From Bdellovibrionota bacterium (GTDB lineage: Bacteria > JAGRBM01), in contig JBFLVN010000002.1 in the NCBI GenBank assembly GCA_040758475.1, forward strand, positions 1 through 42,634: a stretch of DNA of 42,634 nucleotides, read 5' to 3'. How positions within the stretch are numbered: position 1 is the first letter of the stretch; every line of letters starts with the position of its first letter. The translations under genes were made by a program, and so were the position numbers. Under the pieces are notes generated by a model. That model saw only the letters and a list, made by a program, of their open reading frames with translations, did not search any database and was not told the origin of the DNA. This document shows positions 1-42,634 of this stretch, piece after piece.

Positions 1-1
1 C

Positions 2-1522
2 ATGGAGTACATCCCGGAATTCGCGGACCGGAAATTTGGCCGCAAGAAATACGAGTACTTGCTGCCCGAACTCCGGGAAATTCTGGAACCCACCAACGGG
101 ATCATCGTCTATCAGGAGCAGATCATTCAGATCGCCTCCAGGGTGGCGGGTTTTACTCTCGCGGAAGCCGATGATTTCCGCCGTGCCGTCGGAAAAAAGA
201 AAGCCGACCTCATCAAGGCCCAGCGCGAGAAATTCATTGCGGGCGCGGTCAAGCGCGGCCACGCCCAGAGAAAACTCGAACAGCTCTTCGACGACATCGA
301 GAAATTCGCAAACTATGGCTTCAACAAGTCGCATTCCGTTGCCTACGCCTTCGTCACCTATCAAACGGCTTTCCTGAAGACCCATTACCCGCGGGAGTTC
401 ATGGCGGCGCTCCTCACGAGCGAAATGGACGACACCGACAAGGTGCTCAAGAATTTGAACGAGTGCCGGCAGATGGGAATTCCCGTCGATCCGCCGGACG
501 TCAATCAGTCGGCCGTCGATTTCGTGGTGGCGGGAGAGAAAATTCTTTTCGGCCTTAAAGCGATCAAGGGGATCGGGGAATCGGCGATCGAAGCGATCCT
601 GGAAGCCCGCAAGAATATCGGAAAATTCACGGGCCTCTACGAGTTCTGCCAGCACGTGGACCTGCGGCGCGTGAACCGGAAGGTGATCGAGGCACTCATC
701 AAATCCGGCGCTTTCAATTCTTTCGGGGCGCCGCGGGCGAAACTCTTCGCGGCGCTCGAAAAAGCGATCGAGACGGGGCAGGCCGCCCAGCGCGACCGGC
801 AGTCGGGCCAGACCTCCCTCTTCGGCGCCTTCCAGGCCGCTTCGGGGACCCAGGCCGAGGTCTATCCGGACGTCCCCGAATGGCCCAAGAATGAACTCCT
901 TCAATACGAGCGCGAGTGCCTGGGTTTCTACGTGACGGAGCACCCGCTTTCTTCCTACGCGGACGCGCTTGCGCCCTACACGACCCACGACACCCGCAGC
1001 GTCCTCGAACTCCCGGACGGCGTGGAAGTGCGCCTGGGGATTCTGGCAGGGGCCGTCACCGAACGGCGGAACAAACAGGGGCGGCTCTTTGCCAAGGTCC
1101 AGGCGGAAGATGAGAAGGGGTTCCTCGGGGTCTTCGTCAACGCCGATCTTTACGAAAAATATGCCCCCATTTTGAACTCCAAAGAGCCCCTCGTCCTGTG
1201 CGGCAATACCTCCCGCGATCCCATTTCGGACGCCGTCGAAGTCCGGGCGAGGGAATTCATCCCGCTTTCCACCGCCCGGGAGAAATTATCCCGCCGCTTC
1301 GATATCCGGATCGACACCCGCATGGCCGACCCCGGCGTCGTGGACAAACTCCACGCCGCGCTCGCCAAGTCCCGCGGCAAGTGCCAGACGACGATCGTCC
1401 TCGTCCTTCCCGATGGCCGGAACGAAATGGTCCTTCGCCTTGAACAGCGCATTTCTCCTTCCGCCGACCTCATTAAGGAAATCCGCTCCCTCTCGCGGGG
1501 TATCAGCCTCGCGGCGGTGTGA
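2..1522 (+). CDS. dnaE: DNA polymerase III alpha subunit, C-terminal ~506 aa (5' end cut by window edge)
   Basis: The ORF is open to the window start. The motif NYGFNKSHSVAYAFVTYQTAFLKTHYPREFMAALLTSEMDD is typical of DnaE and is followed by an OB-fold-like C-terminal region. Stop TGA at 1520-1522. Confidence 0.95.
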   Translation: MEYIPEFADRKFGRKKYEYLLPELREILEPTNGIIVYQEQIIQIASRVAGFTLAEADDFRRAVGKKKADLIKAQREKFIAGAVKRGHAQRKLEQLFDDIEKFANYGFNKSHSVAYAFVTYQTAFLKTHYPREFMAALLTSEMDDTDKVLKNLNECRQMGIPVDPPDVNQSAVDFVVAGEKILFGLKAIKGIGESAIEAILEARKNIGKFTGLYEFCQHVDLRRVNRKVIEALIKSGAFNSFGAPRAKLFAALEKAIETGQAAQRDRQSGQTSLFGAFQAASGTQAEVYPDVPEWPKNELLQYERECLGFYVTEHPLSSYADALAPYTTHDTRSVLELPDGVEVRLGILAGAVTERRNKQGRLFAKVQAEDEKGFLGVFVNADLYEKYAPILNSKEPLVLCGNTSRDPISDAVEVRAREFIPLSTAREKLSRRFDIRIDTRMADPGVVDKLHAALAKSRGKCQTTIVLVLPDGRNEMVLRLEQRISPSADLIKEIRSLSRGISLAAV

Positions 1523-1680
1523 TTCCATTCGGGCGTTTTACCCGTTGTTTTCCAGCCGTGACGGTGGTCACAGGTTTCCAGGCCGGGGGGCCGGTACCCT
1601 GTCCGGAAGGCCAAGTTCCTTGCCGTAGACGCCTGCGTGCGCCTCCAGCTAGGATCGCCTGCGTTTCCAGCGTGGCGGGG

Positions 1681-3126
1681 ATGGGAGATTTCAAGAAGAT
1701 GGAACGGATTCGTTTCGTCGCTATCAGCGCATTTCTTTTGCTTTCCCTTTCCCTTCCGGCCCGGGCCCAGGATGCCGTCGAGCGGATGGACAAGGGCCTG
1801 ATCAACTGGGGCCAGGGGTACGTGGAGGCGAGCGGTTCGGGGGCGCCCCCGTCCAACGCTCCGAACATGGCCGTGGCCCGCATCAGTGCCGAGCGGGCCG
1901 CCAAGGTCGATGCCCTTCGCAACCTCCTTGAAACCGTCAAAGGCGTCCGCGTCGATTCGGAAACCACGGTCGAAAATTTCACGACAACCTCGGACACCAT
2001 CCGCACCCGGGTCGAAGGGATCGTCAAAGGGGCCCAGCAGATCGACAAGAAATACCTGGGCGACGGGGCAGTCGAAGTGACGCTCCGGATGCCGCTCACG
2101 GGCGACCTCTCCCAGGTGATGCTCGAACAGGTCGTGCAGAAGGCCCCCCAGCCCGGCCAACGCGTCCAGGGATTTTCCCCTTATAGCGGCATGGGGGCGG
2201 GGTCTTACGAATCCGTTCTCAAGGACCTCCAGCGCAAACGCGAAGAAGAAGACCGGCGCCGCAGGGAAGCTGATGTCGAACTCCGCCAACTCGAAGCCGA
2301 GCGCCGGGCGGCCGAAAAAGCCAGAAAAGAAGCCGAAGAAGCCCGCAAGCAGGAAGAAGCGCGGTTCAAGAAGTTGAAGGACGATGAAGAGCGTGCCGCA
2401 GCCGAAGCGGTCCTCGCTGAGAAGAGGAAGAAAGAGGAAGAAGAACGCCAGCGCCTCGCCCAGATCGAGGAAGAGCGCCGGCAGGCGGAGATGGAAAAAG
2501 AGAAGGCCGAGACCGAGAAGAAACGGCTCGCCGACTTGATCGAGGAGCAAAAGCGCGCTCAGCAAACGGCGGCGGCGAAAGTCCCATCCGAGCCAGTGGC
2601 GTCCGCTGCCGCTGCTCCTGCGGGAAGCGCCGCTTCGGGCCCTCCCGCTTCCGCGTCCAGCGCTCCGGCAGGGGGCGGCGGCGGTGCCGCGGCCGCGGGG
2701 GCAGTGGTTCCCGTCAAATCTTCCGGGGGCAACACCGTGACGGCCATGAACGCCCAGGACCAGAAGGTCGATCCCGCCCAGGCCCACGGCTGGACGGGGC
2801 TCATCATCGACGCGCGGAGTTTGGGTCTTAAGCCTTCCCTTGTTCCCGAGCTTTTGGCCGATGACGGGACGCTCGTATACGGCGCCAAGAGCGTCGAATT
2901 CGACGACGCGGTGAAAAAGGGGCTCGTGGGATACGCCCGCGACGTGAAAGCCGCCATCAAGCACCTTCGCGTGACGGACGATCCCATCCTCGTCAAAGGC
3001 GTCAAAGCCTACGGCGCCAAGAACTCCGATGTCATTCTGCATACCGGTGATGCAAAGGTGATTGGACAGACCGACACCGGAAACGGTTATTTGAAAAAGA
3101 GCCGGGTGATGATCGTCTACGATTGA
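1681..3126 (+). CDS. Secreted LPP20/FlgP-like domain protein, long form (signal peptide, LPP20-like N-domain, E/R/K-rich helix, Ala/Gly/Ser/Pro linker, unassigned C-domain)
   Basis: Track ORF 1519..3126 is trimmed to ATG 1681 (alternative ATG 1699), which yields a Sec signal FVAISAFLLLSLSLPARA|QD. The N-domain NMAVARISAERAAKVDALRNLLETVKGVRVDSETTVENF..IRTRVEGIVKG resembles the LPP20 lipoprotein family. It is a clear paralog of 5324..6175 at both ends. Confidence 0.75.
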   Translation: MGDFKKMERIRFVAISAFLLLSLSLPARAQDAVERMDKGLINWGQGYVEASGSGAPPSNAPNMAVARISAERAAKVDALRNLLETVKGVRVDSETTVENFTTTSDTIRTRVEGIVKGAQQIDKKYLGDGAVEVTLRMPLTGDLSQVMLEQVVQKAPQPGQRVQGFSPYSGMGAGSYESVLKDLQRKREEEDRRRREADVELRQLEAERRAAEKARKEAEEARKQEEARFKKLKDDEERAAAEAVLAEKRKKEEEERQRLAQIEEERRQAEMEKEKAETEKKRLADLIEEQKRAQQTAAAKVPSEPVASAAAAPAGSAASGPPASASSAPAGGGGGAAAAGAVVPVKSSGGNTVTAMNAQDQKVDPAQAHGWTGLIIDARSLGLKPSLVPELLADDGTLVYGAKSVEFDDAVKKGLVGYARDVKAAIKHLRVTDDPILVKGVKAYGAKNSDVILHTGDAKVIGQTDTGNGYLKKSRVMIVYD

Positions 3127-3165
3127 TCGGTGGGGATTTAAGGGGTTCGAAGGGAGCGGGTTTTC

Positions 3166-5064
3166 ATGTCGTTCCGGCTGAAGCGGGAAAAACTTTTCGC
3201 GTTGGCCCTGGTAATGGGCATGGTACTGGCCGCCGCGCCGGCCGCCCGGGCCGAAACCGAAGTCCTTACCGGTTCCCACCGGGTCGTCTACGACATCATC
3301 AATCCCCTCGGTGTCGAGCGGATCGTCAACTACAAGAACAACGGTTACGAAATCCGCGTGCTCGAAGAGCCCGACGAATATTCCAAGCGTGTCCTCGTAG
3401 AAGTCCAGATGACACCGCTCGGTTCCAAGGAGCCATATCCGATCAAAGCCGGGCGTCTTCCCCCCGATTACAAATCGAAATTCCTGGGGCCCGAGAAGAT
3501 GATCCAGGTGGGCCACCCCGACATCACGGCGTTGGCCCGGAAGCTCTCGGCGGGCAAACCGACGGTGGCGGAGGTCTACGAAGCCATCGCCAACCACCTT
3601 CGCGACTACATTACTTACGATGCTTCTCCCCAAGTGCAGCAGGACGCACTAAACGTCCTGCGCACGGCGCGGGGTTCGTGCGTGGGGTTTACGACCCTCT
3701 CCATCGCCCTTCTTCGGTCTGCCGGGATTCCGGCCCGCTACGCCCACGGGTATCTCCCGCCGGGCTACGAGTGGGGCATCACGCAGGACTATTGGGGAGT
3801 GAAAACTTCTGGCGGCGGCTATCACGCCTGGCTCGAACTCTATTACCCGGACGCCGGGTGGACGTTTTCCGACGGGGAATACTCGAAGAACTTCGTCGAT
3901 CCCTACCACATCCTCCGGTACACGGACGGGATCATCGATCCGCCTCCCCGTGGCGATGCGACTCTCGACGTGGACAAGGGAACGACTTTCACCCTCTTTG
4001 AGGAGACGAACGTCTCCCATCCCATCGATGGATACGCCGAGCCTCAGAAAACCATCCTCGGCCGGCAGATCGGTGCCCAACGGGCGGCGGTCGTTTACGG
4101 AAAGGTGCTCGATGAAGAGGGCAAGCCCATCGAAAAGGGCGAGGTGATCCGATGGGAAGGCAAGCGCGGCACGGTGACTTCTTTCAATCGCGCGAGTTAC
4201 GCCGTGGTGGGGCTTTCCGCGGGGCCCCGGAAGATCACGATCAAGGCGCCAGGCTACGTCCCCGAGAACCTGGAACTCACGCTTGCTGAGCGGCAGGCGC
4301 TGGAGAAAGACGTGCGTCTTGCCCGGGAAGGGGCCGTGCGCGGAAAAGTAACCGACGAAACGGGAAAGCCGGTCGAATCCGGCGAAGTGATCTGGTGGCA
4401 GGGGGATCGCGGAACGCCTCAGCCCTTTGAGAAGGGGAGTTTTGAATTCCTGGGCCTCCCGGCCGGGGAGCACCGCTTCACGATCCGCTCCCAGGGGTTC
4501 GTGGAGGAATCGTTTACGGTCAAGCTGGCGGCCCGCCAGACGGCGGACCGGGAGATAAAACTCCGGCGCGGGTTTTCCATCCGAGGCAAAATCCTCAACG
4601 ACATGGCGGCCGGGGTCCGGGATCAGGCCCGGATATTGCTCTCCAAGGACCAGAAATCCCTTGTGTACGAGCTTGCCGAAGACCGTTCATTCCTCATCGA
4701 AGGGATCGATCCCGGCGATTACGAAGTAAGCGTTGAGATTAAAGGATTTGAGAACAGAGACATCGCGGTCAAAGCCATTCCAGGGGAGACGCGCCAGCTC
4801 GATTTAAAGCTCGAACCAGCTGGCTGGATCGAAGGAAAGGTTGTTGACGGTAAGGGAATGCCCCTTGGGGGAGCCGCCGTCTATATAAAGAAGGGGAATT
4901 CCTGGGTTGGAACGCCCGCCCGGGAGGACGGAACGTTTGTTCTTTACGGTATCGCGAGCGGGAAGCATCAGCTCAAGGCCCGGCACAAACAATTGGGCGA
5001 GCAAAAAGCCGAAGCCGAAGTGCTAGGGCCCCAGGCGACGCAGTTAATAATTCGTTATCCATGA
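3166..5064 (+). CDS. Secreted transglutaminase-like cysteine protease-fold protein with about four carboxypeptidase-regulatory-like (CarboxypepD_reg) beta-sandwich repeats
   Basis: GGGAG RBS lies before ATG 3166 and the signal peptide is LALVMGMVLAAAPAARA|E. The transglutaminase core has Cys in ARGSCVGFT, then GIPARYAHGY, His in GGYHAWLELYYPDAGW and Asp in TFSDGE. Repeats start at GKVLDEEGKPIEKGEVI, GKVTDETGKPVESGEVI, GKILND and GKVVDGKGMPLGGAAVYI. Confidence 0.85.
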   Translation: MSFRLKREKLFALALVMGMVLAAAPAARAETEVLTGSHRVVYDIINPLGVERIVNYKNNGYEIRVLEEPDEYSKRVLVEVQMTPLGSKEPYPIKAGRLPPDYKSKFLGPEKMIQVGHPDITALARKLSAGKPTVAEVYEAIANHLRDYITYDASPQVQQDALNVLRTARGSCVGFTTLSIALLRSAGIPARYAHGYLPPGYEWGITQDYWGVKTSGGGYHAWLELYYPDAGWTFSDGEYSKNFVDPYHILRYTDGIIDPPPRGDATLDVDKGTTFTLFEETNVSHPIDGYAEPQKTILGRQIGAQRAAVVYGKVLDEEGKPIEKGEVIRWEGKRGTVTSFNRASYAVVGLSAGPRKITIKAPGYVPENLELTLAERQALEKDVRLAREGAVRGKVTDETGKPVESGEVIWWQGDRGTPQPFEKGSFEFLGLPAGEHRFTIRSQGFVEESFTVKLAARQTADREIKLRRGFSIRGKILNDMAAGVRDQARILLSKDQKSLVYELAEDRSFLIEGIDPGDYEVSVEIKGFENRDIAVKAIPGETRQLDLKLEPAGWIEGKVVDGKGMPLGGAAVYIKKGNSWVGTPAREDGTFVLYGIASGKHQLKARHKQLGEQKAEAEVLGPQATQLIIRYP

Positions 5065-5132
5065 GGCCAAGGGGCTGGGGAACGAGGGATTTGTGCGAAC
5101 TTTTGGGCATGTTTCCGGGAACCGGGGGCTTG

Positions 5133-5161
5133 TTGACAGGCTTGCACCCCCCACGTATGGT
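5133..5161 (+). promoter_or_regulatory. Candidate sigma70-type promoter (TTGACA-17 nt-TATGGT)
   Basis: TTGACA at 5133-5138, an exact 17-nt spacer, and TATGGT at 5156-5161. It sits in the 259-bp gap upstream of the gene starting at 5324 and would give a leader of roughly 155 nt. Confidence 0.4.
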
Positions 5162-5244
5162 ACGGCTTACCGGGGATACGAGTGGGCTTGTGGTTTTAGC
5201 CCTTTTAACCATTTAAAGCGGTTTAAACGGCCGGCGGGACGTAG

Positions 5245-5260
5245 TGTGGTTTACGTCACA
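5245..5260. promoter_or_regulatory. CRP/FNR-type palindrome TGTGG-N6-TCACA
   Basis: TGTGGTTTACGTCACA matches 9 of 10 positions of TGTGA-N6-TCACA. It lies 64 nt upstream of ATG 5324, inside the predicted leader. Confidence 0.3.
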
Positions 5261-5323
5261 ACCGGCTATGGGGAAATCGTCTAAAACGTTACACGTCAGG
5301 AGTGCGGAAGGAGTTCCAAGCAT

Positions 5324-6175
5324 ATGTTTCGCAAGGCAGTGGTCGCATTGGCTCTGAGTGTCTTGTTGGCGCCCGCGGCGGCTTTCGCGCAGGGGAGTTT
5401 CTTCGGTGACGCCGGCGGGGCGTACGTCCAGCAGTCGGGTCCCGGCCAGCTCAACTGGCAGTCCATGAAGATGCGCGTATCGGGGCAGGGGGCTCCCAAT
5501 GCCAACGCGCCCAATATCGCGGTGGCGCGTCTTGGCGCCGAACGGGCCGCGAAAGCGGATGCCTTCCGCAACGCTCTTGAAACCATCCAGGGCGTTTACG
5601 TGAACTCCGAGTCCACCGTTCAGGATTTCATGCTCCAGAGCGACACGATCCGCACCCGGGTCGAGGGTGTACTCAAGGGTTTCCAGGTCGTCGACCGCAA
5701 GTACTTCAGCGACGGCGGCGTGGAAATCATCATCGAAGTTCCCGTGAGCGGCGAGATGGCTGCCGCCCTCATCGGCAACCAGCAGTTCGGCCAGGTTCCG
5801 GCCGCTCCGGCTCCGGGCGCGGCGGCTCCCCAGGGCCCCGTCTACACGGGCCTCATCATCGACGCCCGCGGCCTTGGCGCCAAACCCGCCATGAGCCCCA
5901 AGGTGGTCGATGAGCGTGGTTCCGAGGTCTACGGCTCGGCCATGGTGGGCCGGGAATTCGCCTTGGACCTGGGCGTGGTGGGTTACGCAAAGGATCTCGA
6001 AGCCGCCAAGACCAACGACCGGGTGGCCAACAACGCCCTCGTCGTGAAGGCCACCAAGGTTCAGGGCGCCAAGGGGACGGACCTCGTCCTCGGCCAGAGT
6101 GACGCGGACGGCATCCGCAACGCCTCCGAGAACCTCAGCTTTTTGTCCAAGTGCCGCGTGATCATTCTCCTGTAA
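5324..6175 (+). CDS. Secreted LPP20/FlgP-like domain protein, short form (same N- and C-domains as 1681..3126, short Pro/Ala linker)
   Basis: GGAAGGAG RBS lies 10 nt upstream and the signal peptide is LSVLLAPAAAFA|QG. NIAVARLGAERAAKADAFRNALETIQGVYVNSESTVQDF..IRTRVEGVLKG aligns with the long form. The C-domain TGLIIDARGLGAKPAMSPKVVDERGSEVYG aligns with TGLIIDARSLGLKPSLVPELLADDGTLVYG. Confidence 0.8.
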   Translation: MFRKAVVALALSVLLAPAAAFAQGSFFGDAGGAYVQQSGPGQLNWQSMKMRVSGQGAPNANAPNIAVARLGAERAAKADAFRNALETIQGVYVNSESTVQDFMLQSDTIRTRVEGVLKGFQVVDRKYFSDGGVEIIIEVPVSGEMAAALIGNQQFGQVPAAPAPGAAAPQGPVYTGLIIDARGLGAKPAMSPKVVDERGSEVYGSAMVGREFALDLGVVGYAKDLEAAKTNDRVANNALVVKATKVQGAKGTDLVLGQSDADGIRNASENLSFLSKCRVIILL

Positions 6176-6244
6176 CCAGGGAAACGGGATCATTGCGAAA
6201 AATTCCGAAGAGTCAGGAATGTGAAGGAGAAAGAGGAGACCATC

Positions 6245-7414
6245 ATGAATACGAAGATGAAATTCACGGCGATCGCGTCGAGCTTGCTGCTCGCCGCCGT
6301 TCTCGTCGGATGTCCCGGCAAGGCCCGCCAGAAGGAATCGGCGATGGATACGCCCGAGCATCATACCAAGGTGGGCGAGCGCCTTATGGCCGAGGAGAAG
6401 TGGGATGAAGCCACCCGCGAGTTCGAACTGGCGATCCAGCTCGATCCCAAGTTCGCCGCCGCTTACGTAGGACGGGGCCTCGTGAAGGCCGCCAAGAAGG
6501 AATGGAAGGGCGCCCAGGAAGACCTGGAAAAGGCCCTCGACGTGGCCAAGAGCAAGGGCGATAAGGCCGCGGCCCACACGGGCATGGTGCGGCTCCTTAC
6601 CGAACAGCGCCCCGACAAGGATTGGATCGAAGACGCTGAAGACCACTACGAGCAAGCCATCGATCTCGACGCCAAGTACTCGGCCGCCTATTACTACTTC
6701 GGCGTCGCCCAGAAGAAGGCCTTCAATTTCGAAAAGGCCGGCGACCTCTTCAAGAAGGTTCTCGACCTCAACACGGATTTCGTTCCCGAAGCGACGCGCG
6801 AGTGGCGCCTCGTCCAGGACATCCAGCTCGCCGCCCCCGGCTCCGAGATCGGCAAGCAGATCGCCCTGATCGACAAGCTCACCCGCGCCGACGCGGCGGC
6901 CCTCTTCATCGAAGAACTCAATCTCTCCAAGCTCTACAAAGTGCGCGGGAAGAAGCAGTTCGATACGTCCTTCAAGGCCCCCGACGCCCAGACCAAGATG
7001 CAGACCGAAACCATGGTCAAGATGGCGGAAGCGACCGACATCGCCAATCACGTCCTCAAGGCGGATATTGACGAGGCGCTCAAGATCGGCATCCGCGGCT
7101 TGGAAGCCTATCCGGACCACACCTTCAAGGCCGACGAGACGGTCGCCAAGGCCGAATACGCCGTGATGATCGAGGACATCCTCATCAAGATCACGGGCGA
7201 TCAGGACCTGGCCACCAAGTTCATTGGCGATACGAGCCCGTTCCCCGACGTACGCAACGACGCGCCGTACTTCAATGCGATCATGGTCTGCTCCTCGCGG
7301 CAGATTCTGGGCGCCAAAGACCTCTCGACCGGCGAGTTCGGGGCCAAGGACCCGATCACCGGCGCTTCGGCGCTGCTCGCGATCCGCAAGCTCAAAGAGG
7401 CCCTTCAGATTTGA
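6245..7414 (+). CDS. Lipoprotein with N-terminal TPR repeats and C-terminal SLH-like (S-layer homology-like) motifs
   Basis: Track ORF trimmed to ATG 6245 (GAAGGAGAAAGAGGAG upstream). Lipobox is LLAAVLVGC. TPR-like segments include WDEATREFELAIQLDPKFAAAYVGRGL and AEDHYEQAIDLDAKYSAAYYYFG. SLH-like segments are LTRADAAALFIEEL, PDHTFKADETVAKAEYAVMIEDIL and FPDVRNDAPYFNAIMVCSSRQILGA..FGAKDPITGASALLAI. Confidence 0.7.
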   Translation: MNTKMKFTAIASSLLLAAVLVGCPGKARQKESAMDTPEHHTKVGERLMAEEKWDEATREFELAIQLDPKFAAAYVGRGLVKAAKKEWKGAQEDLEKALDVAKSKGDKAAAHTGMVRLLTEQRPDKDWIEDAEDHYEQAIDLDAKYSAAYYYFGVAQKKAFNFEKAGDLFKKVLDLNTDFVPEATREWRLVQDIQLAAPGSEIGKQIALIDKLTRADAAALFIEELNLSKLYKVRGKKQFDTSFKAPDAQTKMQTETMVKMAEATDIANHVLKADIDEALKIGIRGLEAYPDHTFKADETVAKAEYAVMIEDILIKITGDQDLATKFIGDTSPFPDVRNDAPYFNAIMVCSSRQILGAKDLSTGEFGAKDPITGASALLAIRKLKEALQI

Positions 7415-7427
7415 TCGTTTGATTTGG

Positions 7428-7466
7428 ACGGCCCGGCGGCTCAAGGCCGCCGGGCCGTTTGTCTCT
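7428..7466 (+). terminator. Rho-independent terminator
   Basis: A perfect 13-bp GC-rich stem pairs ACGGCCCGGCGGC (7428-7440) with GCCGCCGGGCCGT (7446-7458) around loop TCAAG, followed by TTTGTCTCT. It starts 14 nt after the stop at 7414. Confidence 0.65.
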
Positions 7467-7505
7467 GCCCGGTTGTTACTGGTTTAGTGGTTGGGGGAGG
7501 TTCTC

Positions 7506-8711
7506 ATGAAAGCCCGTTTCGTCCGCTTGGCGCTTTTCCTGGCTGCGCTCCTTTCGTCCGCTTCCGTGGCGAAGGCGCAGGAAGACGTCGCCACCGTCAC
7601 CGTCGAAGGATTCGAAGCGATCATCGGTGACAATCAGCAGATCGCCCGGGACAAGGCGATCGAACAAGCGCTTCGCAGCGCCGTCGAGCAGGTGGCCGGT
7701 ACGATCGTCTCCAGCCAGACGCTCGTCGAGAACTTCCAGCTCGTAAACGACAGCATCTACGCCAAGTCCCGCGGCTTCGTGAAGAGCCACAAGGTCCTCT
7801 CCGAAGGCGCGCCCGGGGATGGCACCTACAAAGTCACCGTCCAGGTCACGGTCGCCAAGGCCATGCTGCAGGAGTCCCTCAAGGATTTGGTCGAAGGGAC
7901 CATGCAGGTTACCAACAAGCCCCGCACCCTTTTTATGATCGCCGAACAACAGTACGGCGATACGGTCTACCACGCGTGGTGGACGTACTTGGAAGGGGTT
8001 AAGATGGGGGGGCACGCCGAATCCTTCGATCTAAATACCGTCGAGAACTCTTTCCTCGAAATTTTCACGAACAATTCTTTCCCCGTCGTGGACATCGCCA
8101 CGGCCAGCAAGAACATCAAAGTATCGAACGCCTTCGGGGTTGTGGATCTGACCGACAAGGCGGTGCGGGACTTGGGCAACCAGATGGCCGCCGAGATGGT
8201 TATTTACGGAAAGGCCTTCACCAAGAAGGGCCAGCAGATCCTCAATTCGCCCATGTATTCCTATTCAGCGAACATCTCTATCAAGGTGGTCAACACCGAT
8301 ACGGGCCGGGTCGTGACGAGCGCCGCTGAGTCAGTGACGATTCCCCATTCAATTCCGGAAGTGGGGACGACCGAGGCCATGAAACAGTGTGCCAAGAAGG
8401 TGGCCGACCTGATCATGCCCAAGATGATCACGACCATTGCGCAGAACAAGAGCGTCGAACTCCAGGTGACCTACGGCCGGTACAACGACCTTGCCAAGTT
8501 CAAGCAGGCCTTGAAGGAAGACATCCGCTCCGTCCAGGCGATCCACCAGCGGGCGGCCGCCAAGGGTTCCACCACGCTCGAACTCGATCTGAAGACCGGC
8601 ACGGCCCAGAGCATCGCCGATGAGATCGCCGTCCGGGAATTCAAGGAATTCCTGGTCGAGGTGGAGGAAGTCACCCAGAATACGATCAAGATTTCCCTGG
8701 TGAAAAAGTAA
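7506..8711 (+). CDS. Secreted FlgT-like protein (LPP20/FlgT-N-like domain plus TolB-N/CsgG-like alpha/beta domain plus C-terminal domain)
   Basis: Trimmed to ATG 7506 with GGGGGAGG RBS; signal peptide LFLAALLSSASVAKA|QE. The N-domain VTVEGFEAIIGDNQQIARDKAIEQALRSAVEQVAGTIVSSQTLVENFQLVNDSIYAKSRGFVKSHKVL..GTYKVTVQVTV has the FlgT-N/LPP20 pattern. The middle region is PRTLFMIAEQQ...FPVVD...AAEMVIYGKA. Confidence 0.6.
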   Translation: MKARFVRLALFLAALLSSASVAKAQEDVATVTVEGFEAIIGDNQQIARDKAIEQALRSAVEQVAGTIVSSQTLVENFQLVNDSIYAKSRGFVKSHKVLSEGAPGDGTYKVTVQVTVAKAMLQESLKDLVEGTMQVTNKPRTLFMIAEQQYGDTVYHAWWTYLEGVKMGGHAESFDLNTVENSFLEIFTNNSFPVVDIATASKNIKVSNAFGVVDLTDKAVRDLGNQMAAEMVIYGKAFTKKGQQILNSPMYSYSANISIKVVNTDTGRVVTSAAESVTIPHSIPEVGTTEAMKQCAKKVADLIMPKMITTIAQNKSVELQVTYGRYNDLAKFKQALKEDIRSVQAIHQRAAAKGSTTLELDLKTGTAQSIADEIAVREFKEFLVEVEEVTQNTIKISLVKK

Positions 8712-8787
8712 GAAACGTCGACTACAAACCCTCCGGCCCCGAAAGCCGGGGGGGGAGAAATTGGAAAGCGAAAGGGGTTTTAGGAAC

Positions 8788-9726
8788 ATGACGAAGATGG
8801 CCGGGAAAGCATGGTTTGTGGTTCTAGTGTTGGCAGTTGGTTTAAGCGGATGCCCTAAACCAACGCCGCCGCCGGACCCGCTCCAGAACAAGACCTACAC
8901 CCTCGAATACAAGGGCCCCAAGAAGCGGGTCGGCATCGTCAAGTTCGACAACAAGGCGAGCTACGCCAAGAAAAAGCGCGTGGGCGAAGCCATCGTGGAC
9001 ATCGTGACCACGGAACTCGCCAAGACCAAGGCGTTCATCGTCGTGGAACGCGCGGAATTGGACAAAGTCCTCCAGGAACAGGCCTTGGGGCAGTCGGGTG
9101 CCGTAAATCCGGCAACGGCCGCCAAGGCGGGCCGCGTGCTCGGCCTCCAGTCGCTCCTCATCGGTACGATCAGCGAGTTCGGCGTGACCCCTTCCGCCAC
9201 CGATCTCGTTCTCTTCAAGCAGAAGAAGCAGGAAGCCAAGGCGACCGTGGACGTGCGGCTCATCGACGCAACCACGGGCCAGATCCTTTATGCGGATTCG
9301 GGTAGTGGAGCGGGAAGCGTTACTTATAGAGAATTTCTCGGCATGGGTGCCAAGGGTGGTTACGACGAGAGTCTCGAACAATTCGCCGTTCGTAGCGCAG
9401 TCGTCCAGTTCATGCAGAACCTCATCAACCAGCTCGGCAAGACCGAGTGGTACGGCAAGGTCGTCAAGGCCAACGCCGGCGAGGGGACGGCCATCGTGAA
9501 CGCGGGCCAGGAAACGGGCCTCAACGTCGGCGACAAGATCGTCGTGAACACGCTGGGCGAGACCCTCACGGACCCTGACACGGGCATGGAATTAGGGCAG
9601 GAGTTAGGCCCCGTGGTGGGCGAACTCGAAGTCGTGAGCTTCTTCGGCCGCGACGCCGCCAAGTGCAAGATCGTAAGCGGCCGGAGCACCATCCAGGCCG
9701 GCCAGCAGGTGAGCCTCAAGAAGTAA
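8788..9726 (+). CDS. CsgG/HfaB-family outer-membrane lipoprotein with an extra C-terminal beta-rich domain
   Basis: Lipobox is LVLAVGLSGC. The CsgG-family core is RVGIVKFDNKA...GEAIVDIVTTELAKTKAFIVVERAELDKVLQEQALGQSG...AKAGRVLGLQSLLIGTISEFG. The C-terminal ~90 aa (WYGKVVKANAGEGTAIVNAGQETGLNVGDKIVV...VSLKK) is additional. Alternative start at ATG 8797. Confidence 0.85.
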   Translation: MTKMAGKAWFVVLVLAVGLSGCPKPTPPPDPLQNKTYTLEYKGPKKRVGIVKFDNKASYAKKKRVGEAIVDIVTTELAKTKAFIVVERAELDKVLQEQALGQSGAVNPATAAKAGRVLGLQSLLIGTISEFGVTPSATDLVLFKQKKQEAKATVDVRLIDATTGQILYADSGSGAGSVTYREFLGMGAKGGYDESLEQFAVRSAVVQFMQNLINQLGKTEWYGKVVKANAGEGTAIVNAGQETGLNVGDKIVVNTLGETLTDPDTGMELGQELGPVVGELEVVSFFGRDAAKCKIVSGRSTIQAGQQVSLKK

Positions 9727-9760
9727 TTTCCTCGGGCCAGGGATAGACAGGAGTGTTGAC

Positions 9761-10096
9761 ATGAAATCGTTTCGCCTGATTTCCGCTTCCTTGGTAATTG
9801 TGGCCCTCCTCGTGGGAGCCGGATGCGCCAGCCGTTCCGTCACGGGTGTTGGCAACGAAGGATTCGTCGTTTTCAGCGTCGAGCCCGACGACGCCGAACT
9901 CTGGGTGGACGGCGTGAAGGCGGGGCTCGTCAAGGACTACAACGGGAGCCGCGGGGTCCTTCAGCTGACGAGCGGCACCCACAAGATCGAGATCAAGAAG
10001 GAAGGCTACCAGTCCCACCGCAAGGAAGTTTTTGCCGGGGCCGGAGCCAAGCAGACCATTAGCGTCCGCCTTACGCCGGTTGCGCCGGCGCAGTAA
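9761..10096 (+). CDS. PEGA-domain lipoprotein
   Basis: GGAG RBS; signal/lipobox ASLVIVALLVGAGC. The PEGA pattern is FVVFSVEPDDAELWVDGVKAGLV...LQLTSGTHKIEIKKEGYQSHRKEV. Confidence 0.8.
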   Translation: MKSFRLISASLVIVALLVGAGCASRSVTGVGNEGFVVFSVEPDDAELWVDGVKAGLVKDYNGSRGVLQLTSGTHKIEIKKEGYQSHRKEVFAGAGAKQTISVRLTPVAPAQ

Positions 10097-10132
10097 CGGC
10101 GGGACTGGATCGGAAGAAGCGGGGAGGGACGC

Positions 10133-10960
10133 GTGAGCAAGCGGCGGCGGACAGCGGCGGTTGTGGCGGTCCTCGTCTTGCTGGCGGGCGCGGCACCCTC
10201 CTTCGCCGACCCAGCTCCTTCCGGAACGGGCGTCGTTACACGCCTCGAAGGAACGGCTTTCTGGTCCCTTTCCCAGGAAAAAGATTGGAAACCCCTCAAG
10301 CTCAAGGATACGGTGATCGAGGGGCGCTACATCCGGACGGAATCCAATTCCCGGATGGAAGTGACTCTCCCCGACGGCGGGGCCGTGCGCGTGGCGCCGG
10401 GAACGACGCTCTATCTCTCGAAACTTCTCTTCCCCAAAGACAAGAGTTCCAAGCAATTCGAGGCCAAGCTCTTTGTGGGGCGCCTCTGGGCCAAGGTCCA
10501 GGCGGTGACGGGCGGCGATTCCTTCTTCAAGGTCCGCACCGGTAATGCCGTCGCGGGCGTCCGCGGCACGGCCTTCCAGGTGAACTACGGCGGCCAGGAC
10601 GCCACTTTCAAGTGCTACGAAGGAAAGGTGGCCGTGCAGGCCGCGATGCAGGGTGGAACATCCCAGGTTCCCGGCGGACGGTACGAAGTTCCAGGACCCC
10701 AGCAGGTTCCGGGACCCCGCGAAGTTACGGTGGAAGAATGGACCCGCATCGTGAGCAGCTGGCAGTACGTAAGCGTTAACGCCCAGGGCGTCCCTTCCGA
10801 ACCCAAGGACATCGATCCCGCGGCCGATGCGTCGGATTCCTTCAGCATGTGGAACCGGGAACTCGACAACATCGCGTTGCCCGAGGCGGAAGAGAAGAAA
10901 TCAGATGATACCCCGGTGCCTCCGGCTCCGGAAGCTCCACCGGCCGAACCGGCCAAGTAA
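10133..10960 (+). CDS. Periplasmic FecR-domain protein with Pro-rich C-terminal tail (paralog 1)
   Basis: GTG start with GGGGAGGG RBS; signal peptide VAVLVLLAGAAPSFA|DP. The FecR-like core is VVTRLEGTAFWS..WKPLKLKDTVIEGRYIRTESNSRMEVTLPDGGAVRVAPGTTLYL...VRTGNAVAGVRGTAFQV. The tail is TPVPPAPEAPPAEPAK. Confidence 0.85.
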   Translation: MSKRRRTAAVVAVLVLLAGAAPSFADPAPSGTGVVTRLEGTAFWSLSQEKDWKPLKLKDTVIEGRYIRTESNSRMEVTLPDGGAVRVAPGTTLYLSKLLFPKDKSSKQFEAKLFVGRLWAKVQAVTGGDSFFKVRTGNAVAGVRGTAFQVNYGGQDATFKCYEGKVAVQAAMQGGTSQVPGGRYEVPGPQQVPGPREVTVEEWTRIVSSWQYVSVNAQGVPSEPKDIDPAADASDSFSMWNRELDNIALPEAEEKKSDDTPVPPAPEAPPAEPAK

Positions 10961-10996
10961 TCCAGCCGCGCCCAGGGGCGCCATCCCGAGGAACCC

Positions 10997-13900
10997 GTGA
11001 GCACCCCTCCGGAGAGCGCGGGTCGTCCAAGCCAAAAGACGAAACGATGGGTGCGTCTCCTGGTCTGGTCCCTTGCCGGAGGAGGGGCCGTCCTGGCGGC
11101 GCTGCTCGCATACCTCGTTTTCTCCTTCCCTTCCGAATGGGCCCGCGTCGAACTCGAGAAAAGGCTCTCGAAAACCCTTGGCGCCCGCGTGACGGTGGGG
11201 CATTTGGGGATCGACCTCCTGCACGGCCTGGAGGCCCGCGAGATTCGCGTCGCCCCGGAAAGCGAAGCCGCCTCCTGGTTTTCCCTCAAAAGCCTCATTC
11301 TGGAAGTTGAATTTTTTCCACTCTTGCGCGGTGAAGTCATTGTACGGGCCTTGCGATTAGAAGATTTGGACCTTCTTCTTGAAAAAGATTCCTCTGGCAA
11401 ATGGAATTGGGTTTTTCTAAATCCCGCTGAAAAGCCGGCCGCTACGCCAGAGCCCGCCGCCGCCACGCCGCCGGGACCCCTCGACCTCAAAGTCCGGATC
11501 GAAGAATTCGAAATCGCGCGGGCGAACTTCCACCTGCGGACGCCGGATTTCGCCCTGGATGCGGGCCCTTTCTGGCTTTCCGCCCAAGGCTCCCTCGAAA
11601 AAGACGGCCGGATCGACGCCAAGCTCTCCGCCCGGCGGGACGACGGAACCGCCGTCGCCGCTTCCTGGGATTTGGCCAAATCCAAAAACAACGCGAGCAT
11701 GGGTCTTGAGGGGGAGCTTTCCGCTTTCCTCGAAAAAGGCGATTTGGCGAACGCCCGTTTGACGTGGGATTTGAGCCCGCTCGCTCTTTCATCGGCGGGG
11801 CGGGAAGAGGAATTTTCGGAAGGGGCACGGATCGAATTGGAAGCGAGCGCCTCGCTCGCTTCGGCGAAGGGACAAGTTGGGCGCTTGAGTGTTGCCATTC
11901 CGGAAACTTTGAGCCTGGCGGCCTCCGCCTCTGCCGATTGGAGCGGACCCCTCAAAGCGGAAGTGCGTCTTTCCGAGCTGGAGCTTCTGCTTTCCGGCGC
12001 CTTGCGGCGAGCCCGGATTTTCATGGAAAAACCACCCCGTGTGGAGGGAACTCTTTCTCTCAAAGACCTCCTCGTTCAGGTTCAGCCGGAAGGGGCGAGC
12101 TCATCCACGCGGATTTCTGGTGGCATCGGATTTTCCGAAGGAGCCTTTGAGGCCAGCGGTGCCGTCATGGAAGGGCTTACCGCGAGCCTAAGCGCTTCCG
12201 ATCTGCGCTTGGGGGCCGGTGGCCTTCCCGAGGGCGGAGCGGTGCGGGGGGAGATCGGCTGGAAGGCTTTCGCCCGGGGCGCAGCCCTCGCCGTTTCCGG
12301 TGCTTCGTTCACGGCCGATGCGAAGGCCGAAGATGGGAAGACCCAAATCGCTTTGGACGGGAAGGCAGGTCTTGCCCTTTCAGCGGGAAGTGTCCGTTAC
12401 GATGGCCCTTTGTCCCTTTCGGCCGCGGGCCGTCTCGATTCCAAAGGAAAGCGCTTTGATCTTTCATCGGCCACTGCGGGGGTTAAAGCCCTTTCCCTCT
12501 CGGCCAGTGGATCATTTCCCTTGGAATCTGCTTCGGGTGATTTTCGTGCCAAGGCCGATGCGAACGTGGATGTTCCGGCGTTTCTCGAATCCTGGCTCCG
12601 GGTAGGCGGGACGCCTTCGGCGCTCGAAGTGGCTGGACTTGCGGGGAACGTGAAGCTCTCCGTTCGGGCGGACCGAAAAGGTAAAGAGCCTCTTTCGGGT
12701 GAAGCCGGCCTCTCCGCAAATCTTTTTACCGGGTCGAGCGGTTCTTTTTCCCTGAGCGAGGGGGTTTTCCATTTAGCGGCCAAGACCCGGCACCGGAAAG
12801 ATTTTTCGATGGAAACCGCCTCCGCCAAGGGTGAAGCGAGCGCCGCTTGGGTGGGCACTGGCGGGCGAGGAGCCAGGGACGCGCGCCTGGAATTGAATGC
12901 GGATATTTCGGGCAAGCCCTCGGAACAGGTCCTGGAGGCGAAGGCCGATCTTCGCGTCCGGAAACTTGAAGTGGACGACCCGAAAGCCAAGGCCCGGCTC
13001 GCCGAGGCGCCGCCGCTCCATCTCACCGCCCAGGCTTCGACCCAGCTTCAGAGTCTGGCCACAAACGTGAGTGCTTCTCTTGGACTGGGAGAATCAATCG
13101 GCTTGCGGGTCGCCGGAAATCTCTGGCCCAAGGAAGAACGGCTCGACCTCCAGGCCCGAAGTGCAGGGGATTGGGCGCTCTCTGAAATCCTGGCGATTCT
13201 GCCGACCTCAGTGCGCGCGCCACTTCGAGGCGGAACGGCGGGCGGAGTCCTCTCGTGGAATGCCCGCGCTTCCGGCCGGTATGCGAAAAAAGAAAAACAG
13301 GGATTCCCTCTCGACCTTCGAGGAAATGTGAATTGGCGGGGCGTCGATTTCTCCCTCGTCACCTCGGATATTTCGGTTTCCGGCCTTTCGGGAGAAGTCC
13401 GAATTCGTCCTGGAGAGGGGCGGCAGGGCGTGGAAGCCGCCGGGCATCTGCAAGCGGATTCGTCCCGTATTCCCGCGTTCCGTTCCGAAAAATTGGGACC
13501 TACAGTGGCGAGCTTTCGCGCCAAGACGGAAGATTTTTCCGAGTTTCAGATCGAGGAGTTATTTCTCTACAGCGACGCCTTGAAAACAGCCATCAAGGCG
13601 GGCGCGGAGATTCGGCCCGCGGCGAGTCCGCCGACTCTCTCCGTGCGGGCCAACGTCGTTCTTGGAACCCCGAAGCGATGGACCGTACGTCCCGGGATGG
13701 AACTGGCGGGAACTTTGAACCTCGCCCTTTCGGGGGAACGCGTGGGGGAGGGGCCCCTGCGCGTCCGGGGTGAGGCGGGCTTTTCGGATTTTTCAGCGTG
13801 GCTTGGGAAGAACGTCACCGTAGAAGGTGTCAGCGGCAAGCTGCCGCTCGTAACCGACCTCTCCCTGAGGGGTGCGCCACTTCTTTCGTACGAACCCCTG

Positions 13901-14614
13901 GTGGGCGCTGAAACTTCCTCCGGACCACTTCGTTCGGTCCTTTACCGCGATTTTCTGGCTCTCGACCCTCCCCCGGAAGAGCCGGGGCTGCGAATCGGCC
14001 GGATCGAAGCGGCCCGGATGGTCCTCTCGAAAGTCCACCTCGACGGCCGCCTGGAAGGGGCCGACGTCGCGGTGGACAATCTGAGCGCGGCCTTTTTGGA
14101 CGGGAGCGTGAGCGGAAACGCGCGGGTTCATCTCGAAAAGCCACTCTATGCTCAGGTTTCGCTGGGAGCCCGGGACTTGGATTTCCGCAGAATCATCCCG
14201 GCGGGACGTTTGGCAGGTTATTCGCGCAAGGACGTCGCTTCTTATCTCGTCAACGGCGACGTGAACGCCAAAGTATTTTTCGCTCCTTTGGACCTTCAGG
14301 GAGAAGTGGAACTCACCCGCGTGGGGAGGGAAGTCGTCTATGCGATCCTCGATTGGGTCGATCCCCAGCGGGCGAATGCCGGCATTACGAATGTCCGGCA
14401 GAAACTTGAGAAATACGCAGTGATTGGCCCCAAGATCGTTTCATTCAAGGCTGAGCACGGAAATGCAGACCTCAGCATTTTTATGCGAGAACAGGCTAAA
14501 GCTAGCCAATTGCACCTTTTGCTGGGTTATTGCGTTGTTACCAGGGGTTGCCAACTGGAATACACCATCCCGCGAATCGCCTTGAAATCGCTTTTGGGGG
14601 TCTATCTAAAATGA
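10997..14614 (+). CDS. AsmA-like / YdbH-like large envelope protein (N-terminal membrane anchor, about 1150 aa predicted beta-rich)
   Basis: GTG start after GAGGAA; single N-terminal TM helix WVRLLVWSLAGGGAVLAALLAYLVFSF. The body is long, repetitive and Ala/Gly/Ser/Leu-rich, as in AsmA-family groove proteins. Its stop overlaps the start of a DUF1318/YdbL-like gene (ATGA), mirroring E. coli ydbH-ynbE-ydbL. Confidence 0.6.
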   Translation: MSTPPESAGRPSQKTKRWVRLLVWSLAGGGAVLAALLAYLVFSFPSEWARVELEKRLSKTLGARVTVGHLGIDLLHGLEAREIRVAPESEAASWFSLKSLILEVEFFPLLRGEVIVRALRLEDLDLLLEKDSSGKWNWVFLNPAEKPAATPEPAAATPPGPLDLKVRIEEFEIARANFHLRTPDFALDAGPFWLSAQGSLEKDGRIDAKLSARRDDGTAVAASWDLAKSKNNASMGLEGELSAFLEKGDLANARLTWDLSPLALSSAGREEEFSEGARIELEASASLASAKGQVGRLSVAIPETLSLAASASADWSGPLKAEVRLSELELLLSGALRRARIFMEKPPRVEGTLSLKDLLVQVQPEGASSSTRISGGIGFSEGAFEASGAVMEGLTASLSASDLRLGAGGLPEGGAVRGEIGWKAFARGAALAVSGASFTADAKAEDGKTQIALDGKAGLALSAGSVRYDGPLSLSAAGRLDSKGKRFDLSSATAGVKALSLSASGSFPLESASGDFRAKADANVDVPAFLESWLRVGGTPSALEVAGLAGNVKLSVRADRKGKEPLSGEAGLSANLFTGSSGSFSLSEGVFHLAAKTRHRKDFSMETASAKGEASAAWVGTGGRGARDARLELNADISGKPSEQVLEAKADLRVRKLEVDDPKAKARLAEAPPLHLTAQASTQLQSLATNVSASLGLGESIGLRVAGNLWPKEERLDLQARSAGDWALSEILAILPTSVRAPLRGGTAGGVLSWNARASGRYAKKEKQGFPLDLRGNVNWRGVDFSLVTSDISVSGLSGEVRIRPGEGRQGVEAAGHLQADSSRIPAFRSEKLGPTVASFRAKTEDFSEFQIEELFLYSDALKTAIKAGAEIRPAASPPTLSVRANVVLGTPKRWTVRPGMELAGTLNLALSGERVGEGPLRVRGEAGFSDFSAWLGKNVTVEGVSGKLPLVTDLSLRGAPLLSYEPLVGAETSSGPLRSVLYRDFLALDPPPEEPGLRIGRIEAARMVLSKVHLDGRLEGADVAVDNLSAAFLDGSVSGNARVHLEKPLYAQVSLGARDLDFRRIIPAGRLAGYSRKDVASYLVNGDVNAKVFFAPLDLQGEVELTRVGREVVYAILDWVDPQRANAGITNVRQKLEKYAVIGPKIVSFKAEHGNADLSIFMREQAKASQLHLLLGYCVVTRGCQLEYTIPRIALKSLLGVYLK

Positions 14615-15243
14615 GCCGTTTGTGTGTGTCATTTGCTCTCTTCTTTGCCATCTGTTTTGCGGCGTGCAGTTTCAAGATACCAACCCCTCTGATCATCGAC
14701 AGCAAGACGGCCCTCGAAGCGCAGGTGGTGGGTGAATACGAGCCCCTGGCGGACGATCTTCTTTTGCTCGCCTCTCTTCCTGGTGTCGCGCGGCGGGCGG
14801 CGGAGGGCGTTTCGGAAGTAAAGGAAGAAGGGGAAGAGGGCAAACGCCTCCGGGATGCCCAGGCCCGGCTTCTCCAGGCCCTGCGCTCCCAGGAATACAA
14901 CCGGGACGATCTTTCCCGTTTCCGGCGCGAAGGATGGATGGGCGAGTCAGCGTCCGGGCGCATTCACGTTTTTGAGGACCGGCTCGCGGGACTCGATCTT
15001 CCGACCCGCGAACGGGTGCGCGTGCTCACGGAAGAGGAAAACCGGGACCGTGAGGGGATCGTAGTTGCGGTCATCGAAATCGCTCCAGATCTTGGACCGG
15101 AAGACAAACCCGAACTCGAACAGGTTTTTGCCCGCCAGTACATCGGGCGGGCCGAAGCGGGCGCGTGGGTGGAACAACCCGCAGGCCAATGGCATCAGCT
15201 CTCTGTTGGCGATGAAGGCGGGAACAAGGGCGAAGGAAAGTAG
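14611..15243 (+). CDS. Lipoprotein with YdbL-like (DUF1318) C-terminal domain
   Basis: Trimmed to ATG 14611, which overlaps the upstream stop as ATGA. Lipobox is FFAICFAAC. The DUF1318-like pattern is REGWMGESASGRIHV...LTEEENRDREGIVVAVIE...AEAGAWVEQPAGQWHQL. Confidence 0.6.
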   Translation: MSRLCVSFALFFAICFAACSFKIPTPLIIDSKTALEAQVVGEYEPLADDLLLLASLPGVARRAAEGVSEVKEEGEEGKRLRDAQARLLQALRSQEYNRDDLSRFRREGWMGESASGRIHVFEDRLAGLDLPTRERVRVLTEEENRDREGIVVAVIEIAPDLGPEDKPELEQVFARQYIGRAEAGAWVEQPAGQWHQLSVGDEGGNKGEGK

Positions 15244-15244
15244 A

Positions 15245-18200
15245 ATGGGCCGCCAAGCCCTCACCACAAGGCGCTTTTTTGCGCCGCTGGCGCTGGCCTT
15301 GCTTTTGGGGGCTTGTGCCGGGCTGCTTCCTTCTTTTACAGCCCAGACAGGGTGGCGGGATTCTTTTCCCAAGAAAATCCCGGAGGCCCCCACTCCCTTG
15401 CCGGAGCGCCTCGTCGAACCCCTTCCCGTGACATTCGACGCGGCCGGTCACCTGGATCCTCTCGTCAATGAAAAAACCGGGCTTCTCCTCTACGCCTCCG
15501 ACCGGGGCGGGAATTGGGACCTTTGGGCAAGGCCGCTCATAAGCGGGCTCCCCCGGCTGCTCACCGATTGGCCTTCCCGCGAGACGGCGCCAGCCCTCTC
15601 TCCGGACGCAGAGCATCTTGTTTTCGTCTCGAACCGTCACGATCCGCAAGGCGATATCTACCGGGTTTCCATCGAGAATGGGACGCAGGAACGGGGGGAT
15701 GCGAAACCGGTAAGGCTTCCTAGGCCCCGTACGGAGGAAGCTTCGCCTCTGTGGCTTTCGGACAAGGAAATTCTTTTCACTTCGCTGCACGGCGGAACCT
15801 GGAAGCTCTTTCGTTACAACTGGGAAGAGTCAGGAGCCGGCCCGGGAGAAATAACCATGCCCCCGGTTTCGGACCACGAAGTCCGGATGCCTGCCCTTGC
15901 ACCTGCTCTTTCAAAAAATTCCCCTCGGGTGATCGCCTTTATCGCCCGGAGCGAAGAAGGCCCTTCTGGTCTTTACGTCTCATCACTTCCGGAAAAGGAC
16001 GCAGAACTCAAGGCCGTGCGGGTCTTCTCCGGCGCTCCTATCGAGAGCTATCCAGCTTGGGGAGAGATTGAAGAGGGGAATTGGGCCTGGCTCTATTACG
16101 CCCGTTATCTGGATGACACCAACCTGGACGGCCTCGTGACGCCAGAGGACAATTCTTCGCTTTGGCGCGTGCGGGTGAGCCTCATTCCCGGATCGGCCGG
16201 CCCCCTTGGCGAACCCGAACCGCTGACGGGCGGTGGTGGATACGATTTTTCTCCCAAGCCTTCAGAAGCGGGGCTTTATTTCATCCGTCAGGAGCAGGGG
16301 CGGGTGGGGATTTACCGCCTTCCTTTGGGAGGAAGGGCTGCCGGGCTCGAAGCTTCTGCTGCCCAGCTTTCCGCAATCCTCGAATGGGAAGCCCCTTACA
16401 GCCGGTTGCTGGCTCTCCGGTGGATTGCCGCCCAAGCAGGCCGGAGCGGAGAGCGTTCCCTTGCCGCGCGGGCCCGGTATGAGATCGCCGGAATTTTTGA
16501 AGAAATCGGCAACTTGGCTGCCGCTCTTTCAATGCACGGGAAATTAGTGGAGGAGGATGCGCCCGGTGTTTCGGCCCTCTCCAAACTAGCCATTGTACGC
16601 CTCGAATCCCGCGTCCTGGCCGCGGCGTCCCTCGGAAAAGACCGGAACCGGATCGTGGCGGAGGAAATCGCCTCCTATGAAACGAGGCTGCGGGAAGCAG
16701 CACAGGAAAGCAGCAAAGGAGGGGAACGCCTCCTGGCGCAAGCCCTCTTTGAACTCGCCCGCATCGAGCTCGATTTCGGATTTCCCGTAAGAGCGCTCGA
16801 TCGCATTTCAGAGATCGAGAAAAAGTATTCGAGCGAGCGTCCGGTCCTTGCCCATGCACGCCTCTTCCGGGCGGAAGTCTTCGCATCCCGGGGGAACCGG
16901 CCGGCGTTCCAAGAGGTGATCCTGGGCGTTCTGCGGGATTTTTCAGGAGAGACGCAGGTCGTCGCGGGTGCCATCCGGCGTCTTCTTTCCGAGACGGCGA
17001 GGCTCTATCCCGATATTCCAGACCGCATCGAAGCTTTCCGCCGGCTGACCGATGAATTCGCGGATGTCCCCCGGCTTTCAACAGCAGCCTCGCTCGAACT
17101 CGCCCGGCTTTACGAAGAAGCGGGCCGGTTATCGGCGGCGCGGCGGGAGTACGAGCACTTGCTCCGCGATCCCTCCCTGCTGCCGGAAGAGCGATTTTCC
17201 GCAGTCACAGGGCTTTCATTGGTATTGGCTTCCGAAGGGGAGCCCGATGCCGCTTTGCAAGCTTTGTCCGATGTGAAGGTGCCGGAAGGGGATATATCCC
17301 GCCTGGAGGCGCTTTTGCGGGAATGGGCGGCCCGCCTCTTGGAAGCGGCGGACCGGGCGCGCCGGGCAGGGCACCCTGCCGAGGCTCTGCGAATTTACGA
17401 AGCCATCGCTGCCCGTGTGCCAGAAGTGCCGGAAGCCCATTATGGCCGGATCGAATTGACGGAAAATCCTTCTTCCCTTTCGGGGGAATATGCCGCGAAG
17501 CTTCGGGATCATCCGGCCACGGCGCACTACGCCCTCGCATTGATCGTGCTTCGCAAAGACGGTACGCCGGACCTTTCCGACATCCTCTCCGATCACGTGG
17601 TTCCAGCCATCGTGCTGGACCCCGGTATCCCCGCGTTCCACCATCTCAAGGGATACATCCACGAAATCAGCGAGACCGTCTACGGCCGCCAGAAGGGAGC
17701 CGGCGGGCTCGAAGAGGCCATCGACGCGTATCGAAGTGCCCTCTACCTCGTTGGAAACGACGGCCGCCAGAAAGCCCGGCGGCAGGAACTCCTGCTCGCC
17801 CTCGCGAACGCTTATTTCAGTTTTCCCACCCCCAACCATTCCGAAGCCTGGCGGTATTACAAGGAATGGCTTGCTTCGGGAGGAAGCACGGACGATCCCC
17901 AGCGGAAACTTCTTCTCGAAGAACGCATGGCCCGATCCGCTTTCCATTCGGGCGAACTCGACTCGGCCATCGCCCATGCGGCCCGCGGGGCTGAAATTGC
18001 CCGCGGGCTTGGGCTTTTGTCGAGGCGTCTTAAGCTTCTCGAATACGAAGCCTTCTGCCTTCAGGAGAAAGGCGAGTACGGTCATGCGGCCGAACGCCTG
18101 GAGCAAACCCTTTTGGAAGGAGCGCGGCGGCTGGACAAGCCGAGCCGGGCCCGCCTTCACAGGAGTCTTGCCTACAACCGGTACCGCTTGGGGAGGGAGG

Positions 18201-21200
18201 AAGAGGCCCTGGGGGACTTGCAGGAAGCGCGGGATCTCCTGGCGGCTTCGGGAGGGGCATCCTACGGACGCGGCCGCTGGGACGACAAAGTGCGAAAGCG
18301 CCTTGGCCTCACTCCTCAAGGGGAATTGGCGGTCAATTTCACTTACGAAGGCCGCGTTCTCGAAGAAATGGGCGATGTCCGAGCGGCGGTGGACGCTCAG
18401 CGGGAAAAGATCGCTCTTCTCGCCGATCCGGGGAAGAAAGGCGGGGAAGATCAACTCCAGTTCTGGGAACGCCGTTCGATCGGATGGAACCGGATCGGCC
18501 GCCTCGAGTACGAACGGGCCGTTTCGGAAGACGCCCGCCAGGCCCTCGAAGCTTCTCTAGAGGAAGCGCGCCTGGCCGTTCAATTGCGCGGCAAGGGGCT
18601 GGCGGCGGAAGGGCTCGCGCGTCTTTCGATGGAACTCAAAGCCGGCGGGTCTTCAACCCCGGAAGGGGTGGACGCGCTTCTCTCGGAAGCCATCCGCGAT
18701 CTCGATGACCTCCGCCAATCGGGAGGAAAACCCGATCTTCTCGTTCTAGCGCGGCTCTATCATGCGCGGGCACTCCTGCGTGTTTCTGTACGGGGACAAA
18801 AGGAGAAGAATGGGATCGGGTGGCTTGATCCTTTAGAGGATTTCGCCGCGGCGGAGCGGATGCTCCTGCTCGCGGAACGCCAAGGGATGCGGGGGCTTTC
18901 GGGCCTTCGCATCTCCATCGGCTTGAACGAGGCCGCTGCTTTGGAGCGCCTGGGGTTCTCGGCTCTGGCATTAGAAAAGACGAGGGAATCCGCGTCGGGA
19001 GCCAGGCGATTCCGGCTCCCGTGTCTTGAAATGATCGCTGATTTCTCGCTCGTACCTTTTGATCCCGAGGCCCTCGAACGGGCCCATGGGAAGGCGCTCG
19101 ACTTGCCGCCCGCCCTCTGCCGGGAAGTTTCTCCCCATCAATTGCGCCGGTTCCATACCGCCCTCTACGAAGCGCTTCTCGAAAAAACGGGCGATCCCGC
19201 CGAGAGCCTTGCTTTGGTGGAGGAGAAGGCCCAGTTAGATCTGGCGGTGATTACCGGCGGCCCGGGAATTGCCTTTGGCGAGCCGCTCGAACAAGAGGCG
19301 TGGAGCCGCGCCCGGATGGCTTTGGATCAGGCGGAGGCGGCCCTTGCCGCTGTTCAGGAGTTCAAGTTTGTCGAAGGCTCCCTGGAGAGTGAGCGGGCGC
19401 TTGCGGTTCTTCAAGAGAGCGCGGACAAAACCATCAAAGAATCGGGTAGTGCCTGGATGCGCCTTTTCTCCGATTACCCTTCTCTTGCGCGCCTTCTTCT
19501 CCCTTCTGTTCCAAAGACTGCTCAGATAGCAGAAGCCCTCGGAAACGCGGCTTTGCTTCGCGTGAAACGATCGGGAGATAAAATTCTCGTTTGGCGTGTG
19601 GATTCCAAGAGCGTCGAACGATTCGATTCTTCCCTGCCGCCGGAATTGGATGGGCTCGTGAACGCGTGGCGGGTTTCCGGCCGGGCGACCGATGGCGATT
19701 GGGCGGACCTTCGGCGCTGGTGGAGCATGCTCCTCGCCCCTGTTCGTGAAGGGCTCGGCCACTCGCTCTACATCATCGCCGATGACGATTTGGCGGTTCT
19801 CCCCTGGGGCGAAGTGGGGGACGTATTGGGCGCAAAGCCTCCAGCCGTGGCGCAGGCGGGATCGCTCGCCCACCTGTGGGCCGTCCACGAGCGGCGGAAT
19901 GGGAACAAGCGTCGCGGGATTCTAGTGGCCCAGACGGACGCGGCTTCGGATGAAGACTTGAACGCTCCTTGGCTCGTCTCGTTCCACGAAAAACTGGCCC
20001 AGCGAATTACGGGGCTTCGCGGTTTTTATTTCCGGGACAACGGCCGCGAAGAGTTCGTCAAGACGATCCGGGATGCCGGTAGCCAGCAACACTTCATTCA
20101 CGTCTTTTCCGAGCTTTCATTCGCCAGGGGTCTTCCCCTCCAAACGAGCCTTTCTTTTCCATCTCCACCATTGGAAGGAGCCCTCCCGGATCTTTCCCTC
20201 CGTGCATGGACGGAACTCTCGGCTCAGGCGAACGTAGCCGTTTTCGAGAACGCAACAGGGGAATTTTCGGGGGAAGGCCTTTCGGCCTTCGCTTATTTCT
20301 CAGCCCTTGCCGGGATACCGAGTGTGGTCATGCAACGGGTTTCCACGAGCAGGGTACCGCCACCGGAAGAACTTTCGTTCTATCTCTCTGTTTACGATGC
20401 CCTCGTTCCGGACAAAGAAGGAAAATATCTTCCCGTGGGGGAAGCGCTCCTTCGGGCCCGGTCTTCTTCGAAGGCGCCTGGCGATGTGCGCCTTCTCGGG
20501 CATTTGGGGCTTGCCTCTGAAGAAGCCCTCTCCATCGCTCAGAAGGAATTGAATCGCTTTGCCGGCAGCGCGGTGCAGGCGGCCCAGGCGGGGGATTTCG
20601 GAAAGGCGGCCCGTTTCGCCCAGCGGGCCGTGCAGTTCATGGACGTGGTGGGCGTTCCCGACCAGCCCCTTTCGCAGATGCTCAGCGTGGCGGCGACGAC
20701 GCTCAAGAAATCGAACCAACTCGAAGGGGCCATCGCCTACGAAGACCGGCAGGCAAAACTCCTCGAGCGCGCGGGCGCCTTGCCCGCCCTGGTGCAAGCG
20801 CTCTTTTTCCTGGGGAAAGACCTCTCCCAACTCGGCCGCCACGAGGAAGCCCAGAGTGCCTTGGGCCGGGCGGTCGAATTCGCCCGGAAGCTCGGCAAGA
20901 AGGATTTCGAAATCATCGTCCTCTCGGAACTCGCCCGCTCGCTGGAGTTGGGGGGGAAACCCGTTGAGGCCATGGCCCGGTACGGCGAAGCCCTGGCTTT
21001 GGCAAGTGAAACGGGCGACAAGATTTCCGCCGAAGAGCTTGAATACAACGCCGGGCGAGTTGCCCACGAGCGGCTGGGCGACGAATCCTTGGCCGAGAAA
21101 CACCTCTCAGCGGCTTTGAGTATTGCCGAATCCCTGGGCAAGGGGGCGGAGCGGAACGCGGCGAGAGACGCCCTTACCCTCTCACTTACGCAGTTGTCCC

Positions 21201-23251
21201 GGGGCCGTTTCCGGGCTGCTTTGGAGGTTCTTGAAAAGCTTCTTCCTCTGGCCGGGCGTTTGGGGGACAAGGCCCTGGAAGCCCAGGGGCTCGTTTACCG
21301 GGGGGCCGCCCTTCGGGAGACAGGGCGCCTTCGGGAGGCCCTCTCCGATCTCAAGCAGGCGGAAAGGCTTGCGGGAGAAGCCAAGGTGCAGGCCGTCCTG
21401 GCCGACGCTTCTTCGGCGGCTTCGCTCGTCCTCCTCGATTTAGGCCAGACGGGCGAAGCCAGGGAAAAGGCTCAAAAGGCTCTCGATTTATCGGACAATG
21501 ATTTCGCCCGGGCGGCGGCGTCTCACAATCTGGCCCTCGTCTATCTGGAGGCCGGGGATTTCGGGGCTGCGCGGGAACTAGCAGCCAAGGCGCTCGACCT
21601 TGCCCGCAAACGAAACGCCGCGGCCGCGGAAGCCGATGAGCTATTTCTCCTGGCCGGCATCGGACGGGGGGAAGGAAGAGACCGGAGACGGGTTCTCGAA
21701 GAACTGGCATCGGTCTGCGAGAAATACATGGCGGCTGGGCTTCTCGTCCGCGGCCTTGAATGCCGTGTGGCATTTCTCGAATGGGGCGGAGAGCTTCCAG
21801 ATACGGCGGGACTCGAAAGGGCGGTGGGGGAACTTCAGCGCCAAGACCTTCTCGCCCGGCTTTATTTCCTGCGCGGTGATTTCCAAAAAGCGGCGGAAGC
21901 TTTTCTTCTTGCGGAGCCTTCTTCCGCTCGTTGGCAAGAACGCCGTGGCTTCGATCCGGAAAGGGGCATGAGCGCGGCGCGGGAGGCGGTTTTCGGCCTC
22001 GCCAAGGAAGGGAAAATCGAGGAAGCCCATTCCTTGTGGGAGCTTTCTCGCGCCGCGCGCCGCCGGGCGCTCTTGGCCCTGGAATCGCCGCGCCTTTCCC
22101 GGGAACGGGGTGGCCCGCTCGTGGAAAAACTCTTCACCCTCTGGGCCGAGGCGCGGAATGAAGCCTCTCCCCAGGAACTTGCCGCTCTCCGTGGTCAAGC
22201 GGATGCCGCCGCGCTGGAACTTCAAAAACTCCATCCCGAAACCCACGCGCTTCTTTTTTCTTCAGGCAATTCCCCCGTCCTTCGCCAGAAGGAGCTTGGC
22301 GATGGAGAAATCCTTCTGGACTTTGTTGCCGGCAGGGAACGCACTTTCGTTTTTGCTTTGAGTGCCGCTGCTCCAGAAGGGTTTTGGGTGGAGGAAGGAT
22401 CGAAGAACCTCGGGCAAAGGGCCAAAGCCTTCCGGGAGATCGTTGCCTCTTTCGGCCGCTACGAGGAAGAAAGAAAACAGCTGTTTGAGAAATTACTCGC
22501 GCCCGCTTTCAAGGACGGCATCCAGCGCTTTGTCGTTATCTCGGACGAACAGCTTGCTGGTCTTCTTTTTGAAGCACTGATTCCGGATTCTTTTTCTGTT
22601 TCCCTTTCGCGTCTTGCGAGCCTCGCCCTTCCCCTCCGGCGGGGAAGAACTTCCTTTCCGGGCCTCGCCATCGCGGTCTTCGGTGATTTTCCTGCTGAAT
22701 CGTTTGCGGGAGCCCTTCCCCCTCCCGTCCGGCAGCGGCCTTCGCCTTCGCAGCGGGCCCTTTGGGATAAGGAAATTCTCGGCCTTGCACGGGCGTCCGG
22801 GATTTTTCAGTACCAGCGGGCAGGCGATGTCTCGGAGAAAGGCCCCGTTCTTCCGGGTGCTACTACTCTCGCCATTCATTGCGCTTCCGCGGCTTCTGGG
22901 AACCCAGTCTCGCAGACGCGTTGTGGCGGGAAAGAAGGCTTTCTGCTGGCAAGCATTGAAGGGTTGGATCGCCCTCCCGTGCTTCTGGGGCTTCCCGGGC
23001 TTGCGGAACTCTCTTCCCAAGAGGTTTACGAGTTATCCCTTTGGGGCGAGTGGATGACGGAAGGCGCAGCGGCCGTATTCGGCGCAGGACGCCATCCCGT
23101 CGCCGGGGCCAGGTTCGCCAAATACTTCTACGGGGGCCTTTCTCGAAAATCGCCCCTGTCATCTTTCGTTGACGCCAGGGGCCAAGTACGTGAAATCTTT
23201 GGGCATCCAGCCTATTGGGCAGGGTTTTTCTACCAAGGCCCTCTCGACTAG
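15245..23251 (+). CDS. Giant (2668 aa) lipoprotein: TolB-like PD40 beta-propeller, TPR array, CHAT-like module 1, TPR array, CHAT-like module 2
   Basis: Trimmed to ATG 15245, 1 nt after the upstream stop. Lipobox is LALALLLGAC. PD40-like repeats are LLLYASDRGGNWDLWARPL and PALSPDAEHLVFVSNRHDPQGDIYRVSI. There are many TPR-like helices. CHAT-like hallmarks are YIIADDDLAVLPWGEV, HFIHVFSE, VVISDEQLAGLLFEALIP, and the C-terminal GHPAYWAGFFYQGPLD. Confidence 0.85.
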   Translation: MGRQALTTRRFFAPLALALLLGACAGLLPSFTAQTGWRDSFPKKIPEAPTPLPERLVEPLPVTFDAAGHLDPLVNEKTGLLLYASDRGGNWDLWARPLISGLPRLLTDWPSRETAPALSPDAEHLVFVSNRHDPQGDIYRVSIENGTQERGDAKPVRLPRPRTEEASPLWLSDKEILFTSLHGGTWKLFRYNWEESGAGPGEITMPPVSDHEVRMPALAPALSKNSPRVIAFIARSEEGPSGLYVSSLPEKDAELKAVRVFSGAPIESYPAWGEIEEGNWAWLYYARYLDDTNLDGLVTPEDNSSLWRVRVSLIPGSAGPLGEPEPLTGGGGYDFSPKPSEAGLYFIRQEQGRVGIYRLPLGGRAAGLEASAAQLSAILEWEAPYSRLLALRWIAAQAGRSGERSLAARARYEIAGIFEEIGNLAAALSMHGKLVEEDAPGVSALSKLAIVRLESRVLAAASLGKDRNRIVAEEIASYETRLREAAQESSKGGERLLAQALFELARIELDFGFPVRALDRISEIEKKYSSERPVLAHARLFRAEVFASRGNRPAFQEVILGVLRDFSGETQVVAGAIRRLLSETARLYPDIPDRIEAFRRLTDEFADVPRLSTAASLELARLYEEAGRLSAARREYEHLLRDPSLLPEERFSAVTGLSLVLASEGEPDAALQALSDVKVPEGDISRLEALLREWAARLLEAADRARRAGHPAEALRIYEAIAARVPEVPEAHYGRIELTENPSSLSGEYAAKLRDHPATAHYALALIVLRKDGTPDLSDILSDHVVPAIVLDPGIPAFHHLKGYIHEISETVYGRQKGAGGLEEAIDAYRSALYLVGNDGRQKARRQELLLALANAYFSFPTPNHSEAWRYYKEWLASGGSTDDPQRKLLLEERMARSAFHSGELDSAIAHAARGAEIARGLGLLSRRLKLLEYEAFCLQEKGEYGHAAERLEQTLLEGARRLDKPSRARLHRSLAYNRYRLGREEEALGDLQEARDLLAASGGASYGRGRWDDKVRKRLGLTPQGELAVNFTYEGRVLEEMGDVRAAVDAQREKIALLADPGKKGGEDQLQFWERRSIGWNRIGRLEYERAVSEDARQALEASLEEARLAVQLRGKGLAAEGLARLSMELKAGGSSTPEGVDALLSEAIRDLDDLRQSGGKPDLLVLARLYHARALLRVSVRGQKEKNGIGWLDPLEDFAAAERMLLLAERQGMRGLSGLRISIGLNEAAALERLGFSALALEKTRESASGARRFRLPCLEMIADFSLVPFDPEALERAHGKALDLPPALCREVSPHQLRRFHTALYEALLEKTGDPAESLALVEEKAQLDLAVITGGPGIAFGEPLEQEAWSRARMALDQAEAALAAVQEFKFVEGSLESERALAVLQESADKTIKESGSAWMRLFSDYPSLARLLLPSVPKTAQIAEALGNAALLRVKRSGDKILVWRVDSKSVERFDSSLPPELDGLVNAWRVSGRATDGDWADLRRWWSMLLAPVREGLGHSLYIIADDDLAVLPWGEVGDVLGAKPPAVAQAGSLAHLWAVHERRNGNKRRGILVAQTDAASDEDLNAPWLVSFHEKLAQRITGLRGFYFRDNGREEFVKTIRDAGSQQHFIHVFSELSFARGLPLQTSLSFPSPPLEGALPDLSLRAWTELSAQANVAVFENATGEFSGEGLSAFAYFSALAGIPSVVMQRVSTSRVPPPEELSFYLSVYDALVPDKEGKYLPVGEALLRARSSSKAPGDVRLLGHLGLASEEALSIAQKELNRFAGSAVQAAQAGDFGKAARFAQRAVQFMDVVGVPDQPLSQMLSVAATTLKKSNQLEGAIAYEDRQAKLLERAGALPALVQALFFLGKDLSQLGRHEEAQSALGRAVEFARKLGKKDFEIIVLSELARSLELGGKPVEAMARYGEALALASETGDKISAEELEYNAGRVAHERLGDESLAEKHLSAALSIAESLGKGAERNAARDALTLSLTQLSRGRFRAALEVLEKLLPLAGRLGDKALEAQGLVYRGAALRETGRLREALSDLKQAERLAGEAKVQAVLADASSAASLVLLDLGQTGEAREKAQKALDLSDNDFARAAASHNLALVYLEAGDFGAARELAAKALDLARKRNAAAAEADELFLLAGIGRGEGRDRRRVLEELASVCEKYMAAGLLVRGLECRVAFLEWGGELPDTAGLERAVGELQRQDLLARLYFLRGDFQKAAEAFLLAEPSSARWQERRGFDPERGMSAAREAVFGLAKEGKIEEAHSLWELSRAARRRALLALESPRLSRERGGPLVEKLFTLWAEARNEASPQELAALRGQADAAALELQKLHPETHALLFSSGNSPVLRQKELGDGEILLDFVAGRERTFVFALSAAAPEGFWVEEGSKNLGQRAKAFREIVASFGRYEEERKQLFEKLLAPAFKDGIQRFVVISDEQLAGLLFEALIPDSFSVSLSRLASLALPLRRGRTSFPGLAIAVFGDFPAESFAGALPPPVRQRPSPSQRALWDKEILGLARASGIFQYQRAGDVSEKGPVLPGATTLAIHCASAASGNPVSQTRCGGKEGFLLASIEGLDRPPVLLGLPGLAELSSQEVYELSLWGEWMTEGAAAVFGAGRHPVAGARFAKYFYGGLSRKSPLSSFVDARGQVREIFGHPAYWAGFFYQGPLD

Positions 23252-23289
23252 ATTGGAAAATTAAGGCCGGGAGCGAAGGAATTTTTCCC

Positions 23290-24246
23290 ATGACTCTCCG
23301 AAATCTTTTCAAGCGCAGCCTCGTTTTCACTGGTTCAGCGGCAGTATTGCTCTCGGCTTCCGATTGGGCCGGACGCGCGGCGAACCTCGCCCGCGCGGCT
23401 GAAAGCACCGGCAAGAAGGGCCTCGTCACTTATGTCGAGGGACAGGCCCAGCACCGGGCAGGAGAAAAGAGTTGGGACCCGCTCCAGACGAACGAAGGCG
23501 TCGAGAGCGGCGAAACAGTCCAGACCAAGCGCAAGACACGCGCCGAGATCGAACTCGATCCGGCCAAGGTCGTGCGCCTCGATGAAAACACGATCGTTGA
23601 TCTCGTGAAACTCTTCGAAGAAGAGCAACAGAAGAAAGCCGTTACCCTGGAAGTCGACCAGGGGCAGGTCTGGTCCCAGCTCGCCTCGCTCGGCGGGGAC
23701 GAGTCCTTCAAGATTTCTTCGCCGCTGGCGGCCGCCTCCGTGCGCGGCACGGTTTTCAATTTCGGCGTCGGTTCCAGTGGCAAGTCCACCCAGGTGGACG
23801 TCTTCTCGGGTTCCGTCGAAGTTTACAATCCCTTCCCCACGCAGAAGTACACGCCCGGCATGCCGGGCGGGTTCCAGGCTCCCCGGCAGGTGCAGGGCCC
23901 CCAGCAGGTGGCTGGTCCCAAGGAAGTGAGCCTCGAAGAGTGGTACTACATCGTCCGCGAGATGCAGCGGATCCGCATTACCCAGGGGCAGACCCAGTTC
24001 GACGTGCAAGACATCCCAGCCGATGAAAAAGCGGGTTCCTGGCGGAAGTGGAACGAAGAGCGCGACCGGCTCCGTGCGGCCCGCATGGGCCACCGGCCAA
24101 TCTCGGAACCCCCGCCCCCTACGCCACCAGCTCCCGAAACTCCAGCGGCACCGCAGGTTCCTTCGGCCCCTGAAGCGCCGGCCGCTCCGATGCCCGAAAC
24201 TCCGGCTCAGCAGCCGCCTGCGCCGGAAGCTCCAGCGGGCCAGTAA
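23290..24246 (+). CDS. Periplasmic FecR-domain protein with Pro-rich C-terminal tail (paralog 2)
   Basis: Trimmed to ATG 23290. The FecR-like core is GLVTYVEGQAQHRAGEKSWDPLQTNEGVESGETVQTKRKTRAEIELDPAKVVRLDENTIVDL...SSPLAAASVRGTVFNF. It shares the motif VQGPQQVAGPKEVSLEEWYYIV with 10133..10960 (VPGPQQVPGPREVTVEEWTRIV). The tail is PPPPTPPAPETPAAPQVPSAPEAPAAPMPETPAQQPPAPEAPAGQ. Confidence 0.85.
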   Translation: MTLRNLFKRSLVFTGSAAVLLSASDWAGRAANLARAAESTGKKGLVTYVEGQAQHRAGEKSWDPLQTNEGVESGETVQTKRKTRAEIELDPAKVVRLDENTIVDLVKLFEEEQQKKAVTLEVDQGQVWSQLASLGGDESFKISSPLAAASVRGTVFNFGVGSSGKSTQVDVFSGSVEVYNPFPTQKYTPGMPGGFQAPRQVQGPQQVAGPKEVSLEEWYYIVREMQRIRITQGQTQFDVQDIPADEKAGSWRKWNEERDRLRAARMGHRPISEPPPPTPPAPETPAAPQVPSAPEAPAAPMPETPAQQPPAPEAPAGQ

Positions 24247-24255
24247 CTTTCTTAT

Positions 24256-26052
24256 TTATTTTGCTGGAACTTCGCTGGCTTGAGCGAGGTGCTCTTCAGC
24301 ACGGGCCAAGGCCGCTTCGATGTTTTCGGCAATGGCCAGCGTGCCGTTGCGGCTCTGGATGTCCGCTTTCTTGAGGACGCGGAGGGGCTGCGCCTGAAGC
24401 CCCGAGAGAATGGCCAGGCAGTTCCTCTTTTTGATTTCCGCCAGAGCACTTTCGAGGGCGACGAGGCCCGTCACGTCCATGGCCGGTACTTGATCCATCC
24501 GGAGGATGATGGCCCGTACGTTGGAACCGATTTCCCCCAGGGCCCCCACGGCCTTCTGGGCGGCGCCAAAGAATAACGGTCCCGCGATTTCGTAGACCAT
24601 CACGCCCGAGGGTGGGGGGCGAGGCAGTGAAAGGCCACCTCCTTCGGCGAGGCGTGCGTGGGTCACGTCCGCCATCCGGCGCATGAAGAGAAGCGCCGCC
24701 AGGACCACCCCCACCGAGACGGCCACCACCATGTCGAAGAAAACCGTAAGGAAGTAGCAGGTAAGAAGTACCGCCACGTCGCTTTTTGGTGAAACGCGCA
24801 GGATGTGGAAGAAGTGCTTGGCCTCCGCCATGTTCCACGCAACGAGAAGGAGCAGGGCGGCCAAAGCGGTCATGGGGAGATAGGAAATGAGCGGCGCGAG
24901 GGCCAGGACGGCGAGTAGAACGGTCACTGCGTGGGTGATGGACGCGATGGGGGAACGGGCGCCGTAGCGGATGCTCGTCGCCGTACGGGCGATGGCGCCG
25001 GTGGCCGCAATGCCGCCGAAGAAGGGGCAGAGGAGGTTTCCCACTCCGAGAGCGAAGAGTTCCGCGTCCGGGTCATGCTTCGTTCCAGCCATGCCGTCCG
25101 AGACGACGGCCGAGAGAAGCGATTCGATGGCGCCGAGGAGCGCGATGGCGAGCGCTCCGGGAATGAGTGAGCGGATCATTTCAAAGGAAAGGGCGAACGT
25201 TCCTCCCTCGGGCCCCGGTGCGTTCCAGGGAACCATGGGAAGCGGAGGAAGGCGCGGGATGCCCCGGACGATCTCCCCTTTGATGACCGTTTCGAAGCGG
25301 CTCCCGATGGTAGCGAGCGGAGCGCCCAGGAAATGATCGATAAGGACCGCCGCCACGGCTGCCAGCGGCAAGGCGACCAGCGGGGAGGGAACTTTTTTCG
25401 TCAGGCGTGGAAAATAAATGAGAATGAAAAGTGTGCCCATCCCGATTGCAAATTCCCAAAGCGAGGCGCCTTCTTTCGCATTCCAGAAGGCTTCGATCCG
25501 TTCCAGGAAGTGCTGGGGATTGCCTTCGAGGTTCAATCCGAAAAGGTCCTTGATCTGGAGCACCCCAATCACCGTTCCGATGCCGGCGGTAAAACCCGTG
25601 GTGACGGGGTAAGGGATGAATTCAATGAGGCGCCCCAGGCGGGCGATCCCCATGGCGAGCAGGAGGAGCCCGCCGAGGAGACCGCAGAGGAGGAGCCCCG
25701 CGAGGCCGAATTGGGTATAGATAGGCGCCAGGATGACGATGAAGGCGGCCGTGGGGCCGGTTACCTGGGTCCGTGAGCCGCCGAGAAGGGCGACGACGGC
25801 ACCCCCGACGATAGCCGTGTAAAGGCCGTACTGCGGCGGCACGCCGACTGCGATGGCGAGGGCCATCGAAAGAGGCAGTGCGACGATGCCGACGACGACG
25901 CCCGCCAAAAGGTCGGATTTGAGGTCGCGCGCGGAGTAATTTTCTTTTAAAGATTGCCTCAGGGCTGCCGCAGGGAGACCTGTGAAAGGAATGTCCGAGA
26001 GTCTCGACTGGTAGCGGGTCCTGGGCAAGGAAGCGGGTCCCTGGTGCGCCAA
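24256..26052 (-). CDS. SulP-family anion permease with C-terminal STAS domain
   Basis: N-terminal SulP signature DLKSDLLAGVVVGIVALPLSMALAIAVGVPPQYGLYTAIVGG, multiple TM segments, and a C-terminal STAS-like region VMVYEIAGPLFFGAAQK...ILRMDQVPAMDVTGLVALE. Confidence 0.9.
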   Translation of the reverse strand: MAHQGPASLPRTRYQSRLSDIPFTGLPAAALRQSLKENYSARDLKSDLLAGVVVGIVALPLSMALAIAVGVPPQYGLYTAIVGGAVVALLGGSRTQVTGPTAAFIVILAPIYTQFGLAGLLLCGLLGGLLLLAMGIARLGRLIEFIPYPVTTGFTAGIGTVIGVLQIKDLFGLNLEGNPQHFLERIEAFWNAKEGASLWEFAIGMGTLFILIYFPRLTKKVPSPLVALPLAAVAAVLIDHFLGAPLATIGSRFETVIKGEIVRGIPRLPPLPMVPWNAPGPEGGTFALSFEMIRSLIPGALAIALLGAIESLLSAVVSDGMAGTKHDPDAELFALGVGNLLCPFFGGIAATGAIARTATSIRYGARSPIASITHAVTVLLAVLALAPLISYLPMTALAALLLLVAWNMAEAKHFFHILRVSPKSDVAVLLTCYFLTVFFDMVVAVSVGVVLAALLFMRRMADVTHARLAEGGGLSLPRPPPSGVMVYEIAGPLFFGAAQKAVGALGEIGSNVRAIILRMDQVPAMDVTGLVALESALAEIKKRNCLAILSGLQAQPLRVLKKADIQSRNGTLAIAENIEAALARAEEHLAQASEVPAK

Positions 26053-26182
26053 TCGCTGCTAAGGAGGCAGGAGCCTCCTCCTGATTGGACAAGGATGTAG
26101 CATGGAACTGCTTTGTCCTCCAAACAGTCGCGTGGCTTGGAACACAGCCTCCGCGCTTTAAAATGGGTAAAAAAGGCTGGTA

Positions 26183-28375
26183 ATGGCATTGAAATTGACA
26201 GTGGGAGCTTCGAACAAACAGAGCGCTCTGAGCCAGCGCATCCGGCGGGCACTCTTCTGGCTGGTGGCAGGAGCGCTTGTTTCTTGCGGGTCCGGTGATG
26301 GACCGGGCTTCATCCGGCCCTCCAACGCGACGTGCCGGGCCTTCTTGCCCGAAGTCCTCGTGGGCCTCGAAGAGGCTTTCCCCGATCTTCCCGATTTCGA
26401 CCGGCCCGTTTTTCTTCTCCAGGCGCCGGGAGATTCTTCCCGATGGTTCCTGGTGGAGCAGGGGGGTGTGGTGCGGACGTTTGCAAATTCACCTACCGTT
26501 TCGTCGGCAACTGTTTTTCTCGACATCCAGAACCGGGTGGACGATGGCGCCAGCGAAGCCGGCCTTCTCGGCATGGCGTTCCATCCCGATTTCGCGGCGA
26601 ACTACGAAGCTTTTCTCTCGTACACGGCAGACGACGGAGAAGGCGGCTTTGTCTCCCGCATTTCCCGTTTCACGAGCAGCGATAGCGGGTTGACCCTCAA
26701 TCCGGCATCCGAGGAAATTCTCCTCACACTGGACCAGCCTTTTAGCAACCACAACGGCGGTCACATCGTTTTCGGGCCGGACGGGTACCTTTATATCGGT
26801 TTTGGCGACGGCGGTTCGGGTGGCGATCCCCAGGGGAACGGCCAGAACCCCGATACGCTTCTTGGAAAAATCCTGCGGATCGACGTGGATGGTGGGACTC
26901 CCTACGCCGTGCCCAATGATAACCCCTTCGCCCCTGGTGGCTCGGACCCCGGCGGCGGTCTTCCGGAAATCTACGCCCTCGGGTTCCGCAATCCCTGGCG
27001 CTGGAGTTTCGATGCCGACACGGGAGACCTTTGGGTGGGCGATGTGGGGCAGGCGGATTTCGAAGAGATCGATCCCGTAGAGATGGGCGGCAATTACGGT
27101 TGGAATATCCGGGAAGGGGCTCATTGCTACGACGAAGAGGTTTGCGATTCCACCGGCCTCGTTGATCCCATTGCGGAATACAACCATTCGCAAGGAAACG
27201 CCGTGACTGGTGGCTACGTCTACCGGGGAACGGCCATTGCTTCGTTTCTACCGGAAGAAGAAGATGGCGCTGAAGTCTACATCTACGGTGACTTTGGAAC
27301 GGGGAACATCTGGGGCCTTTTCGACCCTTACGGTCTTGCCTGGGTGGAACCGATTTTCCCCGCCAGCGGCCTGTTGATTTCTTCCTTCGCGGAAGGGCTC
27401 GACGGCGAAATCTACGTGGTCGATTACAGCGGGAGCATTCACCAGATCGTCGAATCGACGACTCCGGCGGCAGGGGGCCCTCCGGCTCTTCTTTCGGAGA
27501 CGGGATGTGTTAATCCCAACAACCCGGCCGCGCCCGCCGCGGGGCTCATTCCATTTGAAATCAACCACCCTTTCTGGTCGGATGGCGGGGTCAAGTCGCG
27601 CTATCTGGCGCTTCCCGATGGAGAGCAAATTACGATTCAGAGTGATGGTGATCTCGATTTTCCTGAAGGAACGGTCCTGGTGAAATACTTCCGGCTGGAT
27701 GGCGAACTCATCGAAACGCGCCTCCTCATGCGCCGGATGGATGGGGCATGGGAAGGGTTTTCCTACGAATGGAACGATGTGGGGACCGACGCCGATCTCC
27801 TGGAAACGGGAAAACTAAAGCCCATCGGTTCACAAACCTGGGTCTACCCGAGCCGCTCCGAGTGCTTGATGTGCCACACGGAGGCGGCGGGGCGGTCCCT
27901 GGGCCTGGAACTGGGCCAGCTCAACCGTTCCGTTTCTTTGGGGGATATACAGGGCAATCAACTTCTGGCCTGGGCAGGGGCGGGGCTTTTCGAAGATGAC
28001 TTGCCCACGCCGCTGCCTATTCTTCCCGGTCTTACTTCGGGCGGGTCGCTCGAACAGCGCGCCAGGGCCTACCTGCATGCCAATTGTTCCCAGTGCCACC
28101 GGCCGGGCGGGGAAGGGCAGGGGCCGGAGGATTTCCGGTATTCGACGTCCCTCGCGGATATGGGAGCCTGCAACGTTTCCCCCACCCTCTCGAACCTCGG
28201 GAATCCGGACGCCCTACTGCTCAAGCCCGGTGAGCCTGAAAACTCGATTATCTCCATGCGAATGCGCGACCTCGTAGGGGGGGATCGCATGCCGCCGCTC
28301 GGGAGCACGGTACTCGACGAAGTAGGGGCTCAGTTGATCGACGATTGGATTGAATCGCTACAGGACTGCAACTAG
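26183..28375 (+). CDS. Lipoprotein: PQQ-dependent soluble sugar (glucose/sorbosone-type) dehydrogenase beta-propeller fused to a C-terminal domain with two CXXCH haem-c motifs
   Basis: Lipobox is LVAGALVSC. Dehydrogenase motifs are GLLGMAFHPDF, HNGGHIVFGPDGYLYIGFGDGGSGGDPQGNGQN, LLGKILRIDVDG and GFRNPWRWSFD. CLMCH lies at 27863-27877 and CSQCH at 28085-28099, both in frame. Confidence 0.85.
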   Translation: MALKLTVGASNKQSALSQRIRRALFWLVAGALVSCGSGDGPGFIRPSNATCRAFLPEVLVGLEEAFPDLPDFDRPVFLLQAPGDSSRWFLVEQGGVVRTFANSPTVSSATVFLDIQNRVDDGASEAGLLGMAFHPDFAANYEAFLSYTADDGEGGFVSRISRFTSSDSGLTLNPASEEILLTLDQPFSNHNGGHIVFGPDGYLYIGFGDGGSGGDPQGNGQNPDTLLGKILRIDVDGGTPYAVPNDNPFAPGGSDPGGGLPEIYALGFRNPWRWSFDADTGDLWVGDVGQADFEEIDPVEMGGNYGWNIREGAHCYDEEVCDSTGLVDPIAEYNHSQGNAVTGGYVYRGTAIASFLPEEEDGAEVYIYGDFGTGNIWGLFDPYGLAWVEPIFPASGLLISSFAEGLDGEIYVVDYSGSIHQIVESTTPAAGGPPALLSETGCVNPNNPAAPAAGLIPFEINHPFWSDGGVKSRYLALPDGEQITIQSDGDLDFPEGTVLVKYFRLDGELIETRLLMRRMDGAWEGFSYEWNDVGTDADLLETGKLKPIGSQTWVYPSRSECLMCHTEAAGRSLGLELGQLNRSVSLGDIQGNQLLAWAGAGLFEDDLPTPLPILPGLTSGGSLEQRARAYLHANCSQCHRPGGEGQGPEDFRYSTSLADMGACNVSPTLSNLGNPDALLLKPGEPENSIISMRMRDLVGGDRMPPLGSTVLDEVGAQLIDDWIESLQDCN

Positions 28376-28663
28376 CCGGAGCCATTCTCATTTCTGGGGT
28401 TCGGTTGTCTGAGTGTGAGGAGAGAATCTTCCAGCCGGAGTGGGGCTGCCTTGCCGGTATTTCGCCAGCGGCCGCAAGAAAGCCCGGCCGATGGGTTTGT
28501 GGCGCGGAGTTTTAGCCTTTTAATGTTGCTTCGCTCCCGCATTGCATTAAAAGCAAGTCCCTTCTATGATTCTGGTAGTTTTGTTCGCCCGCTGATTTCT
28601 CTCCGATGGAACCGCGCCAGGGCTATGCGCTTCCTAGGCAGGATGGGCAGTAAGGTAGGGGGA

Positions 28664-30604
28664 ATGATCCGTTCCCTGGTTGTCGCATTGATGTTGGCTA
28701 GTGCGGGACTCGTTTCCTGCGCAGCCCGTTCGTCTGTGTCGTCCGCTGATCCGTCAATCCCGGCATCTGCACAAGCCATTCCTACAACGTCCGAACCCGC
28801 TGCCGCTCCCTCGCCAGATGAGCCCTCTCAAGCCGTGGCCGCGGTCGAAGAGCCGTCGCCTGCCGACGAAGAAGCTCTTCCTGCCGAAGAAGCCGAAGAG
28901 GCCTCCGGCCCGGTTTCCGAGGAAAACGCAGAGGAGGCTCCTCCCGCGGAGGAAGGCGAAGAGACTCTGGAAGAGATTCTGGAAGCGGACCTGGAGCCCG
29001 TTCCGGAAATCCCGGAGGTTTTGCCTGGAGAAGAAGCCGAAGAGGGACCCGACCTCGAAGCCGAGATCGCGCGCCTGGGCAAGGGGTTCTATTCCAACCA
29101 CGACCAGGAACTGGCCGCGCTCATCGACGGCCTTAAAATCTTCCGGGGAATTCCACCGGCGGGTGAGAAAACGCCTGGCGATTATGTCCCCATGCTTTTG
29201 AACCGGCACGTGGAACATTGGCTCCTCTATTTCACGGGCAAAGGGCAGAAGTTTTTTGAGGTCTGGCTCTCACGCCTTCCCAAGTACAAGAGCCTTTTTG
29301 AGGACATCCTCGCCCAGCACGGCGTTCCCACCGATCTTGTCTACCTCGCCATGATCGAGAGCGGCTTTAGCCCCCGGGCCTATTCCCGGGCCAAGGCGGT
29401 GGGGCCCTGGCAGTTCATCCGCGGCACGGGAAAGCTCTACGACCTGCGGATCGACTGGTGGGTGGACGAACGGCGCGACCCGATCGCGGCCAGCCATGCG
29501 GCGGCCCGTTATTTAAAGGCGCTGCACGACGAGTTCGGTTGTTGGTATCTTTCGGCGGCCGGTTACAACGCTGGCGAGGGGAAAATCCGGCGGGGCCTGG
29601 CCAAGTACAAAGCCAAGAGTTTCTGGGAACTCCTCAAGCACCGGCATCTCCGCCGGGAAACCAAGGAATACGTTCCCAAACTCATCGCGGCCATGATCCT
29701 GGCGAAGGCGCCGGAGCGTTTCGGATTCGTGGGGATTCCGCAGGAAGCGCCCTATGAGTTCGAGACGGTCTCGGTTCCCGAAGGGACCGACGTGGCCCTT
29801 GTTGCCAAGTCCGTGGGCCGTACGTACGAAGAAATCCGCGACTTAAACCCTCATCTCGTGCGCTGGTTCACTCCGCCCGAGGGGGGGGATTTCGAAATCC
29901 GCATCCCCCGCGGCACTTCGGAGCGTTTCGCGCAGAACTTCCCGGATCTCTTGCGGGACGCGCCGCGCATCCAGTTCCTTACGCATCAGGTCCGCCGGGG
30001 GGAAACGCTTGCGCAGATCGCCTACATGTACGAGACCGATTCGGAAGGAATCCGCCGGTTGAACCACATCGGCCGCACTCTTCGGGCCGGGCAGAGCCTT
30101 CAGGTTCCCGTGCGTCCCGGCACGAAGCCTCGCAAGCCTCCCGTCGTTCTCGCCCGGGCGAGCCGCATGCTCCGCAACACGGACGTGGCCGTGCCTTCGG
30201 GCCACAAGGAAGTCCTTCACGTCGTTGGCCGGGGCGATACGCTTTGGGACATCGCCCAGCGCTTCGGGGTCACCATCGGCCAGGTCCGCCACTGGAACCG
30301 CCTGGATCGCCGTTCCCGCATCCTGCCGGGTGACGTCGTTTCCATCATGCTCCCCGCGTCCCGTGCCGCCTCTTACGCGGAGTTGAATCCCGTCAAGGTG
30401 AAATCCGATACGCGGGTGGCTTCGGCCGCCAAGGCGGTGTCTTCCTCCAGCGCGGTCCGGCACAAGGTCCGGCGTGGCGATACGGGTTATTCGATCGCCA
30501 GGAAGTACGGAATCAGTTTCGGCGATCTATCGGGCTGGAACCCCAAGACGGATTGGGACTTGCTCAAACCCGGCGACGTGGTCGTCGTCTATCCGTCCCA
30601 TTGA
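28664..30604 (+). CDS. mltD: MltD-like membrane-bound lytic murein transglycosylase (SLT domain plus 3 LysM) with a long acidic N-terminal linker
   Basis: Trimmed to ATG 28664 (AAGGTAGG RBS); lipobox LASAGLVSC. The SLT core is LVYLAMIESGFSPRAYSRAKAVGPWQFIRGTG...YLSAAGYNAGEG. LysM repeats are HQVRRGETLAQIAYMY, HVVGRGDTLWDIAQRFGV and HKVRRGDTGYSIARKYGI. Confidence 0.9.
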   Translation: MIRSLVVALMLASAGLVSCAARSSVSSADPSIPASAQAIPTTSEPAAAPSPDEPSQAVAAVEEPSPADEEALPAEEAEEASGPVSEENAEEAPPAEEGEETLEEILEADLEPVPEIPEVLPGEEAEEGPDLEAEIARLGKGFYSNHDQELAALIDGLKIFRGIPPAGEKTPGDYVPMLLNRHVEHWLLYFTGKGQKFFEVWLSRLPKYKSLFEDILAQHGVPTDLVYLAMIESGFSPRAYSRAKAVGPWQFIRGTGKLYDLRIDWWVDERRDPIAASHAAARYLKALHDEFGCWYLSAAGYNAGEGKIRRGLAKYKAKSFWELLKHRHLRRETKEYVPKLIAAMILAKAPERFGFVGIPQEAPYEFETVSVPEGTDVALVAKSVGRTYEEIRDLNPHLVRWFTPPEGGDFEIRIPRGTSERFAQNFPDLLRDAPRIQFLTHQVRRGETLAQIAYMYETDSEGIRRLNHIGRTLRAGQSLQVPVRPGTKPRKPPVVLARASRMLRNTDVAVPSGHKEVLHVVGRGDTLWDIAQRFGVTIGQVRHWNRLDRRSRILPGDVVSIMLPASRAASYAELNPVKVKSDTRVASAAKAVSSSSAVRHKVRRGDTGYSIARKYGISFGDLSGWNPKTDWDLLKPGDVVVVYPSH

Positions 30605-30631
30605 ATTTTCCGGAATTATTGAAGGGAAAGA

Positions 30632-30706
30632 TGGTGGGCGCAGCAGGGATCGAACCTGCGGCTTCCACCGTGTGAAGGTGGCACTCTCCCGCTGAGTTAT
30701 GCGCCC
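30632..30706 (-). tRNA. tRNA-Val (anticodon CAC), CCA encoded
   Basis: The reverse complement folds as a cloverleaf. Acceptor GGGCGCA/TGCGCCC, D-stem ACTC/GAGT, anticodon stem CCACC/GGTGG with loop TTCACAC, T-stem GCAGG/CCTGC with loop TTCGATC, discriminator A, then CCA. Length 75 nt. Confidence 0.9.
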
Positions 30707-30809
30707 AAGCTACTGATGATGACCGTAGATCACCACCAGAGGGCGACAACCGTACCACGAGCGGGAAAAACTGGCAACCGCTTCCGCGCATGCCGATCCT
30801 CCGGTTAGG

Positions 30810-32414
30810 ATGAAGCCCATGCGCCGTTCGCTCGTTCTTTCCTCCCTTTGCAGCGCGGGATTGCTTGTCTCCGGGACGGCAGGGCAGGGCTGCGCCCCTC
30901 GATCGGGGCTTCCCCCCCCTTCCTCGTCCCTGGCTCCACCGCCCGCGACGGTTCTCGTAGAAGAGCGGCCTGCCGATCCGCAGGTCATCGCCGATTACCT
31001 CGAGCGCCGGAAAGCCGAGGGCGCTTCCCCGGAGGAGATCGCGCGGCTCGAAGGGCTGCTCGCCGTCGCCCGGGCCTTCGTTGCGGCCGATGGCATCCGG
31101 GCCAGCGTGCCGCCGGATCAAGCGCCTGCTCTTTACGACCTCCTGCGCCTTTCTTCGGGATACGTGGCCCGCGAAGCCAGGGAAGTTTTGGCCGGAGAGG
31201 GTGGATCGGGGACTTCGCCCAAGGAAGAGGGGCTGGCTTTTCTTGCGGGAACTGGCGCTCCAGACCTGGACCTGGCCATCGCCCGGGCTTCCGAAAGCGG
31301 TGATTCGGCGAGTCTGCTAGCGCTCTCGGACCGGCTGACGAGCGAGGAATGGGAGCGCCTCTCGCTCGCCTCTTTGTGGACTCTCTGCCAGACGCTCGTC
31401 TCCGAGCAACGCTACGCCGAAGCGATCGATCGCCTCGCCATCCGGCTGCAAAGCATGGAAGGCGAACCGGGTGCGGCTGAACTGCGCCTTTCGCTTGCCC
31501 GGTGGCTCACTGCGGCCGGCCGCGAGACGGAGGCGAGGGAAGCCCTTGCCCTCGTAGTCGCGGAGCAGGAGCCCCATGCCCGCCTCGTGGGCTCGGCCCA
31601 GGAGATGAGCCGCGTCCTGGAGGGAAAGGCCACGGCCCGGGAGCGGGAGCTCTGGGCCCGCCTTCTCGAAGCCGAAGCCACTTTCCAGTACGGGACGGAT
31701 TTGAAGCGTGCCATCACCCTGGCGCAGAACGTAAAAGCGCAGGCGCCGGGAACCCCGCTCGCCCGCCGGGCGGAATCGGTGCTTTCGGGCGTCGAGACCC
31801 GGGCGGCGCAGATCGTGGACCGGGAGCTAGCCGATGTCTGGAAAGAATTCGAGGCGGGGGCCGCCTTGGACCCGCTGCTCGCGCGCCTGACGCGCCTGGC
31901 CGCCCGGATTCCGAGCGACGCCCAGCAGACGCGCATCGTGCGGGCCCGCGAGGACCTCCGCGGCGCCGAGATGGACCGGGCGATGGGGAGGCTCAAGGCC
32001 CGCGAGGAAGAACTATCCGCGCGTTTTGGCCAGGCCGAGGCTGCCGAAAAGGCGGGGGATTTGGAAGAAGCGGCCAAAATTCTCCGCTCGCTGGCCGATA
32101 CGTCCCGGCGGGAAGAAGCCCTCTCGCGCCTCGCCACGGTGATCGACAAGCTGGCCCGTGCCCAACGGGAGAAAGCGAGCCGCCTCTTCGAGCGGGCCCT
32201 CAAGGAAAAAGACCTCCCCAAGCGCCTTGCCGCCTTGGAAGCAGTGGAAAAGATGCTCGTGGAATTTCTGGATCGTTTCCCCCAGTACTCGGAAAAAACG
32301 CGGGTGGAAAAGGATTTGGGGCTCGTGCGAAGCGAGCTGGAACGGACGAAGAAGGCGCTTCCTCCTCCCCCCGCTACTCCCGCGAATTCTGATGCCGACG
32401 GGAAATCTCCTTAA
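30810..32414 (+). CDS. Secreted alpha-helical (TPR-like/coiled-coil) protein of unknown function
   Basis: The 534-aa ORF has an N-terminal hydrophobic signal-like segment SLVLSSLCSAGLLVSGTAG. It is Ala/Leu/Glu/Arg-rich and helical throughout, with a Pro-rich tail. I recognise no family motif. Confidence 0.55.
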   Translation: MKPMRRSLVLSSLCSAGLLVSGTAGQGCAPRSGLPPPSSSLAPPPATVLVEERPADPQVIADYLERRKAEGASPEEIARLEGLLAVARAFVAADGIRASVPPDQAPALYDLLRLSSGYVAREAREVLAGEGGSGTSPKEEGLAFLAGTGAPDLDLAIARASESGDSASLLALSDRLTSEEWERLSLASLWTLCQTLVSEQRYAEAIDRLAIRLQSMEGEPGAAELRLSLARWLTAAGRETEAREALALVVAEQEPHARLVGSAQEMSRVLEGKATARERELWARLLEAEATFQYGTDLKRAITLAQNVKAQAPGTPLARRAESVLSGVETRAAQIVDRELADVWKEFEAGAALDPLLARLTRLAARIPSDAQQTRIVRAREDLRGAEMDRAMGRLKAREEELSARFGQAEAAEKAGDLEEAAKILRSLADTSRREEALSRLATVIDKLARAQREKASRLFERALKEKDLPKRLAALEAVEKMLVEFLDRFPQYSEKTRVEKDLGLVRSELERTKKALPPPPATPANSDADGKSP

Positions 32415-32437
32415 CTTAAATTTAACAAAGGCAGGGG

Positions 32438-35400
32438 TTATTGCGGCCCCGGGGGGAGGGGTTCTCCTTCTTCTAGCCGCACGGTGGGATCCTGCCACGA
32501 GCCGGATATCGGGACCGGAATGGCCAGGAGGCTCACCCGCTTGTCGGTGAACATCCGGAGGAGGGGAATCTGATTGAGGGCGAAATCGACCGGCTGCCCG
32601 ATCTTGACGAGGGCGATCATGGACATCTTTTGAGTGGCGAAGTTGATGTCCCCCCGGGTCCGGATGCTGAACTTGGGGGAATCGAAAAGCAGCTCGTTCG
32701 TCTTGGCGACGCCGCCCCGGATTTTGAACTCTCCTGAAATCTCATTGAAGGGAACGCCTCCTTCATATTTGTCCTGCTTCCATTGGAGCGCTGTCAGGAT
32801 TCTCGCGAGCACCTGTACTTTCTTGACGTCGACGATGCGGCCGCCATAGGCCCGCAACTTGATCTGCCCCAGGGCGCTTTGGATTCGTTCTTCGCGGTTG
32901 GTGCCTTCGAAGGAGATGCTTCCCTGGAGGTCCAGGCGCCCCTCGACGGACTGGGAGGGGAAGTTGAGAACGTCGAGAAGGGGGGGGATGTCCACGCCCG
33001 TGAGGTTGGGCTCCAGAGCGATCCCCCAGATCCCCTCGCGCCGCCGTTCGAGAAGGCCGTTGTCGATGCGGTACTGGCCGCCAGGGCCTTCGAAGACGAG
33101 GGTCTGGAAGCTTAAGGAATCGGGGACCGCCCGCATGGTGGAAATAAGATTGCGCCCCGTGAGACGGTCGTAGCGGAAGGAACTAGCGGAAACGTTTATT
33201 TCCATTTCGCCGTCCCGGAGCAGTTCGAGGGGGGTAACGAAGTTGAAGGACAGGGCCGGCGCGGATGTTTCTTCTCCGGCGGGTTCTTCGTCCGGCGGGG
33301 GAGGAGCGGTGGCGGCCGGGAGGCGGGCGGGATCGACGCTGGCCAGAAGGTCCGCGACGTCGAGATAGAGGGATTTGACTTCCAGGCGCGCCCCCGGCTT
33401 GCCGCCCACGCGATCAGCGACTCCCTCCACGCGCAGGTCCGAGGTGTTGTAAACCCCTTGGCATCCGAGATCGTCCCGCCCGGAAGCGTCCAGGAGAAAA
33501 ACGCAATTTAGTTCTTCGACCGGGTGGCGCAGAAAGGGAGTGGTCAGGGTCGCCCCCTTCACGTGGACGCTTCCCTGGACTTTCACCGGTCCGCCCACGG
33601 AGGGATCGTACTGAAGACGCAGGTTGCGCAGGGAGACGAGCCCTTGGGTGCCGTACCCCATGTCGCCGGCCCACGCCCGTACGATGGGTTCGATGAAAAG
33701 GTTTTCTCCTTCGAAGGAACCTTCGATGGAAGGGTTGTCCGATTGCGGGTGGCTCACCGTAAGCGAGAGGCGCACGGGGGAGTTTCCGCAGGTACCCGTG
33801 AGCAGGCTCGTTTCAAGGGATTCGTGGGAGAAGGAAAGGGTCCCTTTCACGCCGCGCAAGTCGAGCCCGGCCGCCTCGAAGGGGATGTCCACCCCGAGGA
33901 GCCCCAGTTCCCCCTCGTAGCGGAAATCACCCGTGCCCAGGTGCATTTCCATGTGGGCGTCGGCTTCCGCGCTTCCGGAGGCTTTCCGCAAGGGGGCGAT
34001 CGCGTTGCGGAAACCGGGGAACGCGTAGCGCGGTACCACCCGAGCGAGGGCAGAGAGGGGGACCGTGCCGTCCAGGTCCAGTTCCAGGAACGGTTCCTCG
34101 AAAGGCCGGGGGAAGCCGCCGTCGAAGCGAAGCGGGACGAGGGCGTCCACGTTCGCGCGCATTCCCTCGAAGAAAACCGCCGAACGCTGAAACCGGAACT
34201 TCCCGGTGAGGTCGGTTAGTTCTGGTCCTCCCGAGCCACGGCCCACGCGCATCGTCATCCCGACGAAATCTCCTTCCGCCCGGAAGTGGTCCCAATCCGT
34301 GTGGGCTTCGTTGCCGTCGAAGCGGGCTTGCTGGTTGACGATGACGCGGCTGGCCCCGCCCAGGCGTTCGAGCCGTTCCCGCAGGGTGGAGGAGAGATCG
34401 TGGGGCAGCCGGTTCCAGGGGAAATACTCGAAGTGCTTTTCCCACCGGACGTTGTCCAGATCGAGGTCCATCGCGAAACGGAAACCCGGCTCGTCCTCGG
34501 CGAAGGCGAAAGAGAGGCGCACGAGGCGCAGCCCCATCCCGTTGAGGTCCCCCCGGTGAATCCGGACCTCATAGGTATTTCCCTGCCGCTCGAACTCGAA
34601 GGGGAAGCGCACCGTGGCTGGTTCGAGGGGGACGACCCAAAGCTGCGGCCAGTGGCCGCGCACCTGTTTGCCGTCCAGGGCGCCTTCGATGAGGAAGTGC
34701 TTGAGGGGGTTCCCGACGGCCGAAAACTCGCCCGAAACGATTCCCCGTTCCAGGTTCGTGCGGGGCCACCAGCCCATCCGTTCGAGCCACCCCAGGTCGA
34801 TCTCCGCGAGCCGCCCCCGGAACGCGAGCTGGGAGCTTTGAGGATCGAAATCCTCGGAACGGAAAGTGACGCTTCCTTCGATGTCGAAAGTCCCGGTCCG
34901 GCTCGCGCCGGTCTGAAGGGAACTGCTCACGGAAATCTCGATCGGTGTGAGGGGGCGAAGACCCTGGACCGAAAGGGATAGATTCGATAGTTCGATGATG
35001 TTGGCTCCGTGGGAAGGTGGCGCGCCTTCAGCCGTTTTAGGGAATTCGTCGATGTAGAGGATTTTCCCTTCCTCGATCCGGAGAAACTGGATGGGCGAGG
35101 CCTTCAGGGCTTTTTGCAAAGTGGTTTGAGCGTCATCGGCGGTTTTCCCCTGACCCCCGAACCGCTCGAAGACATCGTCGAAATTGGTCGTTTCTCCGCG
35201 GCGGTGGATTTCCAGGAAAGGCGCCTCCAGCCGGATGCCGGCCAGTTCGATCCGCCCACGGTCCAGCAGAAAGGGGAGGAGCTTGATGACGAACGTCGCC
35301 GAATCGGCGCGGATGGCTTCCCCTTTGCCGCCGGCTTCAAAGAGGATGAAGTCCCGGCCCTTGAATCCGAGCCCTCCCGAAAGGTCCAGGGCGAGGCGGC

Positions 35401-35560
35401 TCACGGAGGCTTTGCGGCCGGTTTCCTTCTCGATGGTCTGGAGAAGGAGCGGGATCTGCCCCGTGAGGTCCAGCATCCTTGGCAGCACGAAGAGCGTGCC
35501 CAAGGCCAGGGCCAGGACGATTCCCGTCACCCAGAGGAGAAAACGAAGAGTGATCCTCAC
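32438..35560 (-). CDS. AsmA-family (YhdP/AsmA-like) large envelope protein
   Basis: Track ORF trimmed to GTG 35560, which overlaps the upstream stop as GTGA. N-terminal TM helix is ITLRFLLWVTGIVLALALGTLFVLP, followed by SVSRLALDLSGGLGFKGRDFILF typical of AsmA N-termini. The C-terminal region FNEISGEFKIRGGVAKTNELLFDSPKFSIRTRGDINFATQKMSMIALV...ISGSWQDPTV resembles AsmA/YhdP C-termini. Confidence 0.75.
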   Translation of the reverse strand: MRITLRFLLWVTGIVLALALGTLFVLPRMLDLTGQIPLLLQTIEKETGRKASVSRLALDLSGGLGFKGRDFILFEAGGKGEAIRADSATFVIKLLPFLLDRGRIELAGIRLEAPFLEIHRRGETTNFDDVFERFGGQGKTADDAQTTLQKALKASPIQFLRIEEGKILYIDEFPKTAEGAPPSHGANIIELSNLSLSVQGLRPLTPIEISVSSSLQTGASRTGTFDIEGSVTFRSEDFDPQSSQLAFRGRLAEIDLGWLERMGWWPRTNLERGIVSGEFSAVGNPLKHFLIEGALDGKQVRGHWPQLWVVPLEPATVRFPFEFERQGNTYEVRIHRGDLNGMGLRLVRLSFAFAEDEPGFRFAMDLDLDNVRWEKHFEYFPWNRLPHDLSSTLRERLERLGGASRVIVNQQARFDGNEAHTDWDHFRAEGDFVGMTMRVGRGSGGPELTDLTGKFRFQRSAVFFEGMRANVDALVPLRFDGGFPRPFEEPFLELDLDGTVPLSALARVVPRYAFPGFRNAIAPLRKASGSAEADAHMEMHLGTGDFRYEGELGLLGVDIPFEAAGLDLRGVKGTLSFSHESLETSLLTGTCGNSPVRLSLTVSHPQSDNPSIEGSFEGENLFIEPIVRAWAGDMGYGTQGLVSLRNLRLQYDPSVGGPVKVQGSVHVKGATLTTPFLRHPVEELNCVFLLDASGRDDLGCQGVYNTSDLRVEGVADRVGGKPGARLEVKSLYLDVADLLASVDPARLPAATAPPPPDEEPAGEETSAPALSFNFVTPLELLRDGEMEINVSASSFRYDRLTGRNLISTMRAVPDSLSFQTLVFEGPGGQYRIDNGLLERRREGIWGIALEPNLTGVDIPPLLDVLNFPSQSVEGRLDLQGSISFEGTNREERIQSALGQIKLRAYGGRIVDVKKVQVLARILTALQWKQDKYEGGVPFNEISGEFKIRGGVAKTNELLFDSPKFSIRTRGDINFATQKMSMIALVKIGQPVDFALNQIPLLRMFTDKRVSLLAIPVPISGSWQDPTVRLEEGEPLPPGPQ

Positions 35561-36372
35561 GCCTTGCGTTCCTCCGCGCGGCGCTCGATAAAGGCGGGGA
35601 GTTTTTGCCGCACGTCGTCGATTCGCGGAAGGGAGATTTCCGCCGTGATCAGAGTTTCCGGAATTTCCGCCGCGAAGGCGAGGCTCTCTCCCCAGGGATC
35701 CAGGATTTCCGAGGCGCCGGGAAAAGGCGTCCCTTCCATCGAGCCCGTCCGGTTGCAGGCGGCCACGTAGAACTGGTTCTCGATCGCCCGCGCCTTGAGG
35801 AGGGCCCGCCAGTGGCCCGCCCGCTCGGAAGGCCACTGGGCCGGTACGAGGAGAAGCGACGCCCCTTCAAAAGCCAGCCGTCCGATCCACTCGGGGAAGC
35901 GGATGTCGTAGCAGATGGCCATCCCTACAAGGGCCCCCTGCCAGCGGACGAGCGGCTGGGCGTCGGCGGGGCCGGGCCGGTAGAAAAGGTGTTCGTGACC
36001 CAGGCGGATGAGGTGCCGTTTGGGGTAGCGAAGCAGCCGCTCGCCTTTTTCATCGATGAAAAAGCCACTGTTCTCGTAAACCCCCGGCGCGTCCGCGCCT
36101 TCGACGAGCGATCCGGCCACGGCCAGGTTCATTTCCCGGGCGGCCTTGGCGAAGCGGCCCAGGGCTTCCTTGGAATGGGCCACGATCTCCTTGGCCTTGT
36201 GGAAGGTGAAGTTGGTCGTAAAGCCTTCGGGGAGGAGGGCGAGGTGGGGCCTTCCCGGGCCCACCTTTTCCAGAAGCGAGAGGGCCTTGGAGACGTTTTC
36301 CTCCATCCTCCCCAGTTTCACGTCGAACTGGAGGGCGCTCACGAAGAGCGTTTGGGAGGGTTGGGAAGGCAT
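35557..36372 (-). CDS. Carbon-nitrogen hydrolase (nitrilase superfamily) protein
   Basis: The 271-aa ORF has catalytic-triad contexts LALLPEGF (Glu), RYPKRHL (Lys) and GMAICYDIRFPEW (Cys). No signal peptide or TM segment. Confidence 0.9.
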   Translation of the reverse strand: MPSQPSQTLFVSALQFDVKLGRMEENVSKALSLLEKVGPGRPHLALLPEGFTTNFTFHKAKEIVAHSKEALGRFAKAAREMNLAVAGSLVEGADAPGVYENSGFFIDEKGERLLRYPKRHLIRLGHEHLFYRPGPADAQPLVRWQGALVGMAICYDIRFPEWIGRLAFEGASLLLVPAQWPSERAGHWRALLKARAIENQFYVAACNRTGSMEGTPFPGASEILDPWGESLAFAAEIPETLITAEISLPRIDDVRQKLPAFIERRAEERKA

Positions 36373-36569
36373 CCTGAAAGGGCCTCGCTTGTACGGCCGG
36401 GGGCCGTACGGGACTATCTATTACTACTGTATTTCTAACGTACTGACGGGCTTCGTTGACAGGGCGAGGAGGGGTGGTCTAAAGGTGGGGAGCTTTCGCT
36501 GAACAAAGATTCAGTGAAACGCCCCGGCCTTCGGGCCCAGGTAAATTCCAATTATACAAGGTGAAATTT

Positions 36570-37700
36570 ATGGTGGACCTCGCTCTTTCGGACGATGAGA
36601 AGCTCGTTCAGGAGACCATGGCCCGGTTCGCGCGGGACGAACTGCGGACCCTGGCGACGGACGCCGACCGGCTCGAAAAAGCGCCCGACGAAATCCTTCG
36701 GAAGGGGCATGTGGACCTCGCCCTGGCGGCCATGTCGATCCCGGAAGCCTTCGGCGGCGCGTGGGACGGCTCCCCCCATCAGGTCCAACTGGCCATCCGG
36801 CTTGAGACCCTCGGGAACGGCTGCGCGGGCCTCGCGCTCGCCATGCCGGGCCCCGGTCTTGCGGCACCGGCCCTGGTCAAAGGGATTGCGACGGACGATC
36901 AGGCCAAGAAAATTCTAGCTCCCTTTGCGGAAGACAAACCCGTCTGGGCGGCCCTGGCTCTCGTCGAGGCGGACGCTGGCGCGGATTTTTCGGCCTTCGA
37001 TTGTGTCGCGGAGAAATCCGGCAGCGGCTGGATCGTGCGCGGCCGCAAGACCCCCGTCGTCAACGCCGCCCGCGCGCAGGGATACGTCGTCGTTGCCAAG
37101 GCGCCGGACGGCCTTCGGGTGCTGTGGGTGGCTCGCGAGCAAGCGGCCGTCAAAGTGAAGGAAGGAAAATACGTGGGCCTTCGCGCGGCGGGGATGGGGG
37201 ATGTGACGTTTGAAAATGCTGTGGCCGAACTCCTGGGCGCCGACGATGCTAAAGCCCACGAGCAGGCGGCCAAGCTCCTCCTCGATTACGCCCGGCTCTC
37301 GGTGGCGGCTCTCGCCGCCGGCGTCGCCAAGGCAGCCCTCGACACGGCCATCGAATTTTCGAAAACCCGTGTCCAGTTCGGCGAGCCCATCGGCCAGAAG
37401 CAGGGCATCGCTTTCCTGGAAGCCGACATGGCCATGGAGGCCGAAGGGGCGCGCCTCATGGTCTACCGGGCCGCTTCACTCGCGGCTGCCGGAAAGAATT
37501 TCTCCGCCTCCGCCGCCCGCGCTCACGCTTACGCTTGCCAGGCAGCGGCCCACGCCACCCTGGACGCGGTGCAGATCCACGGCGGTTACGGCTTCATCCG
37601 GGAATACCCCGTCGAGAAATGGATGCGCGATGCCAAGGCCCTGTGCCTCATCGCCGGAAGCCCCGGGGATTCGCTGCAAACCGCGGGCGCTTTGCTCTAA
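36570..37700 (+). CDS. Acyl-CoA dehydrogenase family protein, probably a non-catalytic partner subunit
   Basis: ATG 36570 has AAGGTG 6 nt upstream. The ACAD fold is evident (FSKTRVQFGEPIGQKQGIAFLEADMAMEAEGARLM, QIHGGYGFIREYPVEKWMRDAK). However, TEPxAGSD is degenerate (VEADAGAD), and the C-terminal Y/FEGT catalytic-base motif is replaced by LIAGSPG. Confidence 0.8.
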   Translation: MVDLALSDDEKLVQETMARFARDELRTLATDADRLEKAPDEILRKGHVDLALAAMSIPEAFGGAWDGSPHQVQLAIRLETLGNGCAGLALAMPGPGLAAPALVKGIATDDQAKKILAPFAEDKPVWAALALVEADAGADFSAFDCVAEKSGSGWIVRGRKTPVVNAARAQGYVVVAKAPDGLRVLWVAREQAAVKVKEGKYVGLRAAGMGDVTFENAVAELLGADDAKAHEQAAKLLLDYARLSVAALAAGVAKAALDTAIEFSKTRVQFGEPIGQKQGIAFLEADMAMEAEGARLMVYRAASLAAAGKNFSASAARAHAYACQAAAHATLDAVQIHGGYGFIREYPVEKWMRDAKALCLIAGSPGDSLQTAGALL

Positions 37701-37726
37701 TTCTTTTGCAAGGAACGGAGATCATC

Positions 37727-38977
37727 ATGAACTTCGAACTCGATCCGATGCTTCTGGGTGTAAAGAGCGCCGTCCAGGCTTTCGCCCAATTCCAGATCCG
37801 CCCGGCGGCCCGCAAGTACGACGAACTCCAGGAAATGCCCTGGGATATCATGAAGAAGGCGGCCCAGATGGGCCTCTCGGTCACGGGCAGCATGGGGGGC
37901 GCCGGTGGGCTTGGGGAAATCCAATTGGGCTCCGGCGACGGGAAGGGCGGCGATGCGGCCAAGGCGGCCAAGCCCAAGAACCCGCTGGCGGCCGCGGCTA
38001 ATCTTCTGGGGGCCGTCGGCGCGGAAGAACTTGGCTGGGGCTGCGCGGGCATTGGCCTCGCCCTCGTGGGCTCGGGGCTCGCGGCGACGCCCGTTCAAGG
38101 CATGGCCAACCCGGAGCAGAAGAAAGTCTTCTTCGACGCCCTCAAGGGCGACGACGAGCACGGCCACCCGCGCATCGCGGCCATGGGCATGACCGAACCC
38201 AACTCGGGAAGCGATATTTCCTCCATCAAAACGACGGCCGTGGCCGACGGCGATTACTACGTTTTGAACGGCACGAAGCGTTTTATCACGAACGGCTACT
38301 CGGCCAGTTCCTTCGTCATTTGGGCTACGATCGATCCGGGCGCCGGACGCGCCGGGCACCGGGCGTTCATCATTATCCGCGGCACGCCGGGCCTCGTTCC
38401 CGGGAAGAAGGAAGACAAGCTCGGCATCCGGGCTTCGGAAACGGCCGAGGTCTATTTAGAGGACTGCCGCGTCCACAAGGACATGATGATGGGCGGCCCC
38501 AAGGGCGGGAAGGAAGGATTCTCCGGCGCCAAGGCCATGTTCGATTCGACCCGTCCCCTTGTGGGCGCCATGGCCCTGGGCATCGGCCGATCGGCCTATG
38601 ACTTTGCCGTCGATTGGTGCAAGAAGCACAAGAAAGCCGGAAAACCCTTGATCGAAGACCGCGTGGTCCGCGAGCGCCTCGCCCGCATGGCTTCCCGCAT
38701 CGACGCCGCCCGGTGGCTCGTCTGGGAAGCCGCCTGGATGGCCGACCGCAAAGTAACGAACGTGAAAGAAGCCTCCATGGCCAAGGCCTACGCCGCCGTC
38801 GTGAGCACGGAGGCTTGCGTGGATGCCATCGACATCTGCGGCCCCGAGGCCCTCTCCCGCGAATTCCTCCTCGAGAAATTCTTCCGCGACATCAAGATCT
38901 ACGACATCTTCGAGGGGACGGGGCAGATTCAGCGCCGCATTATCGCGCGGGAACTCACGGGGCTCAAAGCGCAGTAA
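37727..38977 (+). CDS. Acyl-CoA dehydrogenase (catalytic-type) with a Gly-rich insertion in the N-terminal domain
   Basis: Trimmed to ATG 37727 (GGAG RBS). Motifs are GMTEPNSGSDISSIKTTAV..YVLNGTKRFITNG, DKLGIRASETAEVYLEDCRV, and the catalytic-base motif IYDIFEGTGQIQRRIIAREL. Confidence 0.9.
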   Translation: MNFELDPMLLGVKSAVQAFAQFQIRPAARKYDELQEMPWDIMKKAAQMGLSVTGSMGGAGGLGEIQLGSGDGKGGDAAKAAKPKNPLAAAANLLGAVGAEELGWGCAGIGLALVGSGLAATPVQGMANPEQKKVFFDALKGDDEHGHPRIAAMGMTEPNSGSDISSIKTTAVADGDYYVLNGTKRFITNGYSASSFVIWATIDPGAGRAGHRAFIIIRGTPGLVPGKKEDKLGIRASETAEVYLEDCRVHKDMMMGGPKGGKEGFSGAKAMFDSTRPLVGAMALGIGRSAYDFAVDWCKKHKKAGKPLIEDRVVRERLARMASRIDAARWLVWEAAWMADRKVTNVKEASMAKAYAAVVSTEACVDAIDICGPEALSREFLLEKFFRDIKIYDIFEGTGQIQRRIIARELTGLKAQ

Positions 38978-39003
38978 GATTTTCGCATTGGGTTGAAAGA
39001 GAA

Positions 39004-39035
39004 GGGGCTGGCCTTTGGCCAGCCCCTGTTTGTAT
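39004..39035. terminator. Bidirectional intrinsic terminator between convergent genes
   Basis: Stem GGGGCTGGCC (39004-39013) pairs with GGCCAGCCCC (39017-39026). It is followed by TGTTTGTAT on the plus strand and preceded by GAAAGAGAA, which reads as a T-rich tract on the minus strand. Confidence 0.6.
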
Positions 39036-39074
39036 CGGACCGTTCTTGAAGTTTAGAACGAGATGCCGAGTCTT

Positions 39075-39725
39075 TTATTCCGTCCAGCTAGCCAGGGTAT
39101 CTCCCTCGAAGTTGAGGTAGACGAGCCGCTTTTCGCCGCGCTGGTAGACCCAGATTTCGGTGGTGGCCCCGGGGGATTTGGATTCGACCTGCTTGTAGGG
39201 CTCACCCCAGGCGATGAGGACTTGGGCGCGGCTCATTCCGACCTGGATTTCCCGGGCGAGGAGGCGGCGGCGCGTATCTTCCGGAATCTTTTCCCACTCG
39301 GCCGCTTCGGCGGCGGTAAGGAGCAGGTGGAGCTTGAGGCCGCTCGCGGCGGGGATGAGGCATTCGGCCTGATCTTTTTGCAGGACGGCCTTTACCCAGG
39401 GGCCCGGGAGTTTGTCGAAGTAAACGACTTCCTTCGCCAGGAGTTTTTCCCCGGGTTCGATCTTTCGCAGGATTTCGCCCCCCGTCGCGGGAAGTTCGGC
39501 TGCGGTCAGGAGGCGTCCGCCGCGCTGGGAGAAGCATTCGTAGGCCGTCCCACGGGGGCGGTCGGGATAGTACACGAGATAACCCTCCCGCACTGGGGCG
39601 ATCTCCGTGTCCTTGTAGGCGCTATATAGGTCGCTATCGAAGGCCGGCCGGGCCACCGCCGCACAGGAAGAGAGCAGGAAGGGGAGAAAAAGGGCGATCC
39701 GGCGGAATTTTCGCATTGCTCGCAT
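39075..39725 (-). CDS. Lipoprotein of unknown function with BamE/SmpA-like C-terminal segment
   Basis: Lipobox is FLPFLLSSC. The C-terminus IQVGMSRAQVLIAWGEPYKQVE...IWVYQRGEKRLVYLNFEGDTLASW resembles the SmpA/OmlA fold pattern. Confidence 0.6.
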   Translation of the reverse strand: MRAMRKFRRIALFLPFLLSSCAAVARPAFDSDLYSAYKDTEIAPVREGYLVYYPDRPRGTAYECFSQRGGRLLTAAELPATGGEILRKIEPGEKLLAKEVVYFDKLPGPWVKAVLQKDQAECLIPAASGLKLHLLLTAAEAAEWEKIPEDTRRRLLAREIQVGMSRAQVLIAWGEPYKQVESKSPGATTEIWVYQRGEKRLVYLNFEGDTLASWTE

Positions 39726-39808
39726 TTCCCGGTTCGGATACTATGCCTCGCCAGTTGAAGCGTCAATCTGCTGTCGCTTGAAAACACGCCGCGAAGGAGT
39801 GATGGCGC

Positions 39809-40750
39809 GTGGCTGGTATCGCTGTAATTTCCAACCCGAACTCCGCCAAGAACCGCCGCAATCCCGTTCTCGCCGAGGAACTCCGCACCGCCTTGGGAAA
39901 GGACGGCTTCGTCACCGAGACGGCTTCCGTGGAAAAGGTTCCCGAAGCCGTCCGCGGGTTCCTCCGCCAGAACCCCGACGTCGTGGCGATCAACGGTGGT
40001 GATGGGACGCTTCATTGCACGATCACGCAGCTCGTCCGGATTTATGCGGAAGCGAACCGCCAGCTTCCGCTCATCCTTCTCCTTCGCGGCGGAACCATGA
40101 ACACGATTTCCAAGGGAATGAAGTCCCTGGCGGGGACGCCCCAATCCATTTTGGCGCACGTGCTCGGGAAATACCGCCGGGGAGAGAAGTTCTCCGTCGT
40201 CGAGCGCCACGCCCTCGATCTGAACCAAGGGAAGGAACTCGGCTTTCTCTTCGGGATCGGCCTTCCGCCCAACTTCCTGGAAGCCTATTACGACGGCGCC
40301 GTGCACGGCCCCATCAAGGGGGCTTACGTGCTGGGGCGCCTCGTCCTTTCGGCCCTCATCGGTGGCCAGTACTCCCGGCGCATCATCCGGCGCGTTCCGG
40401 CGGCCCTTTCGGCCGATGGCAAGGAATCGCCATACCGTTCCTACACGTGCATCCTGGCGGGCACCGTCACCGAAATCGGCCTCGGCTTTTCCCCCCTGGC
40501 CCGGACGCTCGACCGGGAGAACCATTTCCAGATTCTGGGGGCCGCCATCTCCCCCTGGTCCTTCGCCGCCCAGGTCGGAAGGATTTACACGGGCGCTCCG
40601 CTCCACGGGGCCATTTTCAACGAGGTGGCCAAGGACGTCTCCATTGAAGTCGAGGGGAGCCACCCCTACATGGTGGACGGCGACATCAAGAAGGGGCTTG
40701 GCGGCTATCGCCTCCGGGCCGGTCCCAAGGTGCGGTTTATCAAGGAATAG
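39809..40750 (+). CDS. Diacylglycerol-kinase catalytic-domain lipid kinase (YegS/BmrU-like)
   Basis: GTG start with GAAGGAG RBS. IAVISNPNSAKN is followed by DVVAINGGDGTLHCTIT, the GGDGT motif of the DAGK_cat/NAD-kinase fold. Confidence 0.8.
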   Translation: MAGIAVISNPNSAKNRRNPVLAEELRTALGKDGFVTETASVEKVPEAVRGFLRQNPDVVAINGGDGTLHCTITQLVRIYAEANRQLPLILLLRGGTMNTISKGMKSLAGTPQSILAHVLGKYRRGEKFSVVERHALDLNQGKELGFLFGIGLPPNFLEAYYDGAVHGPIKGAYVLGRLVLSALIGGQYSRRIIRRVPAALSADGKESPYRSYTCILAGTVTEIGLGFSPLARTLDRENHFQILGAAISPWSFAAQVGRIYTGAPLHGAIFNEVAKDVSIEVEGSHPYMVDGDIKKGLGGYRLRAGPKVRFIKE

Positions 40751-40866
40751 CCCTTCGATTCTCCTGCGGCTTGTGACATGATCGGCGCGGGCTGCGGCGC
40801 CCGGAATCCCCCCTTCGATCAAGCGCCGCCGGTCCTTTCAAGACAGATTTAATAAGGATGAAAGCA

Positions 40867-41730
40867 ATGTCCGGCGTCGTTGTGGGTGTGATCGGCGGCA
40901 GCGGTCTTTACGAAATGGAAGGCCTCGAAGAGGTCTCGGAAGTTTCCCTCGACACGCCTTTTGGAAAACCCTCCGACGCCTTCGTGAAGGGCCGCCTGGG
41001 CTCTGCGACGCTCTATTTCCTCCCCCGCCACGGGAAGGGCCACCGCTTTCTCCCCACGGAAGTTCCCTACCGGGCGAACGTCTGGGCTTTGAAGAAGCTC
41101 GGTGCCCAGCGGATTATTTCGGTCAGCGCCGTGGGAAGCATGAAGGAAGACATCGCGCCTGGGCACATGGTCCTGCCGGACCAGTTCATTGATTTGACCA
41201 AGCACCGGATGGGCACTTTTTTCGGCGATGGCTGCGTCGCCCACGTGGGTTATGCCGATCCGGTTTGCCCCCATCTCTCCCAGGTGCTGGAAACTGCTTG
41301 CAAGGAAGTGAAAGTCCCCGTCCACCGGGGCGGAACGTACGTGTGCATCGAGGGGCCCCAGTTCTCGACCCGGGCCGAATCGCTCCTCTACCGGAGCTGG
41401 GGCGTTTCGGTCATCGGCATGACGAACGCGACCGAAGCCAAGCTGGCCCGGGAGGCGGGGCTCTCCTATGCGACCCTCGCCCTGAGTACGGATTACGACT
41501 GCTGGCGGCCGGGGCACGAAGCCGTGACGGCCGATGAAATCGTGAAAGTCCTTCTTCAGAACGTGGCGAACGCGAAGAAGATCATCCGGGCCGCGGTTCC
41601 GAAAATCGAACCGCCTTCCAAAGTGCCGCTCCCCGAATCCCTCTCCAACGCCATCGTGACCGACCGGACGAAAATTACGGCGGAAACGCGAAAAAAGCTC
41701 GACCTGCTCATCGGCCCCTATCTCAAGTAG
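40867..41730 (+). CDS. mtnP: S-methyl-5'-thioadenosine phosphorylase
   Basis: VGVIGGSGLYEMEGLE..FGKPSDAFVKGRLGSATLYFLPRHGKGHRFLPTEVPYRANVWALKKLGAQRIISVSAVGS and VIGMTNATEAKLAREAG are typical of MTAP. ATG 40867 is preferred because AAGGA lies 7 nt upstream. Alternative in-frame ATG at 40858. Confidence 0.9.
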   Translation: MSGVVVGVIGGSGLYEMEGLEEVSEVSLDTPFGKPSDAFVKGRLGSATLYFLPRHGKGHRFLPTEVPYRANVWALKKLGAQRIISVSAVGSMKEDIAPGHMVLPDQFIDLTKHRMGTFFGDGCVAHVGYADPVCPHLSQVLETACKEVKVPVHRGGTYVCIEGPQFSTRAESLLYRSWGVSVIGMTNATEAKLAREAGLSYATLALSTDYDCWRPGHEAVTADEIVKVLLQNVANAKKIIRAAVPKIEPPSKVPLPESLSNAIVTDRTKITAETRKKLDLLIGPYLK

Positions 41731-41759
41731 CGCGTTCACTGCCTCGGAGGTTCTTGGAA

Positions 41760-42634
41760 ATGGCTTTTCCCATCCTTTGCGTCGGTTCCGTCGCCCTCGA
41801 TACGGTCGAAACGCCCTTCGGGCAGGCCAAGGAAGCCCTCGGGGGATCGGCCACTTATTTTTCCTATTCCGCGAGCGCCTTGGCGCCCGTGCGCCTCGTC
41901 GCGGTGGTGGGGGAGGATTTCCCCCAAAGGCACCTCGCGCTCCTTCGTAAGCGGCGCGTCGATCTTTCGGGGCTCCAGGTCGTCTCCGGCGGCAGGACGT
42001 TCCGCTGGCACGGGAAATTCGGCGACAACCTGAACGAGGCCGTCACACTCCGGACGGAACTCAACGTGTTCGAAACCTTCCGCCCGGAAATCCCTTCCAG
42101 ATTCCGTGATTCACCGGTCGTCTTTCTTGCGAACATCGATCCGGAACTCCAGATGGAAGTTCTCGGCCAGGTGAAGAATCCAAAGATCGTTCTCTGCGAC
42201 ACGATGAACCTCTGGATCGAGACGAAGATCGCTTCTCTTCGCAAGCTCCTCCGCCGGGTGGACGTCATCACCTTGAACGAAGGGGAGGCGCGGCTCCTGA
42301 CCGAAAAATTAAACCTTGCTTCCTGCGCGAGGGAGATTCTCAAGATGGGGCCTAGGCGCGTCGTCATCAAACGGGGGGAGTACGGCGCGACGACGTTTAC
42401 GAAGGACAATTTCTTCGCCTTGCCGGCCTATCCGCTCGAGGAAATCGAAGACCCCACGGGCGCGGGGGATACGTTCGCGGGCGGCGTGGTGGGGGAACTG
42501 GCGCGCCTCGAACGCTTCGATGAGGCCTCCTTCCGCCGGGCGCTCGTCCGGGGGAGCGTCCACGCCTCTTTCGTGGTCGAAGGCTTTTCGCTCGAAGGCT
42601 TAAAGCGCGCGACGCCGGGGGCCCGGTCCCGGCG
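41760..42634 (+). CDS. PfkB-family (ribokinase-like) carbohydrate/nucleoside kinase, 3' end cut by window edge
   Basis: This ORF is not in the supplied track. My own translation from ATG 41760 gives MAFPILCVGSVALDTVETPFGQAKEALGGSATYFSYSASAL...VDVITLNEGEARLL...DPTGAGDTFAGGVVGEL with no stop to 42634. GAGD is the PfkB signature-2 motif. Confidence 0.85.
   Translation, partial: MAFPILCVGSVALDTVETPFGQAKEALGGSATYFSYSASALAPVRLVAVVGEDFPQRHLALLRKRRVDLSGLQVVSGGRTFRWHGKFGDNLNEAVTLRTELNVFETFRPEIPSRFRDSPVVFLANIDPELQMEVLGQVKNPKIVLCDTMNLWIETKIASLRKLLRRVDVITLNEGEARLLTEKLNLASCAREILKMGPRRVVIKRGEYGATTFTKDNFFALPAYPLEEIEDPTGAGDTFAGGVVGELARLERFDEASFRRALVRGSVHASFVVEGFSLEGLKRATPGARSR

What the first reader, a model, noticed from the sequence alone, without database searches (positions are those of the whole stretch)
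1681..6175. Paralogous secreted proteins sharing an LPP20/FlgP-like N-domain and an unassigned C-domain, in long-spacer and short-spacer versions
The products of 1681..3126 and 5324..6175 align closely at both ends. In the N-domain, APNMAVARISAERAAKVDALRNLLETVKGVRVDSETTVENF..SDTIRTRVEGIVKG aligns with APNIAVARLGAERAAKADAFRNALETIQGVYVNSESTVQDF..SDTIRTRVEGVLKG. In the C-domain, TGLIIDARSLGLKPSLVPELLADDGTLVYG..GLVGYARDVKAA..RVMIVYD aligns with TGLIIDARGLGAKPAMSPKVVDERGSEVYG..GVVGYAKDLEAA..RVIILL. The similarity is visible even at nucleotide level (GACACCATCCGCACCCGGGTCGAAGG versus GACACGATCCGCACCCGGGTCGAGGG). They differ by a roughly 230-aa insert between the domains in the long form. I cannot assign the C-domain to any family. 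Two proteins with the same ends and very different linker lengths suggest a distance-setting or tethering role.
Basis: seen in the sequence. Interest (0 to 1): 0.7.

Follow-up and report, generated by a model that had tools for sequence, protein, structure and literature searches.

The report
Paired periplasmic FlgP-like scaffold proteins
Two ancient sister genes encode exported proteins with the same two end domains (a flagellar-ring-type FlgP domain and the orphan "D2" domain of the syphilis protein Tp0624); one is stretched by a stiff rod of about 200 residues and always sits beside a transglutaminase-like enzyme, and both belong to a very widespread, uncharacterised, non-flagellar cell-envelope gene cluster.

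Summary
The products of 1681..3126 and 5324..6175 share an N-domain (52% identity) and a C-domain (41% identity) and differ by an insert of about 200 aa. The N-domain is FlgP/LPP20-type and has the segment that forms the ring-building hairpin in FlgP.

The C-domain can be assigned. It is domain D2 of Treponema pallidum Tp0624 (PDB 5JIR; profile E=1e-10; model superposes at 2.3 Å). That fold is solved but has no known function and no Pfam model. The whole short protein equals the Tp0624 D1–D2 unit.

The pair is not a recent duplication. Short-linker and spacer forms are two deep clades found in Thermodesulfobacteriota, Nitrospirota and relatives. The C-domain family has 3,666 cluster representatives. 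Almost none are lipoproteins.

The spacer changes chemistry between lineages but stays rod-like. Here it is a 121-residue ER/K single helix plus a flexible tail. Elsewhere it is a TonB-like Pro/Lys rod. All 19 clear spacer-clade genes lie next to a transglutaminase-like protein with an invariant Cys-His-Asp triad.

The short form heads a conserved operon with TPR–SLH, FlgT-like, CsgG-like, PEGA and FecR proteins. Non-flagellated Myxococcaceae carry its core, so it is not flagellar.

The most likely role is a periplasmic scaffold plus tether. That function is inferred, not shown.

The parts
1681..3126 (+). Long (spacer-clade) paralogue, 481 aa. The alternative start at 1699 gives the 475-aa database copy P0121.
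   Evidence: ORF. Paralogy. Spacer-clade membership.
1699..1767 (+). Sec-type signal peptide of the long form (MERIRFVAISAFLLLSLSLPARA|QD). It has no lipobox Cys.
   Evidence: Read from the sequence. A family-wide absence of a lipobox is shown (230 of 234). The cleavage site is inferred from the AxA rule.
1777..2142 (+). N-domain of the long form: FlgP/LPP20-type SHS2 domain. The conserved post-helix segment at about 1942..2034 corresponds to the ring-forming hairpin insert of FlgP.
   Evidence: Pfam LPP20 30.5 bits. Foldseek hit to the C. jejuni motor scaffold chain 9hmf_A, TMt 0.70. The AF2 model has low pLDDT at residues 83-105. Coordinates.
2203..2565 (+). Rod: one continuous 121-residue ER/K-type α-helix, about 18 nm long if it stands as a single helix.
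   Evidence: AF2 models helix 169-289 with pLDDT of about 96. It is 61% E/D/K/R and 14% hydrophobic, has no heptad seam, and has 40 of 117 i/i+4 opposite-charge pairs. A weak, sub-threshold TolA match was found.
2566..2784 (+). Flexible Ala/Gly/Ser/Pro-rich tail of the linker, about 73 aa.
   Evidence: AF2 pLDDT is about 40. Composition.
2785..3123 (+). C-domain of the long form: Tp0624-D2-type domain.
   Evidence: Foldseek hit to 5jir_A, E=3.7e-8, rmsd 2.3 Å over 128 columns. Profile against PDB gives E=1e-10 over the full domain.
3166..5064 (+). Exported transglutaminase-core protein followed by four CarboxypepD_reg β-sandwich domains. It is the obligate neighbour of spacer-clade genes.
   Evidence: Pfam. 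Cys/His/Asp are invariant in 21/21 homologues. Adjacent to 19/19 spacer-clade genes. Closest solved relative is 6g49, which I take to be TgpA from memory, E=2.7e-4. Stalk length rises with rod length.
5324..6175 (+). Short paralogue, 283 aa. The whole protein equals the D1–D2 unit of Tp0624.
   Evidence: ORF. AF2 gives pLDDT 82 and pTM 0.76. Foldseek hit to 5jir_A, E=1.9e-13 over 274 columns.
5426..5773 (+). N-domain of the short form: FlgP/LPP20-type. The conserved post-helix segment lies at 5591..5683.
   Evidence: Pfam LPP20 32.9 bits. phmmer hit to the 171-aa C. jejuni motor lipoprotein 9hmf_C, E=5.4e-10, nearly gapless over 94 residues. AF2 pLDDT is below 50 at residues 100-114.
5843..6172 (+). 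C-domain of the short form: Tp0624-D2-type domain.
   Evidence: No Pfam family covers it.
6221..7414 (+). TPR lipoprotein (lipobox LVGC) with one C-terminal SLH domain. It is the conserved partner of the short form.
   Evidence: Pfam. Synteny. SLH was detected in 9/10 orthologues.
7491..8711 (+). FlgT_N-like / LipL46-like exported protein. It is a third protein in the locus with the same type of N-domain.
   Evidence: Pfam FlgT_N 30.9 bits against a cutoff of 28.8. NCBIfam LipL46 match over 347 aa. Hit by the N-domain HMM. Conserved downstream of the short form in Myxococcota and Thermodesulfobacteriota.
8761..9726 (+). CsgG-like lipoprotein.
   Evidence: Pfam CsgG E=6.6e-28. Synteny.
9761..10096 (+). 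PEGA-domain lipoprotein.
   Evidence: Pfam. Synteny.
10133..10960 (+). FecR-domain exported protein, LipL45/Lsa33-like.
   Evidence: Pfam E=7.9e-18. NCBIfam. It is the most widely conserved last gene of the operon.

Best explanation
Both genes encode Sec-exported, non-lipidated periplasmic proteins. They are built from the two-domain module that was crystallised as D1–D2 of T. pallidum Tp0624. The N-domain is a FlgP/LPP20-type SHS2 domain. It carries the roughly 30-residue segment that in FlgP forms the β-hairpin knitting subunits into rings. The C-domain is a D2 domain with no known activity. The two proteins represent two ancient sister clades.

The short form has a 21-residue linker, and its D1 and D2 domains are modelled packed together. 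It is the first gene of a conserved, non-flagellar envelope operon. That operon also encodes a TPR–SLH lipoprotein, a FlgT-like protein, a CsgG-like lipoprotein, a PEGA lipoprotein and a FecR-domain protein. I infer that these build an outer-membrane-proximal scaffold, attached to peptidoglycan, through FlgP-like oligomerisation.

In the long form the D1–D2 linker has been replaced by a stiff rod. Here the rod is a 121-residue ER/K single helix (about 18 nm) plus about 70 flexible residues. In other phyla it is a TonB-like Pro/Lys rod. I infer that the long form is a tether that holds D2 at a distance from the D1 assembly.

Its obligate neighbour is a periplasmic transglutaminase-like enzyme with a Cys-His-Asp triad. 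The enzyme's β-sandwich stalk lengthens with the rod. I infer that this enzyme works on or alongside the tether, by cross-linking or cleaving it.

Shown: homology, fold, export signal, ancient paralogy, synteny and the physical character of the linker. Inferred: oligomerisation, tether function and the enzyme–substrate relation.
For: Paralogy.

N-domain:
- Pfam LPP20 above cutoff.
- E=5.4e-10 to the 171-aa lipoprotein of the C. jejuni motor scaffold (9hmf), and hits to Vibrio FlgP chains.
- Foldseek hits to 9hmf_A.
- The FlgP paper (PMC12222027) places a ring-forming hairpin insert between the SHS2 helix and the second strand. It also reports that ring formation in the family correlates with that insert.
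- The window proteins have a near-gapless alignment through this region. It is the most conserved stretch of the family. AF2 cannot place it in a monomer.

C-domain:
- Profile match to 5JIR D2, E=1e-10 over the full length.
- Superposition at 2.3 Å.
- The whole short model matches D1+D2 over 274 columns.
- Parker et al. (PMC5104382) describe D1–D2 as an integrated unit.

Export without lipidation: 230 of 234 homologues lack a lipobox.

Ancient split: the tree and identity statistics. There are 21 loci with two paralogues.

Rod-like linkers:
- 13-26 aa in the short clade.
- 63-110 aa with 35% Pro and 11% Lys in most of the spacer clade.
- 150-230 aa, helical and charged, in the rest of the spacer clade.
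- One continuous helix of 121 residues with pLDDT of about 96, with single-helix composition.

Transglutaminase coupling:
- Adjacent to 19/19 spacer-clade genes.
- Triad invariant in 21/21.
- Stalk lengths of 238, about 297-300, about 382-385 and 461 aa track linker lengths of 63, 68-102, 203-227 and 220 aa. Spearman correlation is 0.84 with n=16.

Operon conservation.

Link to peptidoglycan: the TPR partner keeps an SLH domain in 9/10 orthologues. In Tp0624 an OmpA-like domain is fused to D1–D2.
Against: - No experiment exists for any member, and D2 has no known activity.
- In Tp0624 D1 and D2 bury a large interface. The long insert might therefore loop out rather than separate the domains. 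The long model's pTM of 0.36 leaves this open.
- Linker length varies from 63 to 227 aa between lineages, so no single distance is conserved.
- The stalk/rod correlation rests on about four independent lineages.
- Without a lipid anchor or a transmembrane segment, it is unknown which end lies near which envelope layer.
- Some Nitrospirota carry extra, divergent paralogues without a transglutaminase.
- Myxococcota lack the spacer form altogether, so the tether is an accessory and not the core.
Confidence: 0.45

Rival explanations
1. The insert is a projecting arm or an enzyme substrate, not a ruler. D1 and D2 stay packed as in Tp0624. The rod loops out from the compact module. It serves as a display or interaction element, or as the Lys/Gln-rich substrate that the neighbouring transglutaminase cross-links into a periplasmic mesh or onto the wall.
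For: - D1–D2 form an integrated unit with a large buried interface in Tp0624.
- The short model has pTM 0.76 and matches both domains of 5JIR.
- The rod is followed by about 70 flexible residues, which could return to the module.
- The linkers contain Lys and Gln: 11% K and 4% Q in the mid class, 7% K and 7% Q in the long class.
- The closest solved relative of the neighbour is deposited as a protein-glutamine γ-glutamyltransferase.
- TgpA has transglutaminase activity in vitro (PMC3507681).
Against: - Pro-rich PPII rods and ER/K helices are classic extended spacers. This rests on established knowledge of TonB and TolA domain II, not on a test here.
- The rod character has been kept through a complete change of chemistry.
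- The partner enzyme's stalk lengthens with the rod. That fits two proteins spanning the same gap.
Confidence: 0.25
2. The proteins are accessories of an export or surface-anchoring pathway. The CsgG-like lipoprotein would be a curli- or holdfast-type outer-membrane channel. The D1–D2 proteins would be periplasmic adaptors for a secreted fibre or for an S-layer.
For: - There is a strong CsgG match (E=6.6e-28).
- The partner carries an SLH domain.
- The transglutaminase protein has a weak, far sub-threshold match to the anammox S-layer family through its β-sandwich repeats.
Against: - The CsgG-like gene is missing from the minimal operon of Myxococcota, which is D1D2, FlgT-like, PEGA and FecR.
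- No candidate secreted substrate is conserved in the loci.
- The CsgG fold also occurs in non-channel scaffold proteins: the same protein has LpoB and FlgT_M matches.
Confidence: 0.1
3. The proteins are flagellar motor accessories, equivalent to the H-ring or basal disk. The FlgP-like, FlgT-like and CsgG/FlgO-like proteins would surround a flagellar basal body.
For: - There are homology matches to FlgP, FlgT_N and FlgO/CsgG.
- The Vibrio H-ring is built from FlgT, FlgP and FlgO.
- TPR proteins also occur in the Campylobacter scaffold. This last point is from my own knowledge.
Against: - No flagellar gene was found among the 34 major ORFs of the 42.6-kb window that I scanned, nor among the genes listed for the relatives' loci I inspected.
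- The core operon is present in Pyxidicoccus, Corallococcus, Archangium and other Myxococcaceae. These bacteria have no flagella (established knowledge).
- The proteins lack the lipid anchor of FlgP.
Confidence: 0.04
4. The pair is a recent, lineage-specific duplication with a meaningless low-complexity expansion.
For: A 26-nt near-identical stretch is shared by the two genes.
Against: - The two forms fall in separate deep clades. Between clades the C-domain is 41% identical, against 53-63% within clades.
- Both forms co-occur in distant lineages, including Nitrospirota and deltaproteobacterial MAGs.
- Each form has its own conserved neighbour.
Confidence: 0.01

Closest known systems
Tp0624 D1–D2 tandem unit of Treponema pallidum (PDB 5JIR; Parker et al. 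2016, PMC5104382)
   Same: - The whole short protein aligns to D1+D2: Foldseek E=1.9e-13 over 274 columns.
- The C-domain is D2 by profile (E=1e-10, full length) and by fold (2.3 Å).
- The linker of about 20 residues in the short form matches linker L1 of Tp0624.
- Parker et al. already noted about 50 D1–D2-only proteins in other bacteria.
   Different: - There is no OmpA-like D3 domain. A wall-binding SLH domain is instead supplied by the neighbouring TPR lipoprotein.
- The long form breaks the compact unit with a 220-aa rod.
- D1 is recognisably FlgP/LPP20-like here. The Tp0624 paper does not note this; it compared D1 with the trigger-factor domain.
- No function is known for either protein.
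FlgP, in the Campylobacter basal disk and the Vibrio H-ring (PMC12222027; bioRxiv 10.64898/2025.12.02.691832)
   Same: - SHS2-type fold.
- A post-helix segment of the same length as the ring-forming hairpin.
- A short C-terminal helix.
- Encoded together with FlgT-like and CsgG/FlgO-like proteins.
   Different: - No lipobox, so no outer-membrane lipid anchor.
- An extra D2 domain.
- No flagellar context, and presence in non-flagellated Myxococcaceae.
- Ring formation is untested.
TolA domain II and the TonB proline-rich region (periplasm-spanning rods)
   Same: The long-form linker is a long charged helix with a weak tolA_full match (35.6 bits). The mid-class linkers are PEKK/KPEP-type Pro/Lys repeats. 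Both are the classic chemistries of extended periplasmic spacers (established knowledge).
   Different: - No N-terminal membrane anchor, no TolA domain III and no TonB C-terminal domain.
- The TolA score is below its cutoff of 59.45.
- The resemblance is compositional and physical. It is not homology.
TgpA of Pseudomonas aeruginosa (PMC3507681). I take its periplasmic domain to be PDB 6g49, from memory.
   Same: The neighbour protein has a periplasmic transglutaminase core with an intact Cys-His-Asp triad. Its closest solved relative is 6g49, which is deposited as a protein-glutamine γ-glutamyltransferase (E=2.7e-4). TgpA has transglutaminase activity in vitro.
   Different: - It is soluble and exported rather than a polytopic membrane protein.
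- It carries one to four CarboxypepD_reg β-sandwiches.
- Its substrate is unknown.
- It could equally be a protease.
Braun's lipoprotein Lpp as a periplasmic ruler (my own knowledge, not tested here)
   Same: The concept is shared: a rod-like protein whose length could set the distance between envelope layers.
   Different: There is no homology, no lipid anchor and no evidence of covalent wall attachment. This is a functional analogy only.

Membership tests
LPP20/FlgP family (Pfam PF02169; SHS2-type) | Sequence match above the Pfam gathering score | tested here: met
   30.5 bits (long) and 32.9 bits (short) against a cutoff of 25.9.
LPP20/FlgP family (Pfam PF02169; SHS2-type) | SHS2-like β-α-β-β fold | tested here: met
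   The AF2 secondary structure shows it. Foldseek hits the C. jejuni motor scaffold chain 9hmf_A with probability 1.00 and TMt 0.60-0.70.
LPP20/FlgP family (Pfam PF02169; SHS2-type) | N-terminal lipobox cysteine (lipoprotein) | tested here: not met
   The signal peptides end in AFA|QG and ARA|QD. 230 of 234 homologues lack a lipobox. The database label "LPP20 family lipoprotein" is therefore misleading on this point.
Ring-forming FlgP subgroup | Hairpin insert between the SHS2 helix and the second strand | tested here: inconclusive
   A conserved segment of about 30 residues occupies that position. It aligns almost without gaps to the C. jejuni protein. It is the most conserved part of the family. 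AF2 leaves it at pLDDT below 50 in the monomer, so its hairpin shape is not shown.
Ring-forming FlgP subgroup | Homo-oligomeric ring or continuous β-sheet | not testable with these tools
Flagellar H-ring / basal-disk system (FlgP, FlgT, FlgO) | Encoded with, or functionally tied to, flagellar genes | tested here: not met
   No flagellar gene was found among the ORFs scanned in the window or in the related loci inspected. The operon is present in non-flagellated Myxococcaceae.
Tp0624 D1–D2 module | D2 domain: full-length sequence homology and the same fold | tested here: met
   Profile E=1e-10 over positions 4-116. Superposition at 2.3 Å over 128 columns. No other PDB fold matches.
Tp0624 D1–D2 module | D1 and D2 in tandem, joined by a linker of about 20 residues and packed as a unit | tested here: met
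   Met for the short form: a 21-aa linker, pTM 0.76 and a 274-column match to 5JIR. Not met for the long form: a 220-aa linker, pTM 0.36 and only one domain aligned at a time.
Tp0624 orthologues proper (treponemal three-domain protein) | C-terminal OmpA-like D3 domain | tested here: not met
   Both proteins end with D2, and no OmpA match was found. Parker et al. find D3 joined to D1–D2 only in treponemes.
TolA | Equivalog score, N-terminal anchor and domain III | tested here: not met
   TIGR02794 scores 35.6 bits against a cutoff of 59.45, and only over the charged helix.

The most novel reading that the evidence does not exclude
The locus encodes a widespread, non-flagellar periplasmic ring or lattice that is the ancestral relative of the flagellar H-ring and basal disk. 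Within it, the spacer paralogue would be a molecular ruler or tether. Its length would be matched by the β-sandwich stalk of a dedicated periplasmic transglutaminase, which would covalently fix or release it. This would be a new way for diderm bacteria that may lack an Lpp-type ruler to set and lock envelope spacing.
Probability: 0.15. Interest if true: 0.8.

Novelty: new variant of a known kind. Interest (0 to 1): 0.58.

Why it matters
**An orphan fold joined to a large family.** The D2 fold, known only from one syphilis protein, is linked here to a very large family. That family has 3,666 cluster representatives at 50% identity and no Pfam model for D2. It is found in Thermodesulfobacteriota, Nitrospirota, Myxococcota and other groups.

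**Origin of flagellar ring proteins.** FlgP- and FlgT-type proteins, known as flagellar ring builders, have non-flagellar relatives organised in a conserved envelope operon. This bears on where the flagellar H-ring and basal disk came from.

**A testable lead.** The spacer paralogue is strictly coupled to a transglutaminase-like enzyme whose stalk lengthens with the rod. This gives a concrete way to study how periplasmic distances are set or locked. Cultured Myxococcaceae carry the core operon, so genetics and cryo-ET are feasible. The result would also bear on the role of Tp0624 in the T. pallidum envelope.

Tried and rejected
- **Pfam and NCBIfam on the C-domain.** No family matched.
- **PDB sequence search with the FlgT-like and CsgG-like neighbours.** Nothing significant was found.
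- **Genome scan with the C-domain alignment A3.** I used the full-length alignment A1 instead.
- **Literature searches.** Searching the operon's domain combination (LPP20, CsgG, FecR, PEGA) returned no paper. LPP20 plus Myxococcus returned nothing relevant.
- **Flagellar interpretation.** Rejected on gene context and on taxonomic distribution.
- **Recent duplication.** Rejected.
- **TolA membership for the long form.** Rejected, because the score is below cutoff and the match is compositional.
- **A possible transglutaminase–D2 fusion (P0272).** It is a 5'-truncated fragment. It joins the enzyme core, cut just before the catalytic Asp, to the end of a linker plus D2. This is most likely a deletion or a misassembly of adjacent genes, so I do not use it as fusion evidence.
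- **Promoter scan.** There is one σ70-like site, at 5133..5161, in the only long intergenic gap. The count is not above chance.


Full report
**1. The observation**

The window carries a same-strand gene series:
- dnaE 3' end (2..1522)
- the long gene (1681..3126)
- a transglutaminase-like gene (3166..5064)
- the short gene (5324..6175)
- TPR–SLH (6221..7414)
- FlgT_N-like (7491..8711)
- CsgG-like (8761..9726)
- PEGA (9761..10096)
- FecR (10133..10960)

BLASTP of the long and short products gives 52% identity over 116 aa at the N-terminal end (E=1e-40). It gives 41% identity over 109 aa at the C-terminal end (E=8e-23). The quoted 26-mers are at 1993 and 5642, with none expected by chance. Both N-domains pass the Pfam LPP20 cutoff. 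The linkers are 220 aa and 21 aa, so the insert is about 200 aa.

**2. The N-domain**

phmmer against PDB sequences finds the 171-aa "putative lipoprotein" of the C. jejuni flagellar motor scaffold (9hmf; E=5.4e-10). I take this chain to be FlgP, from its size and annotation. The alignment is almost gapless over 94 residues. Vibrio FlgP chains are also found. Foldseek with both AF2 models returns 9hmf_A, with TMt up to 0.70.

The C. jejuni in-situ paper describes FlgP as a modified SHS2 fold. It has a long β-hairpin inserted between the helix and the second strand. That hairpin makes the continuous sheet of each ring. The paper also states that ring formation in this family correlates with the insert (PMC12222027).

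The window proteins carry a segment of about 30 residues at that position (GV..V.SE.TV..F...SDTIRTRVEG..KG). It is the most conserved stretch of the whole family. AF2 leaves it at pLDDT below 50 in monomer models, while the rest of the domain is above 85. This is what one expects of an element that is ordered only between subunits. That reading is an inference, because oligomers were not modelled.

**3. The C-domain**

No Pfam or NCBIfam model covers it. The PDB sequence search nevertheless aligns it to Tp0624 of T. pallidum (5JIR). The single sequence gives E=3.5e-6. A 24-sequence profile gives E=1e-10 over positions 4-116.

The AF2 model of the short protein has pLDDT 82 and pTM 0.76. It matches 5jir_A over 274 columns, covering D1 and D2, with E=1.9e-13. 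The C-domain of the long model superposes on 5JIR at 2.3 Å over 128 columns. No other PDB fold matches.

The C-domain is therefore assigned structurally, to a domain whose function is unknown. It is not met.

**4. Size and nature of the family**

An exhaustive profile search with the C-domain finds 3,666 cluster representatives (50% identity) at E≤1e-3, and 2,335 at E≤1e-10. The domain is nearly always at the C-terminus of proteins of 270-360 aa. Of the 143 newly listed representatives, 131 also have the N-domain, and most of the rest are fragments.

Among 234 closer homologues, 230 have Sec-type signal peptides without a lipobox. This contradicts the automatic name "LPP20 family lipoprotein", and it differs from FlgP.

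**5. Long and short forms are ancient sister clades**

Linker lengths fall into three classes:

| Class | Linker length | Composition |
|---|---|---|
| Short | 13-26 aa | mixed Pro/Gly/Thr/Ala/Ser |
| Mid | 63-110 aa | 35% Pro, 11% Lys, with PEKK/KPEP repeats as in TonB |
| Long | 150-230 aa | Ala/Glu/Arg/Lys-rich |

A distance tree of the concatenated end domains separates the short-linker proteins from all spacer proteins. Between the clades the C-domain is 41% identical, against 53-63% within them. Twenty-one loci carry two paralogues and three carry three. The second refutation criterion, a recent lineage-specific duplication, is also not met.

**6. The rod**

AF2 models residues 169-289 of the long protein (window 2203..2565) as one uninterrupted helix with pLDDT of about 96. 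About 60 residues at pLDDT of about 40 follow it.
- The helix is 61% E/D/K/R and 14% hydrophobic.
- It has no heptad seam.
- It has 40 of 117 i/i+4 opposite-charge pairs.

This is the signature of an ER/K single α-helix, like TolA domain II. At 1.5 Å per residue it would be about 18 nm long (inference). The weak tolA_full match is below its cutoff and is compositional.

The same position holds Pro/Lys rods in Nitrospirota and Thermodesulfobacteriota. The chemistry has been swapped while an extended, stiff character has been kept.

**7. Gene context**

I used encoding-contig look-ups and a genome scan. I then ran tblastn of the window's proteins against 87 loci.

| Lineage | Gene order |
|---|---|
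| Thermodesulfobacteriota-type | short – TPR – FlgT-like – (GNA1162-like) – CsgG – PEGA – FecR |
| Nitrospirota | short – TPR–SLH – transglutaminase – spacer form – … – CsgG – FecR |
| Myxococcota (Pyxidicoccus, Corallococcus, Archangium, Anaeromyxobacter) | short – FlgT-like – PEGA/FecR |
| Window-like lineages (L001, L006, L022) | long – transglutaminase – short – TPR–SLH – FlgT-like – (CsgG – PEGA) – FecR – AsmA-like |

- **Partner of the short form.** The TPR partner keeps a single SLH domain in 9/10 orthologues. A wall-binding module therefore accompanies D1–D2 in trans here, whereas it is fused (OmpA-like D3) in Tp0624.
- **A third related protein.** The FlgT-like protein's N-domain is itself detected by the N-domain HMM. 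The locus thus encodes three proteins with this type of domain.
- **No flagellar link.** No flagellar gene appears among the ORFs I scanned in the window. Myxococcaceae have no flagella (established knowledge). A flagellar role is therefore rejected, even though the parts resemble the Vibrio H-ring set of FlgT, FlgP and FlgO.

**8. The transglutaminase coupling**

All 19 genes that clearly belong to the spacer clade have a Transglut_core and CarboxypepD_reg gene within 520 bp. All 21 such enzyme genes keep the Cys, His and Asp of the catalytic triad.

The closest solved relative is 6g49, a "protein-glutamine γ-glutamyltransferase" (E=2.7e-4). From memory I take 6g49 to be the periplasmic domain of P. 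aeruginosa TgpA. TgpA has transglutaminase activity in vitro (PMC3507681).

The enzyme's length from the catalytic Cys to the C-terminus rises in steps of roughly one β-sandwich:

| Linker length of the neighbouring spacer protein | Enzyme length, catalytic Cys to C-terminus |
|---|---|
| 63 aa | 238 aa |
| 68-102 aa | 297-300 aa |
| 203-227 aa | 382-385 aa |
| 220 aa (this window) | 461 aa |

The Spearman correlation is 0.84 with n=16. This suggests two proteins that span the same gap. It rests on only about four independent lineages.

**9. Most likely mechanism and its rivals**

I commit to the following, with confidence of about 0.45.
- The short D1–D2 protein is the soluble core subunit of a non-flagellar scaffold that lies near the outer membrane and is attached to the wall. 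The scaffold is assembled through FlgP-type hairpin exchange, together with the FlgT-like protein and the lipoproteins.
- The spacer paralogue is an accessory tether. Its rod places D2 away from the D1 assembly.
- The transglutaminase-like enzyme acts on or beside the tether, either cross-linking or cleaving it.

The main rival (about 0.25) keeps D1–D2 packed and treats the rod as a projecting arm or cross-linking substrate rather than a ruler. A secretion or anchoring role centred on the CsgG-like protein (about 0.1) is weakened by the absence of that gene in Myxococcota. The flagellar and recent-duplication readings are essentially excluded.

**10. Novelty and score**

The domains and the existence of D1–D2-only proteins are known. 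I could not find the following described anywhere:
- the recognition that the "LPP20 family" C-domain is Tp0624 D2;
- the two-clade structure, with rod-like spacers of interchangeable chemistry;
- the strict transglutaminase coupling with matching stalk length;
- the conserved non-flagellar operon resembling the H-ring parts list.

I rate this a new variant of a known kind, with interest of about 0.58. It is a solid, testable lead on envelope architecture, but no function has been demonstrated.

Noticed in passing
window 10997..15243 (+), and 32438..35836 (-): A 1205-aa AsmA/YhdP/DUF748-like protein is followed by a DUF1318 protein. From my own knowledge, this resembles the YdbH–YnbE–YdbL-type lipid-transport set. 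It sits directly downstream of the operon, and the same pair follows the operon in L001, L002 and L006. A second YhdP/DUF748-like gene lies on the opposite strand.
   Followed up: partly
window 15065..23251 (+): A giant 2728-aa protein has PD40 and many TPR repeats. Its L001 homologue carries a Tricorn_N hit. It is conserved after the DUF1318 gene and is followed by a second FecR-domain gene at 23215..24246.
   Followed up: no
window 3166..5064, and loci L005-L052: The number of CarboxypepD_reg β-sandwiches in the transglutaminase-like protein rises with the linker length of the neighbouring spacer protein. Enzyme lengths from the catalytic Cys are 238, about 300, about 385 and 461 aa.
   Followed up: yes
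L024, L025, L027, L035, L043 (Nitrospirota): These loci have a variant arrangement. Two or three divergent D1–D2 paralogues follow the TPR gene, and there is no transglutaminase. The extra copies are only 46-56% identical to either main clade.
   Followed up: partly
P0283 (1123 aa) and P0272 (350 aa fragment): P0283 carries a large N-terminal region containing an HExxH motif (HEFGHH), ahead of a complete D1–D2 module. P0272 joins a transglutaminase core, cut before the catalytic Asp, to a linker end plus D2. P0272 is probably a deletion or a misassembly.
   Followed up: partly
L003 16292..20816, and L042 14083..16110: In a Thermodesulfobacteriota-type MAG and in Pyxidicoccus fallax, the operon lies just upstream of thrS. 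In L003 it is followed by infC, rpmI, rplT and pheS. This hints at an old, housekeeping-like genomic position.
   Followed up: no
window 7491..8711 and 10133..10960: The FlgT_N-like and FecR-domain proteins give sub-threshold NCBIfam matches to Leptospira lipoprotein families (LipL46, LipL45) and adhesin families (Lsa33, Lsa19). The LipL46 match spans 347 aa. This suggests that spirochaetes carry relatives of the whole set, not only of Tp0624.
   Followed up: no
window 5133..5161 (+): A σ70-like site (TTGACA, 17 nt, TATGGT; 10 of 12 matches) lies in the only long intergenic gap, 260 bp ahead of the short gene. Short-gene transcription could therefore be separate from that of the long gene and the transglutaminase-like gene. 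The site count is not above chance.
   Followed up: no
window 26183..30604 (+): Two further genes lie downstream of the cluster: a glucose/sorbosone dehydrogenase with a cytochrome c domain, and an SLT lytic transglycosylase with three LysM domains. The second is another wall-related gene.
   Followed up: no

Follow-up and report, generated by a model that had tools for sequence, protein, structure and literature searches.

An envelope gene array in a Bdellovibrionota bacterium that may join a module akin to flagellar ring proteins with a module akin to a lipid bridge

The window, i.e. the whole stretch of 42,634 nucleotides that was analysed, carries the following genes and features, where U and G denote genes located before and after the hairpin respectively:

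1681–3126, + strand: U1, secreted LPP20/FlgP-like protein
3166–5064, + strand: U2, secreted transglutaminase-like protein that also has four carboxypeptidase-regulatory-like domains
5133–5161, + strand: σ70-like promoter match (TTGACA-17-TATGGT), a consensus match only
5324–6175, + strand: U3, secreted FlgP/LPP20-like protein, first gene of module A
6245–7414, + strand: U4, lipoprotein that has TPRs at its N-terminus and whose conserved C-terminal half matches SLH weakly
7426–7460, + strand: GC-rich 16-bp hairpin in the gap from U4 to G1
7506–8711, + strand: G1, secreted three-domain FlgT homologue
8788–9726, + strand: G2, lipoprotein that has both a CsgG-fold domain and a beta domain resembling FlgT-C/TsaP
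9761–10096, + strand: G3, small PEGA-domain lipoprotein
10133–10960, + strand: G4, secreted FecR-fold protein of the stand-alone kind, ending in a Pro-rich tail
10997–14614, + strand: G5, AsmA-like protein (1205 aa) with an anchor in the inner membrane, opening module B
14611–15243, + strand: G6, lipidated YdbL (DUF1318) homologue
15245–23251, + strand: G7, giant lipoprotein (2668 aa) that combines a PD40 beta-propeller with a long TPR region and two regions homologous to CHAT
23290–24246, + strand: G8, second secreted FecR-fold protein

G1–G8 constitute eight open reading frames on the + strand between 7506 and 24246, with intergenic gaps of 76, 34, 36, 36, -4, 1 and 38 nt, exactly as given in the first-pass annotation, and most of their starts are preceded by Shine-Dalgarno-like purine runs. 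The translations also agree with its claim that every product has a signal peptide (G1, G4 and G8), a lipobox (LSGC in G2, GAGC in G3, FAAC in G6 and LGAC in G7) or an N-terminal anchor, the last being an uncleaved transmembrane segment in G5, and they support an extracytoplasmic location for all products of these tightly spaced genes. From 1681 to 24246 the DNA codes for envelope products only, over 22.6 kb as had been estimated. The usual partners of the domains are missing from the window, as was claimed: among its other open reading frames, Pfam finds nothing that belongs to curli, flagella, sigma factors, TonB receptors or cas, and 19 core flagellar proteins of E. coli gave no match when searched against it. 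Most of the domain assignments made earlier stand, with Pfam recovering FlgT_N, CsgG, PEGA, FecR (twice), AsmA/DUF748, PD40 and TPR. In the following, module A is the region 5324–10960 (U3, U4, G1, G2, G3 and G4), with the paralogue U1 upstream, and module B is the region 10997–23251 (G5, G6 and G7), plus G8.

U1 (Pfam LPP20, 30.2 bits) is paralogous to U3, and its product contains an Ala/Pro-rich insert and a long coiled-coil rich in Lys/Glu; the clade relative L001 also has it, and U1-like genes are found beside G1 homologues in Nitrospirota loci. U2 (Transglut_core 80.8 bits, CarboxypepD_reg 116 bits) is a clade-specific neighbour that adjoins module A only in L001 and L002. The promoter match, the sole promoter-like site in 5000–24800, lies within the 259 nt of intergenic DNA that precede U3. 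The U3 product has a C-terminal domain in addition to a beta-hairpin insert of the FlgP type, and is aligned with Campylobacter jejuni FlgP (9hmf_C, E 5.4e-10) nearly without gaps over the insert (residues 50–143 against 70–162), with further matches to Vibrio FlgP chains and to Tp0624 (5jir_B). The open reading frame of U4 extends from a GTG at 6221, but the ribosome-binding site belongs to the ATG at 6245. Its product matches TPR families and, marginally, SLH (21.3 bits, cut-off 20.8) in Pfam, while the profile comparison with PDB gives TPR matches only; the lipobox cysteine is invariant in 25 homologues, and about 28 loci have a U4 homologue, scoring up to E 1e-130, as the gene just before G1.

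A strong terminator had been placed between U4 and G1 at 7428–7466. The hairpin is real, at 7426–7460, and the 91-nt gap that contains it (7415–7505) folds to -45.8 kcal/mol with z = -4.1, but the U-tract is poor (GUUUGUCUCU) and the hairpin is not among the sites reported by the terminator scan. The corresponding intergenic region in the closest relative, L001, shows no comparable fold (z +0.9). As conserved synteny crosses the hairpin uninterrupted, it was rejected as a module boundary; it could be an intra-operon attenuator or an RNA-stabilising element.

The G1 product consists of an SHS2/FlgP-like N-terminal domain, a middle domain with the FlgO/CsgG fold and a C-terminal domain of alpha/beta type, and matches FlgT_N (30.9 bits) and FlgO in Pfam as well as FlgO (E 2e-4) and FlgP (9hmf_C, E 9e-4) by profile against PDB sequences. 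Its AF2 monomer is moderately confident (pLDDT 74), with the hairpin region modelled as a low-confidence helix, and the best folds are the FlgT structures 8z5n_0 and 3w1e (E 1e-10). The family is large, with 1,606 clusters at E<=1e-30. Of 62 loci, 5 have G3 (Pfam PEGA, 23.8 bits) together with module A, among them L015 and L016. The FlgT-like, CsgG-like and LPP20 genes, previously taken to be components from unrelated systems, are all relatives of one set, namely the flagellar H-ring and basal-disk proteins, and the part list is thus less heterogeneous than was thought.

In module B, the G5 product matches AsmA (39.1 bits), DUF748 at its N-terminus (49.8 bits) and the N-terminal region of YhdP, and its homologues match the AsmA C-terminal region as well. 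The earlier label "YdbH-like" was rejected, since the family reaches a probability of only 0.1% against YdbH in hhalign; G5 is a generic AsmA-like protein only. The start of G6 overlaps the stop of G5 by 4 nt. Its assignment as YdbL-like stands: DUF1318 falls just below the Pfam cut-off (26.9 against 27), but the profile comparison with E. coli YdbL in hhalign gives 95% (E 3.5e-8). In the G6 family the cysteine is invariant and a motif of the RTALENQVLG type is conserved, and G6 has an extra conserved N-terminal segment. For G7, Pfam identifies PD40 and TPR. The CHAT domain proposed for it was not detected in a Pfam scan of the whole protein and appeared, with 24.9 bits, only when the middle segment was scanned alone; the CHAT-homologous regions cover about residues 1441–1730 and 2365–2668, and the catalytic His and Cys are absent from both. 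The G7 family comprises about 39 clusters, most of them with PF12770, and canonical members retain the HG and SAC motifs.

The distribution of the two modules was followed in 80 loci around G1 homologues, from 80 genomes in several other phyla, and in 65 metagenomic loci around homologues of the giant G7 gene. In the 80 genomes the conserved unit is U3-(U4)-G1-(G2)-(G3)-(G4). It starts at 5324, 2.2 kb upstream of the proposed start at 7506, and excludes G5–G7, contrary to the idea of one eight-gene system bounded by a terminator. In 63 of 71 loci the G1 homologue has an LPP20-like gene upstream, and in 50 of 62 it has CsgG or FecR downstream, a FecR gene following in 31 of these 62; the Myxococcota form is the trio U3-G1-FecR. 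None of the 80 loci has G5, G6 or G7, and none of the 65 giant loci has genes of module A, while the trio G5-G6-G7 also has no FecR gene in its vicinity there. Among these 65, about 31 have G6 as the gene next before the giant, and at least 19 have G5 ahead of G6-G7, as in L089 with the order DUF748, DUF1318, CHAT giant; a FecR gene corresponding to G8 downstream of the giant is absent from all 65. Both modules are present in JADJBV010000001.1, about 2 Mb apart (L038 and L087). The fused array of 10 genes, U3–G8, was found only in the clade of the window itself (L001/L156, L002 and L157), and the nearest named relatives are "Chrysiogenetes" MAGs. L156 and L157 have the full order U3-U4-G1 to G8, with G8 after the giant gene as a clade-specific addition, and the array ends at G8, since the flanks differ beyond it. 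The gene neighbourhood, expected to be conserved as a whole, is thus syntenic within the clade but exists as two separate units elsewhere.

The explanation we prefer, and whose chances we judge to be about even, is that two independent envelope modules, a periplasmic ring or scaffold module A and a lipid-bridge module B, stand head to tail here as a peculiarity of this clade. Module A would consist of outer-membrane-associated periplasmic proteins akin to the ring-forming accessory proteins of polar flagella, which might build a ring, disk or lattice that is held by lipid anchors beneath the outer membrane, possibly tethered to the cell wall by U4 and working without a flagellum. By analogy with the phospholipid bridge of E. 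coli, G5 and the lipidated G6 of module B may form a pair active in lipid transport. The giant, which in most lineages has an intact C-terminal His-Cys dyad, could be a dedicated periplasmic protease or regulator; both CHAT regions lack the dyad in this clade, and here it should therefore only be able to scaffold or bind. Both modules are uncharacterised, no paper describing either was found in the literature, and each is conserved separately, with the two joined end to end in one bacterial lineage.

A single operon encoding one integrated trans-envelope apparatus, made of all eight genes or of U1–G8, seems rather unlikely to us. The single strand and the gaps of -4 to 76 nt fit such a machine, and the loss of CHAT catalysis together with the gain of G8 in this clade could reflect co-adaptation, but the modules do not occur in each other's sampled loci, are unlinked within one genome, and the proposed 5' boundary splits the conserved U3-U4-G1 unit. 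The 10-gene fusion in L156 and L157 is complete although their giants are only 37–42% identical to G7 of the window. This persistence counts against the two-module view and points to some functional link between the modules which that view does not explain; modules A and B may be functionally coupled and co-transcribed.

Many phyla that carry module A, e.g. Nitrospirota and Desulfobacterota, as well as Bdellovibrio, include flagellated species, and with the direct homology to FlgT, FlgP and FlgO this would suit true accessories of the flagellar motor (H-ring or basal-disk proteins) encoded apart from the other flagellar genes. We consider this improbable, as there are no flagellar genes within about 10 kb of the G1 homologues in the 80 loci (1.17 Mb) or in the window, no flagellar families were seen in the Pfam-annotated neighbourhoods of module A, and the constant partners, i.e. 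FecR, the TPR-SLH lipoprotein and PEGA, are not known motor parts. The U3-G1-FecR trio is moreover present in Myxococcota, whose cultured members are not known to have flagella.

It is improbable that G2 is a CsgG-type outer-membrane secretion channel, with its neighbours as accessory factors or substrates of a curli-like or new export system. In favour are that it is a lipoprotein with 98 bits to Pfam CsgG, E 6.5e-18 to CsgG by profile against PDB, an alignment to E. coli CsgG residues 5–203 that includes the first hairpin region, and homologues labelled CsgG in the source databases, but its AF2 model (pLDDT 83.8) is nearer to FlgT (TM 0.61 and 0.56) than to CsgG (0.34–0.37), and as modelled it is overall closest to FlgT domains M and C. 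The model has a single long hairpin (122–160), whose tip is strongly charged by sequence (KQKKQEAK), with no second membrane hairpin before the helix 194–217, and the window has no genes like CsgA, B, E or F. Of the scaffold or export apparatus proposed earlier, a scaffold anchored in the outer membrane would agree with the homologies, whereas export loses its main prop because G2 is structurally a better match to FlgT than to the CsgG channel and its model is without the second hairpin. That G4 and G8 are FecR-type trans-envelope sensors acting through an unlinked ECF sigma factor is highly improbable, since their FecR domains are clear (65 and 54.8 bits) but follow directly after the signal sequence with no cytoplasmic anti-sigma domain or internal transmembrane helix, the window has no sigma factor or TonB receptor, and the proteins resemble the stand-alone leptospiral LipL45/Lsa33 class, to which G4 has weak NCBIfam matches.

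Read as two joined modules, the region has counterparts in several known systems. Module A has families and folds in common with the Vibrio H ring (FlgT, FlgP and FlgO), composed of 26 FlgT and 26 FlgP subunits (PMC13626733), and with the FlgP basal disk of Campylobacter. G1 has the three FlgT domains, the middle one resembling FlgO, while U1 and U3 have the SHS2 domain of FlgP with the hairpin insert by which the ring-forming members of the family are distinguished (PMC12222027), and the proteins are all secreted, with G2, as well as U4 and G3, lipid-anchored. Module A differs in its partners (a FecR-fold protein, a TPR-SLH lipoprotein and a PEGA lipoprotein), in having no flagellar genes nearby, and in an identity to the flagellar proteins of only about 13–15%. 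A non-flagellar parallel is TsaP of type IV pili, which binds peptidoglycan and whose FlgT-C-like domains form a periplasmic ring around a secretin under the outer membrane (10.1101/2020.05.29.123786); the C-terminal domain of G2 matches it with E 1.7e-7, but G2 is lipid-anchored with a CsgG-fold domain, and module A has no LysM domain, secretin or pilus genes. With CsgG, G2 shares the Pfam family, lipidation and a homologous core that includes the first hairpin region, but not, in its model, the second membrane hairpin, nor the curli partners, and it has the FlgT-C domain in addition.

The E. coli YdbH-YnbE-YdbL system is an intermembrane phospholipid bridge (PMC13464000), and module B resembles it in that the gene for an AsmA-like protein anchored in the inner membrane (G5) has a YdbL homologue (G6) directly after it, the stop of the one overlapping the start of the other. 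It differs in that G5 shows no specific similarity to YdbH, YnbE has no homologue here, G6 is itself lipidated and has the extra N-terminal segment, and a PD40-TPR-CHAT gene for 2600–2900 aa follows. Compared with the TPR-CHAT proteases (craspase and separase) and with DdvA, G7 of the window lacks His and Cys in both CHAT regions, is lipidated, carries a PD40 propeller in its N-terminal part, and has no anti-sigma or cas context, but it has the same order of a TPR array and then a CHAT-fold domain, an architecture with a precedent in the periplasm in the TPR-CHAT anti-sigma factor DdvA (PMC11506125).

The envelope genes under study form two modules. Module A (U3, U4 and G1–G4, 5324–10960) has families like those of flagellar rings, and module B (G5–G7, 10997–23251) is joined by G8. 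The genes are the following, with domains of U1–U4 assigned by Pfam.

U1, 1681–3126, exported, LPP20-like
U2, exported, transglutaminase and carboxypeptidase-regulatory domains
U3, 5324–6175, exported, LPP20-like
U4, 6245–7414, TPR lipoprotein with a weak SLH match
G1–G4, 7506–10960, + strand, FlgT-like, CsgG-family, PEGA and FecR proteins
G5–G7, 10997–23251, + strand, AsmA-like protein, YdbL homologue and giant PD40-TPR-CHAT lipoprotein
G8, ending at 24246, + strand, FecR protein

The first-pass annotation had described G1–G8 (7506–24246) as one operon of eight + strand genes behind a strong terminator. The spacing of 76, 34, 36, 36, −4 (a 4-nt overlap), 1 and 38 nt is correct by the ORF table and the translations, and Shine-Dalgarno-like purine runs precede most of the starts. 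The N-termini, read directly, bear out that every product is exported or anchored, with cleavable signal peptides in G1, G4 and G8, lipoboxes in G2, G3, G6 and G7, and an uncleaved hydrophobic anchor in G5. A strong hairpin is indeed present at 7426–7460, in the 91-nt gap upstream of G1 (7415–7505, fold −45.8 kcal/mol, z = −4.1), but its U-tract is poor and it is not among the hits of the terminator scan; no comparable fold was found in the intergenic region of the closest relative. The sole σ70-like promoter match within 5000–24800 is located upstream of U3. The U4 ORF itself opens at GTG 6221, and AAGGAGAAAGAGGAG is found 5' of ATG 6245, indicating that 6245 is the likely start and that the U3–U4 gap is 69 nt. 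Very long ORFs on the − strand opposite coding genes, at 1150–3633 (827 aa), 5213–7444 (743 aa) and 10615–12063 (482 aa), are taken as non-coding artefacts because of the GC content of about 61% and the clear genes on the sense strand.

The G1 family, which occurs widely across little-studied phyla, comprises 1,606 clusters in a profile search at E ≤ 1e-30. G1 itself has only a few close relatives, the nearest named ones being MAGs labelled Chrysiogenetes with 63–65% identity. A scan of one genome per species gave 146 relatives, from which 80 loci were kept (Nitrospirota, Thermodesulfobacteriota, Myxococcota, KSB1, Calditrichota-type, Bdellovibrio and others), and their six-frame ORFs were searched with twelve window proteins. 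In 63 of 71 loci the G1 homologue is closely preceded by an LPP20-like gene, with a U4 homologue (up to E 1e-130) between the two in about 28, and CsgG or FecR follows downstream in 50 of 62 (CsgG in 30, FecR in 31, both in 11, PEGA in 5). No G5, G6 or G7 was found around the G1 homologues in any of the 80 loci, iterated profiles included. These neighbourhoods indicate a conserved unit that extends from U3 (5324) across the hairpin to G4. In a Nitrospirota-type variant of module A (L003, 4204–9960; also loci L008, L009, L020 and L021) the LPP20 genes are separated from the G1 homologue by genes for a GNA1162-NosD beta-helix protein of 900 aa and a CHASE2-guanylate cyclase and by an additional CsgG/FlgO gene. 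The FecR protein that accompanies one distant homologue of G1 (L090, 11164–11934) bears an MtxA_N domain (PF24045).

The G7 family consists of PD40-TPR-CHAT proteins of 2550–2900 aa, and 65 loci were obtained in a metagenome scan with a family-specific N-terminal motif of the giant. A G6 homologue is located directly upstream of the giant gene in about 31 of them, preceded in at least 19 of these by a G5 homologue, and in the other loci the giant gene stands by itself; no module A or FecR gene was found near the giant gene in any of the 65. One locus (L089) is annotated in the order DUF748 (1190 aa), DUF1318 and CHAT giant. On the 6.9-Mb contig JADJBV010000001.1 a U3-G1-FecR trio is found at 2.23 Mb (L038) and a G6-G7 pair at 4.22–4.25 Mb (L087), the latter, about 2 Mb away, with an AbiEi/AbiEii pair just 3' of the giant. 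The fused order U3-U4-G1-G2-G3-G4-G5-G6-G7-G8 is present only in the clade of the window, namely L001/L156 (GCA_040960215.1), L002 and L157, where the giants are 37–42% identical to that of the window and the genes after G8 differ. An MshEN-T2SSE ATPase gene is located on the opposite strand just 3' of the module in L003 (13146–15461), L156 (20191–21993) and L157 (20023–21843), that is, in two distant lineages; it is absent from the window and may be a coincidence. Conservation of the neighbourhood in relatives is seen for the array within the clade, but elsewhere modules A and B are separate, and on synteny a single eight-gene operon bounded by a terminator is rejected, its boundaries being wrong and the block consisting of two modules. 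The persistent fusion in the clade hints at a possible functional link of the modules on the inner side of the outer membrane.

In profile searches against the PDB, residues 50–143 of U3 align to residues 70–162 of C. jejuni FlgP (9hmf_C, E 5.4e-10) with a single one-residue gap; the alignment spans the region with the beta-hairpin insert, and Vibrio FlgP chains are also matched. In the Campylobacter basal disk the concentric rings are made of FlgP, and within a broad family the hairpin insert distinguishes those members that form rings (PMC12222027). G1 matches both FlgO and FlgP by profile (G1 47–122 to FlgP 89–164), with Pfam FlgT_N confirmed and Pfam FlgO sub-threshold, and an FlgP-type hairpin is without confident support in its monomer model. 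The best folds for the AF2 model of G1 (pLDDT 74) are FlgT in 8z5n_0, an LPHT-ring structure, and in 3w1e, with E 1e-10 over about 410 columns and low TM-scores of 0.24–0.29; its middle domain matches CsgG, GNA1162, PelC and LpoB. The U4 profile gave generic TPR matches only against the PDB. Between its LPP20 domain and C-terminal domain U1 has an insert (residues ~230–400), a Lys/Glu-rich, coiled-coil-like stretch of ~150 residues followed by Ala/Pro/Gly-rich low complexity, which is missing in U3. Residues 91–282 of U3 match 5jir_B (E 3.5e-6), deposited as an OOP-family OmpA-OmpF porin and presumably Treponema pallidum Tp0624, which suggests from sequence that the U3 architecture may also occur fused to an OmpA-like domain.

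G2, a lipoprotein with the lipobox LSGC, had been called CsgG-like, and the Pfam family match stands (CsgG PF03783, 98 bits against a cut-off of 20.8), but the fold is nearer to FlgT. By profile G2 aligns to E. coli CsgG with E 6.5e-18 over the first hairpin region, ending at CsgG residue 203, and its C-terminal domain matches TsaP, while the AF2 model (pLDDT 83.8) gives TM-scores of 0.61 and 0.56 to FlgT (8z5n_0 and 3w1e) against 0.34–0.37 to CsgG. Each subunit of the CsgG channel builds the barrel with two membrane hairpins. The G2 model, a monomer only, has one long hairpin (122–160) with a charged tip and none before the helix at 194–217. The Pfam families of CsgE, CsgF, CsgA and CsgB were not found in any window ORF scanned. 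A curli-type channel was down-weighted after the fold search. The PEGA (G3) and FecR (G4, G8) assignments were confirmed by Pfam. FecR anti-sigma factors have a cytoplasmic anti-sigma domain, a transmembrane segment and a periplasmic FecR domain and are encoded beside an ECF sigma factor and a TonB receptor, whereas G4 and G8 consist of a signal peptide and a FecR domain only, and FecR signalling is rejected since the anti-sigma domain is missing; the window has no sigma factor or TonB receptor. The earlier statement that curli, flagellar, sigma-factor, TonB-receptor and cas genes are absent elsewhere in the window proved right. G4 and G8 resemble the leptospiral LipL45/Lsa33 class, and a lead to Leptospira LipL46/LipL45 gave weak sub-threshold NCBIfam matches (34 bits against 400) and no linking literature was found.

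In module B, G5 has an N-terminal transmembrane segment and matches Pfam AsmA (PF05170, 39.1 bits against a cut-off of 29.8). Its N-terminus matches AsmA/DUF748/YhdP models and its homologues also match the AsmA C-terminal region, all of these being general AsmA-clan models; no YdbH-specific Pfam match was found in G5 even at E ≤ 10. The label YdbH-like, and with it G5 as YdbH, is rejected by hhalign of the G5 family (E. coli YdbH 0.1%, YhdP 16.6%, TamB 4.6%, the likeness to the last two being N-terminal only). The YdbL label of G6 is borne out, with 95% and E 3.5e-8 in hhalign of the family over residues 23–107 of E. coli YdbL and a borderline Pfam DUF1318 match (26.9 bits against a cut-off of 27); in the family the lipobox Cys is invariant and the N-terminus has an additional conserved segment. 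A YnbE-YdbL fusion was considered for G6, the YnbE part of which is unsupported (hhalign 3%), and with junctions of −4 and 1 nt there is no space for a small ORF between G5, G6 and G7. A second AsmA-like gene (32438–35836, − strand, 1132 aa) is located about 8 kb 3' of the block, and a YhdP C-terminal match of 77 bits indicates a YhdP/TamB-type paralogue. The SulP gene is followed by a glucose/sorbosone dehydrogenase-cytochrome c fusion (26183–28375) and an SLT transglycosylase with three LysM domains (28415–30604), so that several proteins encoded on this side of the window, too, are exported or act on the cell wall.

G7 has Pfam PD40 and TPR repeats, and CHAT (PF12770) scores 24.9 bits on residues 1489–1702 scanned alone. 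TolB is rejected, as the NCBIfam TolB models score 26–30 bits against cut-offs of 343–405 and match generic PD40 repeats only, with no full-length match. The family has two CHAT-homologous regions. The middle one has no His/Cys in any member aligned over the motif columns, the motifs in G7 reading IHVFSE and FENATG. The C-terminal region of G7 corresponds by homology to the CHAT domain of the canonical family members, all of which keep the Cys motif (SAC, once SSC) and also the catalytic His, mostly as HG; in the clade of the window both residues are lost, SHGEF being replaced and LSACQTG changed to LLGLPG. TPR-CHAT caspase-like proteases have a catalytic His-Cys dyad, whereas G7 has none in either CHAT region, and therefore G7 as an active caspase-like protease is rejected.

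The module A proteins might form a lipid-anchored ring, disk or lattice beneath the outer membrane, by analogy through the subunit contacts that their flagellar relatives use; a connection of this structure to the wall may be provided by U4, and the FecR-fold and PEGA proteins would be accessory parts. Module B would be an AsmA-type intermembrane bridge with the lipidated YdbL homologue as its outer-membrane-side partner, and the giant its dedicated regulator, acting by proteolysis in most lineages and purely as a scaffold in the clade of the window. The complete proposal, to which we give a low probability, is that module A is a free-standing, flagellum-independent FlgP/FlgT-like ring or disk under the outer membrane, representing the non-flagellar stock that supplied the H ring and basal disk to polar flagella and TsaP to pili, and that in this clade it is physically coupled to an AsmA-like lipid bridge via the giant pseudo-protease scaffold, giving one complex for outer-membrane support and lipid supply.

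Every part of both modules belongs to a known family, and most of the earlier domain calls are supported by Pfam and profiles, but three labels need correction. The first observation was largely right, but the "unprecedented eight-gene system" is so only in part, given the boundaries, these labels and the two modules. Both modules appear to be undescribed so far; the literature searches gave no paper on either module, and none combining LPP20, FlgT, CsgG and FecR, or CHAT, DUF1318 and AsmA. If module A forms flagellum-independent rings, a widespread undescribed envelope structure would be revealed and, with it, a concrete candidate origin for the accessory disks of high-torque flagellar motors. 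In module B an AsmA-like protein and a YdbL homologue are tied to a TPR-CHAT giant of their own. The E. coli model already includes turnover of YdbL by DegP, a periplasmic protease, so that a partner protease that is hard-wired, together with a clade in which it is catalytically dead, would give a testable handle on lipid-bridge regulation. The ideas on ring origin and on bridge regulation are drawn from sequence and structure comparison only.

In the Vibrio H ring FlgT and FlgP each form a 26-subunit subring (PMC13626733), and TsaP rings the secretin via FlgT-C-like domains (10.1101/2020.05.29.123786). The three-domain fold of FlgT (N, M and C) is shared by the G1 model. The flagellar H ring and basal disk act on a flagellar motor or are encoded with one. 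Around module A, no match to 19 core E. coli flagellar proteins was found in the window or in 1.17 Mb around the 80 homologues, and no flagellar families in the Pfam-annotated neighbourhoods. G7 resembles TPR-CHAT proteases in that a CHAT-fold domain follows its TPR array, and DdvA is an example of TPR-CHAT working in the periplasm (PMC11506125). The E. coli bridge is built of YdbH and the lipoprotein YnbE and is modulated by YdbL, which is degraded by DegP unless bound to YnbE (PMC13464000). This bridge and module B have in common an inner-membrane-anchored AsmA-like protein (G5) and, adjacent to it, a YdbL homologue (G6), whereas the outer-membrane lipoprotein YnbE has no counterpart in module B, where G6 is itself lipidated.

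Follow-up and report, generated by a model that had tools for sequence, protein, structure and literature searches.

A predicted giant lipoprotein with a PD40 propeller and two dyad-less TPR-CHAT units, encoded beside YdbL-like and AsmA-like genes in a Bdellovibrionota genome

Described TPR-CHAT proteins, PD40 propellers and the YdbL system

DdvA of Myxococcus xanthus is a periplasmic TPR-CHAT anti-sigma factor (PDB 8ROT; PMC11506125). It is a single-pass membrane protein of 991 aa, with a cytoplasmic zinc anti-sigma domain, one TPR-CHAT unit and a retained His-Cys dyad, and it regulates a CBASS/CRISPR island (PMC11506125). The protein analysed here, referred to as the giant, is encoded in a 42,634-nucleotide window of a Bdellovibrionota assembly (contig JBFLVN010000002.1). 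It shares with DdvA an exported arrangement in which a CHAT fold comes after a TPR array, and DdvA was matched by both of its CHAT-fold modules (Foldseek E-values of 9.5e-8 for module 1 and 2e-5 for module 2). Unlike DdvA, the giant is a predicted lipoprotein with a propeller and two such units, and it lacks both the dyad and any sigma-factor or defence context. The view of TPR-CHAT proteins as generally cytoplasmic, adopted in the first-pass annotation of this DNA, is outdated, since DdvA is periplasmic (PMC11506125). The TPR-CHAT protein of Craspase (Csx29) and eukaryotic separase also share the TPR and caspase-like CHAT fold with the giant, at approximately 10% identity, but they are cytoplasmic or nuclear, are activated by RNA or securin release, have only one TPR array and are active enzymes. 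Separase contains both a pseudo-protease domain and an active one. This pairing resembles the combination of a dyad-less module 1 with a catalytic module 2 that is found in the family of the giant.

The remaining parts of the locus have their own described counterparts. PD40-repeat beta-propellers are present in TolB, which is periplasmic, and in other proteins such as Tricorn and the S9 peptidases. The giant differs from TolB in the absence of the N-terminal TolA-binding domain and of adjacent tol/pal genes, and its propeller makes up only about 15% of the protein. In Escherichia coli, YdbH/YnbE forms an AsmA-like lipid bridge between the membranes, and YdbL tunes its assembly (PMC11126948; 10.64898/2026.03.16.712125). 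The E. coli ydbH-ynbE-ydbL genes and the window locus share the arrangement of an AsmA-like gene, a putative one in the window, followed by a translationally coupled lipoprotein/YdbL-domain gene. However, the putative AsmA-like protein of the window is of the DUF748 type (1205 aa) and is not YdbH, no YnbE homologue was detected, and the DUF1318 domain, which belongs to a soluble protein in E. coli YdbL, is carried in the window by a lipoprotein with an additional conserved N-terminal segment. E. coli also has no giant PD40-TPR-CHAT partner. To our knowledge, YdbL is the only characterised DUF1318 protein. The construction and regulation of the AsmA-like bridges that supply the outer membrane with phospholipids is an open question in Gram-negative bacteria. 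The giant family is large and widespread and is linked to a lipoprotein with a YdbL domain and, in many loci, to an AsmA-like gene, and it provides a testable candidate for a dedicated regulator or anchor of such bridges.

Gene integrity, export signal and domain organisation

The giant gene occupies positions 15245-23251 of the window (+ strand, as are all features described below) and forms a single uninterrupted ORF of 2668 aa without internal stops, as had been proposed from the first inspection. Its ATG at 15245 lies 1 nt past the stop codon of the upstream gene and is preceded by a Shine-Dalgarno-like stretch (GGAAAG), and its own stop codon is located at 23249-23251. Three full-length close relatives of 2660-2704 aa are 37-42% identical to the giant and colinear over 99% of its length. 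The fourth close relative (P0005, 2276 aa) lacks the N-terminus and covers 85% of the giant, and about 30 distant relatives match it in length and domain order. Colinear relatives in the family alignments measure 2550-2880 aa. The nearest named relative, 38% identical, is a protein from a Chrysiogenetes MAG. The first-pass annotation had raised the possibility of several genes fused by a sequencing or assembly error, which the colinear full-length relatives rule out. An ORF of 8 kb is indeed unusually long, and frameshifts do occur in metagenomic assemblies, such as that in the DUF1318 gene of locus L005. Nevertheless, homologues of the same size that are colinear along their full length come from dozens of independent assemblies, the domain order is kept across them and the composition is uniform, so that we regard an assembly chimera or an error-born fusion as having a negligible probability. 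The estimate that the gene accounts for half of the operon's coding capacity holds only approximately, as the giant makes up 35% of the 22.7-kb co-directional string at 1519-24246 and 57% of its 14.1-kb part at 10133-24246.

The translated N-terminus of the giant, MGRQALTTRRFFAPLALALLLGAC, contains a lipobox (LGA|C, with the cysteine at position 24), found by pattern search and by reading the translation by eye. The criterion applied was a positively charged n-region, a hydrophobic h-region and [LVI][ASTVIG][GAS]C. The layout of an SPase II substrate is present (MGRQALTTRR / FFAPLALALLL / GAC), and the putative signal peptide with the lipobox LLLGA|C spans 15245..15316. The lipobox cysteine is retained in the close relatives P0002-P0004 (VSGC, LAGC and LASC), all of which have an N-terminus. 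Pattern search and inspection by eye identified a lipobox in 13 of 35 family members, and most of the others have a hydrophobic, signal-peptide-like N-terminus. Judging from this export signal, the giant is a predicted exported lipoprotein, in agreement with the originally suggested location outside the cytoplasm, and it may be anchored in the outer membrane.

The signal peptide is followed by a PD40/TolB-type beta-propeller (aa ~60-430, 15422..16534) with about six blades as counted by eye. Pfam PD40 (PF07676) matched aa 104-140 with 34.3 bits against a cut-off of 20.9 (E 2e-8), and the PD40 strings that had first drawn attention to this region are located at aa 85-98 and 118-141. TolB propellers in the PDB were matched by the N-terminal 405 aa as a single sequence (E 8e-7) and, with E 2e-29, by a family profile of the same region, which bears out the proposed N-terminal propeller of about 400 aa. 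The propeller is the best-conserved region of the protein, being 57/43/41% identical to the close relatives, and carries a family motif (R-Y-x-DDTN-x-DG...D...LW) at aa 288-307. A weak NCBIfam TolB match covered aa 70-274. As a TolB orthologue, the giant reached 30.3 and 26 bits against cut-offs of 405 and 343 (NCBIfam NF002183 / TIGR02800), at propeller positions only, and was rejected; by these sequence comparisons it is TolB-like in repeat type only. Relatives carry precomputed Tricorn_N and Tricorn_2nd matches.

The rest of the protein is predicted to consist of two successive units, each combining a TPR array with a CHAT-fold module. In the first alpha-solenoid/TPR array (aa ~431-1344, 16535..19276) the giant itself shows weak TPR_16/TPR_14 matches at aa 698-737, and strong TPR, SNAP and ARM_TT21 matches come from the corresponding stretch of P0008, which the family alignment shows to be colinear. 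The second array (aa 1776-2289, 20570..22111) is matched at aa 1776-2122 by Pfam TPR_12 (five stretches, E 1e-14), TPR_2, TPR_8 and TPR_MalT, with 54.7 bits against a cut-off of 30.1 for TPR_12, 40.8 against 27 for TPR_2 and 26.5 against 25.7 for TPR_8. CHAT-fold module 1 (aa 1345-1775, 19277..20569), a putative pseudo-protease, was modelled by AlphaFold with a pLDDT of 89.5 and a pTM of 0.88. The best 12 matches of this model in a Foldseek search of the PDB were all CHAT structures (E 3e-8 to 2e-5), including Craspase (8d9f, 5.5e-8) and DdvA (8rot), and hhalign against bona fide CHAT domains gave 100% probability (E 2e-50). CHAT-fold module 2 (aa 2290-2668, 22112..23251) was aligned to bona fide CHAT domains with 99.8% probability (E 6e-28), and its AlphaFold model (pLDDT 71, but under 50 in the area of the lost active site, aa 2517-2573) matched DdvA, Craspase TPR-CHAT and separase in Foldseek (E 1e-5 to 3e-3). 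The profile of the bona fide C-terminal CHAT of distant family members matched the giant at aa 1356-1560, 2301-2446 and 2619-2664, and the A1 family profile matched Craspase TPR-CHAT in the PDB (6.5e-9). The Pfam CHAT model (PF12770) gave no match at E<=1 on the giant or P0002, and a PDB sequence search with the module 1 profile returned nothing significant, so the CHAT kinship of module 1 was derived from the fold search and hhalign only. On the evidence of profile alignments and predicted structures, both modules are CHAT homologues with a caspase/separase-like alpha/beta fold. The two TPR-CHAT-like units had been proposed in the first-pass annotation with structure prediction and Foldseek as a check, and the results of these analyses uphold the proposal. 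Self-BLAST of the two halves of the giant yielded only TPR-level similarity (E 1e-5), so the duplication is ancient and undetectable by pairwise sequence comparison, and it took profile methods to reveal it.

The catalytic dyad and the giant family

The columns of the catalytic His-Cys dyad are occupied in module 1 by Glu1623 and Ala1670, as established by hhalign and the family alignment, and no member of that alignment has either His or Cys in them. Module 2 of the giant likewise lacks His and Cys at the aligned dyad positions and reads LPGLA where LSACQTG is expected. In alignment A1, the distant members have HGEF and LSAC(Q/E)TG, whereas in the window clade (P0001-P0005) the canonical Cys strand reads LPGLA, LPWAP, LPELV, LPGFS or LPAYQ. 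Module 2 of this clade contains a clade-specific segment with two conserved cysteines (C2545 and C2559). Within the clade, module 2 is 30-36% identical over its full length, as compared to 37-43% for the whole protein, which indicates that the dyad-less module is conserved rather than decaying. Since both CHAT modules lack the His-Cys dyad, the giant cannot be a canonical cysteine protease. Its modules, as read from the sequence, would be better filed as pseudo-CHAT than as peptidase, and the first-pass framing of a protease or conflict effector is wrong for the window copy.

The giant belongs to a family of exported proteins comprising at least 113 clusters at 50% identity, with lengths of approximately 2400-2935 aa. 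The 113 giants were counted among the proteins from the representative search, with A2 profile matches at middle and C-terminal positions. The family layout consists of a signal peptide or lipobox, a PD40 propeller, a TPR region, a dyad-less CHAT, a second TPR region and a C-terminal CHAT. The window giant agrees with this layout in length and, in full-length alignments, in colinear domain order, and it lacks the majority-state C-terminal dyad, which is kept in 97 of the 113 giants and lost in 16, including the window clade. The phmmer search with the giant recovered family members with E-values from 3e-68 to 1e-8. The database giants, for example those of MAG Nitrospinaceae and 'Deltaproteobacteria' entries (such as P0008, P0013 and P0019), are similar to the window giant in length and domain order at 19-26% full-length identity. 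They retain the dyad and a strong Pfam CHAT match (233 bits, 4.5e-69 for P0008; 129 bits for P0019), neither of which is found in the window clade. The database label of the family giants is only 'CHAT domain-containing protein', and our literature search found no description of the architecture and no experimental study of the family. Thus, the architecture that was not recognised at first inspection has no published description that we could find, but it is not unique. The family corrects the default annotation reflex by which CHAT is equated with a cytoplasmic conflict effector. Moreover, the window clade constitutes a natural experiment, in which both protease folds are dead yet conserved, separating a scaffold function from cleavage.

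Gene neighbourhood and its conservation

The gene directly upstream of the giant (14611..15243) encodes a lipoprotein of 210 aa, in which a conserved segment at the N-terminus (RTALENQVLG-type motif) is combined with a YdbL/DUF1318 domain at the C-terminus. At its start the gene overlaps the stop of the AsmA-like gene by 4 nt, and it ends 1 nt before the ATG of the giant. Pfam DUF1318 was matched by all 11 members of alignment A5 (best 1.8e-16), the window copy being borderline at 26.9 bits against a cut-off of 27. The family profile matched the sequence of the E. coli YdbL crystal structure (28oj_A) over residues 4-87 of 88 (E 4e-5), and the lipobox cysteine is invariant in the family. The idea that the N-terminal segment represents a fused YnbE is speculative, as the segment gave no match to the YnbE family (Lipoprotein_19) or any other Pfam model at E<=10. 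The putative AsmA-like/DUF748 protein (1205 aa, 10997..14614) has an N-terminal TM helix, predicted from the TM-like stretch WVRLLVWSLAGGGAVLAALLAYLVF, and partial N-terminal Pfam matches to DUF748 (49.8 bits against a cut-off of 50), AsmA (39.1 against 29.8) and YhdP (33 against 46).

The core is flanked by genes for two exported FecR-domain proteins. The first (LipL45-like, 10133..10960, Pfam FecR E 8e-18, with a signal peptide) has orthologues only in loci L001 and L006 and is specific to the window clade. The second (23290..24246, Pfam FecR E 1e-14) is the last gene of the co-directional string; its start was taken as the first Met past the stop of the giant, and in L001, L002 and L006 an orthologue immediately follows the giant. 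Farther upstream, Pfam/NCBIfam matches and export signals identified five lipoproteins, which are LPP20/FlgP-like (5324-6175), TPR+SLH (6221-7414), LipL46/FlgT_N-like (7491-8711), CsgG-like (8761-9726) and PEGA-like (9761-10096). The order of these genes (5324..10096) is common to L001 and L006 and is missing from distant loci. Every protein of the operon bears a signal peptide, a lipobox or a TM helix.

The linkage of the giant to the DUF1318 lipoprotein extends beyond the window clade. In 15 of 26 informative loci collected from the giants, a set that reaches out to very distant members (19-26% identity), the DUF1318 lipoprotein gene lies directly upstream of the giant, and in 12 of those 15 an AsmA-like homologue precedes the pair. 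In the reverse search via the DUF1318 lipoprotein, a giant was located downstream in 27 of 50 informative metagenome loci (within ~600 nt in 21). The linkage is not universal, since the DUF1318 lipoprotein was not nearby in eight of nine Nitrospinota loci and two others, and about half of the DUF1318 lipoproteins had no giant nearby and were adjacent to unrelated genes, such as those for beta-ketoacyl synthase or FTCD. An AsmA-like gene was directly upstream in only two of the 11 metagenome giant loci with enough upstream sequence. The related-locus search with the propeller pattern R[YWF]xDDTN[LRH]DG yielded mainly Nitrospinota and did not pick up the clade of the window giant itself.

Scaffold, protease, sensor or tether

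Guilt by association from the gene context makes it somewhat probable, in our judgement, that the giant is a non-catalytic periplasmic scaffold acting with the YdbL-like/AsmA-like envelope module. As most family members keep the C-terminal dyad, the ancestor can be presumed to have been a caspase-like protease of the periplasm that already included a pseudo-protease domain; in the window clade the C-terminal dyad is gone as well, leaving a scaffold or adaptor as the most likely function. Docking could take place on the propeller and the TPR arrays, and both CHAT folds may have been retained as binding modules, formerly for substrates. The giant appears to be translationally coupled to the DUF1318 lipoprotein and, further upstream, to the presumably inner-membrane-anchored AsmA-like protein. 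By analogy with E. coli YdbL, which tunes assembly of the YdbH/YnbE bridge, it might assemble, anchor or regulate an AsmA-like lipid bridge, or contribute to broader outer-membrane homeostasis. On this basis, the giant would be expected to bind the YdbL-like and AsmA-like proteins physically and to have a role in envelope lipids, and in the window clade it may work alongside the additional FecR-like, CsgG-like and LPP20-like operon lipoproteins. More tentatively, with a confidence well short of even, we propose that giants in general act on or through the YdbL-domain lipoprotein as a previously unrecognised periplasmic separase-like proteolytic switch controlling AsmA-like bridges, the window clade being a derived pseudo-protease form that binds instead of cleaving and has recruited additional lipoproteins of the FecR, CsgG and LPP20 types. 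If this is so, outer-membrane phospholipid transport would gain a new level of regulation, and a caspase-like protease would for the first time be connected with the biogenesis of the envelope.

A related reading, which we consider very improbable, keeps the window giant itself as an active periplasmic protease that cleaves envelope substrates, such as the YdbL-like lipoprotein, by means of non-canonical residues, e.g., C2545 and C2559. The canonical dyad in 86% of the sampled family marks proteolysis as the ancestral activity, the two cysteines near the former His loop are conserved in the window clade at a place where the model of module 2 is unreliable, and the levels of E. coli YdbL are set by periplasmic proteolysis (10.64898/2026.03.16.712125). 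However, no His is conserved beside C2545/C2559 (the preceding position is H/W), and a conserved cysteine pair in an exported protein is more simply explained by a disulfide. The canonical Cys strand has been replaced in the whole clade, and the Pfam CHAT model fails completely on the giant.

CHAT domains are common in conflict systems, which lends some appeal to a DdvA-like envelope sensor for phage or other insults, with the FecR-like neighbours relaying the signal. DdvA, which shows that a periplasmic TPR-CHAT protein can gate a defence island (PMC11506125), is one of the top structural matches for either module, and in the window clade the core has a FecR-domain gene on each side. The neighbourhood itself argues otherwise. 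The conserved neighbourhood, which is housekeeping-like and variable outside the core, contains no gene for a sigma or anti-sigma factor, for CRISPR or CBASS or for any other defence function, and the PADLOC defence scan returned only a generic TPR match. The signal peptides of the FecR-like proteins are cleavable, and these proteins lack a cytoplasmic anti-sigma domain and occur in the window clade only. The conserved partners are of envelope-biogenesis types. The gene context therefore points to outer-membrane upkeep rather than defence, and we rate the sensor as decidedly improbable. It is also unlikely, although less so, that the giant is a Tol-Pal-like structural tether without a part in lipid transport, its propeller binding a peptidoglycan-associated lipoprotein and its solenoids spanning the periplasm together with the SLH-TPR, LPP20, CsgG-like and FlgT-like lipoproteins of the operon. 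The TolB-type propeller would suit such a function, as would an operon rich in outer-membrane/peptidoglycan-associated types (SLH, LPP20/FlgP-, FlgT_N/FlgO- and CsgG-like). However, these lipoprotein genes occur in the window clade only, whereas the giant family extends far beyond it and has a YdbL-like lipoprotein as its family-wide conserved partner; the N-terminal domain of TolB is missing, and the equivalog scores fall far below their cut-offs. An M48 peptidase gene, considered as a general partner and rejected, was present beside the module in L005 and L009, but in only three of 109 loci.

Integrity and architecture of the giant lipoprotein

The giant gene (15245-23251, + strand) was found in the window sequence as one open reading frame of 2668 codons, with its ATG 1 nt past the stop codon of the upstream gene and preceded by a purine-rich GGAAAG stretch. 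The N-terminus of the product, MGRQALTTRRFFAPLALALLLGAC, contains all three parts of a lipoprotein signal, and the lipobox cysteine was retained in all three close relatives with a known N-terminus. Translation and this retained cysteine bear out the single lipobox-carrying frame proposed in the first-pass annotation. A search of 5.8 billion proteins identified three full-length relatives (2660-2704 aa; identity 37-42%) that align colinearly with 99% of the giant, a fourth relative lacking the N-terminus, P0005 (2276 aa, 38% identity, 85% of the giant covered), and approximately 30 distant relatives of 2550-2880 aa with a domain list identical to that of the giant. Colinearity along the whole length was also seen in the full-length alignment. 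The same annotation had allowed for an assembly error or a fusion of several genes; the colinear full-length relatives rule this out, and with homologues of the same size aligning from end to end, the probability that the frame is an artefact is negligible.

The proposed N-terminal PD40/TolB-type propeller was confirmed by database matches. The PD40-like strings originally noticed correspond to aa 85-98 and aa 118-141, and one PD40 repeat exceeded the Pfam threshold. The NCBIfam TolB models matched weakly and at propeller positions only (30 bits versus a cut-off of 405). Among PDB sequences, TolB was matched by the N-terminal 405 aa (E 8e-7) and by a propeller-region profile built from ten family members (2e-29), which also matched S9-peptidase and Tricorn propellers. 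Approximately six blades were counted by eye. Within blade 5 (aa 288-307, DNA ~16106-16165) the family shares an almost invariant motif, R-[YFW]-x-DDTN-x-DG-x5-D-x3-LW, in which D291, D295 and D302 are kept in at least 90% of members; its sequence resembles that of a Ca2+-binding loop, and it serves well as a signature when searching for the family. TPR-class Pfam models matched near aa 700 and densely across aa 1776-2122, and the region equivalent to aa 430-1345 was strongly TPR-like in the distant relative P0008.

The Pfam CHAT model matched neither of the two remaining modules, even at E<=1, and they were therefore tested separately for CHAT identity. The AlphaFold model of module 1 (aa 1345-1775), based on an 18-sequence alignment, had a mean pLDDT of 89.5 and a pTM of 0.88. 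Its best 12 Foldseek matches in the PDB were all CHAT proteins (E 3e-8 to 2e-5), including the Craspase TPR-CHAT protein, the Myxococcus xanthus anti-sigma factor DdvA and Chlamydomonas central-pair proteins, and beyond the twelfth match the E-values rose abruptly to 1e-2. The model of module 2 (aa 2290-2668) was weaker (pLDDT 71, with aa 2517-2573 under 50) and still matched DdvA, Craspase and separase. In profile-profile comparison with bona fide CHAT sequences, represented by the C-terminal CHAT domains of distant family members, module 1 scored 100% probability (E 2e-50) and module 2 scored 99.8% (E 6e-28). The module 2 family profile also matched Craspase TPR-CHAT sequences in the PDB (6.5e-9). 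The module 1 profile retrieved the general CHAT superfamily (72,110 proteins at E<=1e-3 among 1.84 billion cluster representatives), which identifies module 1 as a CHAT homologue. Thus, structure prediction and profile comparison recovered the caspase-like fold in both modules, and fold and homology both support the two TPR-CHAT units suggested from the sequence.

Among the 150 top-ranking module 1 profile matches, most were proteins of 2500-2935 aa that the profile hit at a middle as well as a C-terminal position. The family sources were Nitrospinaceae/Nitrospinota, 'Deltaproteobacteria', Chrysiogenetes and unclassified MAGs, and the only labels given were 'CHAT domain-containing protein' or 'hypothetical'. 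A lipobox was present in 13 of 35 members, and most others begin with a hydrophobic, signal-peptide-like N-terminus, so the family appears to be extracytoplasmic. The architecture, which had not been recognised at first reading, is real and unstudied, as a literature search returned no paper mentioning it; it is not unique, being the conserved layout of at least 113 giants (clusters at 50% identity).

Loss of the catalytic dyad

In the alignment, the C-terminal module of distant members carries the canonical HGEF histidine and LSAC(Q/E)TG cysteine of the His-Cys dyad of CHAT peptidases. LSACxTG is replaced in the window protein and its four close relatives, e.g., by LPGLA, LPWAP, LPELV, LPGFS or LPAYQ, and neither the alignment nor the profile-profile comparison placed a histidine or cysteine at the module 2 dyad columns of these five proteins. 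Both dyad residues are missing from the middle module in every family member; the corresponding columns of the window protein hold Glu1623 and Ala1670. In an alignment of the last 430 residues of 113 giants, each 2400 aa or longer (best hits rather than a random sample), 97 kept both residues and 16, including the window clade, did not. The window protein is therefore a clear member of this unnamed family in its minority, dyad-less state. Both of its CHAT modules are predicted from these residues to be catalytically dead, and the earlier protease framing does not hold for this copy. The giant has the CHAT fold and lacks both a Pfam CHAT match and the dyad, for which reason we refer to it as a pseudo-CHAT protein, not a CHAT peptidase.

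Identity in the dead module 2 was 30-36% across the window clade, versus 37-43% for the whole protein, and its persistence argues that the module is maintained, not decaying. Only the dyad-less window clade conserves two cysteines, C2545 and C2559 (xCA...xCG, DNA ~22877-22921), which sit in the segment replacing the former catalytic histidine loop, where AlphaFold confidence is <50. As no conserved histidine accompanies these cysteines, they are read most simply as a disulfide, probably one formed in the periplasm.

Linkage to a YdbL-like lipoprotein and proposed role

The gene directly upstream of the giant (14611-15243, +) encodes a 210-aa DUF1318 lipoprotein. Its family has an invariant lipobox cysteine, an N-terminal conserved segment with an RTALENQVLG-type motif and a C-terminal domain matching DUF1318 in all 11 members. 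This domain matches the sequence of the E. coli YdbL crystal structure along its whole length (E 4e-5); the YnbE-like family gave no match to the lipoprotein. In E. coli, ydbL is the final gene of ydbH-ynbE-ydbL; the AsmA-like inner-membrane protein YdbH and the outer-membrane lipoprotein YnbE form an intermembrane bridge involved in phospholipid homeostasis, and YdbL modulates YnbE multimerisation (PMC11126948). YdbL is reported to bind the C-terminal helix of YnbE and, when unbound, to be degraded by DegP (2026 preprint, 10.64898/2026.03.16.712125).

The giant-first survey comprised 27 distinct loci (12 from protein look-up and 15 from a genome scan), 26 with enough upstream sequence. The DUF1318 lipoprotein gene lay directly upstream of the giant in 15 of the 26, often overlapping it, and was preceded by an AsmA-like gene in 12 of these 15. 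The pairing was missing from eight Nitrospinota loci and two others. In the reverse survey, 342 relatives were recovered when metagenomes were scanned with the DUF1318-lipoprotein alignment. Of the 50 retained loci whose downstream sequence was informative, 27 had a giant downstream, within approximately 600 nt in 21 and behind inserted AAA-ATPase/PD-(D/E)XK-type genes in six; the other 23 had unrelated neighbours and no giant. Both surveys therefore define a core of the DUF1318 lipoprotein and the giant, with the AsmA-like gene in a large subset.

In five loci, several of them from metagenome Ga0247727 (L030, L040, L041, L053 and L063), AAA-ATPase_like/PDDEXK_9 or AAA_21 (AbiEii-like ATPase) genes lie immediately 3' of the DUF1318 lipoprotein, as checked by Pfam in L030, L040 and L053. 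The giant follows 1.8-7 kb beyond them in L040, L041 and L063, and they look like mobile or selfish insertions splitting the pair. Upstream of the family member P0012 (L005 9158-9935), the DUF1318-lipoprotein gene is split by a frameshift into an N-terminal lipobox/RTALENQVLG part and a C-terminal DUF1318 part, only the second of which was annotated by the gene caller; the contig is a low-coverage long-read one, and the split most probably reflects faulty assembly. Unannotated 175-aa proteins just upstream of P0019 (L004 9444-9974) and P0021 (L007 9473-10000) are divergent DUF1318 lipoproteins (family HMM, E 1e-17) missed by the Pfam precomputation; neither locus has an adjacent AsmA-like gene. 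An M48 metallopeptidase gene adjoins the AsmA-like/DUF1318/giant module at L005 18294-19241, L009 3916-4932 and L081 18989-19975, and was rejected as a general partner, occurring in only 3 of 109 loci.

In sum, the giant carries a lipoprotein export signal, has a propeller and a pair of TPR solenoids, and contains two CHAT folds from which the catalytic residues are missing. On balance, we lean towards a non-catalytic periplasmic scaffold or adaptor acting with the YdbL-like and AsmA-like proteins in an intermembrane bridge or outer-membrane homeostasis; it would serve bridge assembly, anchoring or regulation. Most family members are catalytic, and in these the C-terminal CHAT module would add regulated proteolysis; because DegP controls YdbL, the partner DUF1318 lipoprotein is, speculatively, the obvious candidate substrate. 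A structural tether akin to Tol-Pal, acting together with the lipoproteins particular to this clade, seems unlikely; TolB has only the repeat type in common with the giant. Somewhat less probable still is a DdvA-like sensor of conflict in the envelope. No characterised relative is nearer in fold and location than DdvA, whose TPR-CHAT is also periplasmic (PMC11506125), an exported precedent that contradicts the earlier view of TPR-CHAT proteins as generally cytoplasmic. However, a PADLOC scan found no defence system, only a generic TPR hit, and the FecR-like neighbours carry no anti-sigma domains. DdvA keeps its dyad and has a single TPR-CHAT unit and an anti-sigma function; the giant has two units and has lost the dyad. 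That the giant is an active protease using non-canonical residues is very improbable. Craspase Csx29 and separase share the fold and are cytoplasmic or nuclear. The finding is of value not so much for the odd architecture as for the conserved association of a giant, apparently periplasmic caspase-like family with a YdbL-domain lipoprotein and AsmA-like proteins, through which a current question about lipid transport to the outer membrane can be tested directly.

Gene neighbourhood in the window

The giant is the second-last of about eleven co-directional genes (~1519-24246), all of whose products have a signal peptide, lipobox or TM helix. The string begins with an LPP20-like protein (1519-3126, +) and an exported protein with a transglutaminase-like core, four CarboxypepD_reg repeats and a PEGA-like stretch (3166-5064, +). 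These are followed by a second LPP20-like protein, a TPR+SLH lipoprotein, a LipL46/FlgT_N-like protein, a CsgG-like lipoprotein, a PEGA-like lipoprotein, a FecR/LipL45-like protein, an AsmA/DUF748-like protein of 1205 aa with an N-terminal TM helix (10997-14614, +), the DUF1318 lipoprotein, the giant and a second FecR-like protein. Around the close relatives P0002 and P0003 the genes run in the same order, LPP20 through second FecR, and it is only in the window clade that the LPP20, CsgG-like and FecR genes have been added. The transglutaminase had no homologue in the fetched related loci, of which L001 and L006 end short of the equivalent upstream position.

Two to three LPP20/FlgP-like genes, with a FlgT_N/FlgO/LipL46-like gene and a CsgG/FlgT_M/LpoB-like lipoprotein gene, occupy 5324-9726 (and 1519-3126). 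The set recalls the flagellar outer-disk proteins FlgO/P/T of Vibrio and Campylobacter and, by this analogy, may form an envelope lipoprotein ring or disk; no flagellar genes were found in the window, and outside the window clade (L001, L006) the set is not conserved. Approximately 9 kb downstream, on the opposite strand (32438-35836, -), a 1132-aa product matches the YhdP C-terminus (E 9e-22), DUF748 and AsmA, so that the region carries two AsmA-like paralogues. A glucose/sorbosone-dehydrogenase propeller fused to a C-terminal cytochrome c domain (26183-28375, +) precedes a lytic transglycosylase (SLT) that bears three LysM domains (28415-30604, +); both are ordinary envelope enzymes unrelated to the giant.

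Follow-up and report, generated by a model that had tools for sequence, protein, structure and literature searches.

The window, by which we mean the whole 42,634-nucleotide stretch of DNA that was analyzed, contains a very large forward-strand gene for a giant exported lipoprotein (Table 1). A sequence-only reading of this DNA had described two CHAT-like modules at 19430-23248. These coordinates lie inside the single gene at 15245-23251 (+) and correspond to the C-terminal half of its product, and all of the motifs that had been quoted belong to a single ORF, in the same reading frame. The reading frame is open from a TTG at 15065, and the ATG at 15245 comes directly after the stop codon of the upstream gene. 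From the N terminus, the protein consists of a TolB/Tricorn-like propeller, TPRs, CHAT module 1, more TPRs, and CHAT module 2. (The CHAT domain was originally named for Caspase HetF Associated with TPRs, and the Pfam scan places TPR repeats before and between the two modules.) A lookup of the exact sequence of the window protein returned no record.

The protein is predicted to be exported. Its N terminus has a signal peptide and a lipobox, and in P0001 through P0004 (P0001 is identical to the window protein) the lipoboxes read LLGAC, AVSGC, ALAGC, and LLASC. The column for Cys24 is conserved among the closest relatives, and an export signal (a lipobox or a signal peptide) is present across the family of giant proteins. 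We also considered twin-arginine export, as P0001 contains TTRRFF, and rejected it because this motif is missing from P0002-P0004.

The neighbors of the giant gene are envelope genes (LPP20, CsgG-like, FecR, DUF748/AsmA-like, DUF1318, and SulP). DUF1318 is the Pfam family to which YdbL of E. coli belongs. DUF748 and DUF1318 genes also adjoin P0002, P0012, and P0023, and the DUF1318 orthologs there have precomputed matches to PF07027; a FecR-domain gene also follows P0002. The link to DUF748 and DUF1318 is not universal, as they are absent beside P0008, P0009, and P0021. There are no cas genes among the neighbors, and the gene association of Craspase (Cas7-11/gRAMP, Csx30, Csx31, and RpoE) is not seen.

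Table 1. Features of the giant gene and its immediate neighbors (window coordinates; amino acids are numbered from the ATG at 15245).
Feature	Position	Strand	Evidence or remark
DUF748/AsmA/YhdP-like protein, 1,205 aa, upstream	10997..14614	+	DUF748/AsmA/YhdP N-terminal matches
DUF1318 protein, upstream	14530..15243	+	26.5 bits, just below the Pfam cutoff of 27
Giant protein gene (P0001), 2,668 aa	15245..23251	+	100% identity to P0001 over 2,668 aa
Signal peptide and lipobox LLGAC; Cys24 is the predicted lipidated residue	15245..15316	+	Read directly from the sequence
TolB / PD40 / Tricorn_N-like beta-propeller, approximate limits	15452..16066	+	PD40 34 bits; TolB models on ORF aa 130-334; precomputed PF26549 Tricorn_N in P0001 and P0002
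First helical/TPR solenoid, P0001 aa 421-1395	16505..19429	+	TPR_16 and TPR_14 matches; family alignment
CHAT module 1, P0001 aa 1405-1762: pseudo-protease-like subdomain, then putatively dead "active-protease" subdomain	19457..20530	+	PF12770, hhalign, AF2, Foldseek
YIIADDDLAVLPWGEV	19769-19816	+	Motif quoted for module 1
HFIHVFSE	20090-20113	+	Module 1 motif
Glu1623 (FSELSF), module 1 catalytic-His column	20111..20113	+	Profile-profile alignment; just after model strand 211-216
VAVFENATGE	20234-20263	+	Module 1 motif
Ala1670 (VFENATG), module 1 catalytic-Cys column	20252..20254	+	Profile-profile alignment; C-terminal end of model strand 260-268
AGIPSVVMQRV	20309-20341	+	Module 1 motif
Second TPR solenoid, P0001 aa 1763-2329	20531..22231	+	TPR_12, TPR_2, TPR_8, and TPR_MalT matches at ORF aa 1836-2182
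CHAT module 2, P0001 aa 2330-2668: terminal CHAT, dyad lost in the window's clade only	22232..23248	+	hhalign, Foldseek; Pfam weak
Stretch of module 2 holding the His column in all three registers	22829..22891	+	Val2529 (hhalign), Lys2532 (MAFFT), Ala2549 (HMMER)
IHCAS	22874-22888	+	Module 2 motif
Cys2546 (IHCAS) and Cys2560 (TRCGG), 14 residues apart	22880..22924	+	Invariant in the clade, alignment
TRCGG	22916-22930	+	Module 2 motif
VLLGLPGLAE	22979-23008	+	Module 2 motif
Leu2586 (LLGLPGLA), module 2 catalytic-Cys column	23000..23002	+	hhalign, MAFFT, and HMMER agree
GHPAYWAGFFYQG	23201-23239	+	Motif at the end of module 2
FecR-domain protein, downstream	23215..24246	+	E = 1e-14

The window protein has four close full-length homologs (P0002-P0005), which are 37-42% identical to it, and one of these comes from a Chrysiogenetes MAG. 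We will call these five proteins the window's clade. P0002-P0004 align at 99% query coverage, and 36 family members are collinear, with the same domain order and an export signal. The remaining family members, which we will call canonical (P0006-P0039), have 2,550-2,880 amino acids, are from MAGs labelled Nitrospinaceae, Deltaproteobacteria, and others, and are described by NCBI as "CHAT domain-containing protein". They have the same length as the window protein and share its signal or lipobox, PD40/Tricorn_N propeller, TPRs, a module 1 that lacks the catalytic dyad, further TPRs, and a terminal CHAT, yet they are only 23-30% identical to it. Several of them also have DUF748 and DUF1318 genes on their upstream side.

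The window's clade is tiny. A profile search that covered all of 1.84e9 representatives found four clade proteins above 450 bits, and the next match was at 76 bits. A scan of the GTDB species genomes with the clade profile, with the C-terminal HPxxW motif as the sole pattern, found no genome from the clade; its matches were distant canonical relatives from Myxococcota, Nitrospinota, and Nitrospira, with 22-26% identity over the full module.

Both modules are true CHAT homologs, as the sequence-only reading had proposed. The profile for the module 1 family aligns with the profile for canonical module 2 over its full length (hhalign, Prob 100%, E = 7e-47), and so does the profile for the clade's module 2 (Prob 99.7%, E = 2e-25). 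An alignment to PF12770 had been suggested as a check, and it succeeded for one module of the two. Excised module 1 scores 25.0 bits (the cutoff is 24) across profile positions 4-234 of 289, while module 2 on its own is below the cutoff (12.6 bits, E = 0.094) and matches in its C-terminal ~50 amino acids only. Module 2 is identified as CHAT by profile-profile comparison and by its fold, rather than by PF12770. Full-length orthologs do carry PF12770 at the equivalent positions. (A word-index search for homologs with module 1 alone gave no scoring match among 8,000 candidates; the full-length query worked.)

Predicted structures agree with the profiles. The AlphaFold2 (AF2) model of module 1 has a pLDDT of 91.2 and a pTM of 0.91, and its top matches in Foldseek are the TPR-CHAT chains of Craspase (E = 4e-8 to 7e-6, TMq 0.45-0.55), of which the best is 8d9f_A (E = 4e-8, TMq 0.55). 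The model of module 2 is less confident: its pLDDT is 68.6, and the catalytic core (local residues 183-243) is below 50. It matches 7y8t_B, another TPR-CHAT chain, and at rank 11 the DdvA structure 8rot_A, with E = 2e-4 to 5e-3 from a model whose core pLDDT is < 50.

We examined the catalytic dyad in each module. In active CHAT cysteine proteases, an HG motif is followed by SAC about 42-45 residues later, and neither module has this arrangement. The sequence-only reading had counted no cysteines in module 1 and exactly two in module 2, and these counts agree with the residue listing. (Counted from the ATG at 15245, the eight cysteines of the protein are residues 24, 938, 1260, 1292, 2158, 2173, 2546, and 2560.) At the protein-wide cysteine frequency of 0.3%, the chance of finding no cysteine in ~360 amino acids is 0.34, so the missing cysteine is unremarkable by itself. 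The meaningful and decisive test is which residue occupies the homologous column.

For module 1, the profile-profile alignment puts the cysteine of LSAC on the alanine of VAVFENAT, which is where the sequence-only reading had expected it. That reading had described the loss of the cysteine, and we can extend this: the catalytic histidine is lost as well, and the histidine in HFIHVFSE corresponds to the non-catalytic first histidine of H-x-x-x-HG. These losses are not peculiar to the window. None of 33 family members has a histidine within two columns of the His column, and none of the 33 has a cysteine within three columns of the Cys column. Given this absence across the family, and a fold that is modeled at pLDDT 91, we predict that module 1 is an ancient and well-folded pseudo-protease.

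For module 2, the HMM of the canonical family aligns with the N- and C-terminal parts of the clade's proteins and skips the catalytic core. In its place, we aligned the profiles globally to one another and also ran HMMER in the reverse direction. In the latter alignment, 17 unrelated CHAT proteins were aligned to a clade-only profile, and all 17 agree on the Cys column. This column lies in LLGLPGLA, again as expected from the earlier reading. It contains leucine, alanine, leucine, phenylalanine, and tyrosine in the five clade members, and cysteine in 31/31 distant relatives. The position of the His column depends on the alignment, and in none of the three registers does any of the five clade members have a histidine. 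The HG context, whose glycine is part of the oxyanion hole, is missing as well. In contrast, all 31 distant relatives retain both the histidine and the cysteine (H..HG and LSAC) in the terminal CHAT, and this is the best-conserved region of the canonical proteins. Because the dyad is present in 31/31 non-clade proteins and absent from the window protein and P0002-P0005, these five proteins form a divergent subfamily of a giant propeller-TPR-CHAT-TPR-CHAT family. A caveat is that, as the core of module 2 is modeled at pLDDT < 50, the case for a missing active site there comes from sequence alignment, not from a confident structure.

We rejected a pseudogene or an assembly artefact, as the ORF is intact and the same substitutions are found in five independent assemblies.

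Could module 2, and perhaps module 1 too, be a decaying relic that does nothing by itself and is kept only because it is fused to a useful propeller and TPR part? No other region is as poorly conserved within the clade as the whole of module 2 (0.33 identity, versus 0.37-0.44 elsewhere), its core is not recognized by Pfam or by the HMM of the canonical family, and AF2's confidence for the module is low. But we think that decay is quite unlikely. First, the length of the core has been preserved (~173 residues, versus ~180 profile positions). Second, the five proteins are 26-55% identical within module 2, and each has an intact 8-kb ORF, without a frameshift or stop in any of these divergent genomes. 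Third, the clade proteins all agree at 46 columns of module 2, and these include new motifs: C217, A218, C231, G232, G233, L254, and P255 in local numbering, and a stretch for which the window protein has LSLWGEW. The HPxxWxxF hallmark at the C terminus is also retained. Finally, the dyad-less module 1 has been kept, with a well-modeled fold, throughout the family. Module 2 has changed its constraint: among the non-clade members, no region is better conserved than its core (0.43 identity), and within the clade the core is among the least conserved regions (0.31), yet the clade has invariant motifs of its own.

Another potential explanation is that module 2 is a protease with a re-wired active site, in which Cys2546 or Cys2560 is the nucleophile and is paired with His2545 or with the histidine of HP..W. 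All five clade members have both cysteines and none of the other 31 relatives has either, both are inside the former catalytic subdomain, and the low-confidence model of the core does not fix the geometry. Still, several observations make this very unlikely. Residue 2545 is tryptophan in two of the five clade members. The 31 canonical relatives conserve the sole invariant histidine (H325 in local numbering, in HP..W) just as strongly, and their catalytic histidine is in a different column. The robustly aligned Cys column holds L/A/L/F/Y, and the glycine context of the oxyanion hole is gone. The cysteine of TRCGG had been named as a possible catalytic residue, and in every alignment it is 26 residues N-terminal of the Cys column. 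In the relatives, the positions of the two cysteines are occupied by serine (or glycine) and by leucine (or another hydrophobic residue), and they flank a strand-turn-strand segment. A 14-residue spacing around such a segment would more usually go with a disulfide bond in a protein that is exported. Judging from the alignments, neither cysteine is likely to be catalytic; they may form a disulfide or a metal site.

That the segments are not CHAT at all, and that the motifs are chance resemblances in a repetitive TPR protein, would fit with the full-length Pfam scan (no CHAT match at E <= 1) and with the PDB sequence searches with both modules (only chance matches, with E about 1), but this is refuted by the full-length hhalign results for both modules and by the Foldseek matches of module 1, besides the above-cutoff PF12770 score of excised module 1, the TPR-CHAT structures as best matches to both models, and the PF12770 domains of the orthologs, so we give it practically no credence.

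Since both modules lack the dyad, neither should have a caspase-type active site, and the protein is most likely a scaffold that does not cut. We adopt the sequence-only reading's proposal of a binding or scaffold pseudo-enzyme, which is a natural one. In this clade, the protein is probably a non-catalytic periplasmic scaffold or adaptor with two dead CHAT modules, in which the dyad of module 2 was lost within the clade. We propose the following history. Each CHAT module would be a duplicate of one ~340-amino-acid unit with a pseudo-protease subdomain and an "active-protease" subdomain, like the unit that has been described in Csx29. Module 1 would have lost its His/Cys dyad before the family diversified and would have been kept as a stably folded pseudo-protease. 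Outside the window's clade, module 2 would be a caspase-like protease of the working type. Within the clade, it would have lost both dyad residues, with fast divergence of the catalytic core afterwards. The clade would then have gained its own invariant motifs, including the two cysteines, which may staple a hairpin. Binding surfaces for partner proteins or peptides would be provided by the propeller, by the TPR solenoids, and by the clefts of the dead CHAT modules, and this binding would go with the adjoining envelope genes (AsmA-like DUF748, YdbL-like DUF1318, and FecR-domain).

A more ambitious interpretation, which we consider unlikely as a whole, would tie these elements together. The giant lipoproteins might be dedicated periplasmic partners of an AsmA-like/YdbL-like module that forms an intermembrane lipid bridge, with the terminal CHAT providing proteolytic control in most lineages. 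Nature would then have run a "catalytic-dead" experiment in this clade, and module 2 would have been remodeled, with a disulfide-stapled hairpin at its center, into a surface for binding or redox sensing. If this is correct, then the core role of the family is independent of proteolysis, as the clade would illustrate.

Craspase and the anti-sigma factor DdvA have recently brought bacterial CHAT proteases to prominence. Here, a widespread family of ~2,700-amino-acid envelope proteins carries a CHAT copy that seems to be permanently dead beside one that seems to be live, and one lineage has apparently killed the live copy too and yet retains the entire 8-kb gene and its neighborhood. Orthologs with live and dead copies in the same operon context offer a comparison for what the protease is for and for what the scaffold does without it. 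The locus may also link caspase-like domains to outer-membrane lipid transport of the AsmA-like type. For annotation, members of this giant family that are labelled "hypothetical" or "CHAT domain-containing" should not be assumed to be proteases. In a full-text search of the literature for inactive or pseudo-protease CHAT domains, we found no paper that describes a CHAT that is naturally without its dyad; the hits were engineered mutants or unrelated papers.

The closest structural matches to both modules are from Csx29, the TPR-CHAT protein of type III-E CRISPR Craspase (PDB 8d9f, 7y8t, 7xsq, and others). Like the giant protein, Csx29 has TPRs fused to a CHAT with pseudo-protease and active-protease subdomains. 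The latter contains H615 and C658 (bioRxiv 10.1101/2022.08.17.504292). Unlike in the window protein, the dyad of Csx29 is functional (H585/C627 in the protein from Scalindua; H615/C658 in the protein from Desulfonema). Also, Csx29 is a cytoplasmic protein of about 700 amino acids that is switched on by Cas7-11 and target RNA, while the window locus has no CRISPR context.

DdvA, a transmembrane anti-sigma factor from Myxococcus xanthus, has kept its dyad and is proposed to cleave itself so as to release a sigma factor (PMC11506125). Like the giant protein, DdvA (PDB:8rot) has a periplasmic TPR-CHAT, and it is a structural match to module 2. The 45-residue spacing of its dyad (H862/C907) is that of the canonical module 2 profile. 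The window protein differs from DdvA in that it lacks both a dyad and a transmembrane anti-sigma domain, and its gene is not adjacent to one for an ECF sigma factor.

As for the neighbors, an AsmA-like lipid-bridge operon of the YdbH-YnbE-YdbL type would be expected to encode an AsmA-like protein together with a DUF1318 (YdbL-family) protein. The window locus has a candidate for such a pair, in which DUF1318 is called at 26.5 bits, against a cutoff of 27.

Finally, in the pseudo-protease subdomains of separase and Csx29, a non-catalytic unit with the caspase fold has been kept as a structural or regulatory partner, a pattern to which module 1 of the giant proteins conforms. (Similarly, cFLIP is a pseudo-caspase, a caspase-fold unit without catalytic residues that is kept as the partner of an active unit.) Unlike in those pseudo-proteases, the dead unit here is a whole duplicated CHAT module, with ~570 residues of TPRs between it and its partner, and in the window's clade, the "active" partner seems to be dead as well.

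The segment at 19430-23248 lies wholly within a single very long ORF (15065-23251, + strand), and all eight motifs that the sequence-only reading had quoted from it are found there in frame. The start is likely the ATG at 15245, which comes straight after the upstream gene's stop codon. The 2,668-aa product from this ATG exactly matches P0001, which was called from the same contig in a public protein collection. Its N-terminus (MGRQALTTRRFFAPLALALLLGAC) is a signal peptide with a lipobox at its end. A lipobox is also present in all three full-length close relatives; of the distant ones, most carry either a lipobox or a signal peptide without one. Because of these signals, we take the giant protein to be an exported envelope protein, probably lipid-anchored. 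P0001 has a PD40/TolB-like propeller near its N-terminus and numerous TPRs (from Pfam and NCBIfam); precomputed annotation of P0001 and its close relative P0002 adds Tricorn_N.

A full-length homologue search with P0001 found 38 relatives of 2,550-2,880 aa. Four of them (P0002-P0005) are 37-42% identical to P0001 across the whole length, and none of these has a precomputed match to the CHAT family (PF12770). (One of the four is a "hypothetical protein" of a Chrysiogenetes MAG; NCBI's name for P0005 is "hypothetical protein".) The other 34 are 23-35% identical to P0001, and all but two have PF12770. The P0001 clade is a divergent subfamily; the wider family, made up of giant envelope proteins, is uncharacterised.

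Are the two proposed modules really CHAT? Scanned over its full length (15065-23248), the protein gave no CHAT match in Pfam at E <= 1. When module 1 (amino acids 1405-1762) was excised (as 19301-20620), it matched PF12770 at 25.0 bits (cutoff 24), so routine annotation can miss a weak CHAT domain in long TPR-rich proteins. For module 2 (amino acids 2330-2668), only the last ~50 profile positions align (E = 0.094). Thus, alignment to PF12770 bears out the sequence-only assignment for module 1 and not for module 2. We also built module profiles from an alignment of 36 giant-family members. In hhalign, the module 1 profile of the whole family aligns to the canonical module 2 profile over the full length (probability 100%, E = 7e-47), so the two modules are copies of one ~340-aa unit that was duplicated internally. 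The profile of the clade's module 2 aligns to the canonical module 2 profile as well (99.7%, E = 2e-25). AlphaFold2 was very confident for module 1 (pLDDT 91.2, pTM 0.91), and the top PDB matches of that model in Foldseek are TPR-CHAT chains of Craspase (8d9f_A, E = 4e-8, TMq 0.55). The module 2 model is good at both ends and poor at local residues 183-243 (pLDDT 30-35); its top matches include the TPR-CHAT chains 7y8t_B and 7zoq_A and the periplasmic anti-sigma factor DdvA (8rot_A). The first ~130 amino acids of the modules (19457-19850 and 22232-22620) form a sheet-helix subdomain that Foldseek also matches to RNase H-like/ASKHA folds (ParM, PilM, FtsA, and the HIV integrase core).

We then examined the catalytic residues. 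In a profile-profile alignment of module 1, the canonical His (in the HG of H-x-x-x-HG) falls on Glu1623, in FSELSF, and the canonical Cys (in LSAC) falls on Ala1670, in VFENAT. In the model, Glu1623 is just past one beta-strand and Ala1670 is at the C-terminal end of another, which are the placements of the catalytic residues in caspase-fold enzymes. The His in HFIHVFSE corresponds to the first, non-catalytic His of H-x-x-x-HG, a position that varies even in active relatives (such as LLLFSCHGEF). Across 33 family members, module 1 never has a His within 2 columns of Glu1623 or a Cys within 3 columns of Ala1670, which suggests an ancient pseudo-protease common to the whole giant family. The sequence-only reading had stressed that module 1 lacks cysteine and that module 2 has just two, and this is correct: of the eight cysteines in P0001, none is in module 1, and C2546 (in IHCAS) and C2560 (in TRCGG) are in module 2. 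Because the protein is only 0.3% cysteine, the bare absence over ~360 residues is not significant (P = 0.34); what counts is which residues fill the catalytic columns.

In module 2, all 31 distant relatives have both the His and the Cys. The five clade members have K/R/R/L/A in the His column and L/A/L/F/Y in the Cys column. The Cys column is at Leu2586, in LLGLPGLA, according to hhalign, two MAFFT alignments, and a reverse test in which unrelated full-length CHAT proteins were aligned to a profile from the clade only. (The catalytic Cys fell on the Leu2586 column for 17 of the 17 proteins with a locatable Cys motif.) This placement is robust. The His column can be read in three registers (at Val2529, Lys2532, or Ala2549), and no clade member has a His in any of them. 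The cysteines of TRCGG and IHCAS are 26 and 40 residues upstream of the Cys column, so the TRCGG cysteine, which had been named as a possible nucleophile, is not at the catalytic position. Judging by the alignments, P0001 lacks the defining His-Cys dyad of an active CHAT protease in both modules: the Cys is missing, as had been proposed, and so is the catalytic His.

Such losses are rare. In a set of 146 generic CHAT proteins, 156 domains span the dyad and 142 of these have both residues; in most of the exceptions, the domain is the internal module 1 of another member of the giant family. (Two ordinary single-CHAT proteins from the profile search described next, P0165 at amino acids 502-847 and P0128 at amino acids 257-621, carry LSAS in place of LSAC at the nucleophile, with the catalytic His kept in one of the two; these may be Ser-nucleophile or inactive variants.) An exhaustive comparison of the clade's module 2 profile to 1.84 billion representative proteins gave four proteins above 450 bits and then a gap down to 76 bits, and no further clade members turned up when GTDB species genomes were scanned, which suggests that the doubly dead form is limited to a very small lineage. 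A full-text literature search on CHAT domains that are inactive or pseudo-proteases turned up no account of one that naturally lacks the dyad.

We think that P0001 is probably a non-cleaving pseudo-protease scaffold or adaptor. Alternatively, the dead domain could be a relic with no function of its own, which we consider unlikely. In the clade, the catalytic core of module 2 is among the least conserved regions (mean identity 0.31, with 0.37-0.44 elsewhere in the protein), whereas in non-clade members it is the best conserved (0.43, with 0.18-0.27 elsewhere). The pattern of constraint is inverted, as we would expect if catalysis had been lost and a weaker, different constraint had replaced it. 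The ORF is intact in five clade proteins that share only 26-55% identity in module 2, and 46 columns of module 2 are invariant within the clade. These include the new motifs LWDKEI, HCA, CGG, GLP, LSLWGEW, and RHPVAG (in the letters of P0001) and the family-wide C-terminal HPxxWxxF. An active site re-wired onto one clade-specific cysteine seems very unlikely. All five clade proteins share six cysteines that none of the other 31 relatives has (C938, C1260, C1292, C2173, C2546, and C2560). C2546 and C2560 are 14 residues apart on either side of a strand-turn-strand segment, and in an exported protein the simplest reading is that they form a disulfide staple; closeness in sequence suggests a similar pair for C1260 and C1292. 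Finally, it is barely conceivable that the segments are not CHAT at all: they belong to the CHAT fold by sequence (module 1), profile-profile comparison (both modules), and structure (module 1).

The giant gene closes a same-strand envelope gene cluster (1519-15243, + strand), and a second FecR-domain gene follows it.

Envelope genes around the giant gene, and a second AsmA-like gene 9 kb downstream on the opposite strand
Feature	Position	Strand	Length
LPP20-like protein	1519-3126	+	
Transglutaminase with CarboxypepD_reg domains	3166-5064	+	
TPR-SLH protein	6221-7414	+	
FlgT_N-like protein	7491-8711	+	
CsgG-like protein	8761-9726	+	
FecR-domain protein	10133-10960	+	
DUF748/AsmA/YhdP-like protein	10997-14614	+	1,205 aa
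DUF1318 protein	14530-15243	+	
Giant lipoprotein P0001	15245-23251	+	2,668 aa
Second FecR-domain protein	23215-24246	+	
Second large AsmA/YhdP/DUF748-like protein	32438-35836	-	1,131 aa

The contig of P0002 (L001 84-19099) has the same gene order from LPP20 onward, with an extra small PEGA-domain gene following CsgG; the transglutaminase position is beyond the stretch compared. The DUF748/AsmA-like and DUF1318 pair is also directly upstream of two distant relatives with the dyad, P0012 and P0023 (L003 5503-9935 and L006 4113-7996). The pair is absent from the neighbour genes of three other distant relatives (P0008, P0009, and P0021). YdbL of E. coli is a DUF1318 protein. In E. coli, the AsmA-like protein YdbH and YnbE form an intermembrane lipid bridge, which periplasmic YdbL modulates (PMC11126948; PMC13464000). 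The giant CHAT protein may be functionally linked to AsmA-like intermembrane lipid bridges, but this is only a lead. Other neighbours (2-1522 (+), 24256-26052 (-), 26183-30604 (+), and 36561-38977 (+)) encode the C-terminal part of DNA polymerase III alpha, a SulP/STAS transporter, a glucose/sorbosone dehydrogenase-like protein (its weak cytochrome c match sits right on the cutoff), an SLT-LysM lytic transglycosylase, and two adjacent acyl-CoA dehydrogenases. Antisense ORFs of 412-827 aa that overlap real genes (5213-7444, 17216-18454, and 1150-3633, all - strand) are typical high-GC artefacts, not genes; the one that we scanned, 5213-7444, had no Pfam match.

Overall, P0001 has two CHAT-fold modules with no dyad, through one ancient and one lineage-specific loss; the gene and its neighbourhood are retained, and the giant protein is exported. 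As a scaffold or adaptor, P0001 would act without cleaving peptide bonds, and its binding surfaces would be the propeller, the TPR solenoids, and the dead CHAT clefts, in line with the binding or scaffold role suggested by the sequence-only reading. Pseudo-enzymes are common. Nonetheless, this family is experimentally approachable because it offers a contrast of live and dead orthologues and a recurrent AsmA-like/YdbL-like neighbourhood. The genomic contexts of Craspase and DdvA are absent around the gene. In Csx29, the counterpart of the modules' first ~130 residues is a pseudo-protease subdomain, and the counterpart of the remainder is the active-protease subdomain (bioRxiv 10.1101/2022.08.17.504292). 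Module 1 may act as pseudo-protease units do in Csx29 and separase, where they accompany active caspase-fold units, and the P0001 clade would have taken this logic to completion.
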